In this document: positions 1 to 64,000 of the stretch, piece after piece
Layout of the letters: each line of letters starts with the position of its first letter
How positions within the stretch are numbered: the first letter of the stretch is position 1
Assembly: GCA_000004985.1 (NCBI GenBank)
Contig: GG738900.1
Reading direction: 5' to 3' (one strand)
From: Naegleria gruberi
Taxonomy: Eukaryota
Length of the DNA stretch: 64,000 nt
Notes under the pieces: generated by a model
Databases searched by the model: none
The model's input: only the letters and a program-made list of their open reading frames with translations
Told to the model about the DNA's origin: nothing
Position numbers and translations under genes: made by a program

Positions 1-2153
1 TGTAAACATTTTAATAATTCTAATAATTCAAATTCTAATAATTCTTCTAATAATTCTAATAATAATTCAAATAATAGAAAATTAACAGAACAAGAATTTT
101 TAACATTAGAATTTAATAATTTCCATCAACAATATGATAAAACCATACTTTATAATACAATTAATAATGTACCTTATGATATAAATTTATATGGTAATCA
201 ACAAGTATATCAATATAAAGATAATTATAAAGAATTAATTAATAATAATGAAATATATGATATTAGATATTTATTAAGATATATAATGTATTTAATGACA
301 TGTTTTCCATTATCTAGTTTATATAAACAAAATAGTATATTTATTAGTATTGCATTTAGAGGTACATGTTCAAATGATTATTATGTTAGAATGTTAGCAT
401 ATGAAATTATTGGAATGTATTATAATTTCATTGTTAATCATGTTAATAGAAATCAAGAATCTGATATTTATGAAGTTTTAGTTTTAGTATTGAGACAAGT
501 TAAAATTTCAATGGCTGTTCCTTATTTAAAATTATCTTTACCTTGGTCAATGATGTTATCTGTTATTTGTAATTCAATTTTAAAAAGTGTTGAAGATAAT
601 TCTAATAATTCTAATAATAACAAGTATGATAACAATAAGTATGATTCAAAGTATGATTCANAGAAGAGTGAATCATTTGATAATAATAATTTAATGACCG
701 ATGAAAAGGATGAATCTAATCAATTAAATTCTAATCATCCTCACTCATCAGAAGAAGAAGAAGATTCAATAATTTACTTGTAACAGTATTAGAATCATTA
801 AGAAATCATTCATGTTTAAATGAATTAAATTTCTTTGAAGAATATATTAGACCATTATTAACATTAAATTTATTAACATTTAATAATAGAGTAACTTTGA
901 GAGATGTATCAAGATTCTTTGGATTTCAAAGACCATTTTTAAAATTAAAATCATTCCCAATTCATAGAGATTATATTAAATCTATTAATGTATTTGGAGT
1001 TAATTATTTAAAAGTATTATTATATGGATATCAAACAGATGAAGATTTTATGGATGAATATATTAAAAATAATACTATACAACATTTATTAATGTCATTT
1101 GATCAATTAGAATCATCAAAATCATATCAAGTTTATCAACAAATTTCTATTTGTAGAATTTTAATTGATGTTATTACTAGATTAAGAAAATCAAGAGAAA
1201 AATTATTAAAGGATTTTGCTTTAATTGATTGGATTAAAATACAATTACGTAAATCTACTAATTTAATCATTTCAAGTCAGACTTTTAATAGTAGAAATAA
1301 TAATGAAATTATTAGACTTTTAATGATTTTAATTTGTTCTATTTATAATACTTCTAATAATGGTAATACTTCTAATAATAATTCTAATAATAGTATTTTT
1401 AATAATAATAATAATAATATAACAAATGATTCAACAAGTGAATTATTATTTTATGAATCAAGTATATTAATTAATATAATATTAAATGATCAAATATTAT
1501 TAAATAATATGGGATTTAAAACAATATTATTTATTATAAAATATTGTAAATTTGAAAATATTAAAAAATTAATATCATCACATTCATTACAATTTAATTC
1601 AAATTTAATTCAATCAATTTTACAAACTGAATATTTAAATAATTATGAAAAGATTGAATTATTATTAGAATTATATTCAATTTGTAAAGATAAAAATTGG
1701 AATGAAATTTCAAATTCATTATTTAAAATTATTAAATTTGTAAATCAAGATTCAATTTATTTATTTATTAAATTTATTTATAAATTAATTAATGATAATA
1801 ATTATGAATTAAATATAATTAGAATTGTAACATTATTATATTATCAATATCAATATTATAATGATTTAAGATTTTTAGAAGGTTTAAATAGAATTATTAT
1901 TTTAATTATAATTGGAAAGGAAGATTATTATGAAAAAATGTTATTGAAAATGCAACAAACTGAAAGAAGTGAATTGGAAAATTATGAAAGATTTTTATTA
2001 AATTCACAATTATCTATTTTTATTAGAGAAAAATTATTACAACCACTTTCAGACTTGAATGCAATTAATATGATGAGTAGTACACGTAGTATTTTGGAAA
2101 ATTATATTAATCAATTCAATACTGCTGCTGGTAATCAAAAGAAACGTAAATAA
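1..2153 (+). CDS. Asn-rich hypothetical protein, 5'-partial (open from nt 1); probable frameshift or sequencing error near 735-786 joining ORFs 286..783 and 897..2153
   Basis: Frame 1 is open from position 1 (CKHFNNSNNSN...). Frame 0 is open from 735 to the stop at 2151. There is an ambiguous n at 661. The 3' 450 bp is duplicated at 9693..10146. Confidence 0.4.
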
Positions 2154-2188
2154 ATTTTACTTTTATATTCAAAATAATTACATGGGCA

Positions 2189-2548
2189 TTAACAATATTG
2201 TTTTTGAAATTCCCTCAATAATACATTAACATCATCACTATCCTCCAAGACTAATATGGTCCTCGTTGAAGTTTCCCACAAGCCAGCATAATCTAATTCC
2301 TTCCTTTGCTCTGGATCATAGAAATATGACAATCCATTATCATTAAATTCCTCTCTTAATACTTGAAGTAAAATACCTTGTTTTGGATAAACAGCCAATG
2401 AAATAGTTCGTTGGTGTATTCCTCTGATGAATGTTATGTGTTTGTCATCTAAATTTCCTAGTGCACCACTCTTTGAAAATCGAATCGACTTTCGTTTTCT
2501 TTCAGTGTGTGGGACAAAGTCTTTTTCTGTTGATTTTGAGATGAACAT
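2189..2548 (-). CDS. Hypothetical 119-aa protein (copy A)
   Basis: Intact ORF. Its copy at 10179..10538 differs by 2 aa. Codon usage resembles expressed genes. No family recognised. Confidence 0.45.
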   Translation of the reverse strand: MFISKSTEKDFVPHTERKRKSIRFSKSGALGNLDDKHITFIRGIHQRTISLAVYPKQGILLQVLREEFNDNGLSYFYDPEQRKELDYAGLWETSTRTILVLEDSDDVNVLLREFQKQYC

Positions 2549-2799
2549 TGTTTGAATTGGTTTACTGGTCGGTTTGTTTTTTTGAAGCTAGAAATGAGGC
2601 TGGAAAATTCTTTTTGAAAAACGCTAAAATGGTACGAATGACATATTAAAAAGGAAACAAAGCAGGTCAGTAAACCTATCTCTAGTCATGGAGTGTCAAC
2701 ATTGATTGTTCTCATTTGGAGATAATAAATTCATTTGCAAGAGATGCTAATTACATTAGGAAATGTTAAAAAGTCAATCAATTTGATTGAAAATTCATT

Positions 2800-5700
2800 T
2801 TATTCTTCTTTTGATGTAATTATATCATCATTAGAGATATTGATAATAACATTATCATTTGCACTATTAGGCAGCGTATTCATTCCTGTATTACTAGTAG
2901 TCGTAGTAGTCGTAGTATTATTAGTAGTATTTGTATTATTTCCATTATTATTATTATTTGTACTACTTGTACCATTATAATATTGTTTTAAGAAATCACC
3001 TTGTTGTTCAGTTTGTGAGAATGCAAATCCACGATAATTAAATTTAGCAACACTTGTAACAGCAGTTTCGAATACCTTCTTAATTTCTTGTAATTCTACG
3101 ACATTGAACTTTTTCTTTTTCTTCATCTTGACAGGTAAACCTTCTTCGAATGGGAAATTTTCCAAAATTTCTTGTCTTGATTTCTTTGATTTCTTTCTTC
3201 CTTGAATTTGGTAATAGGCATTTCTTGAACGCATTCTAACAAATCCTTTCCAGAATATATCTCTAATACAACACATAAATGTTACTAATAAAACAATCAT
3301 GTAAAATTGTGGTGTTAGGAATATTCTCCATCTTTCTGTAATTCCATAAAATTCAGATATAACTGGATATGGATATCCAAATATGTAATAAATACTTCCA
3401 TAAACAAATATAAATGCAGGCCATGATAATAAACTTCCAGTATAAATTAAAACATTAACCCATGTCCAAGATGATGTTTCAATACATAATTTAAGTGAAA
3501 TTACAACAAGTACACATGAATAAATGACAATACCAATAGTTTCTGGATCAATATCATGTCCATCAAGGAATTTGCTATCAACCAAACAATAATATGGAAC
3601 AAAGAAACAAACAAGTGAATGGAATAATGAATTAACAACCCATGATATAAATACTTTAGCATTGAACTAAAGTATTTTAAAACATTTCATATAATGATGA
3701 TGATTATTTGTTTACATAGAACAATAGAAAAAATATAGTTAATAATTAATAAAATTACTAAATAAATAATAAAAGAAAACTACTTACAAATCTATTCTTT
3801 TGACCTTGATAATAAAGTTCTGGGAATTTTTCAGCAACATCAGCTGATACATCTCTATCCATAACAGCTAATACAATAATTGGTAAACCAGAGAATATTA
3901 AATTGTAAAGAGCAATAGTCCACTTATCATGAATNNNNNNNNNNNNNNNNNNNNNNNNNNNNNNNNNNNNNNNNNNNNNNNNNNNNNNNNNNNNNNNNNN
4001 NNNNNNNNNNNNNNNNNNNNNNNNNNNNNNNNNNNNNNNNNNNNNNNNNNNNNNNNNNNNNNNNNNNNNNNNNNNNNNNNNNNNNNNNNNNNNNNNNNNN
4101 NNNNNNNNNNNNNNNNNNNNNNNNNNNNNNNNNNNNNNNNNNNNNNNNNNNNNNNNNNNNNNNNNNNNNNNNNNNNNNNNNNNNNNNNNNNNNNNNNNNN
4201 NNNNNNNNNNNNNNNNNNNNNNNNNNNNNNNNNNNNNNNNNNNNNNNNNNNNNNNNNNNNNNNNNNNNNNNNNNNNNNNNNNNNNNNNNNNNNNNNNNNN
4301 NNNNNNNNNNNNNNNNNNNNNNNNNNNNNNNNNNNNNNNNNNNNNNNNNNNNNNNNNNNNNNNNNNNNNNNNNNNNNNNNNNNNNNNNNNNNNNNNNNNN
4401 NNNNNNNNNNNNNNNNNNNNNNNNNNNNNNNNNNNNNNNNNNNNNNNNNNNNNNNNNNNNNNNNNNNNNNNNNNNNNNNNNNNNNNNNNNNNNNNNNNNN
4501 NNNNNNNNNNNNNNNNNNNNNNNNNNNNNNNNNNNNNNNNNNNNNNNNNNNNNNNNNNNNNNNNNNNNNNNNNNNNNNNNNNNNNNNNNNNNNNNNNNNN
4601 NNNNNNNNNNNNNNNNNNNNNNNNNNNNNNNNNNNNNNNNNNNNNNNNNNNNNNNNNNNNNNNNNNNNNNNNNNNNNNNNNNNNNNNNNNNNNNNNNNNN
4701 NNNNNNNNNNNNNNNNNNNNNNNNNNNNNNNNNNNNNNNNNNNNNNNNNNNNNNNNNNNNNNNNNNNNNNNNNNNNNNNNNNNNNNNNNNNNNNNNNNNN
4801 NNNNNNNNNNNNNNNNNNNNNNNNNNNNNNNNNNNNNNNNNNNNNNNNNNNNNNNNNNNNNNNNNNNNNNNNNNNNNNNNNNNNNNNNNNNNNNNNNNNN
4901 NNNNNNNNNNNNNNNNNNNNNNNNNNNNNNNNNNNNNNNNNNNNNNNNNNNNNNNNNNNNNNNNNNNNNNNNNNNNNNNNNNNNNNNNNNNNNNNNNNNN
5001 NNNNNNNNNNNNNNNNNNNNNNNNNNNNNNNNNNNNNNNNNNNNNNNNNNNNNNNNNNNNNNNNNNNNNNNNNNNNNNNNNNNNNNNNNNNNNNNNNNNN
5101 NNNNNNNNNNNNNNNNNNNNNNNNNNNNNNNNNNNNNNNNNNNNNNNNNNNNNNNNNNNNNNNNNNNNNNNNNNNNNNNNNNNNNNNNNNNNNNNNNNNN
5201 NNNNNNNNNNNNNNNNNNNNNNNNNNNNNNNNNNNNNNNNNNNNNNNNNNNNNNNNNNNNNNNNNNNNNNNNNNNNNNNNNNNNNNNNNNNNNNNNNNNN
5301 NNNNNNNNNNNNNNNNNNNNNNNNNNNNNNNNNNNNNNNNNNNNNNNNNNNNNNNNNNNNNNNNNNNNNNNNNNNNNNNNNNNNNNNNNNNNNNNNNNNN
5401 NNNNNNNNNNNNNNNNNNNNNNNNNNNNNNNNNNNNNNNNNNNNNNNNNNNNNNNNNNNNNNNNNNNNNNNNNNNNNNNNNNNNNNNNNNNNNNNNNNNN
5501 NNNNNNNNNNNNNNNNNNNNNNNNNNNNNNNNNNNNNNNNNNNNNNNNNNNNNNNNNNNNNNNNNNNNNNNNNNNNNNNNNNNNNNNNNNNNNNNNNNNN
5601 NNNNNNNNNNNNNNNNNNNNNNNNNNNNNNNNNNNNNNNNNNNNNNNNNNNNNNNNNNNNNNNNNNNNNNNNNNNNNNNNNNNNNNNNNNNNNNNNNNNN

Positions 5701-7285
5701 NNNNNNNNNNNNNNNNNNNNNNNNNNNNNNNNNNNNNNNNNNNNNNNNNNNNNNNNNNNNNNNNNNNNNNNNNNNNNNNNNNNNNNNNNNNNNNNNNNNN
5801 NNNNNNNNNNNNNNNNNNNNNNNNNNNNNNNNNNNNNNNNNNNNNNNNNNNNNNNNNNNNNNNNNNNNNNNNNNNNNNNNNNNNNNNNNNNNNNNNNNNN
5901 NNNNNNNNNNNNNNNNNNNNNNNNNNNNNNNNNNNNNNNNNNNNNNNNNNNNNNNNNNNNNNNNNNNNNNNNNNNNNNNNNNNNNNNNNNNNNNNNNNNN
6001 NNNNNNNNNNNNNNNNNNNNNNNNNNNNNNNNNNNNNNNNNNNNNNNNNNNNNNNNNNNNNNNNNNNNNNNNNNNNNNNNNNNNNNNNNNNNNNNNNNNN
6101 NNNNNNNNNNNNNNNNNNNNNNNNNNNNNATCATTAATTTAGTATCGTGTCCAGTGAAAATTGCAACACCAATCATAAAATCAGTATTTTTCAATGAAGA
6201 TCCACGTAAACAAATTTGTTCGGTATCAATGGATAATTTCTTTCCATTACTCAATACCATTGTACCTTCAAATTTATATAATCTATTGTTTGGTTTTTCA
6301 CATTCCACAATCATTCTAGTTTTATCAAGTGCTTCAGGTGTTGAAAGTTCCAAAGTTTCATGACGACATCTCTTAATTTTTAAATTAGTTTCACTTTATA
6401 TCCAAATTAATATGAATTCAATTGATTTTCCAATTTCCAATTTAATAAAATCAACAAGTTAATCAACATTCAATCCATAGAAATAACATACCCATCCAAA
6501 CTTGAAGTTTCAACATAACATAAACCTTGTGATTCACTTGAAGAGACAAGAATTAAATCACAAGGAAATGGTTCCTTATTATCTACTTTAACAATATCAC
6601 CTGTTTTTACATCTTTCCAAAATATATCCTCAAATTTGTCACCTCTCAAAACATGAGCAATTCTATTATTTGTAACTCTATCAGAATAGAGTCTTTTAAT
6701 ATCTTCATAAGCATCTTTAATCATTGTACAAATCAATACTATTAATAGTCATATATTAGATTTTGTTTAGTATAATACCTCCAATATAATACTTACCAAA
6801 TGCTAAAGGAAAGAATGCTGTAAATTGACCTGTTGGTGACAATGTTGGAATAGTTTGCAAAACTGCCATAAATAAAAAATCTATTTTCACAAATATTTCA
6901 TCATCCATTATTCAAATATTGTACAATTATAATATTTCATCATTCAAATAAGTGATAAATCATTAAAATACTTACAACAATTTGCAAATCTATGAAATTG
7001 TTCATATAAATTCTTAAATAAAAAGTTGTAGAAAGTATATTTAGTAGTCGTTATGGAATTATCAATAAATTTGTTGGTGGCGTTTGACATTTCATCATTT
7101 GCAAATAGTAATCTAGTTTTTGTTGCATCATGTTGTTGTTGAATATTAAAAGTATTAAAGGCTCCAACTTCATTCCCAGTAAACATATCCGATATACTTC
7201 TATGTTGTGTTGATGGATTATTAGTACTATTATAATTAGTATTAATTGTTGCAGAACTCATAATAGCAGTACTAGAATTTGACAT
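2800..7285 (-). CDS. Phospholipid-transporting P4-type ATPase (flippase), copy A, multi-exon, interrupted by assembly gap 3935..6129
   Basis: N-terminal exon 6944..7285 (RLLFANDE...TTKYTFYNFLFKNLYEQFHRFAN). Exon 6470..6736 (actuator region, DGETNLK-type). C-terminal TM exon 2800..3585. Exons mirror copy B. Confidence 0.7.
3935..6129. other. Assembly gap (2195 N)
   Basis: Run of N. Corresponds in length to 11930-14160 of copy B. Confidence 0.99.
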
Positions 7286-8177
7286 TACTAGTGTTGTATG
7301 TTCACGAGGTGATGTTAATGATGATGGTAGTGGTAGAGTATTTTGATTATTTGATGATTCATTCGAATGGTCTACTAGGGAATTTCCATCCCTCTGTTGT
7401 TTTGTTATTATTATTATTATATAAAGATGAATATAGTAATATTACATATTAAAATTGTTGTGTTTAGAGAATATGAAAATATACATACTGGTGTTCTGGT
7501 AAATTTGGCTTTTAATCTTTGAAACATGTTTTAAAGCCTTTTTCTTCCGAATAAATAATGTTATATGATATACTATTGTAGTTTTTGTGTTGATGATGGA
7601 GAGTGTTGATGATGGTGATGATGATAATTGTTTTGAAAACACAAGAAGAATGGATAATACTATCTACAAGTATAAAAGTGTGTTGTCCTATTCTCTATTC
7701 AAAGATAATAAAAACAATCAACAACAATAGTAATGGATAATAAATATGTTTTTCAAAGAAGAAGGCTTTGTTTGTTTTTGTTTTTCTTTTAAATAACTAC
7801 TTGAGTATCAAAGGTGGGAGAATCTTTTGAGCTTCCTTTAATCTTTTGGAAGCCACGGCCCAAAGTAAAGCGCTCATTTTGAGTCCGATTCAAGTGAGGC
7901 AAATAGCGCTAGTTTCTAATAGTCTACAAGAATAAATAGTCATGATACCATTTCGGAGTCATTGGAAGGTTTAGAATAAGGGAGGAAGGAAGAATATTCT
8001 AATGTAAAAATAAGTCAAAGAACGATTTGGATTTTCAATGTATTGCAATTTGATAATATACTTTCTATTTGAATAATACAAGAAGCTATTAAGGATTGAC
8101 TTTAAACTCTAAAAAACAAGCGCATTTATTTGCAAGTAACTTTGGGATAGTGTTTAGTTTTTGAAACAAAAATCAGA

Positions 8178-8251
8178 TACCGACAATGGGGCTCGAACCC
8201 ACGACCCCAGGATTAGAAGTCCTGTGCTGTATCCAACTGAGCTATGACGGC
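8178..8251 (-). tRNA. tRNA-Arg (anticodon UCU), copy A; variant with D-stem C13:C22 mismatch
   Basis: The reverse complement folds as a cloverleaf: GCCGTCA acceptor, GGTTCGAGCC T-arm, anticodon loop CTTCTAA. D-stem GCTC/CAGC, versus GCTC/GAGC in copy B. Confidence 0.55.
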
Positions 8252-8449
8252 TTTACGTTTCTTAGAGATCAAAACATCTTACATGAAATCCTTGATATTT
8301 TTCTGTAGGCTCCATATTTATTTAGTTTAGATTGATAAGCTTTTAACGTCATGTGCCACATCATTCTTTCATAATTTTATTCAATGGGATCTATTAAATC
8401 CAAATAATAACTATGTAATAGTTACAATAAAAAAATTAAATATTAAAAA

Positions 8450-9343
8450 ATGTCATCACAGTGTGATGATTTAACTCTTCCGAATAATCAAACCAATAAA
8501 ACATTAAAAGGTTATCAATCTAAACTAAATAAATTACAAACAATTACATATAGTGATTTATTTGGATCCAATGATTATATTAACGGTTCAATTATTTGCA
8601 TTTATTCTGATAATATTAATTATTTAATTTTAATTTTATCTAAAGATGTTAATACTATTCATGTTTTAAAATTTAATTTTGATCCAATTCATAAATTAAT
8701 CACAAATAAGGAAATATTTACTAAATATGCATTGAAACAGGATGTTAAACATTATCAATATTTTTATTCATTGAAATGTGAAAAATGTTTTTTAATTGCA
8801 AATATAATTAATATTCATTTATCAGAATTATGGAAAGTTGAAATTGAAAGTGGAAATATAATTTGGAGAAAGGAAATTCATGGAATTAATTCAATTGTTC
8901 AAGATGAAAGAGGAATTTTATTTTTAAATTCAAGTATTACTAAAAATGTGCAATTATTAGATTCCAAAACAGGAAATTGTCTTGGTAAAATTTCAATTGC
9001 ATCTGGTCATAGAATTTCAAATCATATTGGATTGGATTTTAATAATAATTTACTAGTTTCTAGTTTTACTAGGAGAGGATCATATTTACAAATTATTTCT
9101 AAAAAAGGCAACATTTCAAAAATAATACCATGTACACAAAATACGATACTCACACTATCAGATCCATATTATAAGAAAACATTTATACTAGAATCAGGAA
9201 ATCATGTTGTGGATGTTTATGATTCTGAATATACTAAATTAGAAGTATTGAATTTCACTTCACCAATTTTTTTATTTGCTTTTGTAAATGATTGTAATTT
9301 TATAATAACAGTTGGTCCTAGGGAAATATCTTTATTTGATTGA
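8450..9343 (+). CDS. Hypothetical 297-aa protein (copy A, intact)
   Basis: Long ORF with typical codon usage. Paralogous copy at 16521..17400. Confidence 0.45.
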   Translation: MSSQCDDLTLPNNQTNKTLKGYQSKLNKLQTITYSDLFGSNDYINGSIICIYSDNINYLILILSKDVNTIHVLKFNFDPIHKLITNKEIFTKYALKQDVKHYQYFYSLKCEKCFLIANIINIHLSELWKVEIESGNIIWRKEIHGINSIVQDERGILFLNSSITKNVQLLDSKTGNCLGKISIASGHRISNHIGLDFNNNLLVSSFTRRGSYLQIISKKGNISKIIPCTQNTILTLSDPYYKKTFILESGNHVVDVYDSEYTKLEVLNFTSPIFLFAFVNDCNFIITVGPREISLFD

Positions 9344-9399
9344 AAATCAATAAACAAGAAGAAACCAACACTCTTGCTTATAAAGATTACATCAAACTG

Positions 9400-9642
9400 A
9401 GGATCATCATTAATAAGCTTATTTCTTTGATTTTACTCCAAAATAAGTGGCAATCAAACCACTTGCAGCAGTTAATCCAATCAAGGAAAACAACTTGCAT
9501 TCATGTTCTGATAAGAACAGAGTCACCAATGCAATACTGCTCAATATGTTGGCACAAGTACAACCAAAACCAGTTGGCCAACCAACACCTCAATTCCACT
9601 GATAGGTAGCTCCGTATATTTCATTTTTTTAATTCAAAACAA
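9400..9642 (-). pseudogene. Degenerate fragment of the 3' part of the small membrane-protein gene (19715..20062)
   Basis: About 240 bp aligns to 19681..19925, with 15-16 bp deletions and substitutions. It ends at the N gap. Confidence 0.55.
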
Positions 9643-9692
9643 NNNNNNNNNNNNNNNNNNNNNNNNNNNNNNNNNNNNNNNNNNNNNNNNNN
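9643..9692. other. Assembly gap (50 N)
   Basis: Run of N between the duplication copies. Confidence 0.99.
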
Positions 9693-10146
9693 GAATTTCA
9701 ATTCATTATTTAAAATTATTAAATTTGTAAATCAAGATTCAATTTATTTATTTATTAAATTTATTTATAAATTAATTAATGATAATAATTATGAATTAAA
9801 TATTATTAGAATTGTAACATTATTATATTATCAATATCAATATTATAATGATTTAAGATTTTTAGAAGGTTTAAATAGAATTATTATTTTAATTATAATT
9901 GGAAAGGAAGATTATTATGAAAAAATGTTATTGAAAATGCAACAAACTGAAAGAAGTGAATTGGAAAATTATGAAAGATTTTTATTAAATTCACAATTAT
10001 CTATTTTTATTAGAGAAAAATTATTACAACCACTTTCAGATTTGAATGCAATTAATATGATGAGTAGTACACGTAGTATTTTGGAAAATTATATTAATCA
10101 ATTCAATACTGCCACTGCTACTGGTAATCAAAAGAAACGTAAATAA
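9693..10146 (+). CDS. 3' portion of the Asn-rich hypothetical gene (copy B; 5' part lies in the gap)
   Basis: Translation matches the C-terminus of gene 1 (…LLKMQQTERSELENYERFLL…GNQKKRK) with an ATA insertion. Confidence 0.4.
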
Positions 10147-10178
10147 ATTTTACTTTTATATTCAAAATTACATGGGCA

Positions 10179-10538
10179 TTAACAATATTGTTTTTGAAAT
10201 TCCCTCAATAATACATTAACATCATCACTATCTTCCAAGACTAATATGGTCCTCGTTGAAGTTTCCCACAAGCCAGCATAATCCAATTCCTTCCTTTGCT
10301 CTGGATCATAGAAATATGACAATCCATTATCATTAAATTCCTCTCTTAATACTTGAAGTAAAATGCCTTGTTTTGGGTAAACAGCCAATGAAATAGTTCG
10401 TTGGTGCATTCCTCTGATGAATGTTATGTGTTTGTCATCTAAATTTCCTAGTGCACCACTCTTTGAAAATCGTAACGACTTTCGTTTTCTTTCAGTGTGT
10501 GGGACAAAGTCTTTTTCTGTTGATTTTGAGATAAACAT
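10179..10538 (-). CDS. Hypothetical 119-aa protein (copy B)
   Basis: Paralogue of 2189..2548. Confidence 0.45.
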   Translation of the reverse strand: MFISKSTEKDFVPHTERKRKSLRFSKSGALGNLDDKHITFIRGMHQRTISLAVYPKQGILLQVLREEFNDNGLSYFYDPEQRKELDYAGLWETSTRTILVLEDSDDVNVLLREFQKQYC

Positions 10539-10793
10539 TGTTTGAATTGGTTTACTGGTTGGTTTGTTTTTTTGAAGCTAGAAATGAGGCTGGAAAATTC
10601 TTATACGCTAAAATGGTACGAATGACATATTAAAAAGGAAACAAAGCAGGTCAGTAAACCTATCTCTAGTCATGGAGTGTCAACATTGATTGTTCTCATT
10701 TGGAGATAATAAAGTCTCGACAATTCATTTGCAAGAGATACTAATTACATTAGGAAATGTTAAAAAGTCAATCAATTTGATTGAAAATTCATT

Positions 10794-13700
10794 TTATTCT
10801 TCTTTTGATTTAATTATATCATCATTAGAGATATTGATAATAACATTATCATTTGCACTATTAGGCAGCGTATTCATTCCTGTATTACTAGTGGTCGTAG
10901 TATTTGTATTATTTGTATTATTAGTATTATTATTATTTCCATTATTATTATTATTTGTACTACTTGTACCATTATAATATTGTTTTAAGAAATCACCTTG
11001 TTGTTCAGTTTGTGAGAATGCAAATCCACGATAATTAAATTTAGCAACACTTGTAACAGCAGTTTCGAATACCTTCTTAATTTCTTGTAATTCTACGACA
11101 TTGAACTTTTTCTTTTTCTTCATCTTGACAGGTAAACCTTCTTCGAATGGGAAATTTTCCAAAATTTCTTGTCTTGATTTCTTTGATTTCTTTCTTCCTT
11201 GAATTTGGTAATAGGCATTTCTTGAACGCATTCTAACAAATCCTTTCCAGAATATATCTCTAATACAACACATAAATGTTACTAATAAAACAATCATGTA
11301 AAATTGTGGTGTTAGGAATATTCTCCATCTTTCTGTAATTCCATAAAATTCAGATATAACTGGATATGGATATCCAAATATGTAATAAATACTTCCATAA
11401 ACAAATATAAATGCAGGCCATGATAATAAACTTCCAGTATAAATTAAAACATTAACCCATGTCCAAGATGATGTTTCAATACATAATTTAAGTGAAATTA
11501 CAACAAGTACACATGAATAAATGACAATACCAATAGTTTCTGGATCAATATCATGTCCATCAAGGAATTTGCTATCAACCAAACAATAATATGGAACAAA
11601 GAAACAAACAAGTGAATGGAATAATGAATTAACAACCCATGATATAAATACTTTAGCATTGAACTAAAGTATTTTAAAACATTTCATATAATGATGATGA
11701 TTATTTGTTTACATAGAACAATAGAAAAAATATAGTTAATAATTAATAAAATTACTAAATAAATAATAAAAGAAAACTACTTACAAATCTATTCTTTTGA
11801 CCTTGATAATAAAGTTCTGGGAATTTTTCAGCAACATCAGCTGATACATCTCTATCCATAACAGCTAATACAATAATTGGTAAACCAGAGAATATTAAAT
11901 TGTAAAGAGCAATAGTCCACTTATCATGAACAGTTGCACCTGAATAACCATTTGAGAAAATATACCACAATTGTGTTAAATATAAAAGACTATTCTTATA
12001 GAAACAATAGAGAACTAATTTTGAAACTCTTCTATAACTCCATCTACCATGAACAAGTAATAAACGTTTGAGAAATCTAAATTGACCAATTGCATAATCT
12101 GATGCATTCACTGCTTGTAATCCTTCTTGTCCTGAAATACCAATACCAACATGAGCACTTTGAATCATACTCACTATTATTATTTAATTGTTAATATGAT
12201 TAAATATATAATATAATATTAAATATAATATATAATATATAAGATGTGATTAAATATATAAGATTAAATATAAATATGAAAACATACCATCATTACTACC
12301 ATCTCCAATAGCTAAAGTAATACTATCAACATTATTCTTAATTAATAAAACTACATCTGATTTTTGTTTAGGTGAAACTCTACAACAAATAACCGATTTA
12401 CACTTGACACTCAAATTTAAGAATAAATTTCTCAAAGTATTTCCAGTATTAGCTGGATTGAGTGGATTATTATGTTCACCTTCTAAAATGGTTAATAATT
12501 TGTCACCTTCAACAACAAGACCCAATGCATCTGATGAAGAAATACCTTCACATGTTGATAAACTCTTTTCAAGGAAAGTTTTCAATTCTTCAATTGTATT
12601 TCCTTCAACTATTAAAAGTGTCATTCCAGAATTTAATAAATCACATGCAAAACCAATGTTAATAGCAGTTTCTAATTTGTCACCAGTCAATACCCAAATA
12701 TTAATACCTGCTCTTCTTAATTCATAAATTGTATCTCCAACTCCTTGTTGTAATTTATCTTCAATAGCTGTAGCTCCAACAAATTGTAAATTCTTTTCAA
12801 TTTTAGAACCAACCATTTCAACTTTAACTTGACGATTTTCAAGTGAAGTTTTAGCTTCTTCATATTCTCTATGCCATTGTTGATATTCTTCTTCATCGAG
12901 ATAAGCTTGAGCACATAACAATGTTCTCAAACCTTCATTACCAAATTGATCTAAATGTTCCAATGTAATTGGTCCATATTTTTCAACAGATTCTTCATTT
13001 AAAAGTGGATAAATCATTGAATCTGCTCCTTTGGTCATTATTAATAATTTACCTTCTGGATCTCTAACAATGACAGATTGTCTCTTTCTATCACTTGAAA
13101 ATTCAATAATATCTAATACTTGATATTCTATCGCTTCATTTTCCATTATTTTAATAGTAACTGTATTGGTAGTTCTATTAATAAATTCAATACCTAAATA
13201 TTTAGCTGCTTTAACAAGTGCTGCTTCATCAGGTGAAGAAGCTTGATAAATAATTTCATTTGGTTTGTTGTGACTTCTTTCAGGAATAACTGTATGACAA
13301 ACTGCTAACAAGGTAATGAAATTTTGAATATCTTGAGCATTTTCTTCATTCATCCAAGCTCCATCATTCATTCTCTCATCAAAGAATTGGAAATTTGGAT
13401 TATTTTTAACATGTTCAGGTCTATCATCTATAAGCGTAATGCCTTGTCTCTTGGCTGCTACATTGGCAATTTCAGTGATACCTGAACCATATGTTTTACC
13501 AGAAATTGAACATTTCATGACTGTTTTTATGATTGTTGTTGACAAAACAATTGTTATAACACTAATATGATTCAAAAAAAAACTTACAGTCCATCTTATT
13601 TTCAGTTAAAGTACCAGTCTTATCTGAAAAGATGTAATTAATTTGACCCAAATCTTCATTTAAAGCTGAAGATCTAACAAGGGCAGGAGTATCTGTAGCC

Positions 13701-15341
13701 TCATGATACATTGCTAAATCTTGACTAATCATAATACCTTGAACTAATTTAGCTGCTTCAATTGAAACGTAAAGTGAAATTGGAATTAAATTTGTAAGTA
13801 GAATGAGAATTGTCCAATATCCTTTAAATCCATTCCATGCAATATATTCAGAATCAATGACAACATCACGGAATAAATACCATGCTCCAGCATTAAAATT
13901 TGTCCAAACCATCAATGCAATATCACAACTCAAAACTAAAATGATTTGAACTACTAAAACTAGTAAAATTAACTTGTTAATCATTCTTTCAATTTTACTA
14001 ATTTTGTGTGGAGTTTCTCTGTAAAAATATTAAATATATCATTAAATATCATTATTAAATATCATTATATCATTAAATATCATTATATTAATAAGAGTAT
14101 CATGTCATTAAATTTCATAATTGATAATAATAAATATATAAGAATGGTTTAAAATAAAACATACTTTGTGTTCATCATTAATTTAGTATCGTGTCCAGTG
14201 AAAATTGCAACACCAATCATAAAATCAGTATTTTTCAATGAAGATCCACGTAAACAAATTTGTTCAGTATCAATGGATAATTTCTTTCCATTACTCAATA
14301 CCATTGTACCTTCAAATTTATATAATCTATTGTTTGGTTTTTCACATTCCACAATCATTCTAGTTTTATCAAGTGCTTCAGGTGTTGAAAGTTCCAAAGT
14401 TTCATGACGACATCTCTTAATTTTTAAATTAGTTTCACTTTATATCCAAATTAATATCCAAATTAATATGAATTCAATTGATTTTCCAATTTCCAATTTA
14501 ATAAAATCAACAAGTTAATCAACATTCAATCCATAGAAATAACATACCCATCCAAACTTGAAGTTTCAACATAACATAAACCTTGTGATTCACTTGAAGA
14601 AACAAGAATTAAATCACAAGGAAATGGTTCCTTATTATCTACTTTAACAATATCACCTGTTTTTACATCTTTCCAAAATATATCCTCAAATTTGTCACCT
14701 CTCAAAACATGAGCAATTCTATTATTTGTAACTCTATCAGAATAGAGTCTTTTAATATCTTCATAAGCATCTTTAATCATTGTACAAATCAATACTATTA
14801 ATAGTCATATATTAGATTTTGTTTAGTATAATACCTCCAATATAATACTTACCAAATGCTAAAGGAAAGAATGCTGTAAATTGACCTGTTGGTGACAATG
14901 TTGGAATAGTTTGCAAAACTGCCATAAATAAAAAATCTATTTTCACAAATATTTCATCATCCATTATTCAAATATTGTACAATTATAATATTTCATCATT
15001 CAAATAAGTGATAAATCATTAAAATACTTACAACAATTTGCAAATCTATGAAATTGTTCATATAAATTCTTAAATAAAAAGTTGTAGAAAGTATATTTAG
15101 TAGTCGTTATGGAATTATCAATAAATTTGTTGGTGGCGTTTGACATTTCATCATTTGCAAATAGTAATCTAGTTTTTGTTGCATCATGTTGTTGTTGAAT
15201 ATTAAAAGTATTAAAGGCTCCAACTTCATTCCCAGTAAACATATCCGATATACTTCTATGTTGTGTTGATGGATTATTAGTACTATTATAATTAGTATTA
15301 ATTGTTGCAGAACTCATAATAGCAGTACTAGAATTTGACAT
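10794..15341 (-). CDS. Phospholipid-transporting P4-type ATPase (flippase), copy B, complete, at least 7 exons
   Basis: Exons at 15000..15341, ~14848..14930, 14526..14792, 14149..14397, 13562..13984, 12250..13575, 11755..12174 and 10794..11650. Motifs DKTGTLT, TGDKLETA, GDGSNDG and MIQSAHVGIGISGQEG…VHGRWSYRR are present. Confidence 0.85.
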
Positions 15342-16254
15342 TACTAGTGTTGTATGTTCACGAGGTGATGTTAATGATGATGGTAGTGGTAGAGTATTTT
15401 GATTATTTGATGATTCATTCGAATGGTCTACTAGGGAATTTCCATCCCTCTGTTGTTTTGTTATTATTATTATTATATAAAGATGAATATAGTAATATTA
15501 CATATTAAAATTGTTGTGTTTAGAGAATATGAAAATATACATACTGGTGTTCTGGTAAATTTGGCTTTTAATCTTTGAAACATGTTTTAAAGCCTTTTTC
15601 TTCCGAATAAATAATGTTATATGATATACTATTGTAGTTTTTGTGTTGATGATGGAGAGTGTTGATGATGGTGATGATGATAATTGTTTTGAAAACACAA
15701 GAAGAATGGATAATACTATCTACAAGTATAAAAGTGTGTTGTCCTATTCTCTATTCAAAGATAATAAAAACAATCAACAACAATAGTAATGGATAATAAA
15801 TATGTTTTTCAAAGAAGAAGGCTTTGTTTGTTTTTCTTTTAAATAACTACTTGAGTATCAAAGGTGGGAGAATCTTTTGAGCTTCCTTTAATCTTTTGGA
15901 AGCCACGGGCCAAAGTCAAGCGCTCATTTTGAGTCCGATTCAAGTGAGGCAAATAGCGCTAGTTTCTAATAGTCTACAAGAATAAATAGTCATGATACCA
16001 TTTCGGAGTCATTGGAAGGTTTAGAATAAGGGAGGAGGGAAGAATATTCTAATGTAAAAATAAGTCAAAGAACGATTTGGATTTTCAATGTATTGCAATT
16101 TGATAATATATAACTTTCTATTTGAATAATACAAGAAGCTATTAAGGATTGACTTTAAACTCTAAAAAACAAGCGCATTTATTTGCAATTTTTGAAATAT
16201 TAGAAAATTAGAGGAAAGTAACTTTGGGATAGTGTTTTTGAAACAAAAATCAGA

Positions 16255-16328
16255 TACCGACAATGGGGCTCGAACCCACGACCCCAGGATTAGAAGTCCT
16301 GTGCTCTATCCAACTGAGCTATGACGGC
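16255..16328 (-). tRNA. tRNA-Arg (anticodon UCU), copy B, canonical D-stem
   Basis: Same sequence as copy A except G22 restores the C13:G22 pair. Both copies share a T5:T68 acceptor mismatch and a G1:T72 wobble. Confidence 0.65.
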
Positions 16329-16520
16329 TTTACGTTCCTTAAGGATCAAAACATCTTACATGAAATCCTTGATATTTTTCTGTAGGCTCCATTTAGTTTA
16401 GATTGATAAGCTTTTAACGTCATGTGCCACATCATTCTTTCATAATTTTATTCAATGGGATCTATTAAATCCAAATAATAACTATGTAATAGTTACAATA
16501 AAAAAATTAAATAGTAAAAT

Positions 16521-17400
16521 ATGTCATCACAGTGTGATGATTTAACTCTTCCGAATAATCAAACCAATAAAACATTAAAAGGTTATCAATCTAAACTAAA
16601 TAAATTACAAACAATTACAAATAGTGATTTATTTGGATCCAATGATTATATTAACGGTTCAATTATTTGCATTTATTCTGATAATATTAATTATTTAATT
16701 TTAATTTTATCTAAAGATGTTAATACTATTCATGTTTTAAAATTTAATTTTGATCCAATTCATAAATTAATCACAAATATGGAAATATTTACTAAATATG
16801 CATTGAAACAGGATGTTAAACATTATCAATATTTTTATTCATTGAAATGTGAAAAATGTTTTTTAATTGCAAATATAATTAATATTCATTTATCAGAATT
16901 ATGGAAAGTTGAAATTGAAAGTGGAAATATAATTTGGAGAAAGGAAATTCATGGAATTAATTCAATTGTTCAAGATGAAAGAGGAATTTTATTTTTAAAT
17001 TCAAGTATTACTAAAAATGTGCAATTATTAGATTCCAAAACAGGAAATTGTCTTGGTAAAATTTCAATTGCATCTGGTCATAGAATTTCAAATCATATTG
17101 GATTGGATTTTAATAATAATTTACTAGTTTCTAGTTTTACTAGGAGAGGATCATATTTACAAATTATTTCTAAAAAAAGGCAACATTTCAAAAATAATAC
17201 CATGTACACAAAATACGATACTCACACTATCAGATCCATATAATAAGAAAACATTTATACTAGAATCAGGAAATCATGTTGTGGATGTTTATGATTCTGA
17301 ATATACTAAATTAGAAGTATTGAATTTCACTTCACCAATTTTTTTATTTGCTTTTGTAAATGATTGTAATTTTATAATAACAGTTGGTCCTAGGGAAATA
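16521..17400 (+). pseudogene. 297-aa hypothetical gene, copy B, with frameshift in an A-run (~17175) and downstream stop
   Basis: Copy A reads ctaaaaaagg (6 A) but copy B has 7 A. The ORF terminates at 17243 although homology continues to ~17400. Confidence 0.5.
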
Positions 17401-17471
17401 TCTTTATTTGATTAAAATCAATAAAGAAGAAGAAACCAACACTCTTGCTTATAAAGACTACATCAAACTGA

Positions 17472-17531
17472 GGATCATCATTAATAAGCGATCAATTGCT
17501 GATCTTTATTTCTCTGATTTTACTCCAAAAT
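17472..17531. repeat. 60-bp direct repeat, left copy (junction of duplication copy B)
   Basis: Identical to 19681..19740 (ggatcatcattaataagcgatcaattgctgatctttatttctctgattttactccaaaat). Confidence 0.8.
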
Positions 17532-17804
17532 GTATGTGTTATTTGCTCTAGATGCTGATAATTGTTTATAAACCTCTCGCAACTTTTGTTTTTTTTCTAC
17601 ATCCACAGTATCATCGTCTGCCCATCTACAAATTTCAGCTAACCTTTTTTTGGCTGCTTCAGATGCATTATTCACAACCATGCTCTGTGCTTCAACTAAT
17701 TCTTGTTGTAACTTTTTTTCTTTCCTCTCTTTTAGTTCTTTACGTTTGATTCTATAATACTTCTTGCTCAGCGCTTTCTTTGAATAGAGTACCATGGCAC
17801 ACAT
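17520..17804 (-). CDS. Small Lys/Glu-rich coiled-coil protein (hypothetical)
   Basis: Intact ORF of 80-94 aa. No family recognised. Confidence 0.3.
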   Translation of the reverse strand: MCAMVLYSKKALSKKYYRIKRKELKERKEKKLQQELVEAQSMVVNNASEAAKKRLAEICRWADDDTVDVEKKQKLREVYKQLSASRANNTYILE

Positions 17805-17933
17805 TTTATTACAATTTAAAAAGAGACGAGACAGAATAAACTGCTTTAAGATTCACAACTTTTATCAAAATTTCGTGAATTGAAGATGTATTCACAAGGA
17901 AACAAAGTAAACTATCAAATAGCAAAGTAAAAA

Positions 17934-18282
17934 ATGTCCAGAGGTAAACGTACTATTGATAAAACAAAGCTATACAAAGCTATCGGAGCTAGCAATAGAG
18001 GAAATTTTGGTGAATTAGTAAAGAGAAGACACTCCAGAACCAGTTCAATATATCCCAACACTTGAAGATTTGAATAATTTCTTCATTTGTGAAGACTTGG
18101 AGTTTTATTTTGATGTCAAACATGGATTAATCCAAGGTCTAGATGATGATTTTAGGGGAAGTGTAATAAGTAAAACAGAATGCCTTTTGGCTGATAATCT
18201 AAATGTCATTAAGGATGTTATTGATTCAAATTTCCTATTATCCAGCAACATTCCAACTTATTTTAATCAATATTGTTTTTAG
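17934..18282 (+). CDS. Hypothetical small protein; two overlapping frames suggest a +1 frameshift or sequencing error near 18022-18060
   Basis: ATG 17934 frame stops at ~18063. A second frame is open from 18022 to 18282. Confidence 0.2.
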
Positions 18283-19455
18283 TAAAAAATGATTTAAGAA
18301 CTTCATAAGGATCAGAATTTTTGGTATGAATTTGTTTTAAAATTGATTGGAAATTCAACTTATTAAAATTAGTCCAAAAATTTCTAGCTCCCTCTGCTTT
18401 CTTTAATCTGTTCACTGATAATATTTCTATTTTATCTTCATCAAACCAAAAACAAAAAGTTTTTAGCATTGATTCACAATCATACTCTTTCTTGTACGGT
18501 CTTATGAAAGTATTTTGATCCAAAACGCAACCTAAATAATCATCAACACAAAAAGAAATAATACCAGCAAAAAAAGTTGTCTCATTAATTGCACATGCAA
18601 AACCCCAATCAATTAATATCAATTTACCATCATCAGTCCGCATAACATTATCAGGTCTAATATCTCTGTGACAAAATCCTTTTGAATGAATATCTTTTAA
18701 AAGATCTATTAATTGAAAACACTCCCTCCTTTTGGGAAGTTGGATTTGTATAAACTTATTTGATAAAGGATGATATTTCTTCATTATCAAAATCCCATCA
18801 GAAAATAAAGTTGGTTTTGGAATGTTATCTTGATCTTTCAACAATGTATCCAATATTTTGAATTCGTGACTAATAAACCCTAAACTATCTCTATTTTTAC
18901 AAATTTTGGCAACTTTTTCATTATCTGTTCAAAAANNNNNNNNNNNNNNNNNNNNNNNNNNNNNNNNNNNNNNNNNNNNNNNNNNTTACTCAATGAATCA
19001 TAAACAACTCTGAAAATGATAATTGTATCTAATGGAGAGAGTGGAGTTCTAATGTTTGGAATGATTCTATTCTTTACATTTTTAACCCAAAATTTAACAA
19101 TACAGTCCTTAATTATTGAAATACCTGAAGGAACAGAATCTGCACCAAAGCCAATATCTTCAGCCTCAACTTTCATATTTTCATTTGATCTCAACTCTAG
19201 TAACTCCTCAATAGCAGAGGATACTCTTAAAAATATCATTTTGAGACCATCTAATGATTCTTTGGCTGGATTCTCTTTCAATACGTAATCATCTATTGTA
19301 ATTTTGAATTTTTGGAGATGATTAAAATCAATATTTAACCAAGAATTATCTTCATCATCATCGTTTCTACTTTTAACATATTGAATTAAGGATTCCAAAA
19401 TAGCTGAGAAAATGTCAGTTTCATGATAAGCATATGTGTCCGTATCATTCTCCAA
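18263..19455 (-). CDS. Protein-kinase-like / phosphotransferase-fold protein (contains 50-N gap)
   Basis: Catalytic-loop-like HRDIRPDNV and DWGFA (DFG-like) motifs in the 3' ORF. The 5' ORF is contiguous across gap 18936..18985. Confidence 0.45.
18936..18985. other. Assembly gap (50 N)
   Basis: Run of N. Confidence 0.99.
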
Positions 19456-19680
19456 GTAATAAGTAATTTGATTAGGAATAACCTCAAATTAATAAATGAA
19501 CACTGGCACTGTTGCGGTGGGTACTATCTCCAATGGATTACAGTCCAGTGGATGGTCAACTATGTACATATACTTGCATCAAAAGGAGTATTTTCAAACA
19601 TTAAAGATGAAGTATTAATATAAAATAAAGGTTCTTCAGAATTAATATCCTTTGGGTCAATATCTAAACCTTTAGTTTAA

Positions 19681-19740
19681 GGATCATCATTAATAAGCGA
19701 TCAATTGCTGATCTTTATTTCTCTGATTTTACTCCAAAAT
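19681..19740. repeat. 60-bp direct repeat, right copy (overlaps 3' end of the membrane-protein gene)
   Basis: Identical to 17472..17531. Confidence 0.8.
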
Positions 19741-20062
19741 AAGTGGCAATCAAACCACTTGCAGCAGTTAATCCAATCAAGGAAAACAACTTGCTACTAC
19801 TTTCGAATTCATTTTCTGATAAGAACAGAGTCACCAATGCAATACTGCTCAATATGTTGGCACAAGTACAACCAAAACCAGTTGGCCAACCAACACCCCA
19901 ATTCCACTGATAGGCAGCTCCAAAAAATAGACCTAACAATCCACTCGTTATTGGACAAACAATGAATGGAGATAATGTGAAAAATTTACAAGCTAGTAGG
20001 AAGGTTGGAGCCGAGAGTATTAAACCACTTCCCAAACCAAAGGCAAATGCATATGAGGTCAT
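19715..20062 (-). CDS. Small multi-pass membrane protein (115 aa, Gly-rich TM helices; TMEM14-like architecture)
   Basis: Three to four hydrophobic segments with GxxxG-like motifs. Fragments of this gene recur at 9400..9642 and 17472..17531. Confidence 0.45.
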   Translation of the reverse strand: MTSYAFAFGLGSGLILSAPTFLLACKFFTLSPFIVCPITSGLLGLFFGAAYQWNWGVGWPTGFGCTCANILSSIALVTLFLSENEFESSSKLFSLIGLTAASGLIATYFGVKSEK

Positions 20063-20373
20063 TTTTTTATTCTATTCTTACTAATCCTTCCGAAATTTGG
20101 AACTGTGCACACGTTTGTTTTGATGTTACAAACATCGTTATTGAGAACTTCTCAAGAATTTTATCTGAACTTCTCTAAACAATCAAAATAGAAAAAGAGA
20201 CTTTGTTAAATAATTGTACAAATATAACCACACAAGAATTTATTTCGCAATTAATTGCGAGTTCAGTGATCATACGTTGAGCACTGAGGGGTCTGTCTGT
20301 TATGGCATGACAGAGAATTTAGTTTAACTTAGGGGAATGTTGGTTTGGAGTTTGTAATTTCATTCACAAGAAT

Positions 20374-21777
20374 TTACTTCTTGTGTAAAGAATCCAAACA
20401 TTGCTTAAAGTAAGCAGGATCCAATTGAAGAAGTCTAGTGGAAAGCAAATCGAGAGATCTCTTTCTATCACTCTCAGTTAATTTCATGCTAAATCCAACA
20501 AGTTCTTCAACGCAATTCTCAAATTCTTCAAAACTGTTCAAGACAAGATTATTTGAAGGTGGAACTGCGGGTATTGGTTGTGGAGGTTCTTGTGATGAGG
20601 AGGTTGTTGTTGTACGTTTCTTCTTCTTATTTTGTGATGGTTTTCTTGCATAAACTTTAAAAGCGGCTGATCTTAATGTCATGATTGGATTCTCCAAATC
20701 AGATGGGACATAATAATTAATCTGCCAACAAAAGTTAATCTTTTTATGGTGATATGAAACAGTACTAGATTGCACTTTCAAAACACCATTATATTCTTCG
20801 CAAGTAGAAGTTTCCTTATTCTTTGAATTCTTACTTTCAGGTTTTTTAGTTAAAGCAGATTCAACTACACCTTTCAAAACAGGATTTGATTTGTTATCTT
20901 GTTGAATTTCTTCAAAGGTTTGAGAATCGACCATACTAATTCTACCCAGCAAGAATGGTAAATCTTCTTTAACAGTATTCTTATTCAACATTGCTTGTTG
21001 TCTGATTTCATATTTCAAACTAGAATATAGTTTAGTTGGAACTTGTTCACAAGGTTCTTCACATCTAGTTTTACTTGTAATTGAAATTGAAAGTTTACCA
21101 GCAAACTTTTCACTTGTTTGAACAACTTTCCAACTTCTATCACCTTGATTTAGTAAATCAGAACAATTATCATCTTCTTCTTCATCATCACAAATAGATT
21201 CTTCTTCTTCCTTTTTACGTTTTGGAGCTGACTTTCTCTTCTTTTCAGTTTTAACTTGTGTTGTACTTAATGTGTTTGTAACAAGTTTTTTAGCTTTAGG
21301 AAGTGAATTTGTAACATCAGGAACTTGAAGTGTTAAAGATAAATTTGATCTCTTTGATAAAGTTGGTGATTCATCTGAAAGAGGACTTGTATTATTGGAA
21401 GAACTGCAAGAGGATGATGAAAAGTCAAAAGAAATTAATTCAGTATTCGAAGGGCTAAATAAATGAACCATATCTAATAATTGATCATGTTGTTGTTGTT
21501 GATGGTGCTGATGATGGTGGTGATGGTATGATTGAGCAATTTGAGTAGTACTTTCAAGTAAATGATCGAAAACGTCATTGAAATTTCGTTCAAAAGTGCC
21601 ACCTTCATCAATTCTACAGAATGAAGAAGTTGGAGTGTTACCTCTTGATGGAGAGAAGAAGTTAGAGAAGGCAGAAGATGGAGTAAGGAAGAGTGGTGAA
21701 ATGGTATGAATTGAGGAGCTCATGGTTAGTAAATTGGTTGATTGATTGAATGAATTGGAGGTAGTTTGATTAGACAC
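20374..21777 (-). CDS. Low-complexity Ser/His/Gln-rich hypothetical protein
   Basis: 467-aa ORF with poly-H/Q tract and basic patches. No family recognised. Confidence 0.4.
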   Translation of the reverse strand: MSNQTTSNSFNQSTNLLTMSSSIHTISPLFLTPSSAFSNFFSPSRGNTPTSSFCRIDEGGTFERNFNDVFDHLLESTTQIAQSYHHHHHQHHQQQQHDQLLDMVHLFSPSNTELISFDFSSSSCSSSNNTSPLSDESPTLSKRSNLSLTLQVPDVTNSLPKAKKLVTNTLSTTQVKTEKKRKSAPKRKKEEEESICDDEEEDDNCSDLLNQGDRSWKVVQTSEKFAGKLSISITSKTRCEEPCEQVPTKLYSSLKYEIRQQAMLNKNTVKEDLPFLLGRISMVDSQTFEEIQQDNKSNPVLKGVVESALTKKPESKNSKNKETSTCEEYNGVLKVQSSTVSYHHKKINFCWQINYYVPSDLENPIMTLRSAAFKVYARKPSQNKKKKRTTTTSSSQEPPQPIPAVPPSNNLVLNSFEEFENCVEELVGFSMKLTESDRKRSLDLLSTRLLQLDPAYFKQCLDSLHKK

Positions 21778-22655
21778 TTTGTTAGTGGTGGTATTGATAC
21801 TATTATTTGTTGGGATACAATAATCAAATGCTTGATTAGGTAGTGGGATTGGGATTTTGGTAGAGGTAAAAAATTTAGCGATTTTGGGGTTTTTTGTCGT
21901 TGCGACTTTTTTTCTTCGTTTCGTTGATTATTAGCTAGCTTCAATATCGAACTTGATTATTAATAGACTCGTTTTAAAAATAACTCAAAGAGAAAATTTG
22001 TCTTCAGCTTTCAACGCCAAGTACAAGGCTTGTTCCAGCCCGTTACAAAATCTGCGTTGACTGGTCTAAAAATAAAGAACCAATGAAAAATTGAGAGCGC
22101 CAAAAATTGAGTGGACAGGTAAGTAACTGCTCAAACTCGAAATGCCACTTTACAGCAGAAAAAATATTTTCTTTCATTTTCTCTCTGCAGAGCAATATTT
22201 TACAACCAAAATTTTAATTTGGACAAATGCCATTTTCAAACCCATTACTTCTAATATTTTCACAAGCATTTCAAGAATGAGATTTTTTCTGATACAAAGA
22301 AAAAGAAAGAAGCATGTGTGAAATTGGAATGAAAATAGCTGAACAGCATGAAAACATGTGAATAAGGGAGGATTAAATTGTGTGCGGATGAGCTGTGGAG
22401 AGGAGCGAACAACAGCACAGAGGACATTCCAAATACACATGTGTTATCCTCCTAAACAATACACATGTTCACTAATAGTAAGAGATACATCATGTGCGTC
22501 CTTAATATTCCTTATGAGAGTAGTAGTAACATTTTGTCCTCAAAGGATTTTGTGGAAGAGGGAATTGAGTCTCTCTAAATATGAAGCCTTCCAGTTTGTA
22601 TTTGTATCAGAAATTTAACAACTATCGATAAGTATTCCTTAATTTAAGTATATGA

Positions 22656-22775
22656 ATGGCTACGGCCATATCACGATGAATGCACCTCATCCCGTCCGAT
22701 TTGAGAAGTTAAGCATCGTCGAGCCACATCAGTACTGAGGTTGGAGACAACTTGGGAACCTGTGGTGCTGTAGTC
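22656..22775 (+). rRNA. 5S ribosomal RNA gene, copy 1
   Basis: 120 nt. Terminal helix I GGCUACGG/CUGUAGUC. Internal box A AAGTTAAGC. Conserved CAUCCCGUCCGAU and GGUUGGAGACAAC…GGGAAC…GGUGCUGUA. Followed by a TTTTT Pol III terminator. Confidence 0.8.
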
Positions 22776-22953
22776 TTTTTACCTTAATAACTTTTAATAA
22801 CTTGAGTGTTAAAAACTGGAGAAGTTTTCACATTCACTTTAATTTCTCACCAAAACAGACTATCTTTCATGTGAGACATCACAAAAGTACTGTTTTCATA
22901 TTTTTGGAAATTTTCTAAATTGGGAAACCATTGTTTTCATTAATACGAAAAAA

Positions 22954-24055
22954 ATGATTCGAGGAACAAAGAAGATTTTTAAACAAGCCAGTAACAAGAT
23001 TAAATTCTGGTTTCAAGGAAAGACTTTGGACAATTATTTCACCCTGAAAAATCCTCATCATCATGATCAGATTAATGAAATCGAAAGATCAACTGAAGGA
23101 AACACCAAATATTGGATCCAAATTACCTTGTACTATCTGTTGGAGTATTTAATTCCCTTGCTTTGTTTAGCACTCATATTTTCAGTTCTATTTTCTGGAA
23201 TTCCCACTTATTCAGTGCCTTACTTTAGCTTGGACGATCCTGAATTGAGTTATCCAATTATTTTCAACTCGAGTGGTGGAGTTTATGATAATTTGCCACT
23301 GTGGTTTGTTGCTGTGGTGTTAGTGTTTGCAATTCCAGTGTGTACATTTGTGCTTTTTCACTTGTTATTTATGAGGAACTTACCAGACTTTCATCACGCC
23401 ATACTTGGATATATTCAAACTATAGCTCTTGCTATGGCAATGGTGGCATTTGGATGGCTTTGTTACGGATCATACAGACCTACATTTTTACAGGAATGTC
23501 AACCAGACACTTCCAAAAGTGAATCAACAATATCAGACAAGGCACCTCTCCAAAAATTCGTAAATATTCTCAAGTATTTTAAACCGAATCAGATATGCAA
23601 AGATCCTTCCAGATTCACACTTGGTTCACCTTCTGCAACTCCTGGTTTTCCCTCAGGACATATTGCCTCAGTAATGTCTGTTTGGGTCTTCTTTCTATTA
23701 TATTATGCAGCCAAAGCAAATGTAAGTTTCATTTTCAAAATATATATAGTGACCTTTATTAAAGACATGGAACAGAAGAAGAGGACAATTCTTCAAAGTC
23801 ATCCTATTCTTCCTCCTATTTCTGGTACCAGTTTGGGTGGGTATGACGAGAATTGTAACGAATAGACATACTGTAGCTCAGGTCATTGTTGGTGCCTTAA
23901 TTGGCATTTTTTCTGCACTATTAGTTTACAGATACAAGTATTGCTCACTATTTGGTGTTGATGCCAAAACTCCAAATTACTATTTGTGGTATAAATTGTA
24001 TCCTCAAAAGAATCCACAAGTTGAAACTTCCCTCCATCCAAATACCATTCCATAA
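22954..24055 (+). CDS. PAP2-family lipid phosphate phosphatase, 2 exons (22954..23721, 23765..24055; intron 43 nt)
   Basis: Six TM segments. Motifs KxxxxxxRP-like (YGSYRPT), PSGH (FPSGHIAS) and SRx5Hx3D-like (TRIVTNRHTVAQ). GTAAGT donor at 23722. Confidence 0.55.
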
Positions 24056-24147
24056 GATGATGAAAATCCAATAGAAGGATAATTAGGATTATTTATTTCT
24101 ATACTTATTTACAATTAAAATGATAAACTTTGGTCAACTAACTTGGT

Positions 24148-25272
24148 TTAGAAACATTTTCTGCGAACAATTACACAGCCAGCTTCTTCATATTCCTCTG
24201 CTGTTATCCACATGGGTTGAAAGGTAGATAATGAGGATAGAATACTACCACCAATCCAAACAGAATATTTTCTTTCAGGTGGAGCAACAACTTTAATCCT
24301 CGTTGAGGCTGGAGCCATAGCTGCCAATTCCTTATTCATTCTCTCATCAATTCCTCCAAACATGGTTGTACCGCCTGAAAGTACAACATTGACATATAAA
24401 TCCTTTCTAATATCAATATCACATTTTCCAATGGAATTGAAAGTTGTTTCGTGAATACCAGCAGCTTCCATTCCAATAAATTTTGGTTGGAATAATACTT
24501 CTGGACATCTAAATCTCTCGTTACCAACTGTGATAACGTTACCATCTGGTAATTCATAAGAGGCTTCAATGGATGAGCTATCAGATGCTTTCTTCATTTC
24601 AGTTTCAAAATCAAAGGCAACATAACAAAGTTTTTCCTTAATATCTCTGACAATTTCACATTCAGCACTGGTGTTGAAACTGTATCCACGTTCCATCAAG
24701 ATTTTCATCAAGTAATCAGTCAAATCACGACCTGCTAAATCCAATCTCAAAATGGCCTGAGGCAAAGCATAACCTTCATCGATTGGAACAGTATGTGAAA
24801 CACCATCACCTGAATCCAATACAATACCAGTACTTCTACCAGAAGCATACAAGGACAATACAGCTTGAATGGCCACATACATGGCTGGAACTCTAAAGGT
24901 TTCGAACATGATTTGAGTCATCTTCTCACGATTTGCCTTTGGATTCAAAGGAGCTTCAGTCAATAAGACACCATGCTCTTCAGGTCCAACTCTCAATTCA
25001 TTATAGAATGTATGATGCCAAATCTTTTCAATATCATCCCAGTTGGTAATGATTCCATGCTCAATTGGATATTTCAGAGTGATAGTACCCTTCTTGGACA
25101 TGGCTTCATCTCCGACATAGGCATCCTTGTACCTAACACCAACCATAATTGACCTTTGTTTGGGTCTACCAATCAATGATGGGAAAACAGCACGAGGAGC
25201 ATCTTCACCTGCGAAACCTGCTTTACACATTCCAGAACCATTGTCAATAACGAGAGGTCGATGTTCTTCCAT
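24148..25272 (-). CDS. Actin (divergent paralogue, 375 aa)
   Basis: [26 protein letters not shown]…[14 protein letters not shown]…LSGGTTMF…[13 protein letters not shown]. Roughly 80% identity to canonical actin by eye. Confidence 0.9.
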
Positions 25273-25513
25273 TTTGTTTGCAGTATAAACTTGTTTTTGA
25301 GTCTTTTTATATATTGTTTGTGAAAATATCTCAATTGTAAGCTCTGGATTTAGTTTGTCTTCAAATACTAAACCATTGTTCACTGTTCCTTGTCCTCAAC
25401 TTTGAATTACAGTAAAATATTACATCTCATTCTGTTTTAATCTTTATAATTTTCACAGATACATTATTCATGAAGAAGAAAATCAAAGTTTGAATAAGAA
25501 AATCAAAGTTTAA

Positions 25514-26068
25514 TTAAAAGAAAGCAGCAAGAATTAAACCAATCAAAACAGTCAAAGCACTAATTGACAAATTAGCAGCTCCATTACATTGAAGTGAAAT
25601 ACCAAATAAACAACTAGCAGTTTCAATAGGTTGTGATTCTTGAACAGTTGCACAATTCTTATCAGCATATTGAACCCTTTGACTACATCCAATATATTTA
25701 ACAGAACCATAGGTTTGATTATTGACAGGAATACATGTATTGAGAGCAAATGATGATGCAGTAGTAGTAGCTTGCTTACAAGAAATATCAGAATAAGTAG
25801 TAATCATATAATATCCATTACTTGGTGAAGTTGGAATGGAATTGATACATTCAGTTTTAACACTGTATCCTTCAACACCATTGGAAGCACCTAAACATCC
25901 AGTTGTTGCACAAATACCAATAGCAAGTGTATAAATATTGGCAACATTTTGGGAGGAGGAACAAGTAGTACCACGATAAGTGGCATATGATTGGACAGAT
26001 TGACCTTGTGTGAAACAAATGAGAGCAAGCATAACAGCTGCAATGAGAAGGAATTGACGGTTCATCAT
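25514..26068 (-). CDS. Secreted Cys-rich surface protein with probable GPI anchor (ponticulin-like)
   Basis: N-terminal signal peptide. About 12 Cys. C-terminal hydrophobic tail after a small-residue omega-like site (NGAANLS…). Confidence 0.45.
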   Translation of the reverse strand: MMNRQFLLIAAVMLALICFTQGQSVQSYATYRGTTCSSSQNVANIYTLAIGICATTGCLGASNGVEGYSVKTECINSIPTSPSNGYYMITTYSDISCKQATTTASSFALNTCIPVNNQTYGSVKYIGCSQRVQYADKNCATVQESQPIETASCLFGISLQCNGAANLSISALTVLIGLILAAFF

Positions 26069-26763
26069 TATTGTTATCTAGACGTTTTTTTTAACGAGTG
26101 TGTGAAATCTAGTTGAAATCTTGCAAGCTTTATTTCCTTGTGATTGGTGTGACATTTCTAAATGTTTACTAAATAGCATCAAATGTCGATATGGTTGATA
26201 CATTGTAAAAAAGTATGAAACACCTCTTACGCATAGCGGGATTATAATTGTAGACTATTTATTCCCCTCTTTTTACAATTATGAAAGATTTTATTGACTT
26301 CTAGATAAAATTTGTTTCCTCAATAGAAATCACAATAAAACAGAAATCCTAACAATACAAATTTTTTTAAATCAAATATCCAAAAATTGATTAGCCTTAA
26401 CAATACTATTCATCTCAAAAATAGAAGACACATATTTCTGAGGCCAAACGATCCAAAATACTTGTTGTGGACTATTCTAATTAGCTCTACACCTCAATAC
26501 TTGAAATGCATTGTGTTAACATGTTTTTCACTTAGATAGGTTAGCCAGTGAAGTGTTGGGAATGATAGTCAACTACATCTGGTTCAAAAACATCAATGTT
26601 TATTCATGTATTCTTATCCATTCACTTCAATACAGAGCCAATATTTCACGTCACTTATCAACATCACATCCAAAAATTATCGATCAAAAAAATAACCATC
26701 ACATCTCTGCCTTCATCAAGTACACACTTTTTTAACAACAACAGTAGCAAACAAAAGTAAATA

Positions 26764-28875
26764 ATGAATCAAATAGAAGCAGGGTTAGAACCAAGTACCT
26801 CATCAAATCTTGGACCAAAAGGAATTGAACGTTTAGAAACAGATTTTACCGAAATTAAACGAATCACTGATCCATCACAAATTCGTGAAAGAAGAGAAAA
26901 AGAAGGTAAAGAACAAGAACGTTTATCAAAATTTGAACTCTCCTTTCAACTTCAACCATTTTATGGTAATGAAATTCCTGAAGATCACCTGATTCAAATA
27001 ATTGTTGCTGAATATAATTATAGTTTAAAGAAATATTCAATTATTGGAACAACAGAATGTATGAAACAAATTTATTGTGAGAATAAGGAGGAACGTATCA
27101 TGTTGGGTGATTATAATTTTGTTAAACCAATTTCTAGAACTTTTCAATTTGGTTGCGTTCAGAAAATGAAAATTTTCATTCGTTTTGTTTCACCTAAAGA
27201 TGCAAAACAATTAACTTCACAATCACAATCATTTTCACAAAGTTTTTACAAGTACAATAATCAAATGGGTTCATCACATAATGTACTAGTTGAAAATGAT
27301 GAATCAGAATCTTCAAGTAATTTATTTGGAATTCCAAATCAAAAATATGAACTAGTAGAAGAATCTGATGCAAGAATTGTAATGGAATCTGATGAATTTA
27401 CCATTGCTGATTTATTAATGACAGTTCCACACACTGGAATGTCAACTCGTGAAATGATGGATTTTAGAACTCATGCTCGTGTTATTCAATTCTCTAAACT
27501 TCATAATAATTTTATAATTGATAAGAAGAAATCCGATGTTTCATTGGATTCAAAACTTCCACGTGTTATTGTTTCATTGATAACACCAGCTCCTCGTGAA
27601 CATATTGTTGAGAGAGAAACAACTGAATCTGGTACTCAAATTATTTTGAAGAATATTTCTGAATATGGTGAAGTTGAATCAAAGAGAATGTCAATTACTC
27701 TTCGTCTTCAAATTAGAGATGCTCCAATTCTTGATAGATTCTCTTCAAGTTGTTCTCCTTATTTTATTGTTTATAAGGATGGTGTTAAATTTAAACAAAG
27801 ATTATACACAAGTGAAATTAAGAAGAAATCTCCAAATTCTACCTATAGAGTTTTCTCATTTGGTTTGGAAGGTGAAAGATCTCTCGATAAGTCCATGTTA
27901 ATTGAATGGTGGCATTTTAATGAGTTTGGAAAGAATGAATTCATTGGTATTGTTCGTACTGATATTTTAGATATGAGAGAACATCAAACTTGTGAATTTA
28001 AAATTGTTAACCCAGATACTCCAAATGCTTTCCGTGGTACAATGCATGTTTTGAAATATGAAGAAAGAATTTGGATGATTGAGGATGTTAATCAAAAATT
28101 CAAATCTAAAAAGACTGGTGAAATGAAAATTCAATCCTATCGCTTATTTAAGAATGATTTCTCAATTATGAATTATTTGGGTTATTATGAAATGAGATTG
28201 TGTTTTGGTATTGATTTAACCTCAACAAATGGTATTCAACCAACTTCAAACAAGCGTTCTCTCCATTACATTGGTGCTACGAGTGAAGAGAGAAAATCTC
28301 CAAATCCACTCAATCCATATGAGAAATGTATGGTTGGTATTATGCGTGCAGTTTATCAATATGGTTATCAACGCGAAATGAAAATGTATGGTTTTGGTGC
28401 TCTAGCTCCAAATGTTGTCTTTGAAATGCAAGAGAAGAAACGTGTTGCTCGTGAATCAGGCATTCGTGATGAAAAGACCATGCTCCACACCTATCGTAGA
28501 ACTGTAAAGAAGGTTCTCTTGGGATTGGAAAATAATTTTACCAAAATTATTGCTGAAGTTGCTGCTTTTGCTGAACGTTTGAATCACTACTTTATCTGCG
28601 TTATTATTACAGATGGTGATGAAGGTATCAATAGAAAGTTAACATTACAACTCTTGAAACAATCACAACTCTGTGGTGTTTCGTTTGTATTTGTTGGAGT
28701 TGGTAACAAGTCTCTATTCAAGAATTTGATGAGCTTCCAAACCAATTGTCGTAACGTAACTTTTGTCAAGTATAATGATAATATGGAATTGAATGCCATG
28801 AATGCTCTCAGAGAAGTTCAACAACATGCCAGAGAATATTTGGCACAAAGAAAAATTGTACCAGAAGAGTACTAA
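26764..28875 (+). CDS. Copine-family protein (C2 domain plus vWA-like A domain)
   Basis: Copine A-domain signatures SLHYIG…MYGFGA and IITDGDEG…VGVG. C2-like region upstream. Confidence 0.65.
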   Translation: MNQIEAGLEPSTSSNLGPKGIERLETDFTEIKRITDPSQIRERREKEGKEQERLSKFELSFQLQPFYGNEIPEDHLIQIIVAEYNYSLKKYSIIGTTECMKQIYCENKEERIMLGDYNFVKPISRTFQFGCVQKMKIFIRFVSPKDAKQLTSQSQSFSQSFYKYNNQMGSSHNVLVENDESESSSNLFGIPNQKYELVEESDARIVMESDEFTIADLLMTVPHTGMSTREMMDFRTHARVIQFSKLHNNFIIDKKKSDVSLDSKLPRVIVSLITPAPREHIVERETTESGTQIILKNISEYGEVESKRMSITLRLQIRDAPILDRFSSSCSPYFIVYKDGVKFKQRLYTSEIKKKSPNSTYRVFSFGLEGERSLDKSMLIEWWHFNEFGKNEFIGIVRTDILDMREHQTCEFKIVNPDTPNAFRGTMHVLKYEERIWMIEDVNQKFKSKKTGEMKIQSYRLFKNDFSIMNYLGYYEMRLCFGIDLTSTNGIQPTSNKRSLHYIGATSEERKSPNPLNPYEKCMVGIMRAVYQYGYQREMKMYGFGALAPNVVFEMQEKKRVARESGIRDEKTMLHTYRRTVKKVLLGLENNFTKIIAEVAAFAERLNHYFICVIITDGDEGINRKLTLQLLKQSQLCGVSFVFVGVGNKSLFKNLMSFQTNCRNVTFVKYNDNMELNAMNALREVQQHAREYLAQRKIVPEEY

Positions 28876-28932
28876 ATCCTCAATATCAATATCACCAATA
28901 AAATCATTTGTCTTGTGAAAGCTCATCTCTGG

Positions 28933-29823
28933 CTACTCTTTCAATTTGCCCTTGGTTAAATCTTGATTTTCTTCTTCAATATTTTGAACTCTGTGAATTT
29001 GATTGATAATTCTGGAGGCCAGTTGTGGAGAGGCTTTATGCAAAACATATTCGAAAATTCTGTGAGTTTCTTTAAGTGTTGTAATTCTTTCCTTTTGTTT
29101 TTCAATTGTTGTTTGTTGATCCTTAATTTGATTTTCATATTTTGAAATTGTTTCATTGAGTTGTGCAATTTCACCATCTTTCTTCTCCATATCATGCTTT
29201 AAATTTTCAACATTTTTCTGTGTATCTTGTAATGCTTGTTCCAAATTTTGAATTCTATTCCTACAGGTATCAATAGTTTTTTCGCATATTTGAATTTCTT
29301 CAGTTGCCAAATTCAAATTTCTTGATTGTACCAAATATTGAGCCTCAAAATGTTCTTTCTGTTTACTTAATTCGATGTTATGCCTTGAAGCAGCTCTTGA
29401 TATTTCAATTTCATTGTTTAATCTTTCCGAAGCAATATGTAAATCATGTTGTCTTTGTCTTGAAATATGTTCCAATTGATAAATTCTCTCATTCATCATT
29501 GATTGTGTTTTTGATTCAAAAATAGATGAAACTCCATAACTGAACAAAGCTCCAACAATGAATGATAATACTCCAGTGGCTCCAATCACATTTATATGTT
29601 TCAAACACCATGGTTGATCGGATTTTTCATCATTTGACTGAATTGATCCTTCCTCTCCATTATTTTTCTCTCCATTAATTTCCTCTAAATTATTCTCTCC
29701 ATTATTTTCAATAATATTTTCATTGGTTGTATCTTCTTCCTTCAAATTTCCATCACTTGTACCTTCTCCGAATGAAGAAACATCTTCAAAGCCTAAAGAT
29801 GACGACAAGGAATCGTCAGCCAT
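28933..29823 (-). CDS. Type II membrane coiled-coil protein (hypothetical)
   Basis: Acidic N-terminus, single TM (VIGATGVLSFIVGALFSYGV), long heptad-rich C-terminus. Confidence 0.4.
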   Translation of the reverse strand: MADDSLSSSLGFEDVSSFGEGTSDGNLKEEDTTNENIIENNGENNLEEINGEKNNGEEGSIQSNDEKSDQPWCLKHINVIGATGVLSFIVGALFSYGVSSIFESKTQSMMNERIYQLEHISRQRQHDLHIASERLNNEIEISRAASRHNIELSKQKEHFEAQYLVQSRNLNLATEEIQICEKTIDTCRNRIQNLEQALQDTQKNVENLKHDMEKKDGEIAQLNETISKYENQIKDQQTTIEKQKERITTLKETHRIFEYVLHKASPQLASRIINQIHRVQNIEEENQDLTKGKLKE

Positions 29824-29945
29824 TTTTTATTAATTTTAAATTTAAAAAAAATACATAAAAAAGCCTTTTGATTTCAGCTTGTTGATTTTAATATCATCAT
29901 ATAATGTATTATTGATGATTTCTATCGGATGAGAGTGAAATTAAT

Positions 29946-31256
29946 ATGACAAATCAATTTACCAATTGGATAAATTCTAGTCAATTAAATTATGTAATTA
30001 AAATTATAAAGTGGATATTTAATTTCTTGAATGGATTGTTGAATGGTGTACAATGGAATTTTATTACGTACAAACAACAGAAAGAGGAATATAGGAAAAT
30101 TAAGGAGCATAACAAATCAAATATTATTGATTTTGGGTTGGATCCAAGATGGCAACAAATCAGTGAGAATACATACAAATTTAATTTTGATAGACAAGCA
30201 CTCGATCAAATACGTCAAACTTTTCAAAACACAAATGAAAAATTGAGCTCTATTTCTATTAACCAATTGATTGCAGATATTCAACATTTGAGTGGAAAGC
30301 TCAATTTTTCCACAACTGTTCAATCTCAATGGAAATCTTCGAGCAATTTACTAGGAAATCAAAAACAAAGAAAATTGAGACAGATCAAACATGATTTGTA
30401 TATGGCAAAGAGAAGAAATATTTTCAGAGAAAAGGTTTATGAGCAAAAGTATTTCATTTTGAATGGTAAAAAACCTCCACCAAACTCCAGTAATTCACAA
30501 GATGACCTAATGATCCATGTTTATAAAACACAATTAGATAAGGAGAGAAATCAAAAGAAGGAATTTCACATTATTCAAGACTTTGATTTCATTGACCAAT
30601 ATTTTAAGGAAATACTTCAAGATTCCATTGAAATCGAATATGAACAATCTGTGTTTACACAAAAATCCATGCAAGATATTGAACAAGAAAACGAAACACT
30701 CAATCAACTCATTCGTTCATACTTTTTTGATGTCAAGCAAAGAGACGAAGCAATGAGAAGAACCAACAGAGAAATATTCAAAGAACATGAAGATGATCCA
30801 TTCCTATTGGCCTTCCCTGAATTTGATTCACCTTCCTCACGTGAAAACCCTTTCTATGACTCGACAGCAACTCTTTCACCAGCAACCTCTTTCCTACCTA
30901 AACTTTCAACACTCTCAATGAAGACTGAAATAGATAGAGAAAGAAGGAGAAGTCTTTTATTGTCATCCCCTTCTTCATTGAATAATGCCTCCTCTCCAAC
31001 TACTCCTGAGGATGAACGACAAACATCAAGCAACACCAATGCCCCATCATTGTCATCACTTGATGCAATTAGAATAGAGCAAGTTAAAAACATTGAACAT
31101 GAACGTGTTGCTTCTCTCCTCTCAACACTCATGATGAACGATGATAGAATGAAGAGAAATACTTCTTCCTACTATATTCAACAACAAAGTCCCCTCTTGA
31201 GTGAAGAAGGCTTTATGAATCAGGACACTAATGAAAATTATTCGGAAGGAAATTAA
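29946..31256 (+). CDS. Hypothetical protein (436 aa)
   Basis: Long ORF with Ser/Pro-rich C-terminus. No family recognised. Confidence 0.4.
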   Translation: MTNQFTNWINSSQLNYVIKIIKWIFNFLNGLLNGVQWNFITYKQQKEEYRKIKEHNKSNIIDFGLDPRWQQISENTYKFNFDRQALDQIRQTFQNTNEKLSSISINQLIADIQHLSGKLNFSTTVQSQWKSSSNLLGNQKQRKLRQIKHDLYMAKRRNIFREKVYEQKYFILNGKKPPPNSSNSQDDLMIHVYKTQLDKERNQKKEFHIIQDFDFIDQYFKEILQDSIEIEYEQSVFTQKSMQDIEQENETLNQLIRSYFFDVKQRDEAMRRTNREIFKEHEDDPFLLAFPEFDSPSSRENPFYDSTATLSPATSFLPKLSTLSMKTEIDRERRRSLLLSSPSSLNNASSPTTPEDERQTSSNTNAPSLSSLDAIRIEQVKNIEHERVASLLSTLMMNDDRMKRNTSSYYIQQQSPLLSEEGFMNQDTNENYSEGN

Positions 31257-31466
31257 CTTTTATTTTTTAATTTCATTGCTGAACAGCCAAGTACCAATCA
31301 ATCATCATGGTATTTAAATTATTCAACCCAATAGTATCAACAGAATAGCAACACCTAATTACACTAGTGAACATTCATCACATAAATTAAAGAGAATTAG
31401 ATAATAATTAATAAAGAATTAATTAAAAAGCTTCATTTAGAATGTTGTAAACTTGCAGAAAAAAAA

Positions 31467-32831
31467 ATGATGTCCCTCTACAGCGGTAATATCCGTGCCA
31501 ACAACAATAATAAGAACAACAAGAAGGTTTCCTCTCCATTGTTGTCTGTTATTGCTACTCTTCAAAACAAACAAGCCGAATTCCATACAAACAACATTTC
31601 TAGTAATAGTTCTGACCAACCGGACTGGTCTTTCTGGGTCAACAAGGAATCATCTAAACAAGCCGAAAAATCTTCAACATCTCAAAGTCTTTTTGATTTA
31701 ATTTTGAACAAGGACCAACAACCAAAAACACCAGTATCATATGATCGTAATGAAACCTTGGAAAACTTTTTCGCTTCCCAAACCGAGAGTTTACAAGCTG
31801 AACAATTCGAATCACTTGAAAGTGCTTTTGAAGATTTCCAAAATTTAATCCGACCACCAACTAAAAACGATGAATTGAGATATATGTATCCACTCAAGGT
31901 TGGAGAAGAACACTCAGAAATTGAGGAACAAGTTAAGAATGATGTTGCTTTACAATTGGAAGGACTCACTGCTGAAGAAATTGATAAGATTTACTGTGAT
32001 GTCAAATTGGAGAATGATATTTTGAAGCAAAAAGCATTACGTGACAAGAATGTTTCTATTGATGAATTTGCTATTAACACTGATATTGATTCCGAAAGAA
32101 TTGCTTTGGAACAAGCTCGTCGTGCTTTTAGAGCTGTTAAGATTTCTCAAGAAAAATTATCACCTGTTGAAAGAAAGGTAGACCAATTAACAAAATCCTA
32201 CACTTATTATTTACAACAAAAGAAGAGAGAACAATTAAATCAAGAGGAAAAGGATAGAAAAGAACAAATGTATAATGTATTTAAAAAACAAGCCGATACT
32301 AATCCAGAAGCCTTTAACACTTTCGCTCAAACCATTTTGAAAAAGAAGAACATTCCTGTTGATTTTATTCTTGAAAGTTATGTTAGTGGTATTCCAGTCG
32401 AAGAAATTGCTAGACAAATTTTGGCTAAGGAAAATTCACAATTAGCTAAACCAAGTTATGAGATTGACTCTTTTGCTGAAATCAGAAGAGTTGTTCAATC
32501 ATACATTGATGCTAGACAAGAATACTGTCGTGACATTTTGGGTGTAAAGACAGGTAAGAGACATGCTACTGGTGTTACTTTATATGCTGATAGAGCTCTC
32601 GCTAAGGGTGATTCTCTTGGTTTCTTACGTGCTAGATTACTTGCCATTCGTGACCAAGACAGAATTGAAAGAACAATAACAAATCTTCACTCTGGTAACA
32701 CTCTCACTAAGTCTCAAAAGGCTAAACGAAGTGAAAGATCAGGAAGACGTAGATACGAAGGTCAAAAGCTTGATAATACTATGAAAGTTTTCATGTGGGT
32801 AAAGAAGTACAGAAACAGAATTTTGAAATAA
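31467..32831 (+). CDS. Hypothetical protein (454 aa)
   Basis: Long ORF with typical codon usage. No family recognised. Confidence 0.4.
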   Translation: MMSLYSGNIRANNNNKNNKKVSSPLLSVIATLQNKQAEFHTNNISSNSSDQPDWSFWVNKESSKQAEKSSTSQSLFDLILNKDQQPKTPVSYDRNETLENFFASQTESLQAEQFESLESAFEDFQNLIRPPTKNDELRYMYPLKVGEEHSEIEEQVKNDVALQLEGLTAEEIDKIYCDVKLENDILKQKALRDKNVSIDEFAINTDIDSERIALEQARRAFRAVKISQEKLSPVERKVDQLTKSYTYYLQQKKREQLNQEEKDRKEQMYNVFKKQADTNPEAFNTFAQTILKKKNIPVDFILESYVSGIPVEEIARQILAKENSQLAKPSYEIDSFAEIRRVVQSYIDARQEYCRDILGVKTGKRHATGVTLYADRALAKGDSLGFLRARLLAIRDQDRIERTITNLHSGNTLTKSQKAKRSERSGRRRYEGQKLDNTMKVFMWVKKYRNRILK

Positions 32832-32845
32832 ATTATATCAATAAA

Positions 32846-32914
32846 NNNNNNNNNNNNNNNNNNNNNNNNNNNNNNNNNNNNNNNNNNNNNNNNNNNNNNN
32901 NNNNNNNNNNNNNN
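32846..32914. other. Assembly gap (69 N)
   Basis: Run of N. Confidence 0.99.
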
Positions 32915-32999
32915 TGTGTTAAATAACAAAATAATACATTATAGAATTAATGTTAGTAAACTCAATAAAGATTTATAATAATTTATAGTAACATCATGA

Positions 33000-33461
33000 T
33001 TATTGAAGATAATTGGTGATCTTCATCTTCAAGAACATGATCAAAGTGTTATAAGCAATAATGATGAGGAAAATTCCCAATCCGAGGAAAATGTATCGGG
33101 AGCGAGTTGTTGTTGATGGATCAGCTGCCCAATTCAATGAAATAAATCCAAGTCCTCCTATTGTGAATAAGAAACCAGCACTGAATCCTTCAATCACGTA
33201 TTGAGCGTTTAATCTATATTCAAGAACTGCTACTGGTCTAACTCTTCCGTCAGCATCTCTTCTACTACCAATAGATGGAGGTTCATTGATCATATCGTAA
33301 ACAATACCGGAACAAATAACAAAGTATGAAGCAAGAAGAAGAACAAAGACGAGCATCTTTGGAAGACCCTTTTCAAAGATACTTGGTAATTTAAGTTTGA
33401 TATCAGGTGCTCTGAGAGCAGAAGTGTAGATGGCTTTAAAGATTGGGAAGAGTGGATCCAT
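33000..33461 (-). CDS. OSTC: Oligosaccharyltransferase complex subunit OSTC (DC2)
   Basis: Three-TM 153-aa protein. IYDMINEPPSIGS…RPVAVLEYRLNAQYVIEG…FLFTIGGLGFI aligns with metazoan OSTC. Confidence 0.75.
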   Translation of the reverse strand: MDPLFPIFKAIYTSALRAPDIKLKLPSIFEKGLPKMLVFVLLLASYFVICSGIVYDMINEPPSIGSRRDADGRVRPVAVLEYRLNAQYVIEGFSAGFLFTIGGLGFISLNWAADPSTTTRSRYIFLGLGIFLIIIAYNTLIMFLKMKITNYLQ

Positions 33462-34065
33462 TTTTTAAAAATTTTATTCTTTTTTAATAAATATTAATTT
33501 ATTATTCAAGTGGTGATGATCTACAATCGCAAGTATGGTAATTAAAATTGTTTTTATTGAGAAGTAAATCATTATATAACAGCAGTATATCTGGATGATA
33601 TGATGCTTTAACACTTATACAACTTCACAAGGCTTGTTTTATTAAGCCATTATTAAAAAAGTTGTAAATATGTTATCATTGTTTTTCCAAAGAGTTCGCA
33701 AGGGATGAAGGTGTCCAAAAATTATTCATGGGTATTTTCCTATGTCTATTGAATAATTCAATGTTAATGTAATAATCCGATAGAAATAGTTCAATGATGA
33801 TTTCGAGAAATAATTGACGAATTCCGATAATTTATATCGATAACGTAGTGGAACATTAATGCATTAAAGCATGACAAAGATTAATTGATGAATATTTATT
33901 GTTTTTGGCTTTTTTTCATGTTATTCACCAGCTAAAATTTCTTATTGTAAAATCCAGGATAGACTAGTCATCCCAAAAATTTTAAAAATTTTGTTGAAAA
34001 AAAAGTCGAAAAAAGTAAGTTCTCTCACGCCTATCACAGGTCGCTAAACAACATCAACTAAAGAC

Positions 34066-34440
34066 ATGTCTTCTGCAATTGTTAAGAAGGAGCAAACCGC
34101 CCCAGAACAATCCACCAAGGAACCAATCCACAGAATCAGAATCACCTTGACCGCCAAGAACGTCAAGGCCCTCGAAAAGGTCTGTGCTGATTTCGTTAGA
34201 GAAGCCAAGAACAAGAAGGTCAAGAGAGTCAAGGGTCCAGTCAGAATGCCAACTAAGATTTTGAAGATCACCACCAGAAAGTCTCCTTGCGGTGAAGGTA
34301 CTAACACTTGGGACAAGTTCGAAATGAGCGTCCACAAGAGAGTTATTGATTTGCACGCTCCAGCTTCAACTGTTAAGGACATTACTTCCATCTCCATGGA
34401 ACCAAACGTTGAAATTGAAATTACCGTCTGTGACTTGTAA
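34066..34440 (+). CDS. rps20: 40S ribosomal protein S20 (uS10)
   Basis: [25 protein letters not shown]…[42 protein letters not shown]. Strong GC3 and expression codon bias. Confidence 0.9.
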
Positions 34441-34768
34441 ACGTCTACAAATAAAAAAATAAAATTATATAAAAATACAATTAAATTATTAATTTGTTAA
34501 TCCATCAAATCATTAGTATAATCATGGGTGTCAAAAAGATTGTATGATGGATCTGGTGTTGAAGATGTTTGTCTATTTTCTTGGTGTTCCACTCATTGCT
34601 AGCAAAACTTTCTCAAGAGAGGCTTGGCGCGTACAGATAAAAATAACAAAAAAAATAGCCTTCCTCTCCCGCCACATTCATCTTGCCTCTTCTTCATCTC
34701 CTAATAGTGATCGAAATTAATACAAATAATTATTTGGACAAATTTAATACATTGATGGAGAAGTTATA

Positions 34769-37342
34769 ATGGCAAATCAAGTATATGAGGATAACGAAGA
34801 ACATGAGGATAATACATCATACGATGATGAATATTCACCGATCGAGGATATTTCGGAGGGTGCTCTAGACTATAAAGATCCAATGAGAAGAGTTAAAATT
34901 TATCATTTGAGTGATCTTGGAGAGTGGATTGACAAGGGAACAGGACATATTCACTGTGAAACTCAGGTATGTTTGAAAAACATGAATTTCCAACAACAAC
35001 AAAACAAAAAGGATAACGAAACTAACCTTGTATTAGTCTCAGAGTCTTCCGATGAACGTTTATTATCAACACCAATCTCAACAGATGATATATATGCTTT
35101 ACAAAATGGTTAGTATTACCTTGTTTTTTTACAATAATTTTTGTTAATAATTTCTGTAGCAACTTTAATCGTTTGGAATGACCCAGTTCAAAAAATTGAA
35201 ATGGCTCTTAGTTTCCAACATTCTGATGGATGCATTATGATATGGTAAGTCTTTTAACATCTTGTTATTGTTAAACAATTATTTAAAGGAATGAAATCAG
35301 GAAAGTTCAAGGAAAACCTCCTGATGGAAAGGAGGTTGTTGCAAGAAACAATCAAGAAGAGGAAAGTGTAGATGATGAAATTGTTGGTATGGGACTAAAT
35401 GGAAGTTCTCTAAGTATTGGATCAACAGGTAGTAGTTTAGGAAAAATTGAGTTACCTGAACCTAGTATTAGTAATCTAACAGCTATACTATCTATAATTA
35501 CCGATCATAGATTCAGATTACCAAGTTATATCAAGTCTGATTACATTTTAAAATTGTTCCAGGTTTTTGATGATTGTGAGGATTTGGATAGTGTTGAAAA
35601 TTGTCGGATTTTATTCAAAATATTCTCTGGAATTATAGCAATTGATGATCTTGAAATATTGGAGATACTATTTTCTAAAAACAACATCATGAAGTTAATT
35701 GGTGTTTTGGAATATGATCCAGATTTACCAACAAAAAAAGCCAATCATAGAAACTTTTTAAATAATCGTGTAATTTTCAAAGAAGTTATTCCATTCAATA
35801 ATCATAATGTTTTGGATAAGATTCATCAAACATTTAAAATACAGTATATAAAGGAGACGATTTTGGCATCAATTATTGATGACCAAACATTTAGCACATT
35901 AAGCACAATAATATTCAAGAACAACACAATGATAATCAATTCCATCAAGGAAGATCAGGAATTCTTGAAGAAGGTATTTTCAACCCTATTAGCAGATGAT
36001 ACTCCAAAAGATAAACAAAGGGACCTTTCCAAGTTTCTTTCTGAATTCTTTGCATTGCTAAAACATCAAAATATTAACAATAAGATAGATACCTACAAGT
36101 AAGTTGACAGTTTTTAACTTGTTTTATTTAATAATATTTCAGGAGATTAACTCTAGATCATCAATTATTGGATGTTGCAGAGAAACATTTACAAAATGAA
36201 AATGTTTCAATCAGACATATTTAGTAAGTACTTTATAATATTTAATTCTAATGCATTATTATTCTAGTTCCGAAATACTTTTATCTATAGCACAGACGAT
36301 TCATCTCTCTTTCCTAGGAGAAATCAAACAAAGACATTTAAGAAATGATTTCAACTTGCTAAAGGTAATAATCAAAACTATTGTCAGCGAACCAGAGCTG
36401 GGCATTCAAGACAATTTGACAGAAGTCATAAAGTTATTATTGGATCCAGAGACCCTCCTTACCAACTCTGACGTATTCATTGACCAATTTTATAAGCATC
36501 ATGTTGAATTGCTTGCATCTCCAATTTTAAATCCACAGACTACAATTAATCATTTCACAAAACCTTCCATCAAAGTCAGTTGCATTAATCATGCATTGGA
36601 CTTACTTTCCTTTACAGTAATTCATCACAAACACAGAAGTAAGAACTTTTTAATAGCGAATGACATTATATCTAAGGCCGTTCATTTATTGGATGTTTAT
36701 AGGGAGAAGGATTTGATACTTGGCGTAATTAGATTCTTCAAGTCTATTATTTCGAGGGGTGACTTGCTACTTTGTACAAATATTTTGACCAACAACCTTT
36801 TTGATCCAATCATGGAAGTTTGGAGAAGAAATGGCTCAGTTTACAATCTCATTAATTCTGCAATTATAGATTTATTTGAAGCATTAAGAAATACCACAAC
36901 TGGTAGACTTAAGCAACATTGTGTCGAACGATTCAGACAAGATTTTGAAGCTGTTAATTATGTTGAAACATTTGCTCAACTTATTGAGGAATGTGATCAA
37001 CAAGAAAATTCTGAAAACAATAATAATGTATCTCAACAAGAAAGTGATGATGCCTACTTTAATGACAATGAAGAAATGCACAAGTCTATGATTGCACAAG
37101 ATTCACCAGAGCGAGCTTCTGTTGAAGAAGAGGATGATTTTTTCTTTACTCTTTCGAAACATAAGGGTAGCAATCAAGATGATGACGATGATGAATCTGA
37201 TATTTACTCTAATAGAGAGAAGAATGATATGGAGACCTCATCACCTCATTCTCCACACAAATTGCAAATTAGTTTGAAAACCAATACCACTTCACCAACC
37301 AAAGGAGAGGTGGAACCAAACCCTAAGAAGGTTAAATTTTAG
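34769..37342 (+). CDS. smkA: SMEK / PP4 regulatory subunit 3 homologue, at least 6 exons
   Basis: N-terminal RanBD/EVH1-like motif RRVKIYHLSDLGEWIDKGTGH. Conserved IGVLEYDPDL…FKEVIPF…IHQTFKIQYIKE and VYNLINSAIIDLFEALR…NYVETF. Introns carry GTATGT/GTAAGT donors. Confidence 0.8.
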
Positions 37343-37432
37343 TAATTTATAATAATAAAGAATTTAATTGAAACTCTCTAGGTATCCCAACAACATCCAA
37401 ACAAAACACAAACAGATATATACCACTAACAG

Positions 37433-37778
37433 TCCATTAAGGATAAATATTCATAATGAATGTATTCCCGTGTAGTCCAATGGCTAGGATACCTGGCTTT
37501 CACCCAGGAGGTCCGGGTTCAATTCCCGGCATGGGAGAATACTTTTTAATGTTGATAAAACCAATTTTATTTGGTATTGATTAAGGAATTTGGAGAATAA
37601 TTTTTCCAACAGTTCTATTGGATTCACTCATTTTTTGAGCTTGTGAGGCTTGATCCAAACTTAGAATATGAATTGGAATGTCTTTCCATAAACCACTTTC
37701 ACTCAACCACTTTAAGATAACTGCCAATTGATCACCATCCCTTTCAGCATACAAATTTTTGGCTCTTTCACTTCCAAA
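37433..37778. repeat. Source copy of tRNA-Glu plus oxidoreductase-3'-end duplicated segment
   Basis: Matches 40901..41289 at about 97%. Confidence 0.8.
37466..37537 (+). tRNA. tRNA-Glu (anticodon UUC), copy 1
   Basis: TCCCGTG…GTCCAATGGCTAGGAT…CCTGG-CTTTCAC-CCAGG…GGTTCAATTCC…CATGGGA-G. Clean cloverleaf. Confidence 0.85.
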
Positions 37779-38621
37779 AACCTTTCCAGAAATTCCTTGA
37801 GGTGTGTGAACAATTGTAACAAATTGTGATTCTTCATCTTGTTTGAGCAATTCAATGGAATAGTATTCTTGATAGGATCCAACAAAATCCAACACTATAT
37901 CAAAGGTACCTTTCAAAGATTCCAATTCATGAGTGAGATATTCCTTTCCCTTAGTGTAATCTAACACTTGATCAGCTCCCAACTTTCTAACAAAGTCTGC
38001 ATTCTTTGCTGATGAAATGGTAACAATCTTTTCAGCATTGAAATAATTCTTGGCAAGTAAAATACCTGACATTCCAACACCACCACTTCCACCAATGATT
38101 AGAACTTGTTTTCCTCTCAAGGAGTCTTTTTGTCCACTCTTACTTGATGGATGTCTGAGGAAACATTGAAAAGCAGTCAAGAAAGTTACTGGACACGAGG
38201 CAGCAACTTGATGACTAATTGATTCTGGATTAAGAGCTGCTTGAGATTCAGAGCAGACAACATATTGACTGTATGTTCCTCTGATGTGTGTCATGTTACA
38301 ACCACAAACTGAATCACCAATCTTGAATTTGGTTACTTTGGAACCAGTGGCAACTACAATTCCACTAACTATTCGAAGGTAAGAATGAAAAATATTAAAC
38401 TTACAATCAACTCCAAGAATCGTTGGATATGAATTAATATAAAACCCATATTGTCTTACTTTACAATCTAATGGATTAACTCCAGCATATTGATTTCTAA
38501 CAAGAATGTCATCTTCATTCAATTGTGGTAAATCAAATTTATGGTCAATTACAATGTCATCAGCACTGACATTGGCAGATTTAATAATTGCAGCAGTTTG
38601 AAAGGTTGGAAGACTTGACAT
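37581..38621 (-). CDS. Zinc-type/MDR-superfamily NAD(P)-dependent oxidoreductase (quinone oxidoreductase-like), one intron ~38372..38412
   Basis: Rossmann GGSGGVG motif, MDR catalytic-domain layout, GTAAGT intron. Confidence 0.65.
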   Translation of the reverse strand: MSSLPTFQTAAIIKSANVSADDIVIDHKFDLPQLNEDDILVRNQYAGVNPLDCKVRQYGFYINSYPTILGVDCKFNIFHSYLRIVSGIVVATGSKVTKFKIGDSVCGCNMTHIRGTYSQYVVCSESQAALNPESISHQVAASCPVTFLTAFQCFLRHPSSKSGQKDSLRGKQVLIIGGSGGVGMSGILLAKNYFNAEKIVTISSAKNADFVRKLGADQVLDYTKGKEYLTHELESLKGTFDIVLDFVGSYQEYYSIELLKQDEESQFVTIVHTPQGISGKVFGSERAKNLYAERDGDQLAVILKWLSESGLWKDIPIHILSLDQASQAQKMSESNRTVGKIILQIP

Positions 38622-39009
38622 TTTAGAGATGTGTATTCTTTTTTTATGATTTGAATTTTGAATTGCTTATCCAGTTAAAAAAGTTGACTTGTTTTTATAG
38701 TGTTTTGAAAAGTGTGCGCAGCAGAAATAATGTATTCTATCGCGGTAATTAAGCAACCAATCAGAAATGGAGCGCTGATTTTGGGATATTTTGACTTTCG
38801 CAAGGTTAATTTTTGATTTTCTTGTCAAGGTTCACCATCACCAGCAAATAGCTGTATTAGTAGCTGTAGTTCTTTTACTTGCTTTTGTAAAGTTCATACT
38901 TTACAAAAAAAATGCTCAAACGGAATGAAGGAGGCCGAGTTGTGATTTTCTTGGATTTTTCTTTGGAATCAAATTTGCTTTTGCAAAAATTCAAAGACAA
39001 ACTACATCA

Positions 39010-40698
39010 TTGAAGGAATATTGTAAGAAACGTGATGAAATATTAAACAAAAGACCAGAATTTATTCCATTGGAGTTTTATCGGGATTGTCAAGTGTTGG
39101 TTAAATATCCACATTTATTGGAGAATTTGCTGATTACAACGGATAGGGAATTTATTTTGTATTTTGTTAGATCGAGGGATGATCACATTCATTCAGTTTG
39201 TAGAGCTATTTCAGATACTTTGAAATGTGATGAATTATTTATTAGACAAGCCATTCAAGCTAATTATCAAATGTTTAAAGTTCTTCTTGAAAAACGTAAT
39301 CAAGACTACAACAGAAAAAGAACAAGCAAGATACGTAGAGGTCGATTCAAAGACGAGGGAAGTGATGACTCTGGAGATGAGGATAATATATCAATTGACT
39401 GGGAGTATTTCATTAATTTGAATCCAAAAGTTCTAAGATTTGTCAAAAATAGATGGAAAGAGTTGGATAGAGAAGTAGTTTTACAAGCTTTGCGAAAAGA
39501 TATTATAGCAATTTATTCATTGCAAGCTCTTGACAGAGAAATGGCATTGTTGGTAGTTGAAACCAATCCATTGGCTTTGAAATATGAACATGGAGTTTGG
39601 CAGAATGATAAAGAAATTGTACTGAAAGCAATATCACAAAATAAGAACCTACTTGTGTATGCATGTGATTCGATCATTGAAGAAGTGTTAAGAAACAGAG
39701 AACTCATTGAATATTCTCAGGAGGATGTCATTAATTTAGTATTGAATGGTGTGAAGGAAAAGCCATCTTTATTCAATTACCTTCCCGAACATATGAAAAC
39801 AAATCATGAATTTGTTATCAAATTGGTAGAATTGGACACAAGAATATCCGAGTTCATTCCAGAATCTTTAAAACAAAACAGAGAATTTCTAATGGAACTG
39901 GTCAAATATGATAGAAATGCATTTTACAATTGTAAAGATATGGATCTGAGGGGGAGTAGACAATTTTTATTGAACGCCCTATCCACTTACAGGTTCTCAC
40001 TCTCCAGTGCTCCATCTCATCTCAAAGATGATAAGGAATTTGTAATGGAATGTTTAACTGCATATCCTGCAGACTTGGATGAAGCTTCATCTCGTTTGAG
40101 AGATGATGAACAAGTGGTAGAATTGGTTTTAAAAGAATTTAATAACGCATCAAATAGATTGAAAGATGATAAGGACTTTGTAATGAAACACATTGAAGAA
40201 TTTCCTCAAATGTATCAGTCATTGAGTCAGAGATTGAAAAGCGATAAGGAAATAATTCTAAAATGTGCATCTGGAGGTGGAGTTATTTCAAATGGTTATT
40301 TCTTTCACGACGATGACTTTGTATTAGAATTGGTGGAAAGAAATGCTCATATTGTTGAAACACTGGGAAAGATAACGCCAGAGTTTGCTAAGAAATGTAT
40401 TGAGCGAAATGGCTTTTGCTACCATTTATTGAAACAACACTCTATGGTAACAGAATCTGACGAATTGGATCAATTAGCAGCTCTTTCTCGTGGATATTTA
40501 GCTGATAAACATACTGAGGATATTAGACCAACATATGGATTTCACAAAATCAAAACTCGCACAAGCTATGAGGATAGAGAAATTGTGGATTCATGGATTA
40601 AGAAGAGATTGGAGAAGCAATATGATGGGTTATATATTTCACTCAGCTCGCCAATATTTGTAAAGGGAAAGTTTGTGAATACCCACATTAAGGGATGA
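39010..40698 (+). CDS. DUF4116-repeat protein (start codon uncertain; ORF begins with TTG)
   Basis: At least 7 tandem ~30-aa repeats of the form LKxDKEFVMxxV…. Confidence 0.5.
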   Translation: MKEYCKKRDEILNKRPEFIPLEFYRDCQVLVKYPHLLENLLITTDREFILYFVRSRDDHIHSVCRAISDTLKCDELFIRQAIQANYQMFKVLLEKRNQDYNRKRTSKIRRGRFKDEGSDDSGDEDNISIDWEYFINLNPKVLRFVKNRWKELDREVVLQALRKDIIAIYSLQALDREMALLVVETNPLALKYEHGVWQNDKEIVLKAISQNKNLLVYACDSIIEEVLRNRELIEYSQEDVINLVLNGVKEKPSLFNYLPEHMKTNHEFVIKLVELDTRISEFIPESLKQNREFLMELVKYDRNAFYNCKDMDLRGSRQFLLNALSTYRFSLSSAPSHLKDDKEFVMECLTAYPADLDEASSRLRDDEQVVELVLKEFNNASNRLKDDKDFVMKHIEEFPQMYQSLSQRLKSDKEIILKCASGGGVISNGYFFHDDDFVLELVERNAHIVETLGKITPEFAKKCIERNGFCYHLLKQHSMVTESDELDQLAALSRGYLADKHTEDIRPTYGFHKIKTRTSYEDREIVDSWIKKRLEKQYDGLYISLSSPIFVKGKFVNTHIKG

Positions 40699-40900
40699 TT
40701 ACCCATTATGTGAAACCTTACTAATTTGAATTTGTCTTTATTTTGGATAAAGTATTGAAACTAGGAAGCTCAGCAAACTTCAACACTCTTCTTTTTATAA
40801 TTTTTAAAATGTATGCAATAATGTAGCAAGTACATGATATTTATGAAATTATAATTCCAATTTTCATTATTATTAGTAATTATTCCCATTTCTTTATTTG

Positions 40901-41289
40901 TCCATTAAGGATAAATTTTCAAAATAAATGTATTCCCGTGTAGTCCAATGGCTAGGATACCTGGCTTTCACCCAGGAGGTCCGGGTTCAATTCCCGGCAT
41001 GGGAGAATACTTTTTTAATTATGGACTTTTAATATTGTTAAAAATTAATTTTATGTTACCACATGAGGTATTGAATAATTTAGAATTTGCATTAAGGAAT
41101 GTGGAGAATGATCTTTCCAACAGTTCTATTGGATTCACTCATTTTTTGAGCTTGTGAGGCTTGATCCAAACTTAGAATGTGAATTGGGATGTCTTTCCAT
41201 AAACCACTTTCACTCAACCACTTTAAGATAATTGCCAATTGATCACCATCCCTTTCAGCATACAAATTTTTGGCTCTTTCACTTCCAAA
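40901..41289. repeat. Duplicated segment: tRNA-Glu plus truncated 3' end of oxidoreductase gene
   Basis: Collinear with 37433..37778. Has a 45-bp insertion after the tRNA. Ends abruptly at 41290. Confidence 0.8.
40934..41005 (+). tRNA. tRNA-Glu (anticodon UUC), copy 2
   Basis: Identical to copy 1. Confidence 0.85.
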
Positions 41290-41301
41290 CAATTTCAACA
41301 A
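41092..41301 (-). pseudogene. Truncated copy of the oxidoreductase C-terminus (last ~65 aa)
   Basis: Translation FGSERAKNLYAERDGDQLAIILKWLSESGLWKDIPIHILSLDQASQAQKMSESNRTVGKIILHIP differs from the parent in 2 residues. No upstream exons. Confidence 0.65.
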
Positions 41302-41365
41302 AAATCTATGAGCCTTTTCTTGTCACATTAATAAAAATCTGCCATGTTGTTCAATTAACCACAAT

Positions 41366-42187
41366 TTAATAACACTCATCGTCAGGATAATCCACAATTC
41401 CATACATGAGAATATTGGAATAATCACAATTTATAACAACAGAATCCATTACTTCCTTTTCCATTTGCTTTTTCGTTTCCTCTGCTTGTTTACGATACAA
41501 TTTAGCTTTTTCTTTACCCACCTCAAAGGTTGCTACGCACATTGATTCATAATCCATGTCAGATACATGGTTACGCTCAACAAGCTTTGAGTATAGATGC
41601 TTATCAGTCCTATAGATGTATTCCACAATTTTGCTTCTACATGGTTTTGCATGTTTCGAAATATCTGTGTGGGTATCGGTTGAGATCAGATTCATGTCGT
41701 TAGATATTGGGCCAACAATTGAAAGAACTACAAACGAGGATAAATCATTGTAAAAAGCCATGTCCATAGTAAGAATCACATTCTTGTTTGTTTTCAATTC
41801 ATAGGTTGTTCTTGTAACGCTAAAACAAAATGAATACCCTTTCGAATGGATAAGAAATTCTAAATTTTTGCACATGTTGGACTTTTGGCACTCTTTCCTC
41901 TTGTAATTCAAGGTTTGGTTACACTTTGTGGTATGTTTGAGCGAAATTTGAGGCTCCTTAGAATAGGTTGTTTTTTCCTTCAGCCAGTAATTTTGTTCCA
42001 TTAAAACATATTCTGATAAATCATAAAAAGTTTCATTGTAGGATGTTTTTGATTTGAATGTAAACAGAGGAAGAAGACTTTTTTCTAACTGCTCCTTGCC
42101 CATAATAAAGTTGAATTTTGTAATGATTGCACTGTCGTGGGCAACATGATCTAATAAACAATCTTGATATACGAATCTTGTGTTCAA
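41366..42187 (-). CDS. Hypothetical 273-aa protein (orphan)
   Basis: Intact ORF. No recognisable domain. Confidence 0.35.
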   Translation of the reverse strand: MNTRFVYQDCLLDHVAHDSAIITKFNFIMGKEQLEKSLLPLFTFKSKTSYNETFYDLSEYVLMEQNYWLKEKTTYSKEPQISLKHTTKCNQTLNYKRKECQKSNMCKNLEFLIHSKGYSFCFSVTRTTYELKTNKNVILTMDMAFYNDLSSFVVLSIVGPISNDMNLISTDTHTDISKHAKPCRSKIVEYIYRTDKHLYSKLVERNHVSDMDYESMCVATFEVGKEKAKLYRKQAEETKKQMEKEVMDSVVINCDYSNILMYGIVDYPDDECY

Positions 42188-42220
42188 TGTATGATTGTTT
42201 AAAAGTTATTAAGGTAAAAA

Positions 42221-42340
42221 GACTACAGCACCACAGGTTCCCAAGTTGTCTCCAACCTCAGTACTGATGTGGCTCGACGATGCTTACCTTCTCAAATCGG
42301 ACGGGATGAGATGCATTCATCGTGATATGGCCGTAGCCAT
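42221..42340 (-). rRNA. 5S ribosomal RNA gene, copy 2 (two substitutions relative to copies 1 and 3)
   Basis: Reverse complement matches copy 1 except C>T and T>G. Shares a 21-bp 3' flank (TTTTTACCTTAATAACTTTTA) with copy 1. Confidence 0.75.
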
Positions 42341-42428
42341 TCATTTATTTAAGTTCTGAGTCATAAATCTTTAAGCAACAGTTAGGATTGTAAGGAATAT
42401 ATTTTAATCAAGATTTTGGTTTGTTCTT

Positions 42429-42508
42429 CACTATGAACATGCTTGACTCACAACGTTGATCACAGCTAAGCCATTGTGAAAATAATTGAGTCAAGCATGT
42501 TCATAGTG
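42429..42508. repeat. Perfect 22-bp inverted repeat (stem) with 36-nt loop
   Basis: cactatgaacatgcttgactca … tgagtcaagcatgttcatagtg. Each arm is followed by CAACGTTG. Confidence 0.7.
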
Positions 42509-42741
42509 ATCAACGTTGTGCAGGATGTAATAGTTAAAGTTCATACTTTGCTCAAAATGGGAAGTTACTACCCTTAATAAGACCAATTTAAAAGAAAACA
42601 TTCATGTTCAATTTAGGAACTTTTAGAATTTTGACTTATTTTATTATCATCCACAAAGAAACCATTGTGCCAGCTCTTGTTGGTGCTAAATATGCTTGAT
42701 TTGGGTTATGTAAATTTCAAAGTGCAGAACATTTGAAAAAA

Positions 42742-45700
42742 ATGCTGAAAAACAGCATAACAGTAGATTTGAGCGGTAAGGACGGAGAAGATGGTCATCA
42801 AGGCAAGAGGTAAGAGTACATACCTCAATTTTTTTGATGTTAATATGTTGCCGAATTAGTGGACGTAATGGTGAAGTGGGAAAGGTAATGTTTCTAATCT
42901 CCCTTAATCATCATAAAATCACTGTTGTAAAATAGTCAGGGAAAAGTGGACAAATATCTGCCTTAAATAATGGAAATGGAAGTCATGGAGAACCAGGAGG
43001 ACCGTAAGTATATATTGCTGGAGTGAAATTAGCCATGTGTTAATAGAGGTGGAGATGGAGAGAATGGTGGAAAGTAAGTTCTAGCTGTTATTGAGTACTT
43101 GACCTTATTTAATATTCCTTCTCAACAACAGTGGAAAAAAGGGGCAACACGCAACAGCTGGTGGAAATATTTAAGTAAAAATTGAGGGATCCAATCACAA
43201 GTTAATCACTTTGAGTGGAAGTATCAATGATTCTGTGTGTTTGAATGATGGTGCTGGACAAGTTTTGGTGTTTCTGGCGAATGGTGGAAATGGTGGAAAG
43301 TGAGTATCAGTGTAGCTTTGATTTGAAGTGCTTACAATTATAGAGGTGGACGTGGAGGACCAGGTGGTAAGTTGCTGAATAGCAAACACGACTGAGAATG
43401 TAATTCATTCAGGAATGGGGGGAGTCGGCGGAAAAGGAGGAACTGGAGCAAGAGGTGGTAATGGTAGCTCTGGAGGTAATGGTATGAATGGTCAAGATGG
43501 TGGCAATGGAGGAAAGTAAGTATTGAATGATTGAGACAATTTTGAAACTAATAATTATTTCAGTGGTGGCGTGTAAGGAGAAATACAAGTTTAGTTAGTT
43601 GATTGAAATTTAGTGCTGGAAAAGGAGGAAATGGTGGAGAGTAAGTTTTAATAATTGGTTGGAAATTCATATGTGCGTTTAACAAGTGGAGGGGAAGGAT
43701 CCAAGTAGGTTTTTCAATTATTACAACTATTTTAATGTGGAATAGTGGTGGAAATGGTGGAAATGGAGGAAGTATTCTTATTGAAACAAATAATGCTTCC
43801 TTGTTGAAGTTTGTCAAAGCAGAAAGTCAACCAGGTAAAGGAGGAATGGATGGAAAAGGTGGCTCTGCAGGAAGTGCAGGTAAAGGAGGAGAGAAAGGAC
43901 CTGGAGGACCTGGTGGTAGAGGTGGTGCAGGAGGAGCTGCAATGGGAAGAGGAATAATCAATACAAGATCTGGATCCAATGGAAGGAATGGATCAGATGG
44001 AAAATCTGGACAAAAAGGTCAAGAAGGAAGGAAGGGAAATCCAGGACACACTGGACAAGATGGTACACCAGGAAATTTAACCATTAGAGTCTATGATCCT
44101 CTTACTAATCAACTTGTGGAGGAAGGTCATTCAATTTATAATTTGGTGGTAACAACATTCGAATTGTGTGGCTATGAAAATGATGGAATTTTTGAACCAG
44201 ATGAAAATGTCTTTATTACCAACGTTGGTGTTAAGAATCAAGGAGGATTGACATTACCATCAGGTTCAGTTCTCTCATTTCCAAGCACTCAAACATTTAT
44301 TTCAAACGGTGAATGTTATGTTTTGGAGAAGAATTTGGCACCAGGCGAATTCTTTTCAATTCCTTTCCAATTTTATGGTCGAGTTGTTGGAAGGAAACAA
44401 AAACAATTTGGCCCTTTCAAGTCAACAATTAGCATTCAATCAAGTGCTTGTCTGTTAACTTCTCCATTTAGTGAAGGTTTTGTTAAGAAGGAATATCCAG
44501 TTCAGTATCCAATAGTATTGGAAAGTGTGAAAGTTCCTAAAAGTTTGGGAAGAAATGAAAAAGGAACAGTTACAATCACCGTAAAGAATCAATCTCTTAT
44601 CAATTATGGCTCTTCATTGGGTGATGGATACAGAATTAAGTTTTGTTTAACTCTGGATTCAACGTATATCATTCTAACAGAAACAAGCGCAACTAATATA
44701 TTTGAAGAGGAAATTCCCTTCATCCAAGCAGGAATGTCATACTCTAGAACGTTTAACATTGAAACAACTATCAATGCCCAATTCTATGAAACCATTCCAA
44801 TTCAAACAAATTTATTTTTGAGAGGACATCCTATTGAGGAATCATTGAACTCCATTCGTATTCAACCAACATACATTCCAACTAATCTCGATTCTCCAAA
44901 TCCTTTCGATGTGCTCTTCTTCTCAGATAAGCACATTAATAGGCAGGAATTTTCAAATTACATGTCCCTGCTTGGTAGAATAGGATTGAACGTGAATGTA
45001 TGGGATATTGAGAGATACGGTGGACTATCTTATAATAATAAGGGTAAGAGACATACAAAATCATGGATTGATGGTGGTTATGAAGGTAAAATGATAATAA
45101 TGCCTCTTATGGAACAAGGCTCTGAAAAACAAATGGCTGTCTCAGATATTTTCCAACATTTCAGGGGCAAAAATTGGCAAAATGATTCATCAAAACCAAA
45201 CAATGGATCTATCGTTTTTATCGGTAACCCTTCTGATTCATTCAAAAGTCAACTCTTTGGCGAATGCTCAGCCCAACAAATCCCAGAATCTGAACTAAGA
45301 GAAATGTTTCTGCTTTCTGAACCGAATGAAAGCTCAATGCTTAAGAAAGCAACAGAGTTTATTAAATCCCTCAATAAGACACATCCATCAAGGGTTTATA
45401 GAACTGAAAATGTGTTATTCAATCCTCAAAAAGATGGCTCATTATCAAAAACTTTATTAGGATCAGCTGATTATAAGGAATTACCCTTAAGCACTGCTGA
45501 TGCTTTATATTTCATTCCAACAAAGAGTGGAAACTCTTCTGGATTCATGAACGGAGGTATTACACTTCAAATTGAAAGCAAATCAAATATTGGAAAATTG
45601 CTTAACACTATTCTATATTCACTTCCTGTTGAGAAAAAATTGGAATTGTTAAGGAAACCAACCGAATGGCTTTCCAAAGTTCAAATTAAGGATGAAAATG

Positions 45701-45960
45701 GTGATTTACTTAATTATGTAACTTGTATTATCTTTGCTCTAAGCTTTAATCTGTTTTTGGAAATAATTTACAACGATGAAAATGGAAGATTTTCAACGGG
45801 TATTGAAGCAGATTTTGAAGCACATTTTGATGAATATAAGAATCATCCTCAATCCAAACAAATTGTTGAAACTCTATATTTGGTATTAAAGAAACTTGGC
45901 AGTGAATTAAAATGGAGAGGAACATCGGTACCTAGCATTAAGGAAAGGAAAAACCTATGA
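42742..45960 (+). CDS. Collagen-like / Gly-rich repeat protein with C-terminal globular region; ~10 micro-exons then a 2.2 kb terminal exon
   Basis: Exon 1 encodes MLKNSITVDLSGKDGEDGHQGKRG… (GXY). Repeated GGNGGNGG(K) and GXY tracts (GRNGSDGKSGQKGQEGRKGNPGHTGQDGTPG) in tiny exons are separated by 50-90 nt GTAAGT..AG introns. Exon boundaries are approximate. Confidence 0.5.
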
Positions 45961-47060
45961 AACTGTTTACAAAGATTTGAAAAGCATTCTCCTCAAGATT
46001 TCATCGGAACCTGCTGAATTTTTGAAGAAGGAGACCAAGACTCGTATTGGTTCTATTTCAACGGATCACTTCTTATGTCAGTTGGAGAATTTCACTAGAC
46101 CACTATTGGAAAGTTATCATTTGGAAATGGAGAAGGAACTTAGTGTGGATGGAGGAGATCATGGACATTCTCATTGACATCCTCATTGAAAAATATCACT
46201 GGAATGAAGTTGTATTATTACTCAGTTTGGTGAACTGTGCAATAAAAAAACAACTTTTAAATTCATAAAACTTTTATTGTCGTTTAAGTACCTTACTCAA
46301 CCAGATACAATAATAATGCAATTTCAAATGGAGCCAGTGCGACATCTCTAATTTTACTTGGAATTCAAATTATTCTTCAAGATAGCCCTCCACACTTGAA
46401 TAAATATTCTCTCTCACGACAGTATCAGTAACTTCTTCAAATCCTTCAATATTATTTTCCTCATCATCATCGTCACTATATTTACTAGGATTCACTTGTC
46501 CCTCTCCAGCTTTACGAACCAATTTTTGTACTTCGTAGATAATGGCATAAATTCCATCTTCATCATTACTCTTTGGTTATTTATTCTCTTTGGTTAATCT
46601 TTTCATTACATTGCTGATTTGTGTGCTAACTTCATCATCACCTGCATCAGTATACATTCCATACATTTTTTTCTTTTGTGTGGCTGGTATGTTAAAACAA
46701 TGATGAACTTAAACATCCTAAAGGTTTACATTCGGTGAACATAAACAATTCTAGAAAAAACGAAATTTTGTAATGGCATTCTGAGTTCACATTCAATTTT
46801 TATCAGTTTCCATTCAATACAACTTTCCATCTATACCTCTAAATAGACTGGTTAATTGTTTTACTTCTGATGTAACATTTACAATGACACATAATCAAGC
46901 AAATCTTAGAGATAGATATTCGTAGAATTAGTTGTTACTGTGAAAAACAACCAACTTCCCAAACTAATCTTCGGAGTTGTTTTTGGAATTTTGTCAACTC
47001 CTCAACTTCTTTAAAAAGAAGGACATTATGATAATCTTATACAAGAAAAAAACAACAAAG

Positions 47061-50000
47061 ATGAATCACAAAGGTTTTGCATTGCTTCTTGTGTTAACAT
47101 GTCTGTTGTTTATTACCATTCATCCAATAATGACTAGTGAACAAATTATTCGAAACCTTGCCGGTCAAGGAATATGTGATGGTCATTTATCAACAAATGC
47201 ACCAGTCAATCCCAGTGATTGTGCCTTTTTGGATGAAGAAATGTTAATTGCAGATGCCACTAATCATAGAATTCGTAAAGTTTTCACAAATGGAACAATT
47301 GTAACCATAGCTGGAAATGGATTTGCTGGTTACAATGGAGATGGTTTAGATGCAACAAGTGCTCAATTGAACAATCCAGTTGGCATTTATGTTGATACCA
47401 ATAGTAGAGAAGTTTACATTGCTGATTCTAATAATCATCGAATTCGTAAAATATTACAGAATGGAAAAATTACAACAATTGCTGGAACAGGAATTGCTGG
47501 CTACAATGGAGATGACAAAAGTGCAGACAGTGCCCAATTGAACACCCCAAGTGGAATTGTTATTGATCCAAATAATGGAGAAATTTTCATTTCAGATTCT
47601 AAAAATCACAGAATTCGTAAAATTTTACAAAATGGTAAAATTACAACAATTGCTGGAACTGGAGAAGCTGGTTACAATGGAGATGGAATTGAGGCAAAGT
47701 TTGCAAAATTGTATCTACCAAACGGAATTGATTTGTATGAGAAAGAGTTGTTTATTGCTGATCAAAATAATCATAGAATTCGTAAAGTTTCGCTTGATAC
47801 TGGACTAATTTCAACTATTGCTGGAAATGGAAATTCAGGTTACAATGGAGATAACATTCTGGCAACAAACTGTAAATTGAGTTTACCTGCAGGAGTTAGA
47901 TACGATTCGAAAAGAAGAGAAGTTTACATTGCTGATTCCAACAACCAAAGAATTCGTAAAATATTAGAAAGTGGAATAATTGTAACAATTGCTGGAACAG
48001 GAGAAGCTGGATTTGATAATATTCTCAATGCTACCCAATCAAAGGTTAATCATCCTAATAGTGTTACTTTGAACGAATTAGGGGAAGTTTTCATTTCAGA
48101 TTCACAAAATTATCGAGTACGAAAGATTACAACAGAAAGTGGAATAATTACAACAATTGTAGGAAATGGATTTGAAAAGTATTGCACAGATTTAGCTAGT
48201 AACACACCATTGTTTTATCCTCGTGGTATAATTTCGAATGAAAATGGAGAATTTTTCTATGCCGATTCTAGCAACCATTGTATTCGAAAAATTCTGACAA
48301 ATGGTACAATTCTTACAATTGCTGGAACAGGTACTAAGGGTTACAATGGAGATGGAATTGAAGCAACAAGTGCTCAATTAAATACTCCTCACGATGTTGC
48401 ATTAAACTTGGCAACTGGCGAGATTTACATTGCAGATACGGAAAATAATAGAATAAGAAAAATTTTGACAAATGGTACAATTACAACAATTGCAGGAACT
48501 GGAGATTATGGATACAATGGAGATGGAATCATGGCTGTAGATGCATGGTTGAATGAACCGAGTGGTGTTGAAATTGATTCCACTAGCGGTGAAGTTTTCT
48601 TTTCTGATACTGAAAATTTCAGAATTCGAAGAGTTTCGAATAGTGGAATAATTACAACAATTGCAGGAACTGGAAAATCAAAATTTAATGGAGATGGTAT
48701 GGCAACAGACACGAATCTTGCTACTCCAACTGAAATTCAATACGTTCCAAGTACTACTGAAATTTATTTTGCTGATTCTGGAAATAATAGAATTAGAAAA
48801 TTTACTATAAATGGAATGATGACAACTATTGCTGGAACAAGCACAAGTGGATATAATGGTGATAATATGCCTGCAACACGTGCTTGGTTGAATTTTCCAG
48901 TTGGTGTAACATACGATCCAAAAACCAATCAAGTTTATATTGCCGATTTATCTAATCACAGAATTAGAAAAATTCTGACAAATGGTACAATTACAACCAT
49001 TGCTGGAACAGGAAAAGGAGGTTATAATGGTAATAACTTGACAGCCTTATCCACTCAAGTGAATGGACCTCATGGAATGATACTACAACCGAATGGTGAT
49101 GTAATCTTTTCAGATAGCACCAATAATGTCATTAGAATTATCAGATCTGATCAAATTTATTGTAATGGAACATTGTCAAGTGATTTGAATGTTTGTAATG
49201 GTCGTGGTTGGTGCATGGAGAGTGGAAAATGCTCTTGTCAAGACGGATGGATTGGTGATTATTGTTCAGAGCCAACATGTGAAAATGATTGTTATGGACA
49301 TGGAAGATGTGTTTCGAATAATACATGTGAATGTGAATATGGTTGGGATGGAAACTCTCACTGTTCTCAATTTTCATGTGGTGGATTGAATAATTGTAAC
49401 TCGAATGGTTTATGTGTTTCGAATAATACTTGCAGTTGCCAATCAGGATGGGCTGGAACTGATTGTTCTCAATTTACTTGTTCTGGCGCTAGCAATTGTT
49501 CAGATCATGGTTCCTGCATTTCGAATAATACTTGTCATTGCAATTCTGGTTGGAAAGGAAATGCCCAATGTTCCCAATTTACTTGTGAACTCACAAATGA
49601 TTGTTCGAATCATGGCTTGTGTGTTTCGAATAATACTTGTCAATGTAGTTCAGGTTGGAATTTCATTAATTGTTCCATCAAAGAATGTCTCATTTCAATT
49701 GTTTCAGGTTCAAGAGAATTGATATGTGGAAATGATAATTCTTCTGGTCAACTGAAAACATTTAGCAGAATAACGACTCCAGTAATTGAAACAACAAGTT
49801 TCGAATTGAATGAAAATCAACATGTAAATGTTGATATTGGATCAAGAATAATGAATTTGGATCTATCTCAAGACAAGTATTTCATAACCTCTTCATGGAC
49901 CAATTCGAATAATTTATTCTTTACCAATGTTTCCAATTTACTAATTCAAAACTCAGGTTCATCACTTATTCAAGCAGAACTTTCAACAAAAATCAAGTAT

Positions 50001-50789
50001 TCTTTCACGCATCATTCAAATCTTGATATCATGTCATTTAACTATAATTGTTTAAGATTTGACATCCTGTCACATTTGTGGACAAATCAATCCATAACAA
50101 CAAGCATTTCTCCACAAACTAACTCCATTACATGCACAACTATATTCATTTCTTCAGTAGTTGTTCAAAGAACTTTAATCCCTTCACCATCAATCTCACC
50201 AAAACACTCATCAAATCCATTTCCATCAATTTCACATGAAAATTCAATTCCACTCCCAAGCGATGAGACAATTACATTGAATATCCAACCTGGAGAATCA
50301 ATTCTCTATCAAATAACTCTTCCATCCATGAAAAGACTTTCACTTTCGTGTAAAACAATTTCAGGAAGAGATTTAAATTTGTTTATTGGAGAAAATTTCA
50401 AACCGTCTTATGAAATGTACTCAAAAGTTATGAATTCTAATCAGGAAATGGATTTTGAAAATTGGAAGTCGATATACCAGGTGTTTTACATTCGAGTTCA
50501 AGGTTTGAAAGATTCAACAACTCAATTCACTATAAGAGCTTCAATTAGTCAACTGAGACAAGTGAATTCTTCGAGTGGAGCAAGAAATGATAATTACACC
50601 ATTGGATTAATCGTCTCAAGTGTTATTTCACTTCTATTATTAATCATTACCATCCTAACTGTTCTTAGTTGTGTTTTCTATTGGAGAAAGAAACGTAAAC
50701 TTATGGAAGAAACCAGAACGAAACTACTTTCAACTCCTAATTCGCTTCAGTATTCACCTCACCAACCGTATGAAATGGAGGAAGCATAA
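47061..50789 (+). CDS. Type I membrane protein: signal peptide, ~12 NHL beta-propeller repeats, ~5 tenascin-type EGF-like repeats, TM, short tail
   Basis: Repeated …IADSNNHRIRKI…TIAGTGxAGYNGDG…AxLNxPxG… units. Cys-rich CxxxGxCxCxxGWxGxxC modules. TM IGLIVSSVISLLLLIITILTVLSCVFYW followed by RKKRK. Confidence 0.7.
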   Translation: MNHKGFALLLVLTCLLFITIHPIMTSEQIIRNLAGQGICDGHLSTNAPVNPSDCAFLDEEMLIADATNHRIRKVFTNGTIVTIAGNGFAGYNGDGLDATSAQLNNPVGIYVDTNSREVYIADSNNHRIRKILQNGKITTIAGTGIAGYNGDDKSADSAQLNTPSGIVIDPNNGEIFISDSKNHRIRKILQNGKITTIAGTGEAGYNGDGIEAKFAKLYLPNGIDLYEKELFIADQNNHRIRKVSLDTGLISTIAGNGNSGYNGDNILATNCKLSLPAGVRYDSKRREVYIADSNNQRIRKILESGIIVTIAGTGEAGFDNILNATQSKVNHPNSVTLNELGEVFISDSQNYRVRKITTESGIITTIVGNGFEKYCTDLASNTPLFYPRGIISNENGEFFYADSSNHCIRKILTNGTILTIAGTGTKGYNGDGIEATSAQLNTPHDVALNLATGEIYIADTENNRIRKILTNGTITTIAGTGDYGYNGDGIMAVDAWLNEPSGVEIDSTSGEVFFSDTENFRIRRVSNSGIITTIAGTGKSKFNGDGMATDTNLATPTEIQYVPSTTEIYFADSGNNRIRKFTINGMMTTIAGTSTSGYNGDNMPATRAWLNFPVGVTYDPKTNQVYIADLSNHRIRKILTNGTITTIAGTGKGGYNGNNLTALSTQVNGPHGMILQPNGDVIFSDSTNNVIRIIRSDQIYCNGTLSSDLNVCNGRGWCMESGKCSCQDGWIGDYCSEPTCENDCYGHGRCVSNNTCECEYGWDGNSHCSQFSCGGLNNCNSNGLCVSNNTCSCQSGWAGTDCSQFTCSGASNCSDHGSCISNNTCHCNSGWKGNAQCSQFTCELTNDCSNHGLCVSNNTCQCSSGWNFINCSIKECLISIVSGSRELICGNDNSSGQLKTFSRITTPVIETTSFELNENQHVNVDIGSRIMNLDLSQDKYFITSSWTNSNNLFFTNVSNLLIQNSGSSLIQAELSTKIKYSFTHHSNLDIMSFNYNCLRFDILSHLWTNQSITTSISPQTNSITCTTIFISSVVVQRTLIPSPSISPKHSSNPFPSISHENSIPLPSDETITLNIQPGESILYQITLPSMKRLSLSCKTISGRDLNLFIGENFKPSYEMYSKVMNSNQEMDFENWKSIYQVFYIRVQGLKDSTTQFTIRASISQLRQVNSSSGARNDNYTIGLIVSSVISLLLLIITILTVLSCVFYWRKKRKLMEETRTKLLSTPNSLQYSPHQPYEMEEA

Positions 50790-50843
50790 ACTATTGAACT
50801 GTTTTATAAACACAAATAGAATTTATTGTAAAAGTTTAAAAAA

Positions 50844-53309
50844 ATGTCTCAACACCAAGTTGATTTTACCCTCGCGGATCTTCCCACTGAAATTCATCAT
50901 ACAATTTTTTACTACCTCGATTATGTTCGTGATATTTGTTGTGATCAGTTATTGTATGTTCCGATGATTGAAATGCCATCAACATTGGAAGAATATGAAC
51001 GGAATTGTATTGATCATGGTGAACAGGAATTTATTGATTTTGATCATCCTAGTCGCGTGCCTTTCTTTTTAGCCTGTCAATCACTGCTGAAATCTGTAAA
51101 ATCATTCAGACCAATAGTTTTGAATTTAACACTACCATCAACAGAAAGGGGGCTCTGCAGATATTATTTGGACAAGTTATATATTGAAACATTTCAAAGA
51201 ACTCCTTGGTTTAGAAGAGCAAAACCTGCATATCATTTTAGTAGTTATGATTGGAATGACGCATTTAGAGCACTATTTGAAAGGATGAAAAAGCTTTGTG
51301 GTGGTCATCCTTTGTTTAAAGTGGAATTTGTATCAGTTGCTTGTATTGTTGGCAGAAACTATACCTCTTTTGAATATGCTTATCATGGAGGATTTAATTT
51401 ACACAAACTTATGGATCTAGTACCTAACCTTAAATATGCACTATTCGATTTCAACCCTTCATTAGTTTTATATGAAAGAAGTGAATCTTTGACCATTATT
51501 TATGCATCAAAGTCAGATTATTACCATTCAGCATTGGGACAAAAAAAGAACATTTACTTCTCATCCTTTGATTATGAAAGAAACCCAATAGTACCAATTG
51601 AAAAATTGAAAGGAGTATTTCCAAACAATTATCCAACAAATATTGAAATATTCCTCTACAATAGTATAGTATCAAATAATTTTAAGGAGGCAAAATATAT
51701 TATCAACAATTTTACTCTTAATGCTAATATATTTTCCTATATATGGAATACCAAATCTTACATGACACGAGAACTCAACTATTATAATCTTACACAAATT
51801 ATGGACATATTACATTTTTTTTACAAAAATTATCCATCTTTTAGAGTATTTAGAATTCCAATAGACAATATAGTATGCTTAAAACTAATTGTATCACAGC
51901 CATTTGTAGATATTCATGTTGGTAAGAATATTACCAAATTATTCCTAGAGAGAATGACTACTAAAGATGTTCAGGTACTATCTAGAGATTATAATGTTGA
52001 TTTTTCCAAACTTGGTAATTTCAAATTCTCTGCTAATTGTTTTTTAGAAACAAATTTACAAATAGAAAATACTTGTGATATTTTTGGTGTATCCACGGCT
52101 ATGTTTAGATTGGAAAGAGGCAGTAACATTATTGAGAAGGATAAGTTTGGAAATAATATCCTTCATTATATATTCTTGAATAGGAGAGGAAACAATTTAT
52201 CGCAATCTCTTTCAAAGTTTTCACAAGAGGAAATTAAATTACTTGGAAAAGAGCCAAACATTTTCGGTATCACTGCAAATGAACTAGCGCTTATTAAGGG
52301 ATGTGACTTTAAAATTGAAAGTTTTAATAAGAAATTCTGCTACGAGTCCTTTGGTAGAACCTGTGGCAGTTCAGATTTGCCTAGAATGTTACTATTTGAT
52401 GGATTAATGGTTAATGAACAAATCTATTGTGTATTTATGAATAATTTACAAACCAGTAGATATGATTATGATCAATATAGAGATATCAACTTTAGAGATG
52501 AAAATGGAAAGCATTTGGTTCACTATTCCCCAAATTGTTTTAGTGAAAACACAGAGTGTTTGGGTTTAGAATTGAAAGATATTATCTTTTGCAAAGATAA
52601 TAATCAAACAATGCCCATCCAAACATTTTACAATAGTTATCTTGTGGCTTTGGACAAGTTAGGACAAATTGAGAATATGCCCAAGTTGAACTTTTTTTCA
52701 TATACTGATAACTTTGGAATGTGTCGATATTTATATTTATTGATGAATTCCTATATTAATACTCAGTTATTGGTATCAGAAGCTGATACTATTGGATTTG
52801 ATTACTCTTCAGGTCAACCTGAACTTGTATCATTGTGTTCTCATTATTTGGATGGACTCTATCATTTTTCAATTGAAAAAAGCCCTTTGAAACAATTGAA
52901 AGGTATTAGATACTTTGGAAGTGTTGATGGAGATGATTTCTCACATTACGTATTGAGATATTATTTGGATTACATTAACAAAAACCCTACTTACTATCTA
53001 GACACTTCAACCCTCAAGGTTCTTATTGCTAGAGGACTAAAGTTTGATGTTGTTAGAAACTCACAAGGGCAAACAGCTTTTGATTTAATTGATCACTTAA
53101 CAGGGACGACACAATTGAAACATATGAAGAAAGTATGTAGAAAAGGCCGTACCACAAAATCCAAGGCATTACCCAAATTTACAATCAAACACAATCCAAT
53201 TCCAAAAGATGTTTTAATAGAGGATTCTGAAACAACACTTGTTGTTAAATCACAAAATGTTGCACCATTCCGTATTAGAATCAAACGCAGTTTAACATTT
53301 CACAAATAG
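50844..53309 (+). CDS. Hypothetical 821-aa protein with N-terminal F-box-like motif
   Basis: LADLPTEIHHTIFYYLD resembles an F-box. The remainder is unassigned, with possible ankyrin-like repeats. Confidence 0.4.
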   Translation: MSQHQVDFTLADLPTEIHHTIFYYLDYVRDICCDQLLYVPMIEMPSTLEEYERNCIDHGEQEFIDFDHPSRVPFFLACQSLLKSVKSFRPIVLNLTLPSTERGLCRYYLDKLYIETFQRTPWFRRAKPAYHFSSYDWNDAFRALFERMKKLCGGHPLFKVEFVSVACIVGRNYTSFEYAYHGGFNLHKLMDLVPNLKYALFDFNPSLVLYERSESLTIIYASKSDYYHSALGQKKNIYFSSFDYERNPIVPIEKLKGVFPNNYPTNIEIFLYNSIVSNNFKEAKYIINNFTLNANIFSYIWNTKSYMTRELNYYNLTQIMDILHFFYKNYPSFRVFRIPIDNIVCLKLIVSQPFVDIHVGKNITKLFLERMTTKDVQVLSRDYNVDFSKLGNFKFSANCFLETNLQIENTCDIFGVSTAMFRLERGSNIIEKDKFGNNILHYIFLNRRGNNLSQSLSKFSQEEIKLLGKEPNIFGITANELALIKGCDFKIESFNKKFCYESFGRTCGSSDLPRMLLFDGLMVNEQIYCVFMNNLQTSRYDYDQYRDINFRDENGKHLVHYSPNCFSENTECLGLELKDIIFCKDNNQTMPIQTFYNSYLVALDKLGQIENMPKLNFFSYTDNFGMCRYLYLLMNSYINTQLLVSEADTIGFDYSSGQPELVSLCSHYLDGLYHFSIEKSPLKQLKGIRYFGSVDGDDFSHYVLRYYLDYINKNPTYYLDTSTLKVLIARGLKFDVVRNSQGQTAFDLIDHLTGTTQLKHMKKVCRKGRTTKSKALPKFTIKHNPIPKDVLIEDSETTLVVKSQNVAPFRIRIKRSLTFHK

Positions 53310-53716
53310 CCTAGAAAATAATAAAATAAAGAAGTTCAGCAGAAACATCATATTGATAGATATCCAACAGGTGGTCTTACATCAGTATTAGCTGTTGATG
53401 AAAACAAAATGGGTTGGATTAACATTTAATTTGGCAGTTGACATTATTTCAATTAAGTTTTCTATTGGTTGAAAATGACGGGAAGCCTGCCAGGAATATG
53501 ACGACAATCCCGCTACAGTCTTTGACTGTATGAACAGTGAAGGCAACGAAGACAGAATCTTGTTGGTTCAGGTTTTGTTTGAAGAAATTGTTAAAGTTGA
53601 TCAACCTCATATTTATTGAACATTTGTCATGTTGAAATGCATGATGCAAATTTTGGTTTCTCATATTCTGATCAATTCTAAATTGAAACTTCATTATTTA
53701 CAATTTACTGAATTAT

Positions 53717-54004
53717 TTACAAGTTTTTAGATTTGGTAATTTTCTTAGTTGTGGTAGTAGATTGTTTAGCTCTCTTTTCAATTGAATTTTTAGAAGATCT
53801 TTTCACTGAAATTTGTTTACCATTTAAATTTGCATGATGATAATCAATATTATTACGATGTCTAGTTCCACTTATAATATTTGAAGTATCAATATCAAAT
53901 AATGGTAATCTTTTAGATAAATCAATTGGTTTAGATCTTGTCCATTCTGTTTTTGTTGGAATTCTATCTTCGGAAGAATGTGATGAAGTATTTCTAGCTG
54001 GCAT
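53717..54004 (-). CDS. Small Ser/Lys-rich basic protein, paralogue A
   Basis: Shares core NIISGTRHRNNIDY with the divergently oriented ORF at 54228..54443. Confidence 0.35.
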   Translation of the reverse strand: MPARNTSSHSSEDRIPTKTEWTRSKPIDLSKRLPLFDIDTSNIISGTRHRNNIDYHHANLNGKQISVKRSSKNSIEKRAKQSTTTTKKITKSKNL

Positions 54005-54227
54005 TTTGCTCTTAGTTCTTGTTATTAGGTTGTTTTGTTTTGTTGTGGAAATTTCATCATCCTATACCAGTTATCTATTTATTTCCATATTGATTTCCAC
54101 TAATTTTGTGATTCCGATTTTTAGTGGATTTTCCACTCATCACAAGAATTTGAATTTTTCTATTAATATTAAGGAAATTTAATGAAAATCAACAAACAAA
54201 AGAAAATAACAAAATAACAATAAGAAA

Positions 54228-54443
54228 ATGGTCTCAACAAGAAGAAATATGTATAATTCCTCCAATAATACTTCACAATTTAATTCCGAAATTTCTCTGG
54301 ATAATATTATTGGTGGAACAAGAAGAAGAAATTTAATTGATTACAAAACATTGAATTCTATTGGAAGTGAAACAAGCAAAACTTCCAAATCTCAATCACA
54401 TAACACTTTAGAAATGAGAAACAAACAATTCAAAATGTGGTAA
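54228..54443 (+). CDS. Small Ser/Lys-rich basic protein, paralogue B
   Basis: Core NIIGGTRRRNLIDY. Head-to-head with paralogue A, about 220 bp apart. Confidence 0.35.
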   Translation: MVSTRRNMYNSSNNTSQFNSEISLDNIIGGTRRRNLIDYKTLNSIGSETSKTSKSQSHNTLEMRNKQFKMW

Positions 54444-55243
54444 TCTCCATTTAACTCAAAATTTTGTAAACCTAGGCATTCATTGTAAATAAACCCAAAA
54501 TATTGATATAAAGGAATACTCTCCTAATCAAATAAATTGTCTTATTCAACAATATCGTTCCGTTTCAATAGCATAATAACAAAGAGTTGCATTCCTCCTC
54601 TTAATTTCCTTATCGTTAACTTTTCCATTATGAATCGTTTTTCCAAAGTAACTAGTTCTGCCAGTTTTAAAATGTAAGCAGTGTATTCAATTTTTAAATT
54701 GCAATAATGTACATGTTGTTTATCCTCATTGAAACATAATGAAATGAATTCCTTTTTGAAAAGAAGATTTTGGGATTCCTATTTACTTTGATATCACAAC
54801 ATCCATACATGCATGTTGAATGAGAGGGTGTTTACATGTCCGTGTAGTTTTTTTCATCATTGGCGGTTCCAAAAGTTACAACGAGTTCCCATCTAATTAT
54901 TTTAAGCAACACGATCAAGAGGGTTAAATGAGAATATTGTAAACTAATATCTCCCTTTTCCCTATGTGTTGTTATGAGTTCTATTCGATAGTTAGATGAT
55001 ACTGAGGTGTTACCATTCCTCTTACTGACTTCTCAATAAGGTTGTTCCACAAATGTTCAACCAATTCAATTCTCAGAAAACCATTGAACTCTATTAAACT
55101 CCATTGTAAATATTGTAATCTTACTCAGTCAAAATTACTATAAATTCAAATTGACAATTCTTTTTGATAAAAACAAAACAAACAAACAATAATATTCAAT
55201 ATTGAATTGTATCTGAAAACTCCTCAACAAACTTAAACTCAAA

Positions 55244-55780
55244 ATGACTCAACAAACTCACGAAGAATTATTCAATGAAAACATGTGTGGAAGTGGTTTG
55301 GCATTCAAGAAGGTAGTTTGTGAATTATTCAACAATCGTATTGTCCCTGCGACCAAGAATCTTCAACAAGTCAACCCAAAGATGATCATCTTGTTGGATT
55401 GGGCTTCTCTTGCTGCATTGCCAAGTGAAACCAAATACAAGTATGGTGATAGATTTGTTGAAGATACCCTGTTGAATAATTGCATCAAATTCTTAATTGA
55501 AAGTCCAAGATTGAGCAATATGAGTGAAATTGCCAAGGTTTTCATCAAGGATCCTGATTGTAAGGAAGTTTTTATGGGATTGGAAAAGTTGATTTTCAGA
55601 GTTGTACACAATGCTGATAGTAAGGAATCTTCAGGTTTCCTTGGATATTCTTACAAGGTTAATGGTACTGATTTGGTTGTCACTTTGGATTGCAATTTGA
55701 CTCTTGTTATGAAGGTTGCCAATGAAAGACAAAGCCCAACTGCTGATTCAGAAGCTAAAAAGTTGATTAATGCTTTCTAA
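55244..55780 (+). CDS. Hypothetical 178-aa protein with strong expression-type codon bias
   Basis: Intact ORF. Prefers ttc, aag, cca and ggt codons. No family recognised. Confidence 0.45.
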   Translation: MTQQTHEELFNENMCGSGLAFKKVVCELFNNRIVPATKNLQQVNPKMIILLDWASLAALPSETKYKYGDRFVEDTLLNNCIKFLIESPRLSNMSEIAKVFIKDPDCKEVFMGLEKLIFRVVHNADSKESSGFLGYSYKVNGTDLVVTLDCNLTLVMKVANERQSPTADSEAKKLINAF

Positions 55781-55856
55781 TTTTTTAAATGGCAGTACTC
55801 TATGAATCAACATTGATTTACCTAATAAAAAACCTTTATTTTTGAATTGTCAAAAA

Positions 55857-55976
55857 GACTACAGCACCACAGGTTCCCAAGTTGTCTCCAACCTCAGTAC
55901 TGATGTGGCTCGACGATGCTTAACTTCTCAAATCGGACGGGATGAGGTGCATTCATCGTGATATGGCCGTAGCCAT
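55857..55976 (-). rRNA. 5S ribosomal RNA gene, copy 3 (identical to copy 1)
   Basis: Reverse complement is identical to 22656..22775. Has its own flanks and a T-run terminator. Confidence 0.8.
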
Positions 55977-56102
55977 TCATTTTCTTAATTTGTGATATAT
56001 AAAACATCTTCTTAAAATCTTAATGTTGAATAAGTCAATGAATTCTTTGTTCGCACACAGAATAGTAACTTTCAAATTCCGCTAAAAATTAGAACAAAAA
56101 AA

Positions 56103-56795
56103 ATGAGTACAAACTTTTCTCAAGGTTTTCTGGTAAGAATGAAAGGAGAGCTAAAATTGCTCAAGAATCAACCTCCTCACGGAATTGCAGCCTATCCAAA
56201 GAATGAAGATCGTATCGATATTTTGGAAGCAAAAATACAAGGAACACAAGGTACACCCTATGAAGGTGGTGAATTTGTTTTGGAAATTACACTTCCGAAT
56301 AATTATCCTCATCATCCTCCAAATGTTAGATTTATTACAAAGATTTATCATCCTAATTTTGATAGTGGAGGCAGAATTTGTTTGGATCTATTGAACATGC
56401 CACCAAAAGGAGCATGGAAGCCTAGTATTAATATTTCAACATTGTTGGCTTCTATTAAATTATTAATGGATGAACCGAATGGAGATGATGGATTAATGGC
56501 AGACATTACAGAACAATTTAGAAATAATAGACAATTATTTGAGAAGATTGCAAAGGAATGGACGAAAAAGTATGCAATTACAAGTTTTGTGACAACAGAT
56601 TCATCGGAACAAACAAAGGAAGAAGAAAATAATGCAAAACCACCAGTTGAATCAAATGATAAATCATCGGAAAAGGAGAAGAAAGTAAGAAAGATTAATG
56701 ACAGTAGCAGTAGTGATGATGATGATAGCAGTAGTAGCAGTGAAGATGAGGAAGAAGGACTATTCCACAAGAAAATGAAAAAGAGAAAGCTTTAA
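56103..56795 (+). CDS. UBE2T: Ubiquitin-conjugating enzyme E2 T homologue with long Ser/Asp/Lys-rich C-terminal tail
   Basis: UBC fold HPN…GRICLDLL…PPKGAWKPSINISTLLASIKLLMDEPNGDDGLMADI closely parallels human UBE2T. Confidence 0.75.
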   Translation: MSTNFSQGFLVRMKGELKLLKNQPPHGIAAYPKNEDRIDILEAKIQGTQGTPYEGGEFVLEITLPNNYPHHPPNVRFITKIYHPNFDSGGRICLDLLNMPPKGAWKPSINISTLLASIKLLMDEPNGDDGLMADITEQFRNNRQLFEKIAKEWTKKYAITSFVTTDSSEQTKEEENNAKPPVESNDKSSEKEKKVRKINDSSSSDDDDSSSSSEDEEEGLFHKKMKKRKL

Positions 56796-56796
56796 T

Positions 56797-57475
56797 TTAG
56801 AATAATGAATTATTAGATTGGCTCTTTGTACTTGACTTGGCTCTGCTTGAGCTTGGTGGAGCACCCAAGAATCCCATATCAAAACCACCATCTCCTCCAC
56901 CTGACTTTGATCCAGCGGAACCTGTTGCTTCAGTGGTTCTTCCTTTTGTCTTAACTTTAATGTTAACTTTGATCTTTTCACCTTCTCCTAAACTATAGTC
57001 CTTTTGTTCTTCTTCAACTGGATTTTCATCTTGATCTTTCACATTCTTAACCAATCTATTAAATTGTAAATAAATTGTAAAATTTAAATACGTACTTTTG
57101 GTGATCTTGCAAAGCAACATTGAAATCAAAAGCATCGGATCTTTCTCCAAAACCGATACCAATGAATGCATGCCTTCCTTTTTGTTTATCTTCAATTCTG
57201 AGAACAAAGTAACGACTAGAGTCTAAAACTCTTTCAATAGCTTGTGGTCCACTTTCATCAGTATTTACATTACAAGTGGCAAATCTCTTTTCAGTTGCTG
57301 GATCTTCAAGTCTGACTTCACAATGTTGTCCAATAGCAACAACCTTACATCTACCAGTCCAGAGAGGTTCTCCCCAGTTTTCAGCCTTATAACCTTCGGA
57401 AGAGGTTCTTGGAGGAATACGGAAGACATAAGTATTGTTTATAATACACAAAGTTTGTTCATATTCTAATGATGA
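56797..57475 (-). CDS. NECAP (adaptin-ear-binding coat-associated protein) homologue; exon 2 56797..57055, intron 57056..57095, exon 1 57096..~57463 (start codon not located)
   Basis: …EYEQTLCIINNTYVFRIPPRTSSEGYKAENW…SSRYFVLRIED…RHAFIGIGFGERSDAFDFNVALQDH matches the NECAP PHear domain. The 40-nt intron has a GTACGT donor. Confidence 0.7.
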
Positions 57476-57818
57476 GAGAAATTAAAAGAGAATTAATTTT
57501 GATGAGATTAATGATGGCCAGTTTAAAAAAAGGTGAGACGACGTATTACATGTTTCGCACAAAAAATCCAATACAAAAAACACGTACGGTTATTGAAGAT
57601 AGAGTCAGTCATTTTTTTAAATTTGAAAATAACAGTTTTTTAGGAATTATTTCCAAAATTTATTTTTTTAACGGTGACGACAGCTAAATTATTTTTATTA
57701 ATTTTGTGGAAGACAGTTCAATGAAAATTGGATGACAAATCGATAATGAATTTGAAGGATAACAAAAATTTAGATTTTTAGAATTTTAATAATTTAATAA
57801 TTTAATTTTTTGCTTAGC

Positions 57819-58663
57819 TTATTTCTTAAAGAAGGATCTGATTTGTTCATTGACAACAGAAATTGGTTGTTCACCATTAATGTTTCTCACCAAACCCTTT
57901 TGATTATAATATCCGAGAACCTTATCAGCGTATCCGTGATAAGTCTTCAAACGATTTCTAATAATATTTTCATTGTCATCAGGTCTTTGAGTGAGTGGTT
58001 CTCCAGTTACGTCATCCAAACCATCGACTTTTGGTGGTTTAAAGAATTTGTTATATGTACGACCAGATGTAAGGTGAGTCAATCTTCCACTAACTCGTTT
58101 AACAACAACTTCATCAGAGACTCCTAAATTGAGAACATGTTCTACAGAAGTATTTCTATCACTCAACATTTGATCCAACTATTAGAATAAAACAATAAAT
58201 TATCCATTTTCCGAAAAGGAAACAAGGTGATAGAGCATAATTCAATGTCGGACCAAAGGAATCCATTCAAACAAAGTTTGTTCAGGGAACAAATTGAAAA
58301 TTTCAATACTTACAGCTTCAGCTTGTGGTACTGTACGTGGGAAACCATCGAGAATGAAACCATATCTACAAGCAGGAGAACCAATACTATCCCTAATGAT
58401 ACCAATGACAATATCATCACTGACAAGTTCACCAGCATCAATCTTAGCTTTAGCCTTCAAACCCATTTCTGTTTGGTTTCTTACGGCATCTCTCAACATA
58501 TCACCTGTAGACAAATGGCAAGCTTCATATTCCTTGGATAATTGAATAGCTTGAGTACCCTTTCCTAAAGATAACAATTAATACTATTGAAAAATTTCCT
58601 ACTATTATACTAACCTGAACCTGGAGGACCAAAGAAAACAAATCTATTTCTATGTTCAGACAT
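57819..58663 (-). CDS. adk: Adenylate kinase, 3 exons (58615..58663, 58314..58564, 57819..58178)
   Basis: [17 protein letters not shown]|KGTQ P-loop. [22 protein letters not shown] segment [13 protein letters not shown]. Splice phases verified: 49+251+360 nt gives 219 aa. Confidence 0.8.
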
Positions 58664-59441
58664 TTTATATGAGTTAAAAGTGTATTGATGAAAATGAGTC
58701 GACGCGGCAGGGGCACAATCGAAATATTTTTTTTGATTTAATTTTTATGATGCGATGCAAGTCTTCATCGAAGCAAGCAACAGCAGCAGAAGAAGAAGTA
58801 TCAATCTCATCCATCTGCTTGGTTTTTTACGGTGTGGCTGATGATGACAAATAGCAAAACAACTTTCGTGCTCGGTGGTTTTATCAAAAATGTTGGAACA
58901 ATGCACCGAGAATAAGAATCACCCACTCTTACTAATAAGAAAATACGATCCGTTGCTACCAGCCTTCTCAATACAAGTCAATCAATTTGGTGCACGTGTG
59001 TCTCAAGGTAAGTAGCCGACAGTTTGGTTCTTGGTGAGCAACAGCAAGCAACTTGAACATTGTAAGGAATTCTGGTCAACCTACCAATACTATTTATTGT
59101 CTACTAATGAAGTTGTTAGTGTAATAATTCCCTCAGATAGCAACAGTATTAAAGTCAATTCTCCATTATTTTGATTGAATGTAGAGTGTATTACTGAATC
59201 AAGAGATTTTTCATTGGAAAAACCGAAAAATACACATCAGACGTTATCATACATTGTAAACATGAGGGCTCGATCAAGAAAATTCCTTCGTATCGTTAGG
59301 AATACCTTCTATTAACAGTAATAAGGAATTCATCTTACAATTAAGGTTCACTTTCAGAGAAGAATTCTATTTTTAGATAAGAGAACTGAAAAACAGATTA
59401 AAATTCGAAAATGATGTAAACAATTAAAATTAATTAAAAAA

Positions 59442-60196
59442 ATGATCAGCTCATCAAATAATACATCAACAGCCAACACAACAAGAGGGCAGATAAGATG
59501 TGGAAAATTGAATCACACTCCGGATCTAGAAGGATACATTGTTGTGAATTGTTGTTCCACTGCTAAAGATCAATTATATAAACAATTGTCTCCCATGTTA
59601 TTGGGCCCATATGAATACGAAATGGATGCTACTGATTATCCTCTCGATGAGAAAAACAAACCTTCTAAAAAAGTTGTAATTCATAATTTGGAAAACTTTT
59701 GGCAATTTTCTAAAGTTTGGGAAGGAGAGGAAGAAAGTTTTTACAATGAAAAGACCAAAACTAATGAATTGAGACCAAATAGATTGTTTTTCGAGAGAAG
59801 AGCTGAAGGTTGGAATGATAAGAAGGCACACAGGTAGGTCTATTAATTTTAATCATGCATTTACATCATTTTCACAATTAATATTCTCAAAGATGGGTCA
59901 AGAAGGGAGAAAAGACATTGTATGCCTGGTGGCATGGAGAAAAGCTCGATTACATGGCTGGTAGAAGAAGAATCTACTGTCCACTCTATGCTGAGAAGGT
60001 AGTTCACATTGAAGGATTTAAAAAGGTTCAAAATCTCCTCAATAAGGGACACAATATTTTAATTCTTGGTTATGATGGTTACGATTATCATGCTGAGAAT
60101 ATGACACTTCAAGATTGTTTCAATGATGTTTCAAGACCATTCGGTCACGAATTGGTATTGTGTGGCTTGTTAACTAATGATCATGTTTGGGAGTAA
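59442..60196 (+). CDS. Hypothetical protein, 2 exons (59442..~59834, ~59913..60196)
   Basis: GTAGGT donor after …KKAH(R). Splice joins frames giving …WVKKGEKTLYAWWHGEKLDY…. No family recognised. Confidence 0.35.
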
Positions 60197-60370
60197 AAAG
60201 AAAATTTTACAATAAAAAAATGCCTCCAAACCAATCATTAACAACACCTATTAATGTTGTCACAGCAACGTATTTGGACCCGAAAAAAGTGAGTTTTTGA
60301 TGATCATCACATATCGGAAATATATTTATTCTAGTATTCTAAATTTCTAAATATTTGGATTTATCTAGGA

Positions 60371-61174
60371 GTGTTGTACGGAGTGCAATATTTGCAATAT
60401 TTATATGTAAATAGGAAAAGTAAAGAGTGGGATGTAAAATTAAAGAAATGGATAGAACTTGTACAAAAGTGGAAACGAGGAGAATTACAACAATATGATT
60501 GGAATTCATATAAATATGATATATTACCACAGTCTATTTATTCTACTCTTTCAGTTTTTTCAAAAGCCTACATGGAAAATAAGGAAGAGGAAGTTAAATT
60601 ACCACCTACGTTATTGATGGGAGCATCATTTGTAAATTCATTGGAAAATGTAGTTTTTGGAACTGAAAAGAAAGATACAATTTCAAAAGGAGATGAATTA
60701 TTTTCAATTAAAGATCTGGACCAAAATACTAATAATTCAACAATAGAGGCCATGGCAGAACAAGCTACTCATTCAATAATGGAAAAATTTGAAAAACTAA
60801 ATGAATGGAATGATTTTGATTATCAACAATATTTTGCGACGAAATCGCCACCGTGGAAATCGAGATTTATCTTCAACCCCAATGAAGAGATTCCATCTAT
60901 TGAGGATATAAAACAAAATGAAGACTTGAGAATTGACACATTAGGCGAGCAACCACATGAATTTGACAAGTATTTATTTGAGGATTTTCTGGACCATATG
61001 GATCCTTTTATTAATCATCAACTTGCCAAACCTTCACTAAGTATGATTAGAGGTAAACAGGGTACTCTCTTCAATCCATCTCGAGTTCACTACATTCTCA
61101 ATGACATTGAAAATGACAGAAGAAGAATCATCAGAAATGCTATTGATTCAATAAAATTAAACAAGGTGCAATAA
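60371..61174 (+). CDS. Hypothetical 267-aa protein
   Basis: Intact ORF. No family recognised. Confidence 0.35.
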   Translation: MLYGVQYLQYLYVNRKSKEWDVKLKKWIELVQKWKRGELQQYDWNSYKYDILPQSIYSTLSVFSKAYMENKEEEVKLPPTLLMGASFVNSLENVVFGTEKKDTISKGDELFSIKDLDQNTNNSTIEAMAEQATHSIMEKFEKLNEWNDFDYQQYFATKSPPWKSRFIFNPNEEIPSIEDIKQNEDLRIDTLGEQPHEFDKYLFEDFLDHMDPFINHQLAKPSLSMIRGKQGTLFNPSRVHYILNDIENDRRRIIRNAIDSIKLNKVQ

Positions 61175-61329
61175 TAACATTCCTATTTCTAATCAAATTA
61201 ATATTGATGAAGCATGATAATAGCCACCTTCAATTTAAATTTTAAATCAAATTCAACAAATCCGAAGCCATCATGATGAAGGTAAAAAAGAACATCAAAA
61301 AAAATATTCAAAAAATAAATTGAAAAAAA

Positions 61330-63597
61330 ATGCCATCATCAAAAGAAGAACGAAAATCTTCATCATCAAAAATTGCCGATAAACCTAAATATGAATTGCT
61401 CACAGACAAGGACTTTAAGAGAGCAGAACAATTAACTGAGGAAAAAAAGCTACAAGATAAAGATTTTCAAGACAAGGAAAAGAAACAAAGAAAGGAAAGA
61501 AATGAATTCTTGTTTAAAAAGACCAAGAATTTGTTAAAAACCTACGAGAAATCTAAATTTTATCAAAAGACGAAACTTTTAACAAATGATGCACTTGATA
61601 AGTATAAAAGAAAGAGTACAATCGATGAAAAACCAATCCCTAAAAGGGAGATGGCATTCTACCAATATAAAAACAAATTAGCTAACAAACAAGAAGTTTC
61701 AAGGAATATCCTTTGGACTGATGTCGATCGTTCGAAAGCTGAAGCAAGATTGGCTAGATCCGAAGTTTTGAGAACCAAAGAAAATGAAGAAAGAGGTATT
61801 GAATTGGATGATAGTGATATTTACTCTAAAACATATCAACTTTCACAGGAAGCAATTTTGAAGGATGTAGATGAAAATACTAGAAAGAAAATATTTGATA
61901 TTGAACTTACACAATATTCACCGTATAAGATTCAATATAGTTTGAGTGGTAGAAAATTACTTTTGGGTGGTGTGAAAGGTCACATTTCAACATTGGATTG
62001 GAGAAAATTTGAAATGCTTCATGAAAATCATTTCAGTGAACCATGTAAGGCAGTTCAATGGTTGATGGATGATGGCATGTATGCTGTTGCTCAATCACCA
62101 TTTACCTATGTTTATAATGAACAAGGTGTAGAAATTCACATGTGTAGAGATTTCCATAAGGTTGAATTCCTTTCTTACTTACCTTTCCATTATTTACTTG
62201 TTGGTGCTAGTAGACAACAAAATTTACCAACAGGAAATAGTGGTCAAATCATTTTCAAGGATATTTCATTGGGTGAAAACGTATCAACAGTTAAATTAGA
62301 TCCAATTTCATGCATGACACCAAATCCATATAATGCTGTTATGTGTGTTGGTCATTTGAATGGTACTGTTTCAATGGTATTACCTCGTGATAAGGATTAC
62401 AAACCAGTCGTTTCCATGTTCTGTCATCAAGCTCCAATTAAACATTTGGCAGTTGATCCAACAGGTCGTTATATGGTTACAAGTGCTGCTGATGATAAGG
62501 TTAAAGTTTGGGATATTAGAAATACCTATCAACCATTGACAACAGTTGATACTCTTGAACATCTTAATCAAATTAGACCAAAGAATGGCGATCATATTAC
62601 TTCTATGGCTGTTTCACAATCGGGAATGGTTGCTGTTTCACTTAAACATACAGTAGCAATATGGAAGAATTTGACTCACATAAATCAAGCTGATAAGGAA
62701 ATTTACTTGCTTCACAAGATGCCAAATCATACCACAGTTTCAGATTTATCATTCTGCCCATATGAAGATATTCTTGGTGTTGGTCATTCTAGAGGATTCA
62801 GTAGTTTAATTGTTCCAGGTTCTGGTTCAAGCTCTTACGATTCTAGAATGCCTAATCCTTACTTTACTGATAAACAAGTTAAGGACTTTAACGTGAGAAC
62901 CTTGCTTGAAAAGATTCCATATGAAATGATTTGTTTGGATCCAACAGTGATTGGTACATCAGGTATGAGAGAAAAGGATCACTCCTACTCATCTCAAGTT
63001 GAAATCTCAGAAGAATTGAAACAAGAATTGAGCAGAGTTGGTCTCAAGGAAGAAGAAAGAAAAGAAGCTGAAAAGAGAAAACGTTTAACCTCAAGAGATC
63101 AATACAGAGAAGAACTCTTTAACAAATATCAAGAAATGAAAGCAGCCATACCAAAGAATTGGTATGATGAAGAAGATGCTGATGCTTTGGATCGTTTTGC
63201 CTCATTAAAGAAGAGAAAGATAAAGTACGACGAAAAGAAGAGAGAAGATACTCGAAAGCAACAAGAACAAACTGAAGAATCAGATAGAGTCAAACAATTG
63301 AAGAGACAATTGAGTGGCGATGATTCTGGAGATGAGGAAGAATCATCTGGTGATGAAGACGAAAATATGCTCAAATTATCATCTTCAGGAAAGAAGAAGC
63401 AACAAGAAGGCGACGAAGATGATGAGGAACAAGACGATGAAGAACAAATGGACAATCAAGCTGATGACGACGAAGATGAGGAAGAACAAGAAGACGACGA
63501 AGACCAACAAGCAAACATTTCAGAGGAATCTGATGATTACGAAAGCGATGAAAGTGAGGAAGAAGACACCAACTCAATAATTGATCCATTCGCATAA
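61330..63597 (+). CDS. WD40 U3 snoRNP protein UTP7 / WDR46 (BING4) homologue with acidic C-terminal tail
   Basis: FHKVEFLSYLPFHYLLVGAS, NPYNAVMCVGHLNGTVSM, FCPYEDILGVGH and LEKIPYEMICLDP parallel human WDR46. Confidence 0.75.
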   Translation: MPSSKEERKSSSSKIADKPKYELLTDKDFKRAEQLTEEKKLQDKDFQDKEKKQRKERNEFLFKKTKNLLKTYEKSKFYQKTKLLTNDALDKYKRKSTIDEKPIPKREMAFYQYKNKLANKQEVSRNILWTDVDRSKAEARLARSEVLRTKENEERGIELDDSDIYSKTYQLSQEAILKDVDENTRKKIFDIELTQYSPYKIQYSLSGRKLLLGGVKGHISTLDWRKFEMLHENHFSEPCKAVQWLMDDGMYAVAQSPFTYVYNEQGVEIHMCRDFHKVEFLSYLPFHYLLVGASRQQNLPTGNSGQIIFKDISLGENVSTVKLDPISCMTPNPYNAVMCVGHLNGTVSMVLPRDKDYKPVVSMFCHQAPIKHLAVDPTGRYMVTSAADDKVKVWDIRNTYQPLTTVDTLEHLNQIRPKNGDHITSMAVSQSGMVAVSLKHTVAIWKNLTHINQADKEIYLLHKMPNHTTVSDLSFCPYEDILGVGHSRGFSSLIVPGSGSSSYDSRMPNPYFTDKQVKDFNVRTLLEKIPYEMICLDPTVIGTSGMREKDHSYSSQVEISEELKQELSRVGLKEEERKEAEKRKRLTSRDQYREELFNKYQEMKAAIPKNWYDEEDADALDRFASLKKRKIKYDEKKREDTRKQQEQTEESDRVKQLKRQLSGDDSGDEEESSGDEDENMLKLSSSGKKKQQEGDEDDEEQDDEEQMDNQADDDEDEEEQEDDEDQQANISEESDDYESDESEEEDTNSIIDPFA

Positions 63598-63757
63598 ATG
63601 TACAAAAATTCTCTAAATTCTCTAAATTCAATTATTAAGCTAGCTCAAATTCTACCAAATCCTTCAATGGTTTGGAAATAGTAAATTTCTTGTAATCCAG
63701 ATATTTTTCATCACCATGATATTAATAGCATTTGCCAACAAATCTTCAGAAAAAAAA

Positions 63758-64000
63758 ATGTCAAATACAGAGAAGCTTCCTTCATCACATCAAAGCATGA
63801 TGAGGAGATTTTCCTCCTCTTCCCTGATGATGATCGTGATGAGTTTAATGATTGTAGTAATGTTACTCCGATCGGAAGTTAATGCCTTCTCCTATAGAAA
63901 TGCTCCACAAGGAATACATATTGCTCTAACAGGAGTAGAAAGCGAAATGTCGGTTATGTTCTTTACCCAACTCAAATCAAAGAATTATCAAATTATTTAT
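63758..64000 (+). CDS. 5' end of a purple-acid-phosphatase-like gene (3'-partial)
   Basis: Signal/TM segment, then PQGIHIALTGVESEMSVMFFTQ resembling the PAP N-terminal motif. Confidence 0.35.
   Translation, partial: MSNTEKLPSSHQSMMRRFSSSSLMMIVMSLMIVVMLLRSEVNAFSYRNAPQGIHIALTGVESEMSVMFFTQLKSKNYQIIY

Follow-up and report, generated by a model that had tools for sequence, protein, structure and literature searches.

Genes and Features of the Locus

The window, i.e., the whole stretch of 64,000 nucleotides analysed here, contains two versions (copies A and B) of a gene group around a P4-ATPase (flippase) gene and a tRNA-Arg gene, accompanied on the right by a segment Z, a repeat X, and a small membrane-protein gene M. 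Ten ORFs of the window are exact matches to proteins encoded on a 312-kb scaffold of the Naegleria gruberi NEG-M Sanger draft assembly, and an ADH-like ORF also pointed to Naegleria, so that the kinship to dictyostelids assumed in the original prediction has to be abandoned. The features are as follows, with strands given as + or -:

1706-3934: left segment of copy A with the Asn-rich 3' end (+), the 119-aa gene (-), and the last flippase exons (-)
6130-9418: right segment of copy A with the flippase 5' exons (-), tRNA-Arg(TCT) (-), and the 297-aa ORF (+)
9693-17470: copy B with the Asn-rich 3' part, the 119-aa gene, the full P4-ATPase, tRNA-Arg(TCT), and the frameshifted 297-aa gene
897-2153, +: Asn-rich gene, its 3' 448 bp within copy A
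9694 (open) to the stop at 10146, +: Asn-rich 3' part, copy B
2189-2548 (copy A) and 10179-10538 (copy B), -: 119-aa gene, intact in both
2800 onward, -: last flippase exons, copy A
6130 up to the ATG at 7285, -: flippase 5' exons, copy A
15341 to 10794, -: P4-ATPase of copy B, complete, 8 exons
8178-8251, -: tRNA-Arg(TCT), copy A
16255-16328, -: tRNA-Arg(TCT), copy B
8450-9343, +: 297-aa ORF of copy A, intact
16521-17243, +: 297-aa gene of copy B, frameshifted, 240 aa
9400-9642, -: M', decayed copy of the 3' part of M, including X'
17471-17531: left copy of X, 61 bp, 100% identical to 19680-19740
17532-19679, -: segment Z, 2.15 kb, beside copy B only, containing the gap 18936-18985
19680-19740: right copy of X, adjoining/overlapping M
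19715-20062, -: M, intact, 115 aa

The identity of the P4-ATPase was confirmed by the domains PhoLip_ATPase_N (PF16209, E = 1.5e-14) and PhoLip_ATPase_C (PF16212, E = 3.2e-52 and 3.1e-19) and by the DKTGTLT phosphorylation motif in ORF 13562-13984(-). E1-E2_ATPase, Cation_ATPase, and HAD hydrolase domains were matched as well, the domain order is that of P4-ATPases, and homologues of the protein carry a flippase annotation. Domain series and motif are the same as in P4-ATPases of the Drs2/ATP8A type, with nothing unusual about them. Such a gene had been predicted for each copy, but in copy A it is interrupted by a 2195-N gap and only about half sequenced. The top relatives are just 65-70% identical and are located on short metagenome contigs, which have no neighbour genes or tRNA in common with this locus; a literature search on Naegleria P4-ATPases found nothing.

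The gene in segment Z is kinase-like, with a Pkinase match (E = 3e-9) and the catalytic loop HRDIRPDN. M, a real conserved gene, shares 58% identity with N. gruberi EFC38273.1 (conservation match, E = 2.5e-31). For the 297-aa protein no homologues were found, and the 119-aa, 297-aa, 240-aa, and M proteins, together with several start-codon variants, are absent from the protein collection.

Contigs and Gaps

The locus is assembled from the following pieces:

1-3934: contig c1, with the left segment of copy A at its end
3935-6129: sized gap (2195 N) interrupting the flippase of copy A; counterpart in copy B at 11931-14173 (2243 bp)
6130-9642: contig c2, with the right segment of copy A
9643-9692: gap of 50 N, concealing the would-be A-to-B junction
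9693-18935: contig c3, with copy B contiguous inside it
661, 18936-18985, and 32846-32914: other N runs in the window

As noted in the original prediction, gaps occur at both critical spots, within copy A and at the would-be junction. Of the four gaps in the window, two measure exactly 50 N, which looks like a floor or default gap value. No hidden overlaps were found between the flanks of the four gaps. A sequenced A-to-B junction is absent, since it falls into the gap 9643-9692, and the tandem order of A and B, which is given by scaffolding alone, is unproven. The first base of c3, directly 3' of this gap, is also the start of copy B; position 9693, previously taken as the left limit of the duplication, is thus a contig edge, and no boundary is observed there. 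The stretch 11931-14173 is represented once in the assembly, its copy-A equivalent being N.

All connections among c1, c2, and c3 are scaffold gaps, and the last 30 nt of c2 (9613-9642) lack a significant match in 1-1800 or the rest of the window, their best placement being the ATG region of M (p ~0.06). Both observations would suit a real second copy in a non-tandem position, with c2 or c3 representing a paralogous locus elsewhere that was drawn in by mate pairs in the identical flippase block. We consider such a misplacement very improbable, as the copy-A halves and copy B make up exactly two collinear units, the sized gap fits the 2243 bp of copy B, and M' and X connect c2 to the sequence immediately to the right of copy B.

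Comparison of the Two Copies

In a self-BLAST of the window, 1706-3933 aligned with 9694-11930 (2247 columns) and 6130-9418 with 14174-17489 (3329 columns), each at 97.8% identity. The aligned 5.5 kb are collinear (97.8%, E = 0) with offsets of 7988-8071 bp; this identity counts gaps, whereas substitutions alone amount to 0.69%. Two near-identical collinear copies with such offsets and with the gene content found here (ORFs, tRNA, and domains checked) had been predicted, and their identity lies above the 90% given there as the lower limit for a duplication.

A base-by-base alignment of 5517 bp yielded 38 substitutions and 13 indel events between the copies. Sequencing error is ruled out as the source, because the differences are mostly substitutions and indels of 3-29 bp. 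They are real variants, and thus two distinct sequence versions, with the gene contents and lesions listed here, exist in the DNA. The extra 29-bp segment reported for copy B is present, but located at 16187-16215 instead of 16195-16225.

The differences are distributed unevenly: 1706-2933 contains 22 substitutions and 5 indels, whereas 2934-3933 is free of both. The divergent blocks are:

1706-2933 and 7776-9418: copy A
9693-10930 and 15826-17489: copy B

A near-identical central tract of ~4.8 kb, comprising the flippase and its upstream region, has sharp edges at 2933/2934 and 7775/7776. Codon effects in the flippase were taken from the exon ORFs; within the flippase block, 2646 bp contain 2 synonymous changes, versus 1-2% plus indels in the flanks (P = 1e-8), and variation is confined to the Asn/Thr-rich, low-complexity C-terminal tail of the protein. 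The divergence stated in the original prediction is thus uneven, which calls for either gene conversion between the paralogues or loss of heterozygosity over a tract.

Several lesions named in the original prediction were recovered. In copy B, the change from A6 to A7 in a run at 17172 leaves 240 aa of the 297-aa ORF. In copy A, position 22 of the tRNA is C, not G, resulting in a C13/C22 mismatch in the D-stem and a score of 59.6 versus 65.2 bits for copy B (lower by 5.6). The distal membrane-gene fragments are unequal as well, with ~195 bp plus X in A versus 61 bp in B. M' carries a 16-bp deletion in X', a TGG to TGA stop, and a 12-bp deletion; all four nucleotide changes compared to M, this stop included, are nonsynonymous, and homology to M stops 5' of codon 48, the first 47 codons being missing. 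A decay of this kind (stop, deletions, exclusively nonsynonymous changes) is what one expects of a redundant fragment at a junction; for an allele it would be unusual.

For the 119-aa gene, 5 synonymous and 2 nonsynonymous changes between A and B indicate purifying selection in both copies. The Asn-rich fragment at the left edge of copy B has retained its reading frame, the differences being 2 synonymous and 1 nonsynonymous change plus a single in-frame indel, and looks constrained. If the gap were truly ~50 bp, this fragment would be expected to be dead on arrival.

Tandem Duplication versus Uncollapsed Haplotypes

With a probability of roughly 0.48, we favour a genuine recent tandem segmental duplication in N. 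gruberi NEG-M, followed by decay. The unit duplicated head to tail would measure at least 8 kb and comprise the Asn-rich gene (in part or in full), the 119-aa gene, the P4-ATPase, tRNA-Arg(UCU), the 297-aa gene, and a 3' portion of M. Redundant pieces would have decayed afterwards, namely M' and the tRNA D-stem in A and the 297-aa gene in B, while the block of ~4.8 kb with the flippase and its upstream region either never diverged or was made uniform again by gene conversion between A and B. Z, flanked by the perfect 61-bp repeat, may have been gained next to copy B or lost next to copy A. The identical central block, probably together with an identical stretch at the junction, would have fragmented the Sanger assembly into contigs and gaps. 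We infer two loci instead of two alleles, tandem placement, and gene conversion. It is tempting to speculate that, after a real duplication, selection for two functional flippases acted through recurrent gene conversion to preserve the flippase and promoter block while the passengers decayed; we regard this extension as unlikely. If true, a free-living heterolobosean would provide a datable example, albeit a small one, of a lipid flippase under concerted evolution and dosage selection.

A real duplication is favoured by A/B differences that consist of substitutions and 3-29 bp indels rather than sequencing noise, by lesions on opposite copies that affect 2 of 5 protein-coding genes and weaken one tRNA, by the decay of M' although M is conserved, and by the fit of the sized gap in A to its counterpart in B. 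The flanks L (1-1705) and R (from 20063), which are single-copy and likewise include intergenic DNA, were not split by the assembler, which argues in the same direction. So does a smaller duplication of a tRNA-Glu and the last 67 codons of an ADH-like gene (37432-37778 versus 40900-41295, 96.6%), whose members lie 3.47 kb apart inside one uninterrupted contig and indicate that real tRNA-linked segmental copies are present in this genome. In Dictyostelium discoideum, paired tRNA genes reportedly stem from recent local duplications. Similar to these, the same-anticodon genes of the window are kilobases apart (tRNA-Arg ~8.1 kb, tRNA-Glu 3.47 kb) with near-identical flanks; however, D. discoideum belongs to another supergroup, and the tRNA-Arg here is a passenger of a larger unit. 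No tRNA-targeted retroelement was seen here.

With young tandem segmental duplications subject to interlocus gene conversion, the locus shares two collinear head-to-tail units, a partial, decaying gene fragment at the presumed junction, and a sharp-edged homogenised tract amid 1-2% divergence. It differs from them in that the junction is unsequenced and half of the main gene is missing in one copy. In the window self-BLAST, no repeat able to mediate unequal crossing-over was visible at the unit ends. The claim that the duplication doubles flippase dosage is unproven, given that the A-to-B junction lies within a gap and that sequence is lacking for half of the flippase of copy A.

The main competing explanation is a false duplication, in which each chromosome carries one locus and the two NEG-M homologues were laid end to end by the assembler; we see it as a serious contender, if short of an even chance. 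Two short blocks of the homologues would be 1-2% divergent and contain indels, the 2.2 kb of Z would be present in one homologue only, and the identity of the flippase would reflect a loss-of-heterozygosity or mitotic gene-conversion tract. The divergent blocks would have stayed unmerged, and the contigs of haplotype A (c2 and the end of c1) would have been scaffolded before c3 of haplotype B. The true order of the unit and its neighbours would then be L-U-(Z)-M-R, and each haplotype would have a single flippase.

Diploidy and a mosaic pattern of heterozygosity are documented for N. gruberi (PMC9928731; PMC6201504), and NEG-M is known from a Sanger whole-genome shotgun draft. Due to this heterozygous diploidy, the relevant artefact is that of uncollapsed haplotypes and not the generic collapsed or expanded repeat offered as an alternative in the original prediction. 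Haplotype mis-assembly is characterised by duplicated overlapping and duplicated contained contigs of at least 96% identity placed beside their twin, and by superposition-consistent mate pairs and single-copy read coverage (Kelley and Salzberg 2010, PMC2864568). Both contig signatures occur here and count against a duplication: the suffix of c1 (1706-3934) dovetails with the prefix of c3 (9693-11930), copy B opening at the contig's first base, and c2 is contained in c3 over 93.6% of its length at 97.8% identity, a share that rises to 99% when Z is skipped into c4. The unsequenced junction, hidden by a gap at the apparent floor value, points the same way. Moreover, A and B diverge to the same extent and in the same pattern as NEG-M does from a different N. 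gruberi lineage, with ~0.2% in coding sequence and 1-3% plus indels in intergenic sequence. Genes appear constrained in both versions, including the 119-aa gene, the flippase, and the would-be truncated Asn-rich fragment, which keeps its frame, and the 30-nt tail of c2 may run into the start-codon region of M after a 126-bp deletion. In the same assembly, another gene pair with 99% identity (EFC38273.1 and EFC35986.1) is split between two scaffolds.

On the other hand, the haplotype explanation requires a multiply disabled allele of M (stop, deletions of 12 and ~126 bp, solely nonsynonymous changes) and a frameshifted 297-aa allele on the opposite haplotype. It also requires heterozygosity limited to islands of 1.2 and 1.8 kb, with the intergenic DNA of L and R merged cleanly. 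The outer contig ends (9642 and 9693) coincide with the points where A/B similarity stops, as a repeat junction predicts, and the inner ends lie 92 and 1000 bp inside the identical block. Compared to known false haplotype duplications (PMC2864568; Ko et al. 2022, PMC9516828), the locus likewise comes from a Sanger draft of a heterozygous diploid and shows adjacent, gap-separated duplicate contigs with both signatures and identity above 96%, a likeness in contig layout; it differs in the disabling lesions in different genes of each version and in the gene-bearing 2.2-kb indel. The choice between a young amplification and an artefact, as posed originally, is left by this evidence at roughly even odds for both.

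Significance for the NEG-M Assembly

Should the favoured tandem duplication be true, one P4-ATPase is present in NEG-M as two near-identical copies, together with an extra tRNA-Arg(UCU), a routine case of young gene duplication with gene conversion. In case of an artefact, ~8 kb of the scaffold, with four or five gene models, are redundant, and N. gruberi gene counts and paralogue inferences warrant matching caution. The finding is ordinary under either reading and matters little outside curation. The N. gruberi assembly is ~10 Mb larger than those of its congeners, and apparent recent duplications in it whose edges fall at contig ends need confirmation by read depth before interpretation. No long-read reassembly of NEG-M was found in the literature; Nanopore and EM-seq data exist for this strain (PMC12344493).

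Source organism and sequence layout

By exact look-up, ten of the window's ORFs encode proteins identical to those of N. gruberi NEG-M on a 312,004-bp scaffold, which identifies N. gruberi NEG-M as the source rather than the dictyostelid assumed in the original prediction. The NEG-M assembly is a JGI Sanger draft (table in PMC9928731), and public Nanopore data exist for NEG-M (PMC12344493). The window has a G+C content of 31% and is divided by runs of N as follows.

ORFs with exact matches in N. gruberi NEG-M, runs of N, and contigs
24151-25272: ORF, EFC39380.1, "conventional actin"
26764-28872: ORF, EFC39309.1
29946-31253: ORF, EFC39310.1
661: 1 N
3935-6129: 2195 N
9643-9692: 50 N
18936-18985: 50 N
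32846-32914: 69 N
1-3934: contig c1
6130-9642: contig c2
9693-18935: contig c3
18986-32845: contig c4
32915-64000: contig c5

The lone N at 661 lies inside an ORF (286-783) in otherwise continuous sequence and may be an unresolved or a heterozygous consensus base. PMC9928731 characterises Naegleria as "mainly a heterozygous diploid", and mosaic heterozygosity is reported for N. gruberi itself in the part of PMC6201504 that cites the genome paper. With a heterozygous diploid source, the question of an assembly artefact takes a specific form, namely that of uncollapsed haplotypes.

The repeated unit and its edges

In a self-BLAST of the window, two pairs of segments align at 97.8% identity with offsets of 7988-8071 bp: 1706-3933 with 9694-11930, and 6130-9418 with 14174-17489. 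The predicted pair of collinear, near-identical copies A (1706-9418) and B (9693-17489) is thus borne out, as are the gaps of 2195 N at 3935-6129 and 50 N at 9643-9692. The details given for the copies hold overall but need correcting in three places. Copy B does have 29 extra bp, but at 16187-16215 instead of 16195-16225; the flippase gene occurs in both copies, but only about half of it is sequenced in copy A; and the left end of copy B is a contig edge. Similarity continues right up to base 1 of c3, so that the left limit of the repeat is not seen. The junction from A to B falls in the unsequenced 50-N gap.

Genes of the repeat and its surroundings
1-1705: single-copy left flank L, with the 5' part of an Asn-rich gene (897-2153, +)
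Repeated unit U, in order: 3' end of the Asn-rich gene; 119-aa gene (-); P4-ATPase gene with 8 exons (copy B 15341 to 10794, -), with PhoLip_ATPase_N, PhoLip_ATPase_C and a DKTGTLT motif; tRNA-Arg(TCT) (-); 297-aa orphan ORF (+)
After U in copy A: X' (altered version of X), about 195 bp of the 3' part of M, 30 nt, gap
After U in copy B: 61-bp segment X, 2.15-kb segment Z, X again, intact membrane-protein gene M (19715-20062, -)

A homologue search with the 297-aa ORF gave none anywhere, and the proteins of the repeated region have no entry in the public protein collection. Flippase contigs of relatives (L001 and L002, 65-70% protein identity) have neither neighbour genes nor the tRNA in common with this locus.

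Divergence between the copies

Over 5517 aligned bp, A and B differ by 38 substitutions and 13 indel events, most indels being 3-29 bp long. Since the differences are mostly of these kinds, two distinct versions were truly present in the sequenced DNA.

Differences between A and B by block (copy A coordinates)
1706-2933: 1228 bp, 22 substitutions, 5 indels
2934-3933: 1000 bp, 0 substitutions, 0 indels
6130-7775: 1646 bp, 2 substitutions (both synonymous), 1 indel (12 bp, intronic)
7776-9418: 1643 bp, 14 substitutions, 7 indels

The central block, which comprises the flippase gene and 490 bp upstream and has sharp edges, contains too few differences (binomial P = 1e-8). This reflects either conversion of one paralogue by the other or, between alleles, a tract that is homozygous after loss of heterozygosity.

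In case of the 119-aa gene, the synonymous to nonsynonymous ratio of 5:2 indicates constraint in both versions. The Asn-rich 3' part in copy B retains an open frame (2 synonymous changes, 1 nonsynonymous, one in-frame 6-bp indel). As predicted, the copy B 297-aa gene is frameshifted (A6/A7 run), with two nonsynonymous changes upstream and a third substitution downstream, and the copy A tRNA-Arg carries a D-stem mismatch (C13/C22), scoring 5.6 bits below copy B.

The membrane-gene fragments beside the copies are likewise unequal, with about 195 bp of M beside A and the 61-bp X followed by Z beside B. M is a real gene: its whole length aligns with N. gruberi EFC38273.1 at 58% identity (E = 2.5e-31). 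The partial version M' beside copy A (9419-9613 vs 19715-19921, 92% including a 12-bp gap) shows four nonsynonymous changes out of four, TGG to TGA among them, a 12-bp deletion, and a 16-bp deletion directly past the stop codon; similarity ends 5' of codon 48. The 30 nt at the contig end gave no secure match. EFC38273.1 and EFC35986.1, 114-aa paralogues of M on a 250 kb and a 44.8 kb scaffold of the same assembly, respectively, differ by one residue; they stem from a further, very recent duplication, or else their scaffolds are allelic to each other.

X' differs from X by the 16-bp deletion and one substitution. Because both X copies (17471-17531 and 19680-19740) are 100% identical over 61 bp, the duplication of X would be younger than the A/B split. 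Segment Z (17532-19679), bordered by these perfect direct repeats, carries a kinase-like gene (Pkinase E = 3e-9) and occurs beside copy B only; an ORF at 17520-17804 takes its stop codon and 3' end from the left repeat. No donor copy of Z turned up anywhere in the window.

Tandem duplication or split haplotypes

Informal weighing puts the two surviving explanations, both of them ordinary, about even. We assign a probability of roughly 0.48 to a genuine tandem duplication; that A and B are two uncollapsed alleles of one locus is a serious contender, somewhat short of an even chance. The heterozygous diploid source favours alleles, as does the arrangement of the contigs. The A-to-B junction has no sequence and its gap of 50 N is apparently a floor value, the c1 suffix overlaps the c3 prefix, and c3 contains 93.6% of c2 (97.8% identity). 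The last two features are the respective hallmarks of haplotype mis-assembly that Kelley and Salzberg (PMC2864568) call "duplicated overlapping contig" and "duplicated contained contig". That a real paralogue was mis-scaffolded here is improbable. In favour of a duplication, c2 stops at 9642 and c3 starts at 9693, right where similarity runs out in each case, as a repeat fork would produce; the contig ends on the inner side fall 92 and 1000 bp within the identical block, and the assembler left the intergenic DNA of L and of the right flank R unsplit.

Gene decay also argues for a duplication. Of the five protein-coding genes, one is disabled in A (M') and another, the 297-aa gene, in B, so that the lesions fall on opposite versions; in addition, the tRNA of copy A is weakened. 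M is conserved, yet M' was apparently unconstrained throughout the A/B divergence time. Conversely, the Asn-rich fragment in B seems constrained, which is unexpected for a promoterless fragment of about 450 bp and favours alleles. So does the gene pair EFC38273.1 and EFC35986.1, 99% identical, on two separate scaffolds of the assembly.

Further support for alleles comes from a metagenome contig of another N. gruberi lineage (L003; ENA ERZ929261, run ERR1078381, PRJEB11402), which diverges from the window in the same pattern as A from B. It matches 26415-29467 at 98.2% identity. Its 2112-bp coding sequence has 4 synonymous changes and encodes an identical 703-aa copine-like protein, whereas 350 bp of intergenic DNA account for 12 substitutions and 5 indels. 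A second contig of this sample (L004) encodes EFC35986.1 exactly; both matches indicate that a near relative or a further strain of N. gruberi is present in the sample.

A duplication whose unit reaches further left, with the gap hiding a collapsed near-identical copy of L, fits all sequence evidence, at the price of an incorrect size for the 50-N gap. If the tandem duplication is genuine, a single unequal exchange or replication-based event would have copied at least 8 kb, ending in or just upstream of M; self-BLAST of the window revealed no exchange-mediating repeat at the unit ends. Z may later have been gained or lost between the two X copies, and gene conversion may have homogenised the flippase block. 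Flippase and tRNA dosage would then be doubled, but only provided that the half of copy A not covered by sequence is intact, and the original reading as a dosage-doubling amplification is unproven.

Other features of the window

A smaller tRNA-linked copy with a gene fragment is real: tRNA-Glu(TTC) and the last 67 codons of an ADH-like gene (37432-37778) are recopied 3.47 kb downstream at 40900-41295 (96.6% nucleotide, 95.5% amino-acid identity). As this pair lies within one uninterrupted contig, it is no scaffolding artefact, and it lends support to the duplication of U. The intact ADH-like ORF has its best named matches in Naegleria, the top one being an N. gruberi paralogue (52% identical). 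No exact match was found among annotated N. gruberi proteins; the ORF may be unannotated or modelled differently.

22658-22776 (+), 42220-42338 (-), 55856-55974 (-): 5S rRNA genes, 98-105 bits vs Rfam
37581-38621 (-): ADH-like ORF, 346 aa, intact
46977-50789 (+): 1270-aa ORF with NHL and teneurin-type EGF repeats

The three dispersed 5S rRNA genes indicate that 5S genes on this scaffold are interspersed with protein-coding ones; each lies within a 137-154 bp repeat (mutual identity 96-98.5%, self-BLAST). Within the 1270-aa ORF, the DNA is internally repeated in tandem, at a period of about 170 or 340 bp (72-80% identity). Furthermore, the stretches 35389-37342 (+) and 39010-40698 (+) hold a PP4R3 (SMEK) gene divided between two ORFs and, close to it, a protein with seven DUF4116 repeats.

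Follow-up and report, generated by a model that had tools for sequence, protein, structure and literature searches.

The window analysed here is a stretch of 64,000 nucleotides (GC content 31%) from contig GG738900.1 of the draft Sanger scaffold of Naegleria gruberi NEG-M (assembly GCA_000004985.1). It contains five runs of N (661; 3935-6129; 9643-9692; 18936-18985; 32846-32914), and five of its long open reading frames (ORFs) exactly match NEG-M predicted proteins (EFC39309, EFC39310, EFC39311, EFC39317 and EFC39322). Our interest is in two convergent genes, referred to here as Y and M, and in what separates them. Y lies on the plus strand at 16521-17415, with its stop codon at 17413-17415, and is frameshifted in this copy through one extra A at 17172. 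M lies on the minus strand at 19715-20062, is intact and encodes a hydrophobic protein of 115 aa. When M was used as the query of a protein search, the only homologs were a 99%-identical copy on a metagenome contig, L003, which is described below, and a 55% paralog elsewhere in N. gruberi. A search with one concatenated query (Y, a coiled-coil ORF and small ORFs from between the two genes) gave no match, a result that the word filter of that search may limit.

Between Y and M are two copies of a sequence, r, that are 100% identical over 61 bp when compared pairwise within the window (17471-17531 and 19680-19740). The outermost neighbouring bases of the two copies are unlike at either side, so that identity stops at 61 bp, and the DNA inward of the two copies is non-homologous. 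The perfect repeat described as a pair of 60-mers in an initial annotation of this DNA is thus real, with its length corrected to 61 bp. When up to 3 mismatches were allowed, r was matched twice in the whole window, compared with 0 matches in 100 shuffles. As the same annotation had recognised, M ends inside the right copy: the last 26 nt of its ORF (7 codons, 2 nt and the stop codon) lie within r. The other 35 nt of r belong to the Y-M spacer, which is 90 bp long. The right r is joined directly to intact M, and the left r carries the same 35 nt of spacer and 26 nt of M coding end cut off from M. We found no significant hairpin in r (z = -0.7), and a search of JGI metagenomes with the r core gave no match. 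We note that, at the divergence of about 1% seen here, the age of the r copies is not readable from identity over 61 bp.

The block enclosed by the repeats, which we call K, occupies 17532-19679 as assembled, or 2148 nt including a scaffold gap of 50 N at 18936-18985, and is missing from both of the empty sites described below. At its left end is a lysine-rich, coiled-coil-like ORF of 94 aa (17520-17804, minus strand), whose final 4 codons and stop codon fall within the left r, and this is followed by a small ORF split by a frameshift into parts of 43 aa and 70 aa (17934-18282, plus strand); no homologs were found for either ORF. Next comes the 3′ two-thirds of a gene predicted to encode a nuclease-fold domain and a protein kinase (18263-18935, minus strand), with the motifs HRDIRPDN and DWG, and beyond the gap, at the right end of K, is an orphan ORF of at least 158 aa (18986-19455, minus strand) that is open into the gap and for which we found no family match and no homolog in the metagenome or databases searched. 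The block therefore holds four ORFs, not the three genes listed initially. The GC content of K is host-like, no inverted repeat pairs its two ends, and no second copy of it was found in the window. Pfam searches of the K ORFs, which covered the part in the gap as far as the contig L002 described below, returned kinase-type domains only, with no transposase, reverse transcriptase or tyrosine/serine recombinase. The junctions of K with the repeats read CCAAAAT/GTATGTG and TTTAGTTTA/AGGATC (slashes mark the boundaries) and are without an A- or T-run, so there is no poly-A tail.

Part of the sequence concealed by the gap is supplied by L002, a contig of 1351 bp from the ENA metagenome assembly ERZ929261 (project PRJEB11402) that encodes a protein of 315 aa, P0006. 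With the kinase part and the orphan ORF together as the query, P0006 was the single protein matched, at 97% identity and over the kinase part only. Positions 713-1351 of L002 are 99.1% identical to 18935-18298 of the window, and positions 1-712 extend into the gap, match nothing in the window as DNA or as protein, and do not reach the far side of the gap. Because this part of L002 runs into the gap unmatched, the gap hides at least 712 bp, its stated size of 50 falls short by at least 660 bp, and K must in reality measure at least 2.8 kb (2.9 kb or more with one repeat copy added). The initial estimate of 2.1 kb, which made no mention of the gap, was accordingly too small. The 5′ part of the kinase gene, containing the nuclease-fold domain and the glycine-rich (P-) loop, falls in the gap.

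The part of this gene that lies in the window is recognised by Pfam as Pkinase (3.6e-9), and the gene as a whole has the HRDxxxxN catalytic loop, the DFG-equivalent motif and the glycine-rich loop of eukaryote-type protein kinases. Its closest named homolog is KAL9653581 of Willaertia magna (62%), which aligns as a single exon from residue 1 of P0006 through the C-terminal part in the window; from this alignment the gene is therefore about 400 aa long, with its upstream end well short of the ORF at 18986-19455. In the initial annotation that ORF had been taken as the start of the kinase. We rejected it as the N terminus of the kinase, as it is unlike any family member and the Willaertia gene is a single exon from P0006 residue 1. 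What had been read at first as one kinase-like gene is thus a nuclease-fold and kinase gene of about 400 aa plus a separate orphan ORF.

Relatives of the K kinase at E ≤ 1e-3 number 2611 and occur in Willaertia, N. fowleri (44%), Arcella, the ciliate Muranothrix and metagenomes. Among the roughly 20 best of these 2611 that were looked up there was no annotated N. gruberi protein, and public annotation appears to miss the gene. The kinase had no match in IMG/VR viral contigs and no match at close range in JGI metagenomes. In 14 of 19 aligned members of the family, the domain DUF6826 precedes the kinase domain (best E-value 3.7e-36); the N-terminal header of Crinkler proteins (PF20147) was found in one of the 19. 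The N-terminal domain has a fold like that of solved restriction-type nucleases and the D...PD...(D/E)xK motif of the PD-(D/E)xK class, with D12, D31 (within PD) and K61 (within ExK) invariant and a GQxxxY helix next. A Crinkler or ubiquitin-like header is absent from P0006, and the Willaertia homolog begins at the nuclease-fold domain. Judged from these domains and motifs, the cargo of K is predicted to be a header-less gene of the Crinkler-effector type that combines a restriction-endonuclease-fold (DUF6826) domain with a protein kinase. PMC12957317, citing Zhang et al. (2016, NAR), places both restriction endonuclease and kinase domains among Crinkler C-terminal modules, and the arrangement of a DUF6826 nuclease fold followed by a eukaryote-type kinase is shared with the K gene. 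Unlike Crinkler effectors, however, the K gene and its Willaertia homolog have no header, and the host of K is a free-living amoeba.

We have found two versions of the locus in which K is absent. The first is in copy A of an approximately 8-kb unit that is present twice in the window; the repeats and block described above adjoin copy B. Copy A has the order Y-r′-M′, with a single r′ and no intervening block. Its Y (8450-9343, plus strand) is an intact ORF of 297 aa, its r′ (9400-9444) has lost 16 bp (GATCAATTGCTGATCT) and has 1 substitution, and its M′ (9419-9613, minus strand) is reduced to the 3′ 195 nt of M, lacks 12 bp and carries 3 further substitutions, of which one gives an in-frame stop codon (W-to-stop). 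A tail of 29 nt (9614-9642) then reaches the contig end. The initial annotation had described a decayed version of about 240 bp here; r′ and M′ are indeed decayed, but the last 29 nt are not derived from M and have no match in the window. As a candidate for the start of the duplicated unit the tail was rejected, since its best match in 1-1712 is no better than chance, being equalled or bettered in 198 of 300 shuffles. The second empty site is L003, a contig of 729 bp from the same metagenome assembly as L002 (ERZ929261), which runs from the 3′ end of Y through a single full-length r into M, includes all of M, continues to the equivalent of window position 20161, and lacks K. It is colinear from end to end with 17230-17531 joined to 19741-20161 and 98% identical, with few substitutions and small indels. 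Compared with L003, copy A has four changes that are peculiar to it: 16 bp lost from r′, 12 bp lost from M′, the W-to-stop change, and the absence of M upstream of 9613.

The locus therefore occurs in a filled state with two repeats and in an empty state with a single repeat and colinear flanks, and we interpret r-K-r as the filled state of a presence/absence structural variant. Copy A is an independent K-less version of the locus whether the 8-kb unit is a duplicate or a haplotype, and with L003 it makes two independent empty sites, each with one repeat, which bears out the suggestion in the initial annotation that the repeats mark a site of insertion or deletion. We considered whether the filled state might instead be an artefact of assembly, in which K or one r was misplaced through chimeric clones or the mis-scaffolding of contigs 9693-18935 and 18986-32845 and the true arrangement is Y-r-M only. 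The region is rich in gaps (3935-6129, 9643-9692 and 18936-18985), the two halves of K are linked solely through a gap whose size is at least 660 bp too small, and the right half of K was unmatched in the metagenome or any database searched. Nevertheless, neither junction of K is close to a contig end (the distances are about 1.4 kb and 0.7 kb), and a Sanger read is far longer than r; it would be very unlikely for two separate chimeras to break off in one spacer at points exactly 61 bp apart; and L002 confirms that the kinase in the left part of K is N. gruberi-type DNA. An artefact of this kind thus seems to us improbable.

The status of the 8-kb unit itself is a separate matter. Over 5.5 kb, copy A (1706-3933 and 6130-9418) differs from copy B (9694-11930 and 14174-17489) by 42 substitutions and 14 indels, an identity of 97.8% with indels counted. 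This divergence, 0.76% in substitutions plus the indels, is close to a substitution difference of about 0.9% from the metagenome contig L001. Copy A stops at the 50-N gap at 9643-9692, and copy B begins right after it, at the contig start (9693/9694), at the equivalent of position 1706 and thus in the middle of ORF 897-2153. The junction of the two copies is wholly within this gap, with no junction sequence, and the proposal that three junctions fix the rearrangement breakpoints therefore fails. The initial annotation was broadly right in taking the repeats as the mark of an insertion or deletion, but not in the size and gene make-up of the block or in reading three junctions as breakpoints. 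Boundaries at contig ends and N gaps have the look of unmerged haplotypes scaffolded in series. Naegleria is described as a mainly heterozygous diploid (PMC9928731), and the 8-kb unit may be two haplotypes scaffolded in tandem. It resembles the false duplications that arise from unmerged haplotypes in ending at contig ends and N gaps, in its 97.8% identity and in having one fragmentary copy. It differs from them in that copy A contains a truncated, stop-containing M′ followed by unrelated sequence, and in that Y is intact in copy A and M in copy B. Y is intact and M truncated with a stop codon in copy A, and Y is frameshifted and M intact in copy B; such complementary damage is what a true tandem duplication with its right breakpoint inside M would be expected to leave.

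We favour the interpretation, to which we would give a probability of roughly 60%, that in NEG-M at least 2.9 kb of DNA, block K, was inserted as a derived state where Y and M converge, in the 90-bp spacer and the 3′ end, and that r is the duplicated target. Because the left r carries 26 nt of M out of context, the two-copy state must derive from a single-copy state by duplication. That the event was an insertion, not a deletion, we infer by parsimony, as there are two empty versions and one filled. The metagenome points to a derived insertion too: it contains the kinase gene (L002, 99% identical), yet its Y-r-M contig crosses r unbroken, which suggests that K is elsewhere in the metagenome organism or is polymorphic there. 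We also note three observations that tell against the insertion reading. The continuity of K across the gap, where at least 712 bp are missing, is given by scaffolding alone; its polarity depends on parsimony, with no outgroup locus recovered in searches with M, Y, the r core and the kinase; and no donor copy of K was seen.

The opposite polarity, in which r-K-r is the older arrangement and the single-r versions are precise deletions by recombination, single-strand annealing or replication slippage between the repeats, appears to us unlikely, though it is the rival reading that we would take most seriously. Recombination between perfect direct repeats of 61 bp would leave exactly one r, which is what is seen in L003 and in copy A, and the presence of the K kinase gene in the metagenome organism means that K is not private to NEG-M. 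However, this explanation requires either two independent precise deletions or one old deletion together with retention of K, and it still needs a prior event that made the duplication of r, since the left r is a piece of M out of context. In addition, the kinase gene is present in the same sample, yet L003 crosses r unbroken.

If K is indeed a derived insertion, the most likely route begins with the opening of the chromosome by two single-strand breaks on opposite strands, 61 nt apart. The native segment K would then have been captured and joined between the ends, and fill-in of the single-stranded stretches of 61 nt would have left one r on each side of K; a replicative equivalent would be template switching with re-entry 61 nt behind the point of departure. 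By either route the right r would stay on M, so that M keeps its last 8 codons and the 35 nt downstream and remains intact, and the left r would be a useless 3′ fragment of M that now gives a stop codon to an ORF of K. At staggered breaks, filling in the overhangs duplicates the sequence between the nicks and templated insertions also occur (PMC11081867, which includes paired-nickase data), and the account given there of Schiml, Fauser & Puchta (2016) describes fill-in duplications at staggered double-strand breaks or adjacent nicks, in some cases with captured or templated DNA. Such repair is like the case of K in that the duplication is tens of base pairs long and equal to the distance between the nicks (a correspondence that we suppose for K), in that extra DNA between the copies is possible, and in that no element-encoded machinery or terminal repeats are needed. 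It is unlike K in that those events are induced and mostly short insertions, whereas K is natural, at least 2.9 kb long and gene-bearing, with a mechanism that is presumed.

K also shares features with mobile elements of known classes. Transposable elements duplicate their target sites, and K resembles them in being flanked by a direct repeat of its target that is present once at the empty site; unlike such elements, however, K is without terminal inverted repeats, transposase, reverse transcriptase or a poly-A tail. Cut-and-paste families typically make fixed duplications of roughly 2-15 bp, and 61 bp is several times longer. A cut-and-paste DNA transposon was rejected for K, which lacks terminal inverted repeats and a transposase and is present once in the window; non-LTR retrotransposition or a retrocopy would have left a poly-A tract or a reverse-transcriptase domain, neither of which was found. 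Integration of the Campbell type, as in prophages and islands bounded by attL and attR, is similar in that the repeat holds the 3′ end of the target so that the gene stays intact, and in that excision would leave one copy. K differs from these elements in lying in a eukaryotic chromosome, with no integrase or recombinase found and no sign of a circular form, and a site-specific integrative element with att repeats was set aside because no recombinase domain was found in the ORFs of K, with the gap covered to the extent of L002. A viral or foreign origin was likewise rejected. The DNA of K is taken to be native, since its GC content is host-like and the family to which its kinase belongs is heterolobosean (Willaertia 62%, N. 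fowleri 44%).

The predicted gene content raises the further idea that K is a mobile cassette, autonomous or semi-autonomous, which either made its own staggered cut with its PD-(D/E)xK nuclease-fold domain or integrated at r by the Campbell route as a circle of K plus r; either would restore the target gene at its 3′ end, much as prophages restore tRNA genes. The conserved catalytic residues (D...PD...ExK) of the restriction-endonuclease fold fit this idea, as does the Crinkler-effector-type module (DUF6826 in 14 of the 19 relatives and the header in 1), whose restriction endonuclease and kinase are both named among Crinkler C-terminal domains in PMC12957317. In addition, r preserves the 3′ end of the target gene, and close relatives differ in whether they have the block. 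On the other hand, K has no terminal inverted repeats, recombinase or transposase and no second copy in the window, no close paralog was seen in the annotated NEG-M proteome among the roughly 20 best relatives looked up, and the locus of the Willaertia homolog has no comparable flanking repeats and none of the other ORFs of K. We know of no protein of this nuclease-fold and kinase family that has been shown to mobilise DNA. That K is a mobile cassette at all we regard as highly improbable, and it would be a long shot that a toxin-type cassette uses its own PD-(D/E)xK domain to make staggered cuts that yield 61-bp duplications and leave the neighbouring gene intact. If this were true, the 'transposons to toxins' ancestry that has been proposed for Crinkler-class modules would have a eukaryotic counterpart in K.

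Leaving the mobile cassette aside and returning to insertion with duplication of the target, r-K-r is an ordinary presence/absence variant, notable only for the length of its duplication and for its predicted nuclease-kinase cargo. Users of the reference scaffold who count genes or study duplications should treat this stretch with caution, given that the two copies of the 8-kb 'tandem duplication' meet in an N gap and that another gap, of 50 N, hides at least 712 bp. For the biology of Naegleria, the locus would be a clean natural case of genes inserted into a protist chromosome between the copies of an unusually long (61-bp) duplication, with the empty site kept twice, and it would mean that strains or haplotypes of N. 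gruberi differ by whole blocks of genes.

The two copies of the duplicated 8-kb unit differ in gene Y, one of the two convergent genes flanking the site of block K (the gene block between the 61-bp direct repeats): copy A carries it as an intact ORF of 297 aa, and in copy B it is frameshifted by one extra A within an A-run at 17172 (copy-A equivalent 9101). The copy-B version may be a real pseudogene or may reflect a sequencing error. The truncated copy-A fragment of gene M (the small hydrophobic protein gene on the other side of the site) is followed by an AT-rich tail of 29 nt (9614-9642), which runs to the contig end and has no match anywhere in the window. Both copies carry a tRNA-Arg(TCT) gene on the minus strand (8178-8251 and 16255-16328); a substitution at 8229 lowers the Rfam score of the copy-A gene to 59.6 bits, against 65.2 bits in copy B.

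We also note other repeats in the window. A direct repeat pair at 37432-37778 and 40900-41289 is about 96.6% identical in two segments (37432-37550 and 37577-37778 in the first copy), and each copy bears a tRNA-Glu(TTC) gene (37465-37538 and 40933-41006). Self-comparison of the window also revealed a dispersed repeat of ~150 bp with 96-98% identity, which is explained by three dispersed 5S rRNA genes identified with Rfam (98-105 bits) at 22658-22776 on the plus strand and at 42220-42338 and 55856-55974 on the minus strand. Within an ORF of 1270 aa (46977-50789), the coding sequence at 47233-49660 contains many direct repeats, 72-88% identical, with a period of ~170 bp.

The public N. gruberi protein set apparently lacks the nuclease-fold plus kinase gene of K (18263-18935 plus the gap), as well as genes Y and M. 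No NEG-M entry from this locus came up when M and the two Y ORFs were looked up as exact sequences, or when the kinase and M served as homology queries; the single homology search that included Y gave no matches of any kind. A second, independent genome for comparison came from the public 'metagenome' assembly ERZ929261 at ENA (run ERR1078381, project PRJEB11402), the source of contigs L001, L002 and L003, which contains a Naegleria gruberi-like genome in short contigs with 98-99% identity to NEG-M.

The K kinase has its closest named homolog on a Willaertia magna contig (JBEGDK010000051.1), where that gene adjoins a gene-free, very AT-rich 8-kb tract (2000-10000). A short palindromic repeat with the core GTATAAATTTATAC is present in at least six copies clustered at about 2540-3870, in the first 2 kb of this tract, and the contig also has paralogous gene fragments at about 800-1800 and 13100-13400.

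What the first reader, a model, noticed from the sequence alone, without database searches (positions are those of the whole stretch)
22656..55976. Three dispersed chromosomal 5S rRNA genes embedded among protein-coding genes
120-nt 5S genes sit at 22656-22775 (+), 42221-42340 (-) and 55857-55976 (-), each followed by a T-run terminator. Copies 1 and 3 are identical. Copy 2 has two substitutions. Copies 1 and 2 additionally share 21 bp of 3' flank, and all three share AAATGAATGG immediately 5'. The sequence is clearly related to, but distinct from, the D. discoideum 5S, which resides on the extrachromosomal rDNA palindrome. A dispersed arrangement of single 5S genes is a different genomic organisation. 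It implies either 5S gene mobility (retroposition or ectopic recombination using the short conserved flanks) or an ancestral dispersed state in this lineage.
Basis: partly seen in the sequence, partly recalled or inferred. Interest (0 to 1): 0.65.

Follow-up and report, generated by a model that had tools for sequence, protein, structure and literature searches.

The report
Scattered 5S rRNA genes of Naegleria
The window holds three genuine, separately located 5S ribosomal RNA genes, but it comes from the amoeboflagellate Naegleria gruberi (not a Dictyostelium relative), and these exact three genes were already listed in a 2012 catalogue of 279 scattered 5S genes, so the finding is real but ordinary.

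Summary
Observation confirmed. Rfam RF00001 finds three full-length 5S genes: 22658-22776(+), 42220-42338(-) and 55856-55974(-), scoring 105/98.5/105 bits against a cut-off of 38. Each ends in T5 and lies among protein-coding genes. The shared 5' 10-mer is not exact in copy 1.

The interpretation needs correcting. A window protein is 100% identical to a Naegleria gruberi protein. The three loci match scaffold_56 entries in Table S1 of Feng et al. 2012, which lists 279 5S loci. Naegleria carries 18S/5.8S/28S on a circular plasmid without 5S.

The published coordinates show 117 scaffolds and no periodic spacing, so the genes are dispersed in loose clusters, not tandem as that paper states. Willaertia also has 5S genes between protein genes, so the state is old. 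Positions turn over, however. Copies 2 and 3 lie in an 18.7 kb N. gruberi-specific segment that replaces one UCH gene of N. lovaniensis.

Retroposition is not supported. There are no target-site duplications or A-tails, and homology extends into untranscribed flanks. DNA-level duplication or recombination with purifying selection or gene conversion fits best. Novelty: already known. Interest is low.

The parts
22658..22776 (+). 5S rRNA gene, copy 1 (majority sequence type)
   Evidence: RF00001 at 105.4 bits, full model. The MFE fold gives the three-way junction at -41.5 kcal/mol, z = -2.6. It equals scaffold_56 22661-22777 in Table S1 of PMC3369914.
22644..22657 (+). Conserved upstream element TTAAGTATATGAAT (-14..-1) of copy 1
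   Evidence: The pattern TTAANNANATGAAT matches only at the three 5S genes. A related element lies upstream of the Willaertia and L008 5S genes. A promoter role is inferred, not tested.
22776..22780 (+). T5 run, putative Pol III terminator of copy 1
   Evidence: Read directly from the sequence. That T-runs terminate Pol III transcription is established knowledge.
22781..22797 (+). 17-nt post-terminator flank ACCTTAATAACTTTTAA, shared with copy 2 only
   Evidence: inverted repeat I1, 157 nt, 97%.
42220..42338 (-). 5S rRNA gene, copy 2 (variant: C28U in loop B; U53G turns G25.U52/53 into a G.G mismatch and lies in the box A region)
   Evidence: RF00001 at 98.5 bits, with one non-canonical pair flagged. 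Pair 25-52 is broken only in this sequence. It still folds at -45.3 kcal/mol. It equals scaffold_56 42219-42335, similarity class 0.733.
42339..42352 (-). Upstream element TTAAATAAATGAAT of copy 2
42199..42219 (-). Four T residues of the T5 run that follow the gene's terminal U (42216-42219; the whole run is 42216-42220), plus the 17-nt flank shared with copy 1 (42199-42215)
55856..55974 (-). 5S rRNA gene, copy 3 (identical to copy 1), 129 nt upstream of the E2 (UQ_con) gene ATG at 56103
   Evidence: RF00001 at 105.4 bits. It equals scaffold_56 55855-55971. It is absent from the orthologous E2-upstream intergenic region in N. lovaniensis, an environmental Naegleria and N. fowleri.
55975..55988 (-). 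Upstream element TTAAGAAAATGAAT of copy 3
55852..55855 (-). Remainder of the T5 terminator run of copy 3 (the run is 55852-55856)
37343..56102 (.). 18.7 kb N. gruberi-specific segment between PP4R3 and E2. It holds tRNA-Glu x2, ADH, DUF4116, 5S copy 2, DUF7932, an NHL/EGF protein, two unknown ORFs and 5S copy 3. N. lovaniensis has a single 4.2 kb UCH gene in its place.
   Evidence: Collinearity maps from tblastn and the gene tables of L003 and L006. No UCH homologue is present in the window. The UCH genes of L003 and L006 are orthologous.
37465..37538 (+). tRNA-Glu(TTC) at the left edge of the lineage-specific segment, 123 nt after the PP4R3 stop
   Evidence: synteny.
40933..41006 (+). Second tRNA-Glu(TTC), in a local duplication that also copied an ADH 3' fragment
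   Evidence: families D15 and D19.

Best explanation
These are three ordinary nuclear 5S rRNA genes of Naegleria gruberi. They belong to a family of roughly 260-280 copies scattered singly or in loose kb-spaced clusters among protein-coding genes. The 18S/5.8S/28S genes sit on a separate multicopy circular plasmid.

Each gene is a self-contained RNA polymerase III unit of about 140 bp. It consists of a conserved element at -14..-1 (inferred promoter-proximal or start-site element), the 119-nt coding region with its internal control region, and a T5 terminator.

The dispersed state is old, since it is shared with Willaertia. Individual positions are gained and lost. The copies most likely spread and move at the DNA level by small segmental duplication, ectopic recombination or rearrangement. 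Purifying selection and/or gene conversion then keeps the ~140 bp unit uniform while the flanks randomise (birth-and-death style). Spread through an RNA intermediate is not indicated.

Shown: gene identity, structure, organism, unlinked and dispersed arrangement, lack of positional conservation for copy 3 (and for the segment carrying copy 2), and absence of retroposition marks. Inferred: promoter role of the upstream element, the DNA-level mechanism, and the expression of each copy.
For: Identity and structure:
- RF00001 scores 98.5-105.4 bits.
- 14 of 39 base pairs show compensatory changes across Naegleria, Willaertia and metagenome homologues.
- The folds are canonical.

Organism and prior catalogue:
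- 100% identical N. gruberi proteins.
- Coordinates match Table S1 scaffold_56.

Unlinked to rDNA:
- No 18S/28S/5.8S hit in the window.
- The plasmid encodes only 5.8S, 18S and 28S (PMC5805870).

Dispersed arrangement:
- 279 loci lie on 117 scaffolds. The median same-scaffold gap is 33.9 kb and the minimum is 1.1 kb for full-length hits. No repeated spacing occurs. 19% of gaps are under 5 kb against about 3% for a Poisson scatter.

Ancient state:
- Willaertia L004/L005 each carry one full 5S and one relic within 20 kb of coding DNA.
- L008 carries a single 5S 166 nt from a 361-aa ORF.

Turnover:
- N. gruberi 31.4-37.3 kb and 56.0-63.6 kb are collinear with N. lovaniensis.
- The 18.7 kb between them, carrying copies 2 and 3, replaces one UCH gene.
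- The UCH-E2 adjacency with a 121-123 nt 5S-free spacer is shared by N. lovaniensis and an environmental Naegleria.

DNA-level spread rather than RNA-level:
- Homology includes 14-17 untranscribed upstream nt in all copies. It also includes 17 nt beyond the T5 terminator in copies 1 and 2.
- Flanking direct repeats of 7, 5 and 6 nt compare with a null mean of 5.6, P(>=7) = 0.16, and there are no A-tails.
- A neighbouring tRNA-Glu was demonstrably co-duplicated with at least 400 bp of flank.

Upstream element under constraint:
- It is still recognisable in Willaertia, whose 5S is only 81% identical, and in L008.
Against: - Only three N. gruberi copies could be inspected at sequence level. The rest of the catalogue is known here only as coordinates and a similarity score.
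- The 2012 catalogue rests on a Sanger draft. An additional unassembled tandem 5S array cannot be excluded, and many 5S hits lie on very small scaffolds.
- The Poisson comparison ignores scaffold ends.
- Positional turnover is demonstrated at one syntenic site only. For copy 1 no syntenic comparison could be obtained.
- The direction of change (gain in N. gruberi versus loss elsewhere) rests on two Naegleria lineages. The Willaertia outgroup has a different neighbourhood.
- The promoter role of the -14..-1 element and the expression of copy 2 are untested.
- The uniformity of copies could reflect either gene conversion or selection; these are not separated here.
Confidence: 0.8

Rival explanations
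1. The copies were spread by retroposition. 5S RNA would be reverse-transcribed, for instance by LINE machinery, and inserted at new sites, as proposed for some mammalian 5S copies.
For: - Copies share only a short unit of 140-157 nt with sharp homology boundaries.
- A 7-nt direct repeat, CCTTAAT, brackets copy 1.
- The Willaertia relic at L004 11053-11165 is 5'-truncated or replaced and is followed by an A6 run.
- LINEs exist in Naegleria genomes (repeat table in PMC6831594).
Against: - The 7-nt repeat is within chance (P = 0.16 per locus), and the other two copies have 5 and 6 nt.
- No poly-A or A-rich tails are present.
- Homology includes 14-17 nt upstream of +1 in all copies. It also includes 17 nt beyond the T5 terminator in copies 1 and 2, which a Pol III transcript should not contain.
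Confidence: 0.07
2. The dispersed copies are orphons or decaying by-products. The working 5S genes would lie in a tandem array, or on an extrachromosomal element, that the draft assembly failed to capture.
For: - PMC3369914 scores N. gruberi 5S as tandemly arranged.
- Tandem arrays are commonly collapsed or lost in draft assemblies (general knowledge; also stated in PMC11202950's abstract).
- Copy 2 carries a pair-breaking substitution in the box A region.
Against: - That paper's own coordinates show no tandem spacing.
- 161 of 279 loci share the modal similarity value with copies 1 and 3 (counted). Copies 1 and 3 are identical despite unrelated flanks, which is unexpected for unconstrained orphons.
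- All three keep the upstream element and terminator.
- The sequenced rDNA plasmid has no 5S.
- Willaertia and L008 show the same single-gene arrangement.
Confidence: 0.08
3. Assembly artefact or contamination: rDNA fragments mis-joined into a chromosomal scaffold.
For: The window contains N-gaps and a suspiciously perfect 8 kb tandem duplication at 1.7-17.4 kb.
Against: - None of the N-runs is near a 5S gene; the nearest is 32846-32914.
- Each 5S lies in unique sequence between genes whose order is conserved in N. lovaniensis right up to the 5S site.
- The 5S sequence differs by 1 nt from an independent environmental Naegleria-like contig.
- No 18S/28S fragments accompany them.
Confidence: 0.01

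Closest known systems
The N. gruberi 5S rRNA gene catalogue of Feng et al. 2012 (PLoS One 7:e36878, Table S1)
   Same: Identical objects. Entries R33730 (scaffold_56 22661-22777), R33731 (42219-42335) and R33445 (55855-55971) are the three genes of this finding. The paper also reports that they are not located with the rDNA unit and that they have an ICR and an upstream TATA-like box.
   Different: That paper tabulates the arrangement as 'tandem: Y'. Its own coordinates instead show kb-to-100-kb irregular spacing over 117 scaffolds. It did not examine flanks, synteny or mode of spread.
Dispersed 5S rRNA genes of fungi: Neurospora crassa (Metzenberg et al. 1985), Schizosaccharomyces pombe (Mao et al. 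1982) and Yarrowia lipolytica (108 copies; Acker et al. 2008, PMC2566860)
   Same: - Tens to hundreds of single 5S genes lie scattered among unrelated genes, unlinked to the 35S/45S unit.
- Short conserved flanks are limited to promoter-proximal sequence.
- Occasional truncated relics occur.
   Different: - This is an unrelated lineage (Heterolobosea).
- The large rRNA genes are extrachromosomal rather than in a chromosomal array.
- There is no tRNA-5S dicistronic fusion as in Yarrowia; the nearest tRNA is 1.2 kb away and convergent.
- The upstream element directly abuts +1 rather than forming a -30 TATA box.
Dictyostelium discoideum 5S on the extrachromosomal rDNA palindrome
   Same: Both organisms keep their large rRNA genes on multicopy extrachromosomal elements.
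   Different: - In Naegleria the element is a ~14 kb circle carrying 18S/5.8S/28S only, and 5S is chromosomal.
- The two organisms belong to different eukaryotic supergroups.
- No specific relationship of the 5S sequences was tested or is needed.
Entamoeba tRNA/5S array units (PMC2652664, abstract seen)
   Same: Another amoeboid protist with a circular extrachromosomal rDNA and 5S located elsewhere, together with tRNA genes.
   Different: Entamoeba 5S sits inside long tandem tRNA arrays. Here 5S and tRNA genes are single units interspersed with protein-coding genes.

Membership tests
5S ribosomal RNA (Rfam RF00001) | Scores above the curated gathering threshold of the covariance model over its full length | tested here: met
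   Scores are 105.4, 105.4 and 98.5 bits against GA 38, with model positions 1-120 covered.
5S ribosomal RNA (Rfam RF00001) | About 120 nt with a three-way junction of helices I-V, supported by covariation | tested here: met
   The genes are 119 nt. The MFE and consensus folds give the canonical architecture. 14 of 39 pairs show double compensatory changes across six homologues. Copy 2 has one broken pair (G.G at 25-52).
5S ribosomal RNA (Rfam RF00001) | Pol III gene anatomy: T-run terminator and internal control region (box A / IE / box C) | tested here: inconclusive
   The T5 terminator is present in all three. An ICR is claimed for N. gruberi by PMC3369914 but was not independently scored here. 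U53G in copy 2 falls in the box A region.
5S ribosomal RNA (Rfam RF00001) | Transcribed and incorporated into the large ribosomal subunit | not testable with these tools
Dispersed (unlinked, non-tandem) 5S gene organisation | Not linked to the 18S-5.8S-28S unit | tested here: met
   No other rRNA hits occur in 64 kb. The plasmid carries 5.8S, 18S and 28S only (PMC5805870). The catalogue scores 'located with rDNA units: N'.
Dispersed (unlinked, non-tandem) 5S gene organisation | Single genes flanked by unrelated unique sequence or protein-coding genes | tested here: met
   Flanks are unalignable beyond -17 and +21. Neighbours are PAP2, actin, an E2 enzyme, DUF7932 and others.
Dispersed (unlinked, non-tandem) 5S gene organisation | No regular head-to-tail spacing genome-wide | tested here: met
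   There are 162 same-scaffold gaps with a minimum of 1104 bp for full-length hits, a median of 33.9 kb and no recurrent period. Caveat: this is a draft assembly, so an unassembled array is not excluded.
Retroposed 5S copies / 5S-derived SINEs | Target-site duplications flanking the insert | tested here: not met
   The longest flanking direct repeats are 7, 5 and 6 nt. The empirical null has mean 5.56 and P(>=7) = 0.16.
Retroposed 5S copies / 5S-derived SINEs | A-rich or LINE-derived 3' tail, with homology confined to transcribed sequence | tested here: not met
   There is no A-run longer than 5 nt downstream. Homology extends 14-17 nt upstream of +1, and 17 nt past the terminator in copies 1 and 2.
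Dicistronic tRNA-5S genes (Yarrowia type) | 5S gene immediately 3' of a tRNA gene on the same strand without an intervening terminator | tested here: not met
   The nearest tRNA (Glu, 40933-41006, +) is 1.2 kb from copy 2, which lies on the opposite strand.
5S linked to an extrachromosomal rDNA element (Dictyostelium type) | 5S gene resides on the rDNA element | tested here: not met
   The genes lie on a 312 kb nuclear scaffold among syntenic chromosomal genes. The Naegleria plasmid lacks 5S.

The most novel reading that the evidence does not exclude
Dispersed Pol III genes (5S and tRNA) may act as hotspots or substrates for chromosomal rearrangement in Naegleria. The one lineage-specific 18.7 kb segment that could be delimited here has a tRNA-Glu 123 nt inside its left edge and a 5S gene 129 nt inside its right edge, and it contains four Pol III genes in all.

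Coupled to this, Naegleria 5S transcription may rely on an unusual start-site-abutting upstream element (TTAANNANATGAAT, -14..-1). That element is conserved into Willaertia, in a lineage where no TFIIIA homologue was found by BLAST or PSI-BLAST (PMC3369914).
Probability: 0.2. Interest if true: 0.4.

Novelty: already known. Interest (0 to 1): 0.15.

Why it matters
It matters little as a discovery. The loci are published, and dispersed 5S genes are a recognised if uncommon arrangement.

Modest value lies in three points:
1. It corrects the record. A published table calls N. gruberi 5S genes 'tandem', and a genome announcement says Naegleria has 'no rRNA genes in the nuclear DNA'. The coordinates and sequence show about 280 dispersed nuclear 5S genes.
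2. Naegleria combines plasmid-borne large rRNA genes at about 4000 copies with a few hundred scattered chromosomal 5S genes. That raises a dosage-coordination question that could be studied.
3. The single syntenic comparison hints that 5S and tRNA genes sit at rearrangement boundaries. This is testable now that several Naegleria and Willaertia genomes exist.

Tried and rejected
- Exact-product look-ups for N. gruberi proteins failed (window UTP7 ORF; paralogue P0243). No further N. gruberi 5S copies could therefore be retrieved for a family-wide flank analysis.
- UTP7-centred loci were 5S-free (L001 N. lovaniensis, L002 Willaertia). The Willaertia neighbourhood shared no genes with the window, so it was uninformative.
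- The PAP2 gene beside copy 1 has an N. fowleri orthologue (L010), but no other gene there is syntenic with the window and there is no 5S. Copy 1 could not be polarised.
One is Naegleria-like (L008). The other is an unrelated GC-rich organism lacking the upstream element (L009).
- Clark & Cross 1987 (PMC367933) is not held, so whether 5S location was addressed in 1987 could not be checked.
No reference sequence was available, and the organism assignment made the test moot.
- Rejected readings:
  - A 5S-derived SINE: the element is a full-length 5S with no tail.
  - A tRNA-5S fusion: distance and orientation are wrong.
  - A compensatory double substitution in copy 2: C28U is unpaired and U53G breaks a pair.

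Full report

Yes. An Rfam scan of the whole window at gathering thresholds returns three full-length 5S rRNA matches, each covering model positions 1-120 of 120. They are 22658-22776 (+) at 105.4 bits, 55856-55974 (-) at 105.4 bits and 42220-42338 (-) at 98.5 bits. The family cut-off is 38 bits. The scan also returns four tRNA genes (tRNAs confirmed by ARAGORN).

Sensitive blastn-short and nhmmer searches with the 5S sequence find no other copy or relic in the 64 kb.

Copies 1 and 3 are identical over 119 nt. Copy 2 differs at two positions. All three run into TTTTT.

Aligning 720 nt around each copy shows that similarity is confined to the gene plus about 17 nt upstream and 5-21 nt downstream. 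Everything beyond is unalignable. The repeat finder delimits the same units: 157 nt at 97% for copies 1 and 2, and 140 nt at 98% for copies 1 and 3.

They include two flank bases, 'AT', at the 5' end and omit the last base. The claim that all three share AAATGAATGG is slightly wrong, because copy 1 reads ATATGAATGG. The invariant part is TTAANNANATGAAT at -14..-1. That pattern occurs three times in the window, each time abutting a 5S gene. The pattern was derived from these sites, so this shows only that it occurs nowhere else.

**2. Structure of the three copies**

Copies 1 and 3 fold into the canonical three-way junction at -41.5 kcal/mol with z = -2.6. Copy 2 also folds, at -45.3 kcal/mol.

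These are an environmental Naegleria-like contig (118/119 identical), two Willaertia magna copies (96/119 and 94/119) and an unrelated metagenome 5S. Of 39 predicted pairs, 14 keep pairing through changes on both sides.

The two substitutions in copy 2 are not compensatory. C28U lies in an unpaired loop. U53G turns a G.U pair into G.G and falls in the conserved AAGUUAAGC (box A) region. Copy 2 is therefore a slightly impaired variant. Whether it is expressed is unknown.

**3. What organism is this, and was it known?**

The flanking ORFs are eukaryotic nuclear genes: actin, copine, PAP2, the UTP7/BING4 WD40 protein, an E2 ubiquitin-conjugating enzyme, PP4R3 and an NHL/EGF protein.

The 755-aa UTP7 ORF is 100% identical over its full length to an NCBI Naegleria gruberi protein on a 312,004 bp contig. 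The next best hits are an unnamed environmental sequence at 74%, then Willaertia magna (65%) and N. lovaniensis (60%). The E2 ORF is likewise 100% identical to an N. gruberi protein.

This is a heterolobosean.

Feng et al. 2012 (PMC3369914) searched the JGI N. gruberi assembly and reported 279 putative 5S genes. Their Table S1 lists scaffold_56 22661-22777, 42219-42335 and 55855-55971. These are the three loci of this finding, in the same coordinates. The window is therefore scaffold_56:1-64000, and the genes are already catalogued.

The same paper records that the genes are not located with the rDNA unit, that they have an ICR and a TATA-like box, and that no TFIIIA homologue was found in N. 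gruberi.

Independent literature states that Naegleria carries single 5.8S, 18S and 28S genes on 3,000-5,000 copies of a ~14 kb circular element (PMC5805870). It also states that Infernal finds 5S rRNAs 'on the nuclear genome' of N. fowleri (PMC6831594).

**4. Dispersed or tandem?**

Feng et al. tabulate 'tandem arrangement: Y' for N. gruberi. I transcribed all 279 coordinates from their Table S1 and analysed them.

- The loci lie on 117 scaffolds, and 57 are alone on their scaffold.
- The 162 same-scaffold neighbour gaps have a median of 33.9 kb.
- The smallest gap between full-length hits is 1,104 bp.
- No spacing recurs, so there is no sign of head-to-tail arrays.
- The loci are, however, more clustered than a random scatter. 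19% of gaps are under 5 kb, against about 3% for a Poisson process at 279 loci per 41 Mb.

Two caveats apply. The genome size is from my own knowledge of Fritz-Laylin et al. 2010. The comparison ignores scaffold ends, so it is approximate.

The window's gaps of 19.6 kb and 13.6 kb fit this picture of dispersed genes in loose clusters.

By row order in Table S1, copies 1 and 3 belong to the modal similarity class (161 of 279 loci). Copy 2 belongs to a class of 27 loci with two fewer matches.

One limitation remains. The catalogue rests on a draft assembly, so an additional unassembled array cannot be excluded.

**5. Ancestral state versus mobility**

I fetched orthologous loci through flanking genes.

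The E2 gene just downstream of copy 3 has clear orthologues (71-81% identity) in N. lovaniensis, N. fowleri, Willaertia magna and an environmental Naegleria.

A tblastn map gives these results.

- N. gruberi 31.4-37.3 kb (an unknown gene, OST3, ribosomal S10, PP4R3) is collinear with N. lovaniensis L003 63-5485.
- N. gruberi 56.0-63.6 kb (E2, DUF1681, ADK, an unknown gene, UTP7, a metallophosphatase) is collinear with L003 9968-20422.
- Between these two blocks N. lovaniensis has one gene, a 1,256-aa UCH, separated from E2 by 123 nt.
- N. gruberi instead has 18.7 kb with no UCH homologue. This stretch contains tRNA-Glu, ADH, DUF4116, a second tRNA-Glu, an unknown ORF, 5S copy 2, DUF7932, the NHL/EGF gene, two more ORFs and 5S copy 3.

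The environmental Naegleria has the closest E2 to N. gruberi (81%). It also shows an orthologous UCH followed by E2 after 121 nt.

No 5S is present in any of these relatives' loci. That includes the 439 nt upstream of E2 in N. fowleri.

Copy 3, and the segment carrying copy 2, are therefore not at positions conserved within the genus. The simplest reading is a rearrangement or insertion in the N. gruberi lineage. A tRNA gene lies 123 nt inside the left edge of the segment, and a 5S gene lies 129 nt inside the right edge.

For copy 1 no informative comparison was possible. The N. fowleri PAP2 neighbourhood shares no other gene with the window.

The dispersed state itself is old. The two Willaertia contigs carrying the E2 orthologue each hold a full 5S (99.9 and 87.9 bits). 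Each also holds a 5'-replaced relic (48.9 bits) between protein-coding genes within 20 kb. The Naegleria-like metagenome contig L008 has a single 5S 166 nt from a 361-aa ORF.

**6. How do the copies spread?**

Retroposition predicts target-site duplications, A-rich tails and homology limited to the transcript. None of these is seen.

- The longest direct repeats bracketing the three units are 7, 5 and 6 nt. An empirical null from 5,000 random 40-mer pairs in the same window has a mean of 5.56 and P(>=7) = 0.16.
- No A-run downstream exceeds 5 nt.
- Homology includes 14-17 nt upstream of +1 in all copies. In copies 1 and 2 it includes 17 nt beyond the T5 terminator.

The upstream element remains recognisable in Willaertia (AGAATTCAAATG-ATAGAT|AT) and in L008 (AGAATTAACATAAGTAGAT|GG). 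The genes themselves have diverged to 81% identity with many compensated changes.

That pattern is what selection on a promoter-proximal or start-site element would produce. The shared 5' flank is therefore weak evidence about the mechanism of spread. The post-terminator flank shared only by copies 1 and 2 is better evidence. It points to a DNA-level event (duplication or a conversion tract) linking those two copies.

Local DNA-level duplication of a Pol III gene is directly visible next door. The second tRNA-Glu was copied together with a 3' fragment of the ADH gene (families D15 and D19).

The best-supported model has two parts. Spread and relocation occur at the DNA level. Purifying selection and/or gene conversion then holds the ~140 bp unit constant while the flanks randomise. 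I could not separate selection from conversion with three copies.

**7. Comparison with known systems, and verdict**

The objects are members of RF00001 by every testable criterion. The organisation matches the dispersed 5S arrangement long known in Neurospora crassa, Schizosaccharomyces pombe and Yarrowia lipolytica (PMC2566860 and PMC1635290). A recent review describes this arrangement as occurring 'very occasionally' (PMC10946416).

The genes are not of the Yarrowia tRNA-5S dicistronic type. They are not on the rDNA element as in Dictyostelium. They are not SINE-like.

The exact loci are in a published table, and nuclear 5S genes are noted in Naegleria genome papers. The finding is therefore already known.

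Three small points remain of interest.

- The published 'tandem' label needs correcting.
- Positional turnover is demonstrated at a syntenic site.
- Pol III genes may mark rearrangement boundaries, alongside a start-site-abutting upstream element in a lineage with no detected TFIIIA. This rests on a single observed case.

Noticed in passing
window 1713-17417: There is an ~8 kb tandem segmental duplication at 95-100% identity. Each unit carries a tRNA-Arg(TCT) gene (8178-8251 and 16255-16328, both minus). One unit is interrupted by a 2,195-nt N gap (3935-6129), so part of this may be an assembly artefact.
   Followed up: no
window 37432-37801 and 40900-41312: The two tRNA-Glu(TTC) genes lie in a short dispersed duplication. 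tRNA plus flanks is 97% identical. A further 222 nt at 92% corresponds to the 3' end of the ADH gene at 37581-38621(-). The second copy therefore carries an ADH gene fragment, which shows DNA-level co-duplication of a Pol III gene with its flank (D15/D19).
   Followed up: partly
window 37343-56102 versus L003 5489-10000: An 18.7 kb N. gruberi-specific segment replaces the single UCH gene found between PP4R3 and E2 in N. lovaniensis. UCH also precedes E2 in an environmental Naegleria. Pol III genes lie just inside both edges of the segment. Where the N. gruberi UCH orthologue went could not be checked.
   Followed up: partly
L004 and L005, 11053-11165 (+) (Willaertia magna): This is a 5S relic at 48.9 bits. 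Its first ~30 nt are replaced by unrelated sequence, and the rest is identical to the full Willaertia 5S through the terminator. It is followed by an A6 run and lies about 390 bp downstream of the E2 orthologue.
   Followed up: no
L004 versus L005 (Willaertia magna JBEGDK010000164.1 and JBEGDK010000068.1): Two contigs carry near-identical 20 kb regions with the same gene order. They are probably haplotypes or a recent large duplication. Their full 5S copies differ at 2 of 119 positions, with a drop from 99.9 to 87.9 bits.
   Followed up: no
window 46977-50789 (+): A 1,270-aa ORF has about ten 171-nt (57-aa) NHL repeats followed by teneurin-like EGF repeats. It lies inside the N. gruberi-specific segment.
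   Followed up: no
L001 5834-9875 (= L003 14923-18964): N. lovaniensis has two adjacent voltage-gated chloride channel (CLC) genes between the unknown gene and UTP7. The collinear N. gruberi region (61.2-61.3 kb) lacks them. This is a second lineage-specific difference within the same syntenic block.
   Followed up: no
Literature: PMC3369914 Table 1; PMC5805870: Two published statements conflict with the data. N. gruberi 5S genes are tabulated as 'tandem: Y', yet the paper's own Table S1 shows dispersed loci. [quoted passage not shown]
   Followed up: yes
L001 15759-16040 (N. lovaniensis): A called 93-aa gene has a weak Phage_integrase (PF00589) hit downstream of the metallophosphatase gene. 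This may be a mobile-element remnant.
   Followed up: no

Follow-up and report, generated by a model that had tools for sequence, protein, structure and literature searches.

Local duplication of a tRNA-Glu(UUC) gene together with the 3' end of an adjoining oxidoreductase gene in Naegleria

The locus lies in a 64-kb stretch of DNA, the whole of which we refer to as the window, and consists of a tRNA-Glu(UUC) gene (copy A), a convergent MDR oxidoreductase gene, an ORF for a DUF4116-repeat protein, a second tRNA-Glu(UUC) gene (copy B) with a stub of MDR coding sequence, a further protein-coding gene and a 5S rRNA gene (Table 1). The 346-aa ORF of the MDR gene matches Pfam ADH_N, ADH_zinc_N and ADH_zinc_N_2, with both the GroES-like N-terminal domain and the Rossmann-fold C-terminal domain present, and the protein is 54% identical to its N. 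gruberi and 48% identical to its N. lovaniensis homologue. A 36-nt in-frame stretch at 38369-38404 was read as an intron, since the 12-aa insert to which it corresponds is absent from homologues. The gene to the right of copy B belongs to a family known so far mainly from Naegleria, its best homologue being N. gruberi XP_002668719 (81% identical, with the same C-terminus), and three 5S copies are dispersed over the window, among them the one adjoining this gene.

Table 1. Features of the duplicated locus and its surroundings, in coordinates of the window.
Feature	Coordinates	Strand	Evidence or remark
Lineage-specific non-syntenic 18.7-kb segment, contains whole duplication	37343..56030	.	Synteny comparison
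Copy A, 5' flank of tRNA-Glu, left block edge	37432..37464	+	30/33 positions identical to 40900-40932
Copy A, tRNA-Glu(UUC)	37465..37538	+	ARAGORN; Rfam RF00005, 67 bits
Copy A, spacer from tRNA to MDR stop codon, 42 bp	37539..37580	.	tRNA T-run terminator; MDR AATAAA 37566-37571 (-)
Parent MDR gene (zinc-type alcohol dehydrogenase / quinone oxidoreductase-like)	37581..38621	-	Pfam; Naegleria homologues, 99% coverage
DUF4116-repeat protein ORF between copies A and B	39010..40698	+	Pfam DUF4116, E 4.8e-55, 8 repeats
Copy B, 5' flank of tRNA-Glu, left edge of duplicate	40900..40932	+	3 mismatches vs A (alignment)
Copy B, tRNA-Glu(UUC)	40933..41006	+	ARAGORN; Rfam; T6 run downstream
Copy B, spacer, 85 bp	41007..41091	.	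43 extra bp spread over 5 indels vs A
Copy B, MDR pseudogene stub, stop codon + last 65 codons	41092..41289	-	Alignment, Pfam, homologue comparison
Right-hand neighbour gene of copy B	41366..42187	-	No Pfam domain; 29 homologues
5S rRNA gene adjoining the 41366..42187 gene	42220..42338	-	Rfam RF00001, 98.5 bits

A preliminary description of this DNA had reported that the tRNA-Glu gene and the 3' end of the MDR gene are duplicated. This duplication is real and its coordinates had been given correctly to within 1 nt: self-blastn and alignment placed block A at 37432-37778 and its repeat, block B, at 40900-41289 in direct orientation (E 4e-132). The alignment extends over 390 columns, 43 of which are gap columns, and 334 of the 347 aligned positions are identical, the remainder being 13 substitutions, alongside 5 indels. 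Gapped alignment resolved four parts common to the two blocks, namely a 33-bp 5' flank, the 74-nt tRNA-Glu(UUC), a spacer and 198 bp of coding sequence, the last of which aligned with 6 mismatches and no indel. Similarity therefore reaches well past the tRNA into the coding fragment, as had been claimed. The coding part comprises the stop codon and last 65 codons of the MDR gene (37581-37778) and is its true C-terminus, aligning as it does with the C-terminal ends of the homologous N. gruberi and N. lovaniensis proteins; it contains no intron, the sole MDR intron lying outside it. Similarity stops sharply at 37432/40900 and at 37778/41289 and is at background level beyond, on both sides. Alignment found none further left of 37432, and the 24 nt to the right of the block are 50% identical between A and B, which is not significant. 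The duplicate thus ends abruptly inside the coding sequence, at 41289, again as first described. Self-blastn revealed no third copy of the block within the window.

The two tRNA-Glu genes are identical at 74/74 nucleotides and the second is intact, in agreement with the earlier claim; ARAGORN and Rfam recognized it, and both copies score 67 bits, where the gathering score of the Rfam tRNA family is 29. Reading of the sequence showed A-box-like TAGTCCAATGG and B-box-like GGTTCAATTCC in both copies, with a T5 run (copy A) or a T6 run (copy B) no more than 10 nt from the tRNA 3' end. The 5' flank of copy A also holds an A/T-rich GGATAAATATT stretch, which may be an upstream Pol III element. Judged by these features, copy B retains all that a Pol III gene needs (5' flank, A and B boxes, T-run terminator), and because its tRNA has remained identical to that of copy A the practical outcome of the duplication would be one extra tRNA-Glu gene. 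The two pre-tRNAs would be distinguishable, as A and B differ in leader and trailer.

In the copy B spacer several of the indels resemble, on direct reading, imperfect local tandem repeats, and the MDR-derived AATAAA has decayed to CATAAAAT. The stub that follows differs from its parent at six positions, four synonymous and two non-synonymous. It matches only positions 73-134 of Pfam ADH_zinc_N_2, with 25.4 bits against a cut-off of 27 bits. The open reading frame at 41092-41301 runs four codons past the homology by chance, and its first ATG lies only 16 codons before its end. The identification of this element as a 65-codon C-terminal pseudogene fragment holds, since it consists of the stop codon and 65 codons without a usable ATG. 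As in truncated duplicate genes at the edges of segmental duplications, the breakpoint falls within the coding sequence, there is no start codon, and the catalytic and nucleotide-binding (Rossmann) domains are missing; by this sequence evidence the stub is now non-functional. The 41366..42187 gene, on the same strand as the stub, has its stop codon 77 nt upstream of it, and the two are not fused.

We consider it highly probable that the arrangement arose by local segmental duplication at the DNA level in the Naegleria nuclear genome, leaving an intact tRNA gene and a dead stub. A stretch starting 33 bp upstream of tRNA-Glu(UUC) would have been copied 3.47 kb downstream in direct orientation, the copy landing between the DUF4116 gene and the next one, in the intergenic space that their 3' ends enclose. 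This explanation is favoured because the homology is collinear, direct and sharp-ended, because both tRNAs are intact, and because no transposon ORFs were found among the ORFs scanned at 37-56 kb and a retrocopy is disfavoured. The collinear homology passes through flank, tRNA, spacer and coding sequence, and so beyond any single functional element; the MDR sequence would have been duplicated only because it adjoins tRNA-Glu. The hitch-hiking coding fragment marks exactly how far the copied unit reached and shows, on this reading, that the tRNA travelled as DNA along with flanking sequence and not as a Pol III retrogene.

A retrocopy would require that a 5'-truncated MDR cDNA was inserted by a LINE-type reverse transcriptase, the MDR 3'UTR running antisense through tRNA-Glu and so recreating a working tRNA gene as a passenger. 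We regard this as very unlikely. On the + strand the framing CCATTTC-TTTATTT-[block]-CAATTTC resembles a 7-nt target-site duplication (6/7) with a short A-tail, and APE+RT elements do exist in Naegleria genomes (N. lovaniensis locus L001), LINEs making up 0.25% of the genome (PMC6125883). However, this signature was defined after it had been seen, and random site pairs of the window show it at a frequency of 0.06-0.15% under a strict and 4-6% under a relaxed definition. The 'tail' is just 7 nt long and is itself AATAAA on the - strand (40893-40898), where it plausibly acts as poly(A) signal for the gene upstream on that strand. Moreover, the parent MDR gene has its AATAAA 10 nt past the stop codon, and in N. 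gruberi AAUAAA lies 15-20 nt before the cleavage site, with a median 3'UTR of 39 nt (PMC11529991). These values place MDR cleavage, as a prediction rather than as RNA data, at about 37546-37551, before the tRNA and some 110 nt short of the block end, and neither AATAAA nor ATTAAA occurs within 40 nt of that end. The locus resembles LINE processed pseudogenes in comprising a coding 3' end with the sequence downstream of it and in being framed by a 6/7 direct repeat and a short A-rich stretch, but differs from them in that the block end misses the predicted poly(A) site, the A-stretch is the 7-nt AATAAA hexamer, and the direct repeat is within chance expectation under the relaxed definition.

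Within the DNA-level explanation, the substitution pattern bears on how much was originally copied. Divergence between A and B (pairwise, unpolarised) is 0.105 at synonymous, 0.093 at non-coding and 0.013 at non-synonymous sites, so that neutral-class sites differ by ∼10% and non-synonymous sites by 1.3% (pN/pS 0.12). Five of the six coding changes are at third codon positions, and the 198 bp of coding sequence have no indel against five in the spacer, the indel rates of A/T-rich spacer and coding sequence not being comparable. The pN/pS value together with the lack of coding indels hints that a whole MDR copy was functional before it was truncated. In this sub-scenario, to which we give somewhat less than an even chance, either the whole MDR gene would have been copied or, in tandem, the whole 3468-bp cassette of tRNA-Glu A, MDR gene and DUF4116 ORF (37432-40899), purifying selection would have acted on both MDR copies during much of the period that followed, and a later deletion or rearrangement would have taken away everything to the right of 41289. 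The duplication, its extent, the intact tRNA and the truncated coding sequence are observed, whereas the succession of events and an earlier function of copy B are inferred. The sub-scenario requires two events rather than one, and neither an MDR N-terminal remnant nor a second DUF4116 copy was found elsewhere in the window, which speaks against it.

The competing variant of the DNA-level explanation is an insertion that was dead on arrival: a single event, either the repair of a double-strand break by templated synthesis or a template switch during replication, would have copied only ∼347 bp and inserted it 3.1 kb downstream, the stub being neutral ever since. We think this quite possible, though less likely than not. 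Needing one event, it is the most parsimonious account, and it agrees with the sharp boundaries at both ends, with the lack of further MDR or DUF4116 sequence downstream and with an insertion point in a harmless 3'-3' intergenic region; under this reading the empty site would have had the DUF4116 3' flank joined directly to CAATTTCAAC.... However, neither junction of copy B has microhomology, as read from the sequence, and a stub that arrived dead is expected to give a pairwise pN/pS of ∼0.55 and, at ∼10% neutral divergence, ∼8-9 non-synonymous changes and some indels, where two and none are seen. Compared with dead-on-arrival pseudogenes, the stub's pN/pS and indel count thus fall below what a never-functional fragment should show, which weakly suggests that it was truncated after a period as a full gene. 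From the substitution counts, the likelihood ratio of the whole-gene sub-scenario to the dead-on-arrival fragment is ∼5-10. This selection signal comprises 13 substitutions only, with a one-sided P of ∼0.04 against a model in which the parent alone is constrained, in a test chosen post hoc; because the statistics are weak, the dead-on-arrival rival remains strong. Template switching is a possible DNA-level route, one not favoured by the substitution pattern.

Ectopic gene conversion, in which a break at a pre-existing tRNA-Glu at B was repaired from the A template, synthesis continuing across the spacer and into the 3' end of the MDR gene until the ends were joined, would explain both the anchoring at a tRNA, which offers homology for strand invasion, and a block end in unrelated sequence. 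It is nevertheless highly improbable, since the 33-bp 5' flank is also sharply bounded, making both ends non-homologous junctions, and since conversion resets all site classes equally and so leaves the excess of synonymous over non-synonymous changes unexplained.

There is no N run between 32915 and 64000, so both copies lie in one gap-free stretch of the assembly. This argues against an assembly artefact, that is, a chimeric contig or a misplaced allelic variant of block A, which we find scarcely credible. The window comes from a draft scaffold with five N runs, and a second direct repeat in it of ∼7.8 kb (1706-9444 vs 9694-17531), which carries tRNA-Arg and abuts a 50-N gap, gives the typical picture of false haplotype duplication. 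Copy B, however, has its own 13 substitutions and 5 indels and lies between two complete genes with unique sequence on both sides, whereas an allelic copy would have the same flanks as A. Exact-protein look-ups with the flanking ORFs yielded no independent contig.

The 18.7-kb non-syntenic segment that contains the duplication has tRNA-Glu A as its left-hand and a 5S gene at 55856-55974 as its right-hand boundary, and a UCH gene occupies its position in two other Naegleria genomes. Collinear gene order with N. lovaniensis was seen at 26.7-37.3 kb and at 56.0-61.2 kb, and PP4R3 is 68% identical to its N. lovaniensis and 58% to its Willaertia counterpart. The best protein matches and gene order thus identify the host as Naegleria (Heterolobosea), and the framing of the duplication, in the preliminary description, as a possible footprint of the tRNA-gene-targeted retroelements of dictyostelids is not supported. 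Targeting by TRE5, TRE3 and DGLT-A is a property of dictyostelids, and does not apply here because the host is Naegleria. Within the 18.7-kb segment Pfam and repeat searches found no RT, EN or IN ORF, no LTR and no element remnant. That no transposon ORF is present was borne out, Pfam finding no RT, integrase or transposase domain in the main ORFs scanned at 37-56 kb, and no element remnant adjoins either tRNA-Glu, the adjoining sequence being unique or genic. The sole support for a retroelement footprint is the tRNA gene at the edge of the block, which recalls the rearranged stretches associated with dictyostelid TRE5-A, TRE3 and DGLT-A. Those elements, however, belong to Amoebozoa and the present host to Heterolobosea, there is here no element sequence, ORF, LTR or poly(A) remnant, and what was inserted is host DNA whose source lies 3.5 kb away. 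With the wrong host lineage and no element sequence, a retroelement footprint is effectively refuted for this window, and we give it almost no credence.

A local DNA-level duplication fits a known pattern, because neighbouring tDNA pairs are usually put down to local duplication of DNA (PMC2888827), N. gruberi having 924 tDNAs (PMC2888827). The region is also a dynamic one, to judge from the non-syntenic segment and from the second direct repeat with its tRNA-Arg, which likewise favours this explanation. As in tRNA turnover by local duplication and deletion (Bermudez-Santana et al. 2010, PMC2888827), two identical genes for one isoacceptor are found in direct orientation at a distance of a few kilobases, non-tRNA flanks form part of the copied DNA and the genus is tDNA-rich. 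Unlike typical tRNA turnover, the copied extent is exactly readable here, since part of a protein-coding gene came with the tRNA, and the substitution pattern hints at a longer original copy. The duplication is one more example of the known growth of tRNA copy number by local duplication, with a truncated passenger pseudogene, and is of little weight alone. It is set in a segment bounded by Pol III genes, in a genus with high and poorly explained tDNA numbers, and blocks of this kind, surveyed across the genome, could reveal by what means tDNA families grow in Naegleria.

In yeasts, tRNA genes have been associated with synteny breakpoints (Gordon, Byrne & Wolfe 2009, as cited in PMC2888827). 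Likewise, the 18.7-kb segment has a tRNA gene, tRNA-Glu A, at its start and a 5S gene at its end; unlike the yeast case, this is one locus with two boundaries and no statistical association, and 5S genes are involved too. That Pol III genes are rearrangement hot spots and passengers of small DNA cassettes in this Naegleria lineage is an unlikely proposition, which, if true genome-wide, would explain the ∼900 tDNAs of N. gruberi-type genomes by repeated copying of blocks of a Pol III gene and its neighbour. In 55 kb of the loci retrieved from two related Naegleria genomes there is no tRNA gene. All four tRNA genes of the window sit inside local duplications, and two of its three 5S copies share sequence past their terminator.

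Repeat finding, MAFFT, gapped local alignment and self-blastn agreed that the segment 37432–37778 (copy A) recurs in direct orientation at 40900–41289 (copy B), the two aligning over 390 columns, 43 of which are gaps (E 4e-132), and self-blastn found no third copy of the block within the window. The preliminary description had located and characterized this repeat correctly to within one base. Of the four tRNA genes that ARAGORN predicted for the window, two are tRNA-Glu(UUC) genes, one in each copy of the block (see table). These are identical over all 74 nt, and the 33 bp of their 5′ flank differ by three mismatches. As had been claimed, the similarity does not end with the tRNA: it continues through a spacer of 42 bp in copy A and 85 bp in copy B (five indels, four mismatches) and 198 bp into the coding sequence of the convergent oxidoreductase gene (MDR), covering the stop and last 65 codons with six mismatches. 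It breaks off sharply at both ends, and past the right boundary only 12 of 24 nt match, which is indistinguishable from A/T-rich background. Since 32915–64000 is free of N runs, both copies and the intervening DNA lie in one gap-free assembly stretch; an assembly artefact is a minor alternative. Exact-protein look-ups with ORFs adjoining the two copies yielded no independent contig.

Coordinates of Pol III genes, protein-coding features and AATAAA hexamers in the window
Feature	Position	Strand	Basis	Remark
tRNA-Arg(UCU)	8178–8251	−	ARAGORN, Rfam	first copy of 7.8-kb repeat
tRNA-Arg(UCU)	16255–16328	−	ARAGORN, Rfam	second copy of 7.8-kb repeat
5S rRNA	22658–22776	+	Rfam	dispersed
AATAAA	28897–28902	+
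AATAAA	32827–32832	+
AATAAA	37354–37359	+
tRNA-Glu(UUC) A	37465–37538	+	ARAGORN; Rfam 67 bits	
AATAAA	37566–37571	−		MDR parent gene
MDR parent gene	37581–38621	−	Pfam ADH_N, ADH_zinc_N, ADH_zinc_N_2	convergent to tRNA-Glu A
MDR intron	38369–38404	−		36 nt, in-frame, GTAAGT...AG; insert missing from homologues
DUF4116-repeat ORF	39010–40698		Pfam	between the copies, with the remaining MDR gene
tRNA-Glu(UUC) B	40933–41006	+	ARAGORN; Rfam 67 bits	
273-codon ORF	41366–42187	−	homologue search	right of copy B
5S rRNA	42220–42338	−	Rfam	dispersed; beyond 273-aa gene
AATAAA	53320–53325	+
5S rRNA	55856–55974	−	Rfam	dispersed

The parent gene encodes a medium-chain dehydrogenase/reductase according to its Pfam domains, and the duplicated coding part is its genuine C-terminus, as shown by alignment to the C-terminal ends of both the N. 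gruberi and N. lovaniensis MDR proteins. The fragment in copy B (the stub) lacks the N-terminal 268 residues, the GGSGGVG nucleotide-binding motif included, and has its first ATG only within the last 16 codons, so that it cannot encode an enzyme. It is a pseudogene fragment lying beside an intact second tRNA-Glu, as first described. Truncated passenger pseudogenes at the edges of duplications are commonplace. In the unspliced parent ORF the intron adds 12 residues that have no counterpart in the Naegleria homologues; it leaves the ORF open, and a naive ORF call gains these spurious residues (CKFNIFHSYLRI-type insert). The best matches of the MDR protein are in N. gruberi (54% identity), N. lovaniensis (48%) and N. 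fowleri (43%), and a search of JGI metagenomes returned a single match, weak and unrelated. At its N. lovaniensis locus the gene has different neighbours and no tRNA. Three kilobases from that homologue lies a LINE-type element (11994–16407 of the N. lovaniensis locus L001), whose 1432-aa ORF carries Exo_endo_phos and RVT_1 domains; the genus therefore has APE-type non-LTR retrotransposons.

A-box-like and B-box-like motifs occur in both tRNA-Glu copies, which have an A/T-rich 5′ flank in common and carry, no more than 10 nt past the 3′ end, a T5 or T6 terminator. The one product of the duplication that is likely to be functional is the second tRNA-Glu(UUC) gene, and both copies are presumably transcribed.

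To the right of copy B, the 273-codon ORF has 29 relatives, for the most part from Naegleria, the closest being N. gruberi XP_002668719, which is 81% identical and has the identical end residue. A chimeric gene, with the stub as terminal exon of this ORF, was rejected because the ORF's own C-terminus matches that of the N. gruberi homologue; the stub's different frame and its lack of a usable ATG also speak against it. The ORF is a complete gene, unfused to the stub. The TTTATTT beside copy B reads as AATAAA on the minus strand (40893–40898) and is a plausible poly(A) signal for the 273-aa gene. The stub sits between this likely signal and the gene's stop codon and, from its position, may now be part of the 3′UTR.

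The substitution pattern bears on how the stub arose. Divergence between the copies is 0.105 at synonymous sites (4/38.2), 0.093 at aligned non-coding, non-tRNA sites (7/75) and 0.013 at non-synonymous sites (2/156.8), a pN/pS of 0.12 for stub versus parent. Third codon positions account for five of the six coding changes, and the spacer contains all five indels (together 43 bp), the 198-bp coding part none. Were the stub neutral throughout and the parent alone constrained, a pairwise pN/pS of ∼0.55 would be expected; under this model two or fewer non-synonymous changes among 13 substitutions have a one-sided P of ∼0.04. Our own calculation from the site counts, which are small numbers, gives a likelihood ratio of ∼5–10 for a stub constrained for most of its history. 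An older duplication would on this reading have taken in the entire MDR gene, possibly as a tandem duplication of the whole 3468-bp cassette 37432–40899 (tRNA-Glu, MDR and DUF4116), and subsequent deletion or rearrangement would have removed all DNA to the right of 41289. A whole-cassette duplication fits neatly, because both cassette ends are intergenic. No further MDR or DUF4116 remnants were found in the window by tblastn with both proteins (E ≤ 5). Drawn from small numbers and a pairwise comparison, whole-gene or whole-cassette duplication followed by truncation is a reading that we favour only tentatively. The simplest route would be a single insertion of ∼347 bp into the 3′–3′ intergenic region, but the low pN/pS and the absence of coding indels argue mildly against such a one-step event, which we consider only somewhat less likely than the former; its predicted empty site would be ...CCCATTTC TTTATTT CAATTTCAAC... 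without the block. Ectopic gene conversion is a minor alternative.

Copying through RNA would involve a 5′-truncated MDR cDNA that carried the tRNA in antisense. On the plus strand copy B is framed as CCATTTC-TTTATTT-block-CAATTTC, which might represent a target-site duplication and the short A-tail of a minus-strand retrocopy. Strictly defined, this pattern occurred in 0.06–0.15% of random site pairs simulated across the window; the definition is post hoc, and a relaxed one raises the figure to 4–6%. In N. gruberi, direct RNA sequencing has identified AAUAAA as the main poly(A) signal, located 15–20 nt ahead of the cleavage site, with a median 3′UTR of 39 nt (PMC11529991). The parental AATAAA lies 10 nt past the MDR stop codon, and with the N. 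gruberi spacing the MDR 3′ end is predicted near 37546–37551, within the spacer, short of the tRNA and ∼110 nt from the block edge at 37432, ahead of which there is no AATAAA or ATTAAA. Moreover, the candidate A-tail is itself a minus-strand AATAAA. Because the predicted poly(A) site is off the block edge and the tail is this hexamer, a retrocopy origin of copy B is unlikely, and we give it very little weight. A Pol III retrogene is excluded, since copy B takes in 33 bp ahead of the tRNA and 240–280 bp past the T-run terminator. Several genes in the window have AATAAA at or within ∼25 nt past their stop codons (examples in the table), which fits the very short, AAUAAA-directed 3′UTRs of N. gruberi (PMC11529991).

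The left neighbour of the block, PP4R3, is 68% identical to its N. lovaniensis counterpart, 58% to that of Willaertia magna and 37% to that of Acrasis kona. Gene order across 26.7–37.3 kb (Copine, three unnamed genes, OST3/OST6, ribosomal S10, PP4R3) matches that of N. lovaniensis contig PYSW02000027 and of a Logan-assembled relative, and collinearity returns at 56.0–61.2 kb with UQ_con, DUF1681 and adenylate kinase. In both relatives a UCH gene comes directly after PP4R3, with UQ_con next; no UCH sequence occurs anywhere in the window, and 37343–56030 (18.7 kb) is non-syntenic with both. This segment contains, in order, tRNA-Glu A, MDR, DUF4116, tRNA-Glu B with the stub, the 273-aa gene, a 5S gene, a DUF7932/collagen-like protein, a teneurin-like NHL/EGF protein, two unnamed ORFs and a second 5S gene just ahead of UQ_con. 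Judged by gene order, the duplication thus sits in a lineage-specific rearranged segment with Pol III genes at both ends. The teneurin-like protein (46977–50789, 1270 aa) has NHL and EGF repeats, the former with a DNA periodicity of 171 nt (47196–49099), and adjoins the 741-aa DUF7932 protein with its glycine-rich collagen-like N-terminus (43735–45960). Left of the segment, an ENA metagenome contig (ERZ929261, PRJEB11402) is 98–99% identical to 30840–33618, indicating that this Naegleria or one very close to it occurs in that sample, and spans the N gap 32846–32914 with ∼122 bp of real sequence.

ORFs scanned within the 18.7-kb segment contained no reverse transcriptase, integrase or transposase domains, in keeping with the earlier statement that no transposon ORF is present. 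Protein matches and gene order are those of Naegleria (Heterolobosea) rather than of a dictyostelid, although the window is distinct from the annotated assemblies of N. gruberi, N. lovaniensis and N. fowleri, and dictyostelid tRNA-targeted elements, which belong to a different host, are therefore no relevant prior. Of the interpretation in the preliminary description, the duplication is supported and the dictyostelid retroelement footprint is not; the block belongs to no transposon family. Turnover of tRNA genes through local duplication and deletion is known, surplus tDNA pairs have been ascribed to local DNA duplication and 924 tDNAs are reported for N. gruberi (PMC2888827). The tRNA-Glu/MDR duplication, very probably a local event at the DNA level, is an ordinary instance of such turnover, its mechanism not new.

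The 64-kb window holds seven Pol III genes, and ARAGORN and Rfam found no tRNA or 5S genes in 55 kb of three loci from N. lovaniensis and a related Naegleria (L001, L004 and L005), which suggests that Pol III gene density differs strongly between Naegleria lineages. All three 5S genes are directly preceded by ATGAAT. Two substitutions mark the copy at 42 kb, which shares ∼17 nt past the T-run terminator with that at 22 kb (ACCTTAATAACTTTTAA), so these two were copied as DNA with flank. A direct repeat of ∼7.8 kb and ∼97% identity (1706–9444 versus 9694–17531) contains pieces of a P4-ATPase gene; its copies are parted exactly by a 50-N scaffold gap (9643–9692), the first includes a 2.2-kb N run (3935–6129), and 9400–9613 recurs at 19680–19921. 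Either a real tandem duplication or false haplotype duplication around the gap could account for this arrangement. A single D-arm base distinguishes the tRNA-Arg(UCU) genes in the two copies (GATACAGC versus GATAGAGC), and the first scores 59.6 bits with Rfam versus 65.2 for the second; its D stem may be weakened.

Follow-up and report, generated by a model that had tools for sequence, protein, structure and literature searches.

The block at 40.9-42.6 kb considered here lies in the spacer between a DUF4116 gene and a DUF7932 gene in the nuclear genome of Naegleria gruberi. The product of the DUF4116 ORF is 100% identical to an N. gruberi protein, and on this match a dictyostelid origin, which AT-richness, Asn-rich repeats and NHL/EGF genes had at first suggested, was rejected. 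It lies within a 64-kb stretch of DNA that was analyzed as a whole (the window). A first-pass annotation had listed a tRNA gene copy, a gene fragment, an open reading frame (ORF), a 5S rRNA gene and a hairpin in this spacer, and all five were located where it had placed them, with some corrections to what they are. The features of the block, together with their relatives elsewhere in the window, are as follows.

22658-22776, plus strand: 5S rRNA copy 1 (105.4 bits)
37432..37778, unstranded: parent of a duplicated patch, running from 33 bp upstream of tRNA-Glu(UUC) through that gene and a 42-bp spacer to the end of an oxidoreductase gene (last 65 codons and stop)
37465-37538, plus strand: tRNA-Glu(UUC), parent (ARAGORN; Rfam, 67 bits)
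37581-38621, minus strand: complete oxidoreductase gene, Zn-ADH-like, 346 aa
40900..41289, unstranded: derived copy of the patch, in direct orientation and 3468 bp downstream of the parent
40933..41006, plus strand: tRNA-Glu(UUC), copy (ARAGORN; Rfam, 67 bits)
41092..41301, minus strand: oxidoreductase relic ORF, Zn-dependent alcohol-dehydrogenase-like, with the C-terminal 65 codons and stop homologous to the complete gene
41366..42187, minus strand: ORF of 273 codons, predicted CYTH/triphosphate-tunnel (ThTPase-like) protein, from open frame, family profile and predicted fold
42199..42355, minus strand: 5S unit common to copies 1 and 2 (copy 1: 22641-22797), 97% identical
42220..42338, minus strand: 5S rRNA copy 2 (Rfam RF00001, 98.5 bits)
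42423..42520, unstranded: interleaved inverted repeats, lying between the 5S and DUF7932 genes
42428-42450 / 42487-42509: IR-A, 23 bp perfect, or 28 bp with two mismatches
42449-42463 / 42506-42520: IR-B, 15 bp perfect, around two copies of the palindrome CAACGTTG
55856-55974, minus strand: 5S rRNA copy 3 (105.4 bits)

Both ARAGORN and Rfam fold the tRNA-Glu genes into a cloverleaf with a UUC anticodon. The two genes are identical at 74 of 74 positions and a T6 run follows the copy, so this copy is presumably functional. The oxidoreductase relic next to it differs from the complete gene by two non-synonymous and four synonymous changes in the shared C-terminal codons. It has no start, and because the N-terminal domain is missing, it is certainly non-functional. 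The tRNA gene and the gene fragment had been regarded as two secondary copies. Copies they are, but not separate ones: the tRNA gene and the oxidoreductase end adjoin in the parent locus, and parent and copy are collinear, which identifies the pair, at the level of sequence, as a single direct duplication of ~350-390 bp. Parent and copy share 344 of 359 aligned nucleotides (15 mismatches; 96% over the aligned segments), with 43 extra bp in the tRNA-to-CDS spacer of the copy. The left edge of the copy is sharp, while the right edge decays between 41289 and 41312. Two collinear copies of high identity, one of them with a truncated part of a gene, are what is found in a local segmental duplication. 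The patch resembles known short-range segmental duplications in its direct orientation, the distance of 3.5 kb between copies, the identity of ~96% and the start-less piece of coding sequence, and it differs from them in being very small (~0.35-0.39 kb).

We infer that one event at the DNA level copied ~350 bp, comprising tRNA-Glu and the oxidoreductase 3' end, and that the copy came to lie 3.5 kb downstream in the same orientation. This could have occurred through a tandem duplication of ~3.5 kb followed by deletion, or through a templated patch laid down in break repair; neither microhomology nor a target-site duplication is evident at the patch junctions, which therefore do not decide the mechanism. 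The tRNA copy would have been kept identical and probably works, with the co-copied gene end as dead cargo. Further local duplications are present in the window (a tandem repeat of ~8 kb and a 115-nt repeat), and they are also seen at loci of N. lovaniensis and Willaertia.

The 5S rRNA gene of the block matches model positions 1-120 of RF00001 with one non-canonical pair, at a score well above the gathering score of 38. Across the gene, copies 1 and 3 have the same sequence, from which copy 2 departs by two substitutions. Through one of these, pair 25-53 changes from G-U to a G-G mismatch; the other falls in an unpaired position. That this is the sole diverged copy, as initially reported, thus holds for the 64-kb window, and its sequence suggests that it may be a decaying or variant copy. 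The unit of ~157 bp consists of a 17-bp promoter-like upstream flank (TTAAATAAATGAAT), the gene and a 21-bp 3' flank with two T-runs; the 3' flank includes ACCTTAATAACTTTTAA. The upstream A/T box is kept in all three copies of the window. N. gruberi has 279 dispersed 5S genes on many scaffolds, unlinked to the rDNA and preceded by a TATA box (PMC3369914; Table S1). With ~279 copies scattered genome-wide, an intergenic 5S gene is nothing unusual in this organism. Copy 2 fits this family in its full-length match to RF00001, its A/T-rich upstream box, its T-run terminators, its single occurrence in a short spacer and its location off the rDNA plasmid; it departs from it in the two substitutions relative to the two identical window copies. 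The unit appears to be self-contained, with its own upstream A/T box, T-run terminators and, presumably, the internal control region described for N. gruberi 5S genes (PMC3369914), and it abuts the 5' end of the 273-codon ORF.

On the other side of the 5S gene, the inverted repeats are arranged in the order A-B...A'-B'. The perfect repeat of 22 bp noticed earlier is present and extends to 23 bp. As DNA, the hairpin folds at -27.4 kcal/mol (z = -6.6), and none of 200 shuffles was as stable, so it is statistically real. Assignment to a MITE or foldback element, or to a known RNA, was considered and rejected: there is no second copy in the 64-kb window, no target-site duplication flanks the hairpin, and Rfam yields at best generic miRNA-precursor models, whose scores of 20-23 bits fall short of the gathering scores of 90-144. 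The inverted repeat would rather stand alone in the promoter-side spacer, without an assigned function.

The largest feature of the block is the ORF at 41366-42187. At local base composition, the chance of so long an open frame is ~3e-10. Its codon usage is native-like (r = 0.73), with a GC3 of 0.36 compared with 0.21-0.30 in the adjoining genes. The frame opens within the 3' flank of the 5S unit and its first ATG is codon 29 (42103), past beta strand 1 of the predicted fold. A search upstream across the 5S gene for an exon that could supply the start codon found neither an ATG nor an exon, and no protein matching the product was found in collections that hold other N. gruberi proteins. The ORF would be a pseudogene of very recent origin, or else a gene that is unannotated and whose start is unsettled.

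The first-pass annotation had described the product as an orphan of 273 residues with no recognizable domain and had proposed a protein search. A word-indexed search indeed gave nothing, and exhaustive phmmer was needed to detect relatives. These number 29 and come from N. gruberi, N. lovaniensis, Willaertia and metagenomes; among them is a close N. gruberi paralogue, P0026 (NAEGRDRAFT_76361), which is 81% identical and lies on a 16-kb scaffold. No locus encoding a relative was confirmed when metagenomes were scanned. By itself the ORF stays below the Pfam CYTH threshold and has no Pfam or PHROG match. Its family profile, however, matches solved thiamine triphosphatases at E 6e-5, and the ORF is 32% identical to P0042 (E 5e-16 pairwise, 1.5e-7 library-wide), a protein that itself matches Pfam CYTH at 2e-14. 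Modeled from the single sequence, the AlphaFold prediction was unusable (pLDDT 34), which was remedied by supplying the family alignment (AF2; pLDDT 88.6, pTM 0.84). In a Foldseek search of the PDB with this model, the top 30 matches were ThTPase, archaeal, plant or bacterial TTMs, or CYTH cyclases (E 3e-9 to 1e-5), with ThTPase as the best (E 3e-9). Modeling thus identifies the product as a divergent CYTH/triphosphate-tunnel protein nearest to thiamine triphosphatase, and both the description as an orphan and that of a domain-less protein fall away.

Two features expected of the CYTH superfamily are found, namely a predicted tunnel-shaped beta-barrel and sequence similarity to true members; the third, ExExK on beta strand 1 together with acidic metal ligands on a later strand, is absent. 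Beta strand 1, AIITKFNFIM, contains neither an acidic residue nor ExExK. The strand that aligns to GEVE in ThTPase and to ECE in P0042 reads LSI(V), with the acidic ExE gone. The basic residues matching WL(K/R), S-x-K and the R of V-x-R-T-x-Y are kept, as are all fold elements and the family-invariant PCRSKI motif, and a C-terminal helical extension ends in an acidic tail. Compared with the superfamily (PF01928; PDB 3TVL, 5A65, 7NS9), the ORF therefore shares the predicted barrel tunnel, significant profile and pairwise similarity and the retained basic residues, and differs in lacking ExExK and the second acidic strand, in scoring below the Pfam threshold and in the C-terminal extension. Going by its sequences, the heterolobosean family to which the ORF belongs (Naegleria, Willaertia) lacks the catalytic ExExK motif, and metal-dependent triphosphatase catalysis by the ORF product is unlikely. 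We propose that the family derived from ThTPase-type CYTH proteins by losing the metal-binding ExExK and ExE residues. Given this loss, it would probably be non-catalytic, a phosphate- or ligand-binding protein or a scaffold.

Such a fate has a parallel in Jhc1, a ThTPase-derived pseudoenzyme at the ciliary tip of non-mammalian vertebrates in which ExExK has been lost (bioRxiv 10.64898/2026.02.04.703868). Like the Naegleria family, Jhc1 combines a ThTPase-like fold with the absence of ExExK and sets a precedent for non-enzymatic reuse. Unlike it, Jhc1 is an independent lineage restricted to vertebrates. The shared superfamily is all that is claimed, and a ciliary role is not implied for the Naegleria proteins. 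Naegleria also forms flagella.

Loci of three homologues, in Willaertia, N. lovaniensis and an environmental contig (L001, L002 and L003), were compared with the window. None has an adjacent 5S or tRNA gene, and on these three loci the idea that the ORF family goes with Pol III genes was discarded. A shared neighborhood of CYTH and NHL-repeat genes in L003 and the window was likewise set aside as probably coincidental, since NHL-repeat genes seem to be multi-copy in the examined loci and orientation and spacing differ. At the N. lovaniensis locus, the homologue lies near an orphan copy of ~310 bp from the 3' end of a neighboring gene. This might hint at a process common to the N. lovaniensis and N. 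gruberi loci. Taken to its extreme, such a process would have ExExK-less ThTPase-like heterolobosean genes travel with or provoke short-range duplication, leaving orphan 3'-end copies of 300-400 bp at ~3.5-3.9 kb from their source, with the 5S unit and the interleaved hairpin marking junctions. We consider this highly improbable; if true, it would amount to an undescribed type of eukaryotic rearrangement module.

The reading that we prefer, with a probability of about 0.7, is that the block is normal, slightly worn N. gruberi intergenic DNA in which there is no discrete element. The five supposed secondary copies reduce to about 2-3 independent rearrangement events. With four tRNA and three 5S genes in 64 kb, a tRNA gene and a 5S gene come to lie within 1.31 kb of each other in 39% of random placements, and the density of Pol III genes in the block is therefore not above chance. 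Three observations run counter to this ordinary reading. Damaged copies are suggestively concentrated, with an ORF lacking its start, a truncated gene and a variant 5S gene all inside 1.3 kb. The 273-codon ORF is intact although the adjoining oxidoreductase relic has decayed. Finally, the orphan 3'-end copy near the N. lovaniensis homologue could hint at a common process.

The block had also been suggested to be a locus that captures ectopic sequence. Past rearrangement is borne out by the copy of ~390 bp taken from 3.5 kb away with its dead gene fragment and by the start-less ORF at the 5S unit, but the high density of secondary copies is not (about 2-3 events; P ~0.39). In its stronger form, this idea would make the DUF4116-DUF7932 spacer a fragile site of recurrent breakage and repair, where Pol III genes or the inverted repeat perhaps stall replication and where tRNA/oxidoreductase, 5S and CYTH-like patches were taken up. 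In yeast, tRNA and 5S genes are replication-fork barriers, a strong inverted repeat adjoins, and a distance of 1.3 kb takes in at least two junction-type lesions (the isolated gene fragment and the start-less ORF abutting the 5S flank). A hotspot is nonetheless unlikely in view of the small number of independent events and of a tRNA-5S distance expected by chance, and the similar local duplications elsewhere in the window and at other heterolobosean loci suggest a genome-wide background. The opposite view, that the arrangement is ancient, stable and functional, would have the ORF expressed from a non-AUG start or from Met29, the 5S and tRNA genes active and the hairpin regulating the divergent 5S/DUF7932 promoter region. 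The long open frame with its native-like codon usage, the retention of every fold element and of PCRSKI, the tRNA copy identical to its parent and the 5S upstream box conserved in three copies agree with it. We regard it as quite improbable because a start at Met29 would remove strand 1 of the barrel, the ORF protein is unmatched where other N. gruberi proteins are present, its GC3 exceeds that of the adjoining genes and the oxidoreductase fragment beside it is dead.

The remnant of a composite mobile element was a further suggestion. On this reading, the ORF and the 5S gene would have been carried by the element, with the hairpin as its terminal repeat and the host fragments as mobilized sequence. 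The TIR-like arms of the hairpin, the close paralogue P0026 and the position of the N. lovaniensis homologue between direct repeats of ~310 bp could be taken to favor it. The evidence from the block itself does not sustain it. The ORF encodes a predicted CYTH-fold protein and neither a transposase, an integrase nor a reverse transcriptase, and none of these was found in the block by Pfam, PHROG or the fold of its ORF. A repeat search and self-BLAST over 40.5-43.8 kb revealed no terminal direct or inverted repeats bounding the block, target-site duplications are absent at both the hairpin and the duplicated patch, and hairpin and ORF are each single-copy within the window. Furthermore, the homologous loci lack the neighboring 5S and tRNA genes, and in N. 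lovaniensis the topology of the orphan repeat is different. The block recalls elements that target Pol III genes (Dictyostelium TRE/DGLT-A, yeast Ty1/Ty3) and MITEs in that an inverted repeat, along with additional sequence, is found ~90 bp upstream of such a gene. This likeness is positional only: no transposase, reverse transcriptase or integrase is encoded, target-site duplications are absent and the window contains no further copy. A mobile origin is very hard to credit.

Reading the block as ordinary intergenic DNA mainly guards against over-interpretation. In the normal landscape of the N. gruberi genome, 5S and tRNA genes are dispersed and short local duplications occur, so finding secondary copies close together does not by itself point to a mobile element. 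Within this landscape, the patch offers a clean case of a tRNA gene duplicate arising together with a dead piece of its neighbor. The ORF, in turn, is apparently an unannotated member of a heterolobosean ThTPase-like family, which, with Jhc1 as a precedent, is a candidate pseudoenzyme family.

The first-pass annotation had suggested that the block at 40.9-42.6 kb could be a recombination hotspot or the remnant of a composite mobile element. All five items on which that reading was built are present in the block at the coordinates claimed: a tRNA-Glu copy, an oxidoreductase fragment, a 273-codon ORF, a second 5S rRNA gene and an inverted repeat. The window as a whole belongs to the nuclear genome of the amoeboflagellate Naegleria gruberi. 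It holds seven Pol III genes (four tRNA and three 5S rRNA genes), and its G+C content lies at 30-37% across most of its length. The first ~20 kb (1-20000) is markedly more AT-rich, at 17-30% G+C against 30-37% at 20000-64000, and contains Asn/Ser-codon microsatellite-like repeats.

Pol III genes and neighbouring coding sequences in the window
8178 and 16255, tRNA-Arg(UCU)
22658 (+), 5S rRNA, copy 1
37465 and 40933, tRNA-Glu(UUC)
37581-38621 (-), complete Zn-ADH-like oxidoreductase gene (Pfam ADH_N + ADH_zinc_N)
39010-40698, ORF with 100% identity to NCBI 'predicted protein [Naegleria gruberi]', encoded on a 312-kb scaffold
41366-42187 (-), 273-codon ORF
42220 (-), 5S rRNA, copy 2
55856 (-), 5S rRNA, copy 3

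At the parent locus, 42 bp separate the oxidoreductase stop codon from the tRNA-Glu gene. The stretch 37432-37778 recurs at 40900-41289, collinear and in direct orientation, with 344 of 359 aligned positions identical and a tRNA-to-CDS spacer 43 bases longer in the copy. On the left the copy ends abruptly, 33 bp ahead of the tRNA, and on the right the homology fades at 41289-41312. Both tRNA-Glu genes are identical in sequence, with a T-run after each. The copied oxidoreductase piece comprises the last 65 codons only, with two non-synonymous and four synonymous differences, and cannot be functional. The items had been counted as five secondary copies; given this collinearity, the tRNA copy and the gene fragment are a single event, and with the two merged the block represents some two to three independent historical events. 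Neither microhomology nor a target-site duplication can be seen at the junctions. The copy may have arisen through a 3.47-kb tandem duplication followed by a later deletion, or a templated patch could have been laid down during break repair.

In N. gruberi, 279 putative 5S genes are found on many scaffolds, unlinked to the rDNA unit, and both an internal control region and a TATA box upstream are described for them (PMC3369914, Table S1 for the gene count). All three window copies carry the box TTAA(A/G)(A/T)A(A/T)ATGAAT directly upstream; this shared A/T-rich element of 14-15 nt ends in ATGAAT and abuts +1 (units at 22641-22797, 42199-42355 and 55852-56003). Between copies 1 and 2 the common sequence extends to 21 bp on the downstream side, where there are two T-runs, and the shared flanks suggest a subfamily of ~157-bp 5S units. 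A lone 5S unit set in a short spacer is thus the usual arrangement in this genome. Copy 2 is, as had been noted, the only diverged one: copies 1 and 3 have one and the same gene sequence, from which copy 2 departs by two substitutions, one of which turns the G-U pair 25-53 of the Rfam alignment into a G-G mismatch while the other falls on an unpaired position. Its Rfam score is 98.5 bits versus 105.4, where the gathering score is 38.

The inverted repeat, previously given as 22 bp, is also real, and measures 23 bp when perfect and 28 bp when two mismatches are allowed. It is upstream of both neighbouring genes, ~90 bp from the 5S start and ~220 bp from the first ATG (42742) of a DUF7932 gene. 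Its stability as DNA exceeds that of all 200 shuffles (z = -6.6), and as RNA it reaches -47 kcal/mol (z = -6.6). Two inverted repeats are in fact interleaved in the order A-B...A'-B', the second being centred on two copies of the palindrome CAACGTTG. This order cannot be accommodated by a single simple extended hairpin; a putative template-switch mutation or paired protein-binding sites could lie behind it. The repeat is without a target-site duplication and has no second copy in the window, and against Rfam the hairpin gave generic miRNA-precursor-like matches, all below threshold. The window has a second instance of such a repeat close to the upstream side of Pol III genes, at 8316-8534 and 16391-16601, ~65 bp upstream from either tRNA-Arg gene (arms of 30-34 bp, 93-94% complementary, spacer of 151 nt), with no sequence kinship to the 42.4-kb hairpin. 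The adjacent DUF7932/Gly-rich gene (42742-45960) is multi-exon, with short G/N-rich exons of GNGGNGG-type repeats, GTAAGT introns and a last exon of 741 codons that encodes the DUF7932 domain and shows weak collagen-repeat similarity; the strong GC skew at 42-44 kb is due to this G/N-rich gene.

The 273-codon ORF had been described as an orphan with no recognisable domain, a description that did not survive deeper searching. Pfam, PHROGs and a word-indexed protein search returned no match. When 1.84 billion representatives were searched exhaustively with phmmer, 29 relatives emerged at E < 1e-3, among them the N. gruberi proteins P0026, P0030 and P0055, one protein from N. lovaniensis, one from Willaertia magna, and metagenomic sequences. 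P0026, the closest paralogue, is 81% identical over residues 143-273. Another of the relatives, P0042, has a Pfam CYTH match at 2e-14 and shares 32% identity with the ORF over 185 residues (pairwise E 5e-16), and the family profile matches the solved human and mouse thiamine triphosphatases (ThTPases) at E 6e-5. AlphaFold2 with the family alignment predicted a CYTH fold (pLDDT 88.6, pTM 0.84), for which the top Foldseek matches in the PDB were thiamine triphosphatases (E 3e-9), followed by archaeal, plant and bacterial triphosphate tunnel metalloenzymes. Beta strand 1 (AIITKFNFIM) is without the catalytic ExExK motif and without any acidic residue; the strand aligned to ThTPase GEVE reads LSI(V). 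Several basic tunnel residues and the invariant PCRSKI motif are retained. Across the heterolobosean family, which includes at least three annotated N. gruberi members besides the ORF, PCRSKI is invariant, ExExK is absent, the N-terminus has an FPxxLL region and the C-terminal tail is acidic. From the fold evidence and the lost catalytic residues we infer a non-catalytic derivative of the CYTH fold, a candidate pseudoenzyme. A search of a literature library found no paper tying CYTH or thiamine triphosphatase to Naegleria. By analogy, and with no membership claimed, the ORF may be likened to Jhc1, a ThTPase-derived pseudoenzyme of vertebrate cilia (bioRxiv 10.64898/2026.02.04.703868).

The open frame of this copy, 273 codons long, has a chance probability of ~3e-10, and its codon usage is native-like, with GC3 somewhat above that of neighbouring genes. 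The frame opens right after a TAA within the 21-bp 3' flank common to 5S copies 1 and 2; no ATG lies upstream of codon 29, and no plausible upstream exon was found beyond the 5S gene. A start at Met29 would remove beta strand 1 of the model. Collections holding other N. gruberi proteins returned none matching this ORF, and the annotation of P0026 covers the C-terminal half only. We read the ORF as a copy that was disabled very recently or else as a gene that the annotation missed and whose start is not obvious.

Local copying is seen elsewhere. A ~8-kb tandem repeat (1713-17417; 90-100% identity, period ~7990-8077 bp) includes both tRNA-Arg genes and N gaps at 3935-6129 and 9643-9692, and could be a true tandem repeat or a two-haplotype assembly artefact. 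An isolated 115-nt direct repeat (9499-9613 and 19807-19921) is 97% identical at a distance of 10.3 kb. The N. lovaniensis and Willaertia loci holding ORF homologues contain partial gene duplicates 2-4 kb apart, and together these duplications fit a background process. At the N. lovaniensis locus (PYSW02000014.1), a ~310-bp direct repeat (7488-7799 and 11417-11682) flanks the homologue (9798-10650), its left member being an orphan 3'-end copy of the neighbouring Cys/Met-metabolism PLP enzyme (Cys_Met_Meta_PP) gene, which the annotation treats as a 128-aa gene of its own. The topology differs, the homologue lying inside the repeat pair there and the ORF outside it here, and nothing else is common to the two loci. 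We treat the parallel as coincidence in a type of genome that readily undergoes short-range duplication; a deeper connection is very improbable. Reading through that CYTH-like gene requires two frame changes, near 9990 and 10550, so either it is a pseudogene or the assembly has homopolymer errors in it; the 190-aa protein given in the annotation is a fragment. In the window, the gene at 47196-49700 has some ten NHL-type repeats of 171 nt and, after them, four Cys-rich EGF-like repeats of ~105 nt; NHL-repeat genes adjoin the CYTH-like homologue on an environmental Logan contig too (4992-7593), probably a coincidence of a multi-copy family.

The clustering of copies had prompted the suggestion of a hotspot or composite element. 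When four tRNA and three 5S genes are scattered at random and uniformly over 64 kb, 39% of the placements bring a tRNA and a 5S gene to within 1.31 kb of each other. The block encodes no transposase, integrase or reverse transcriptase, and no direct or inverted repeats were found bounding it. At the Willaertia, N. lovaniensis and Logan loci no 5S or tRNA gene adjoins the ORF homologue, the closest tRNA on the Logan contig being 6.7 kb off. The observed features are confirmed, and the reading of them as a hotspot or mobile element is only weakly supported. For the block as a whole the best reading is ordinary intergenic DNA of N. gruberi with a small local duplication, a dispersed 5S gene, a start-less ThTPase-like ORF and an unexplained inverted repeat.
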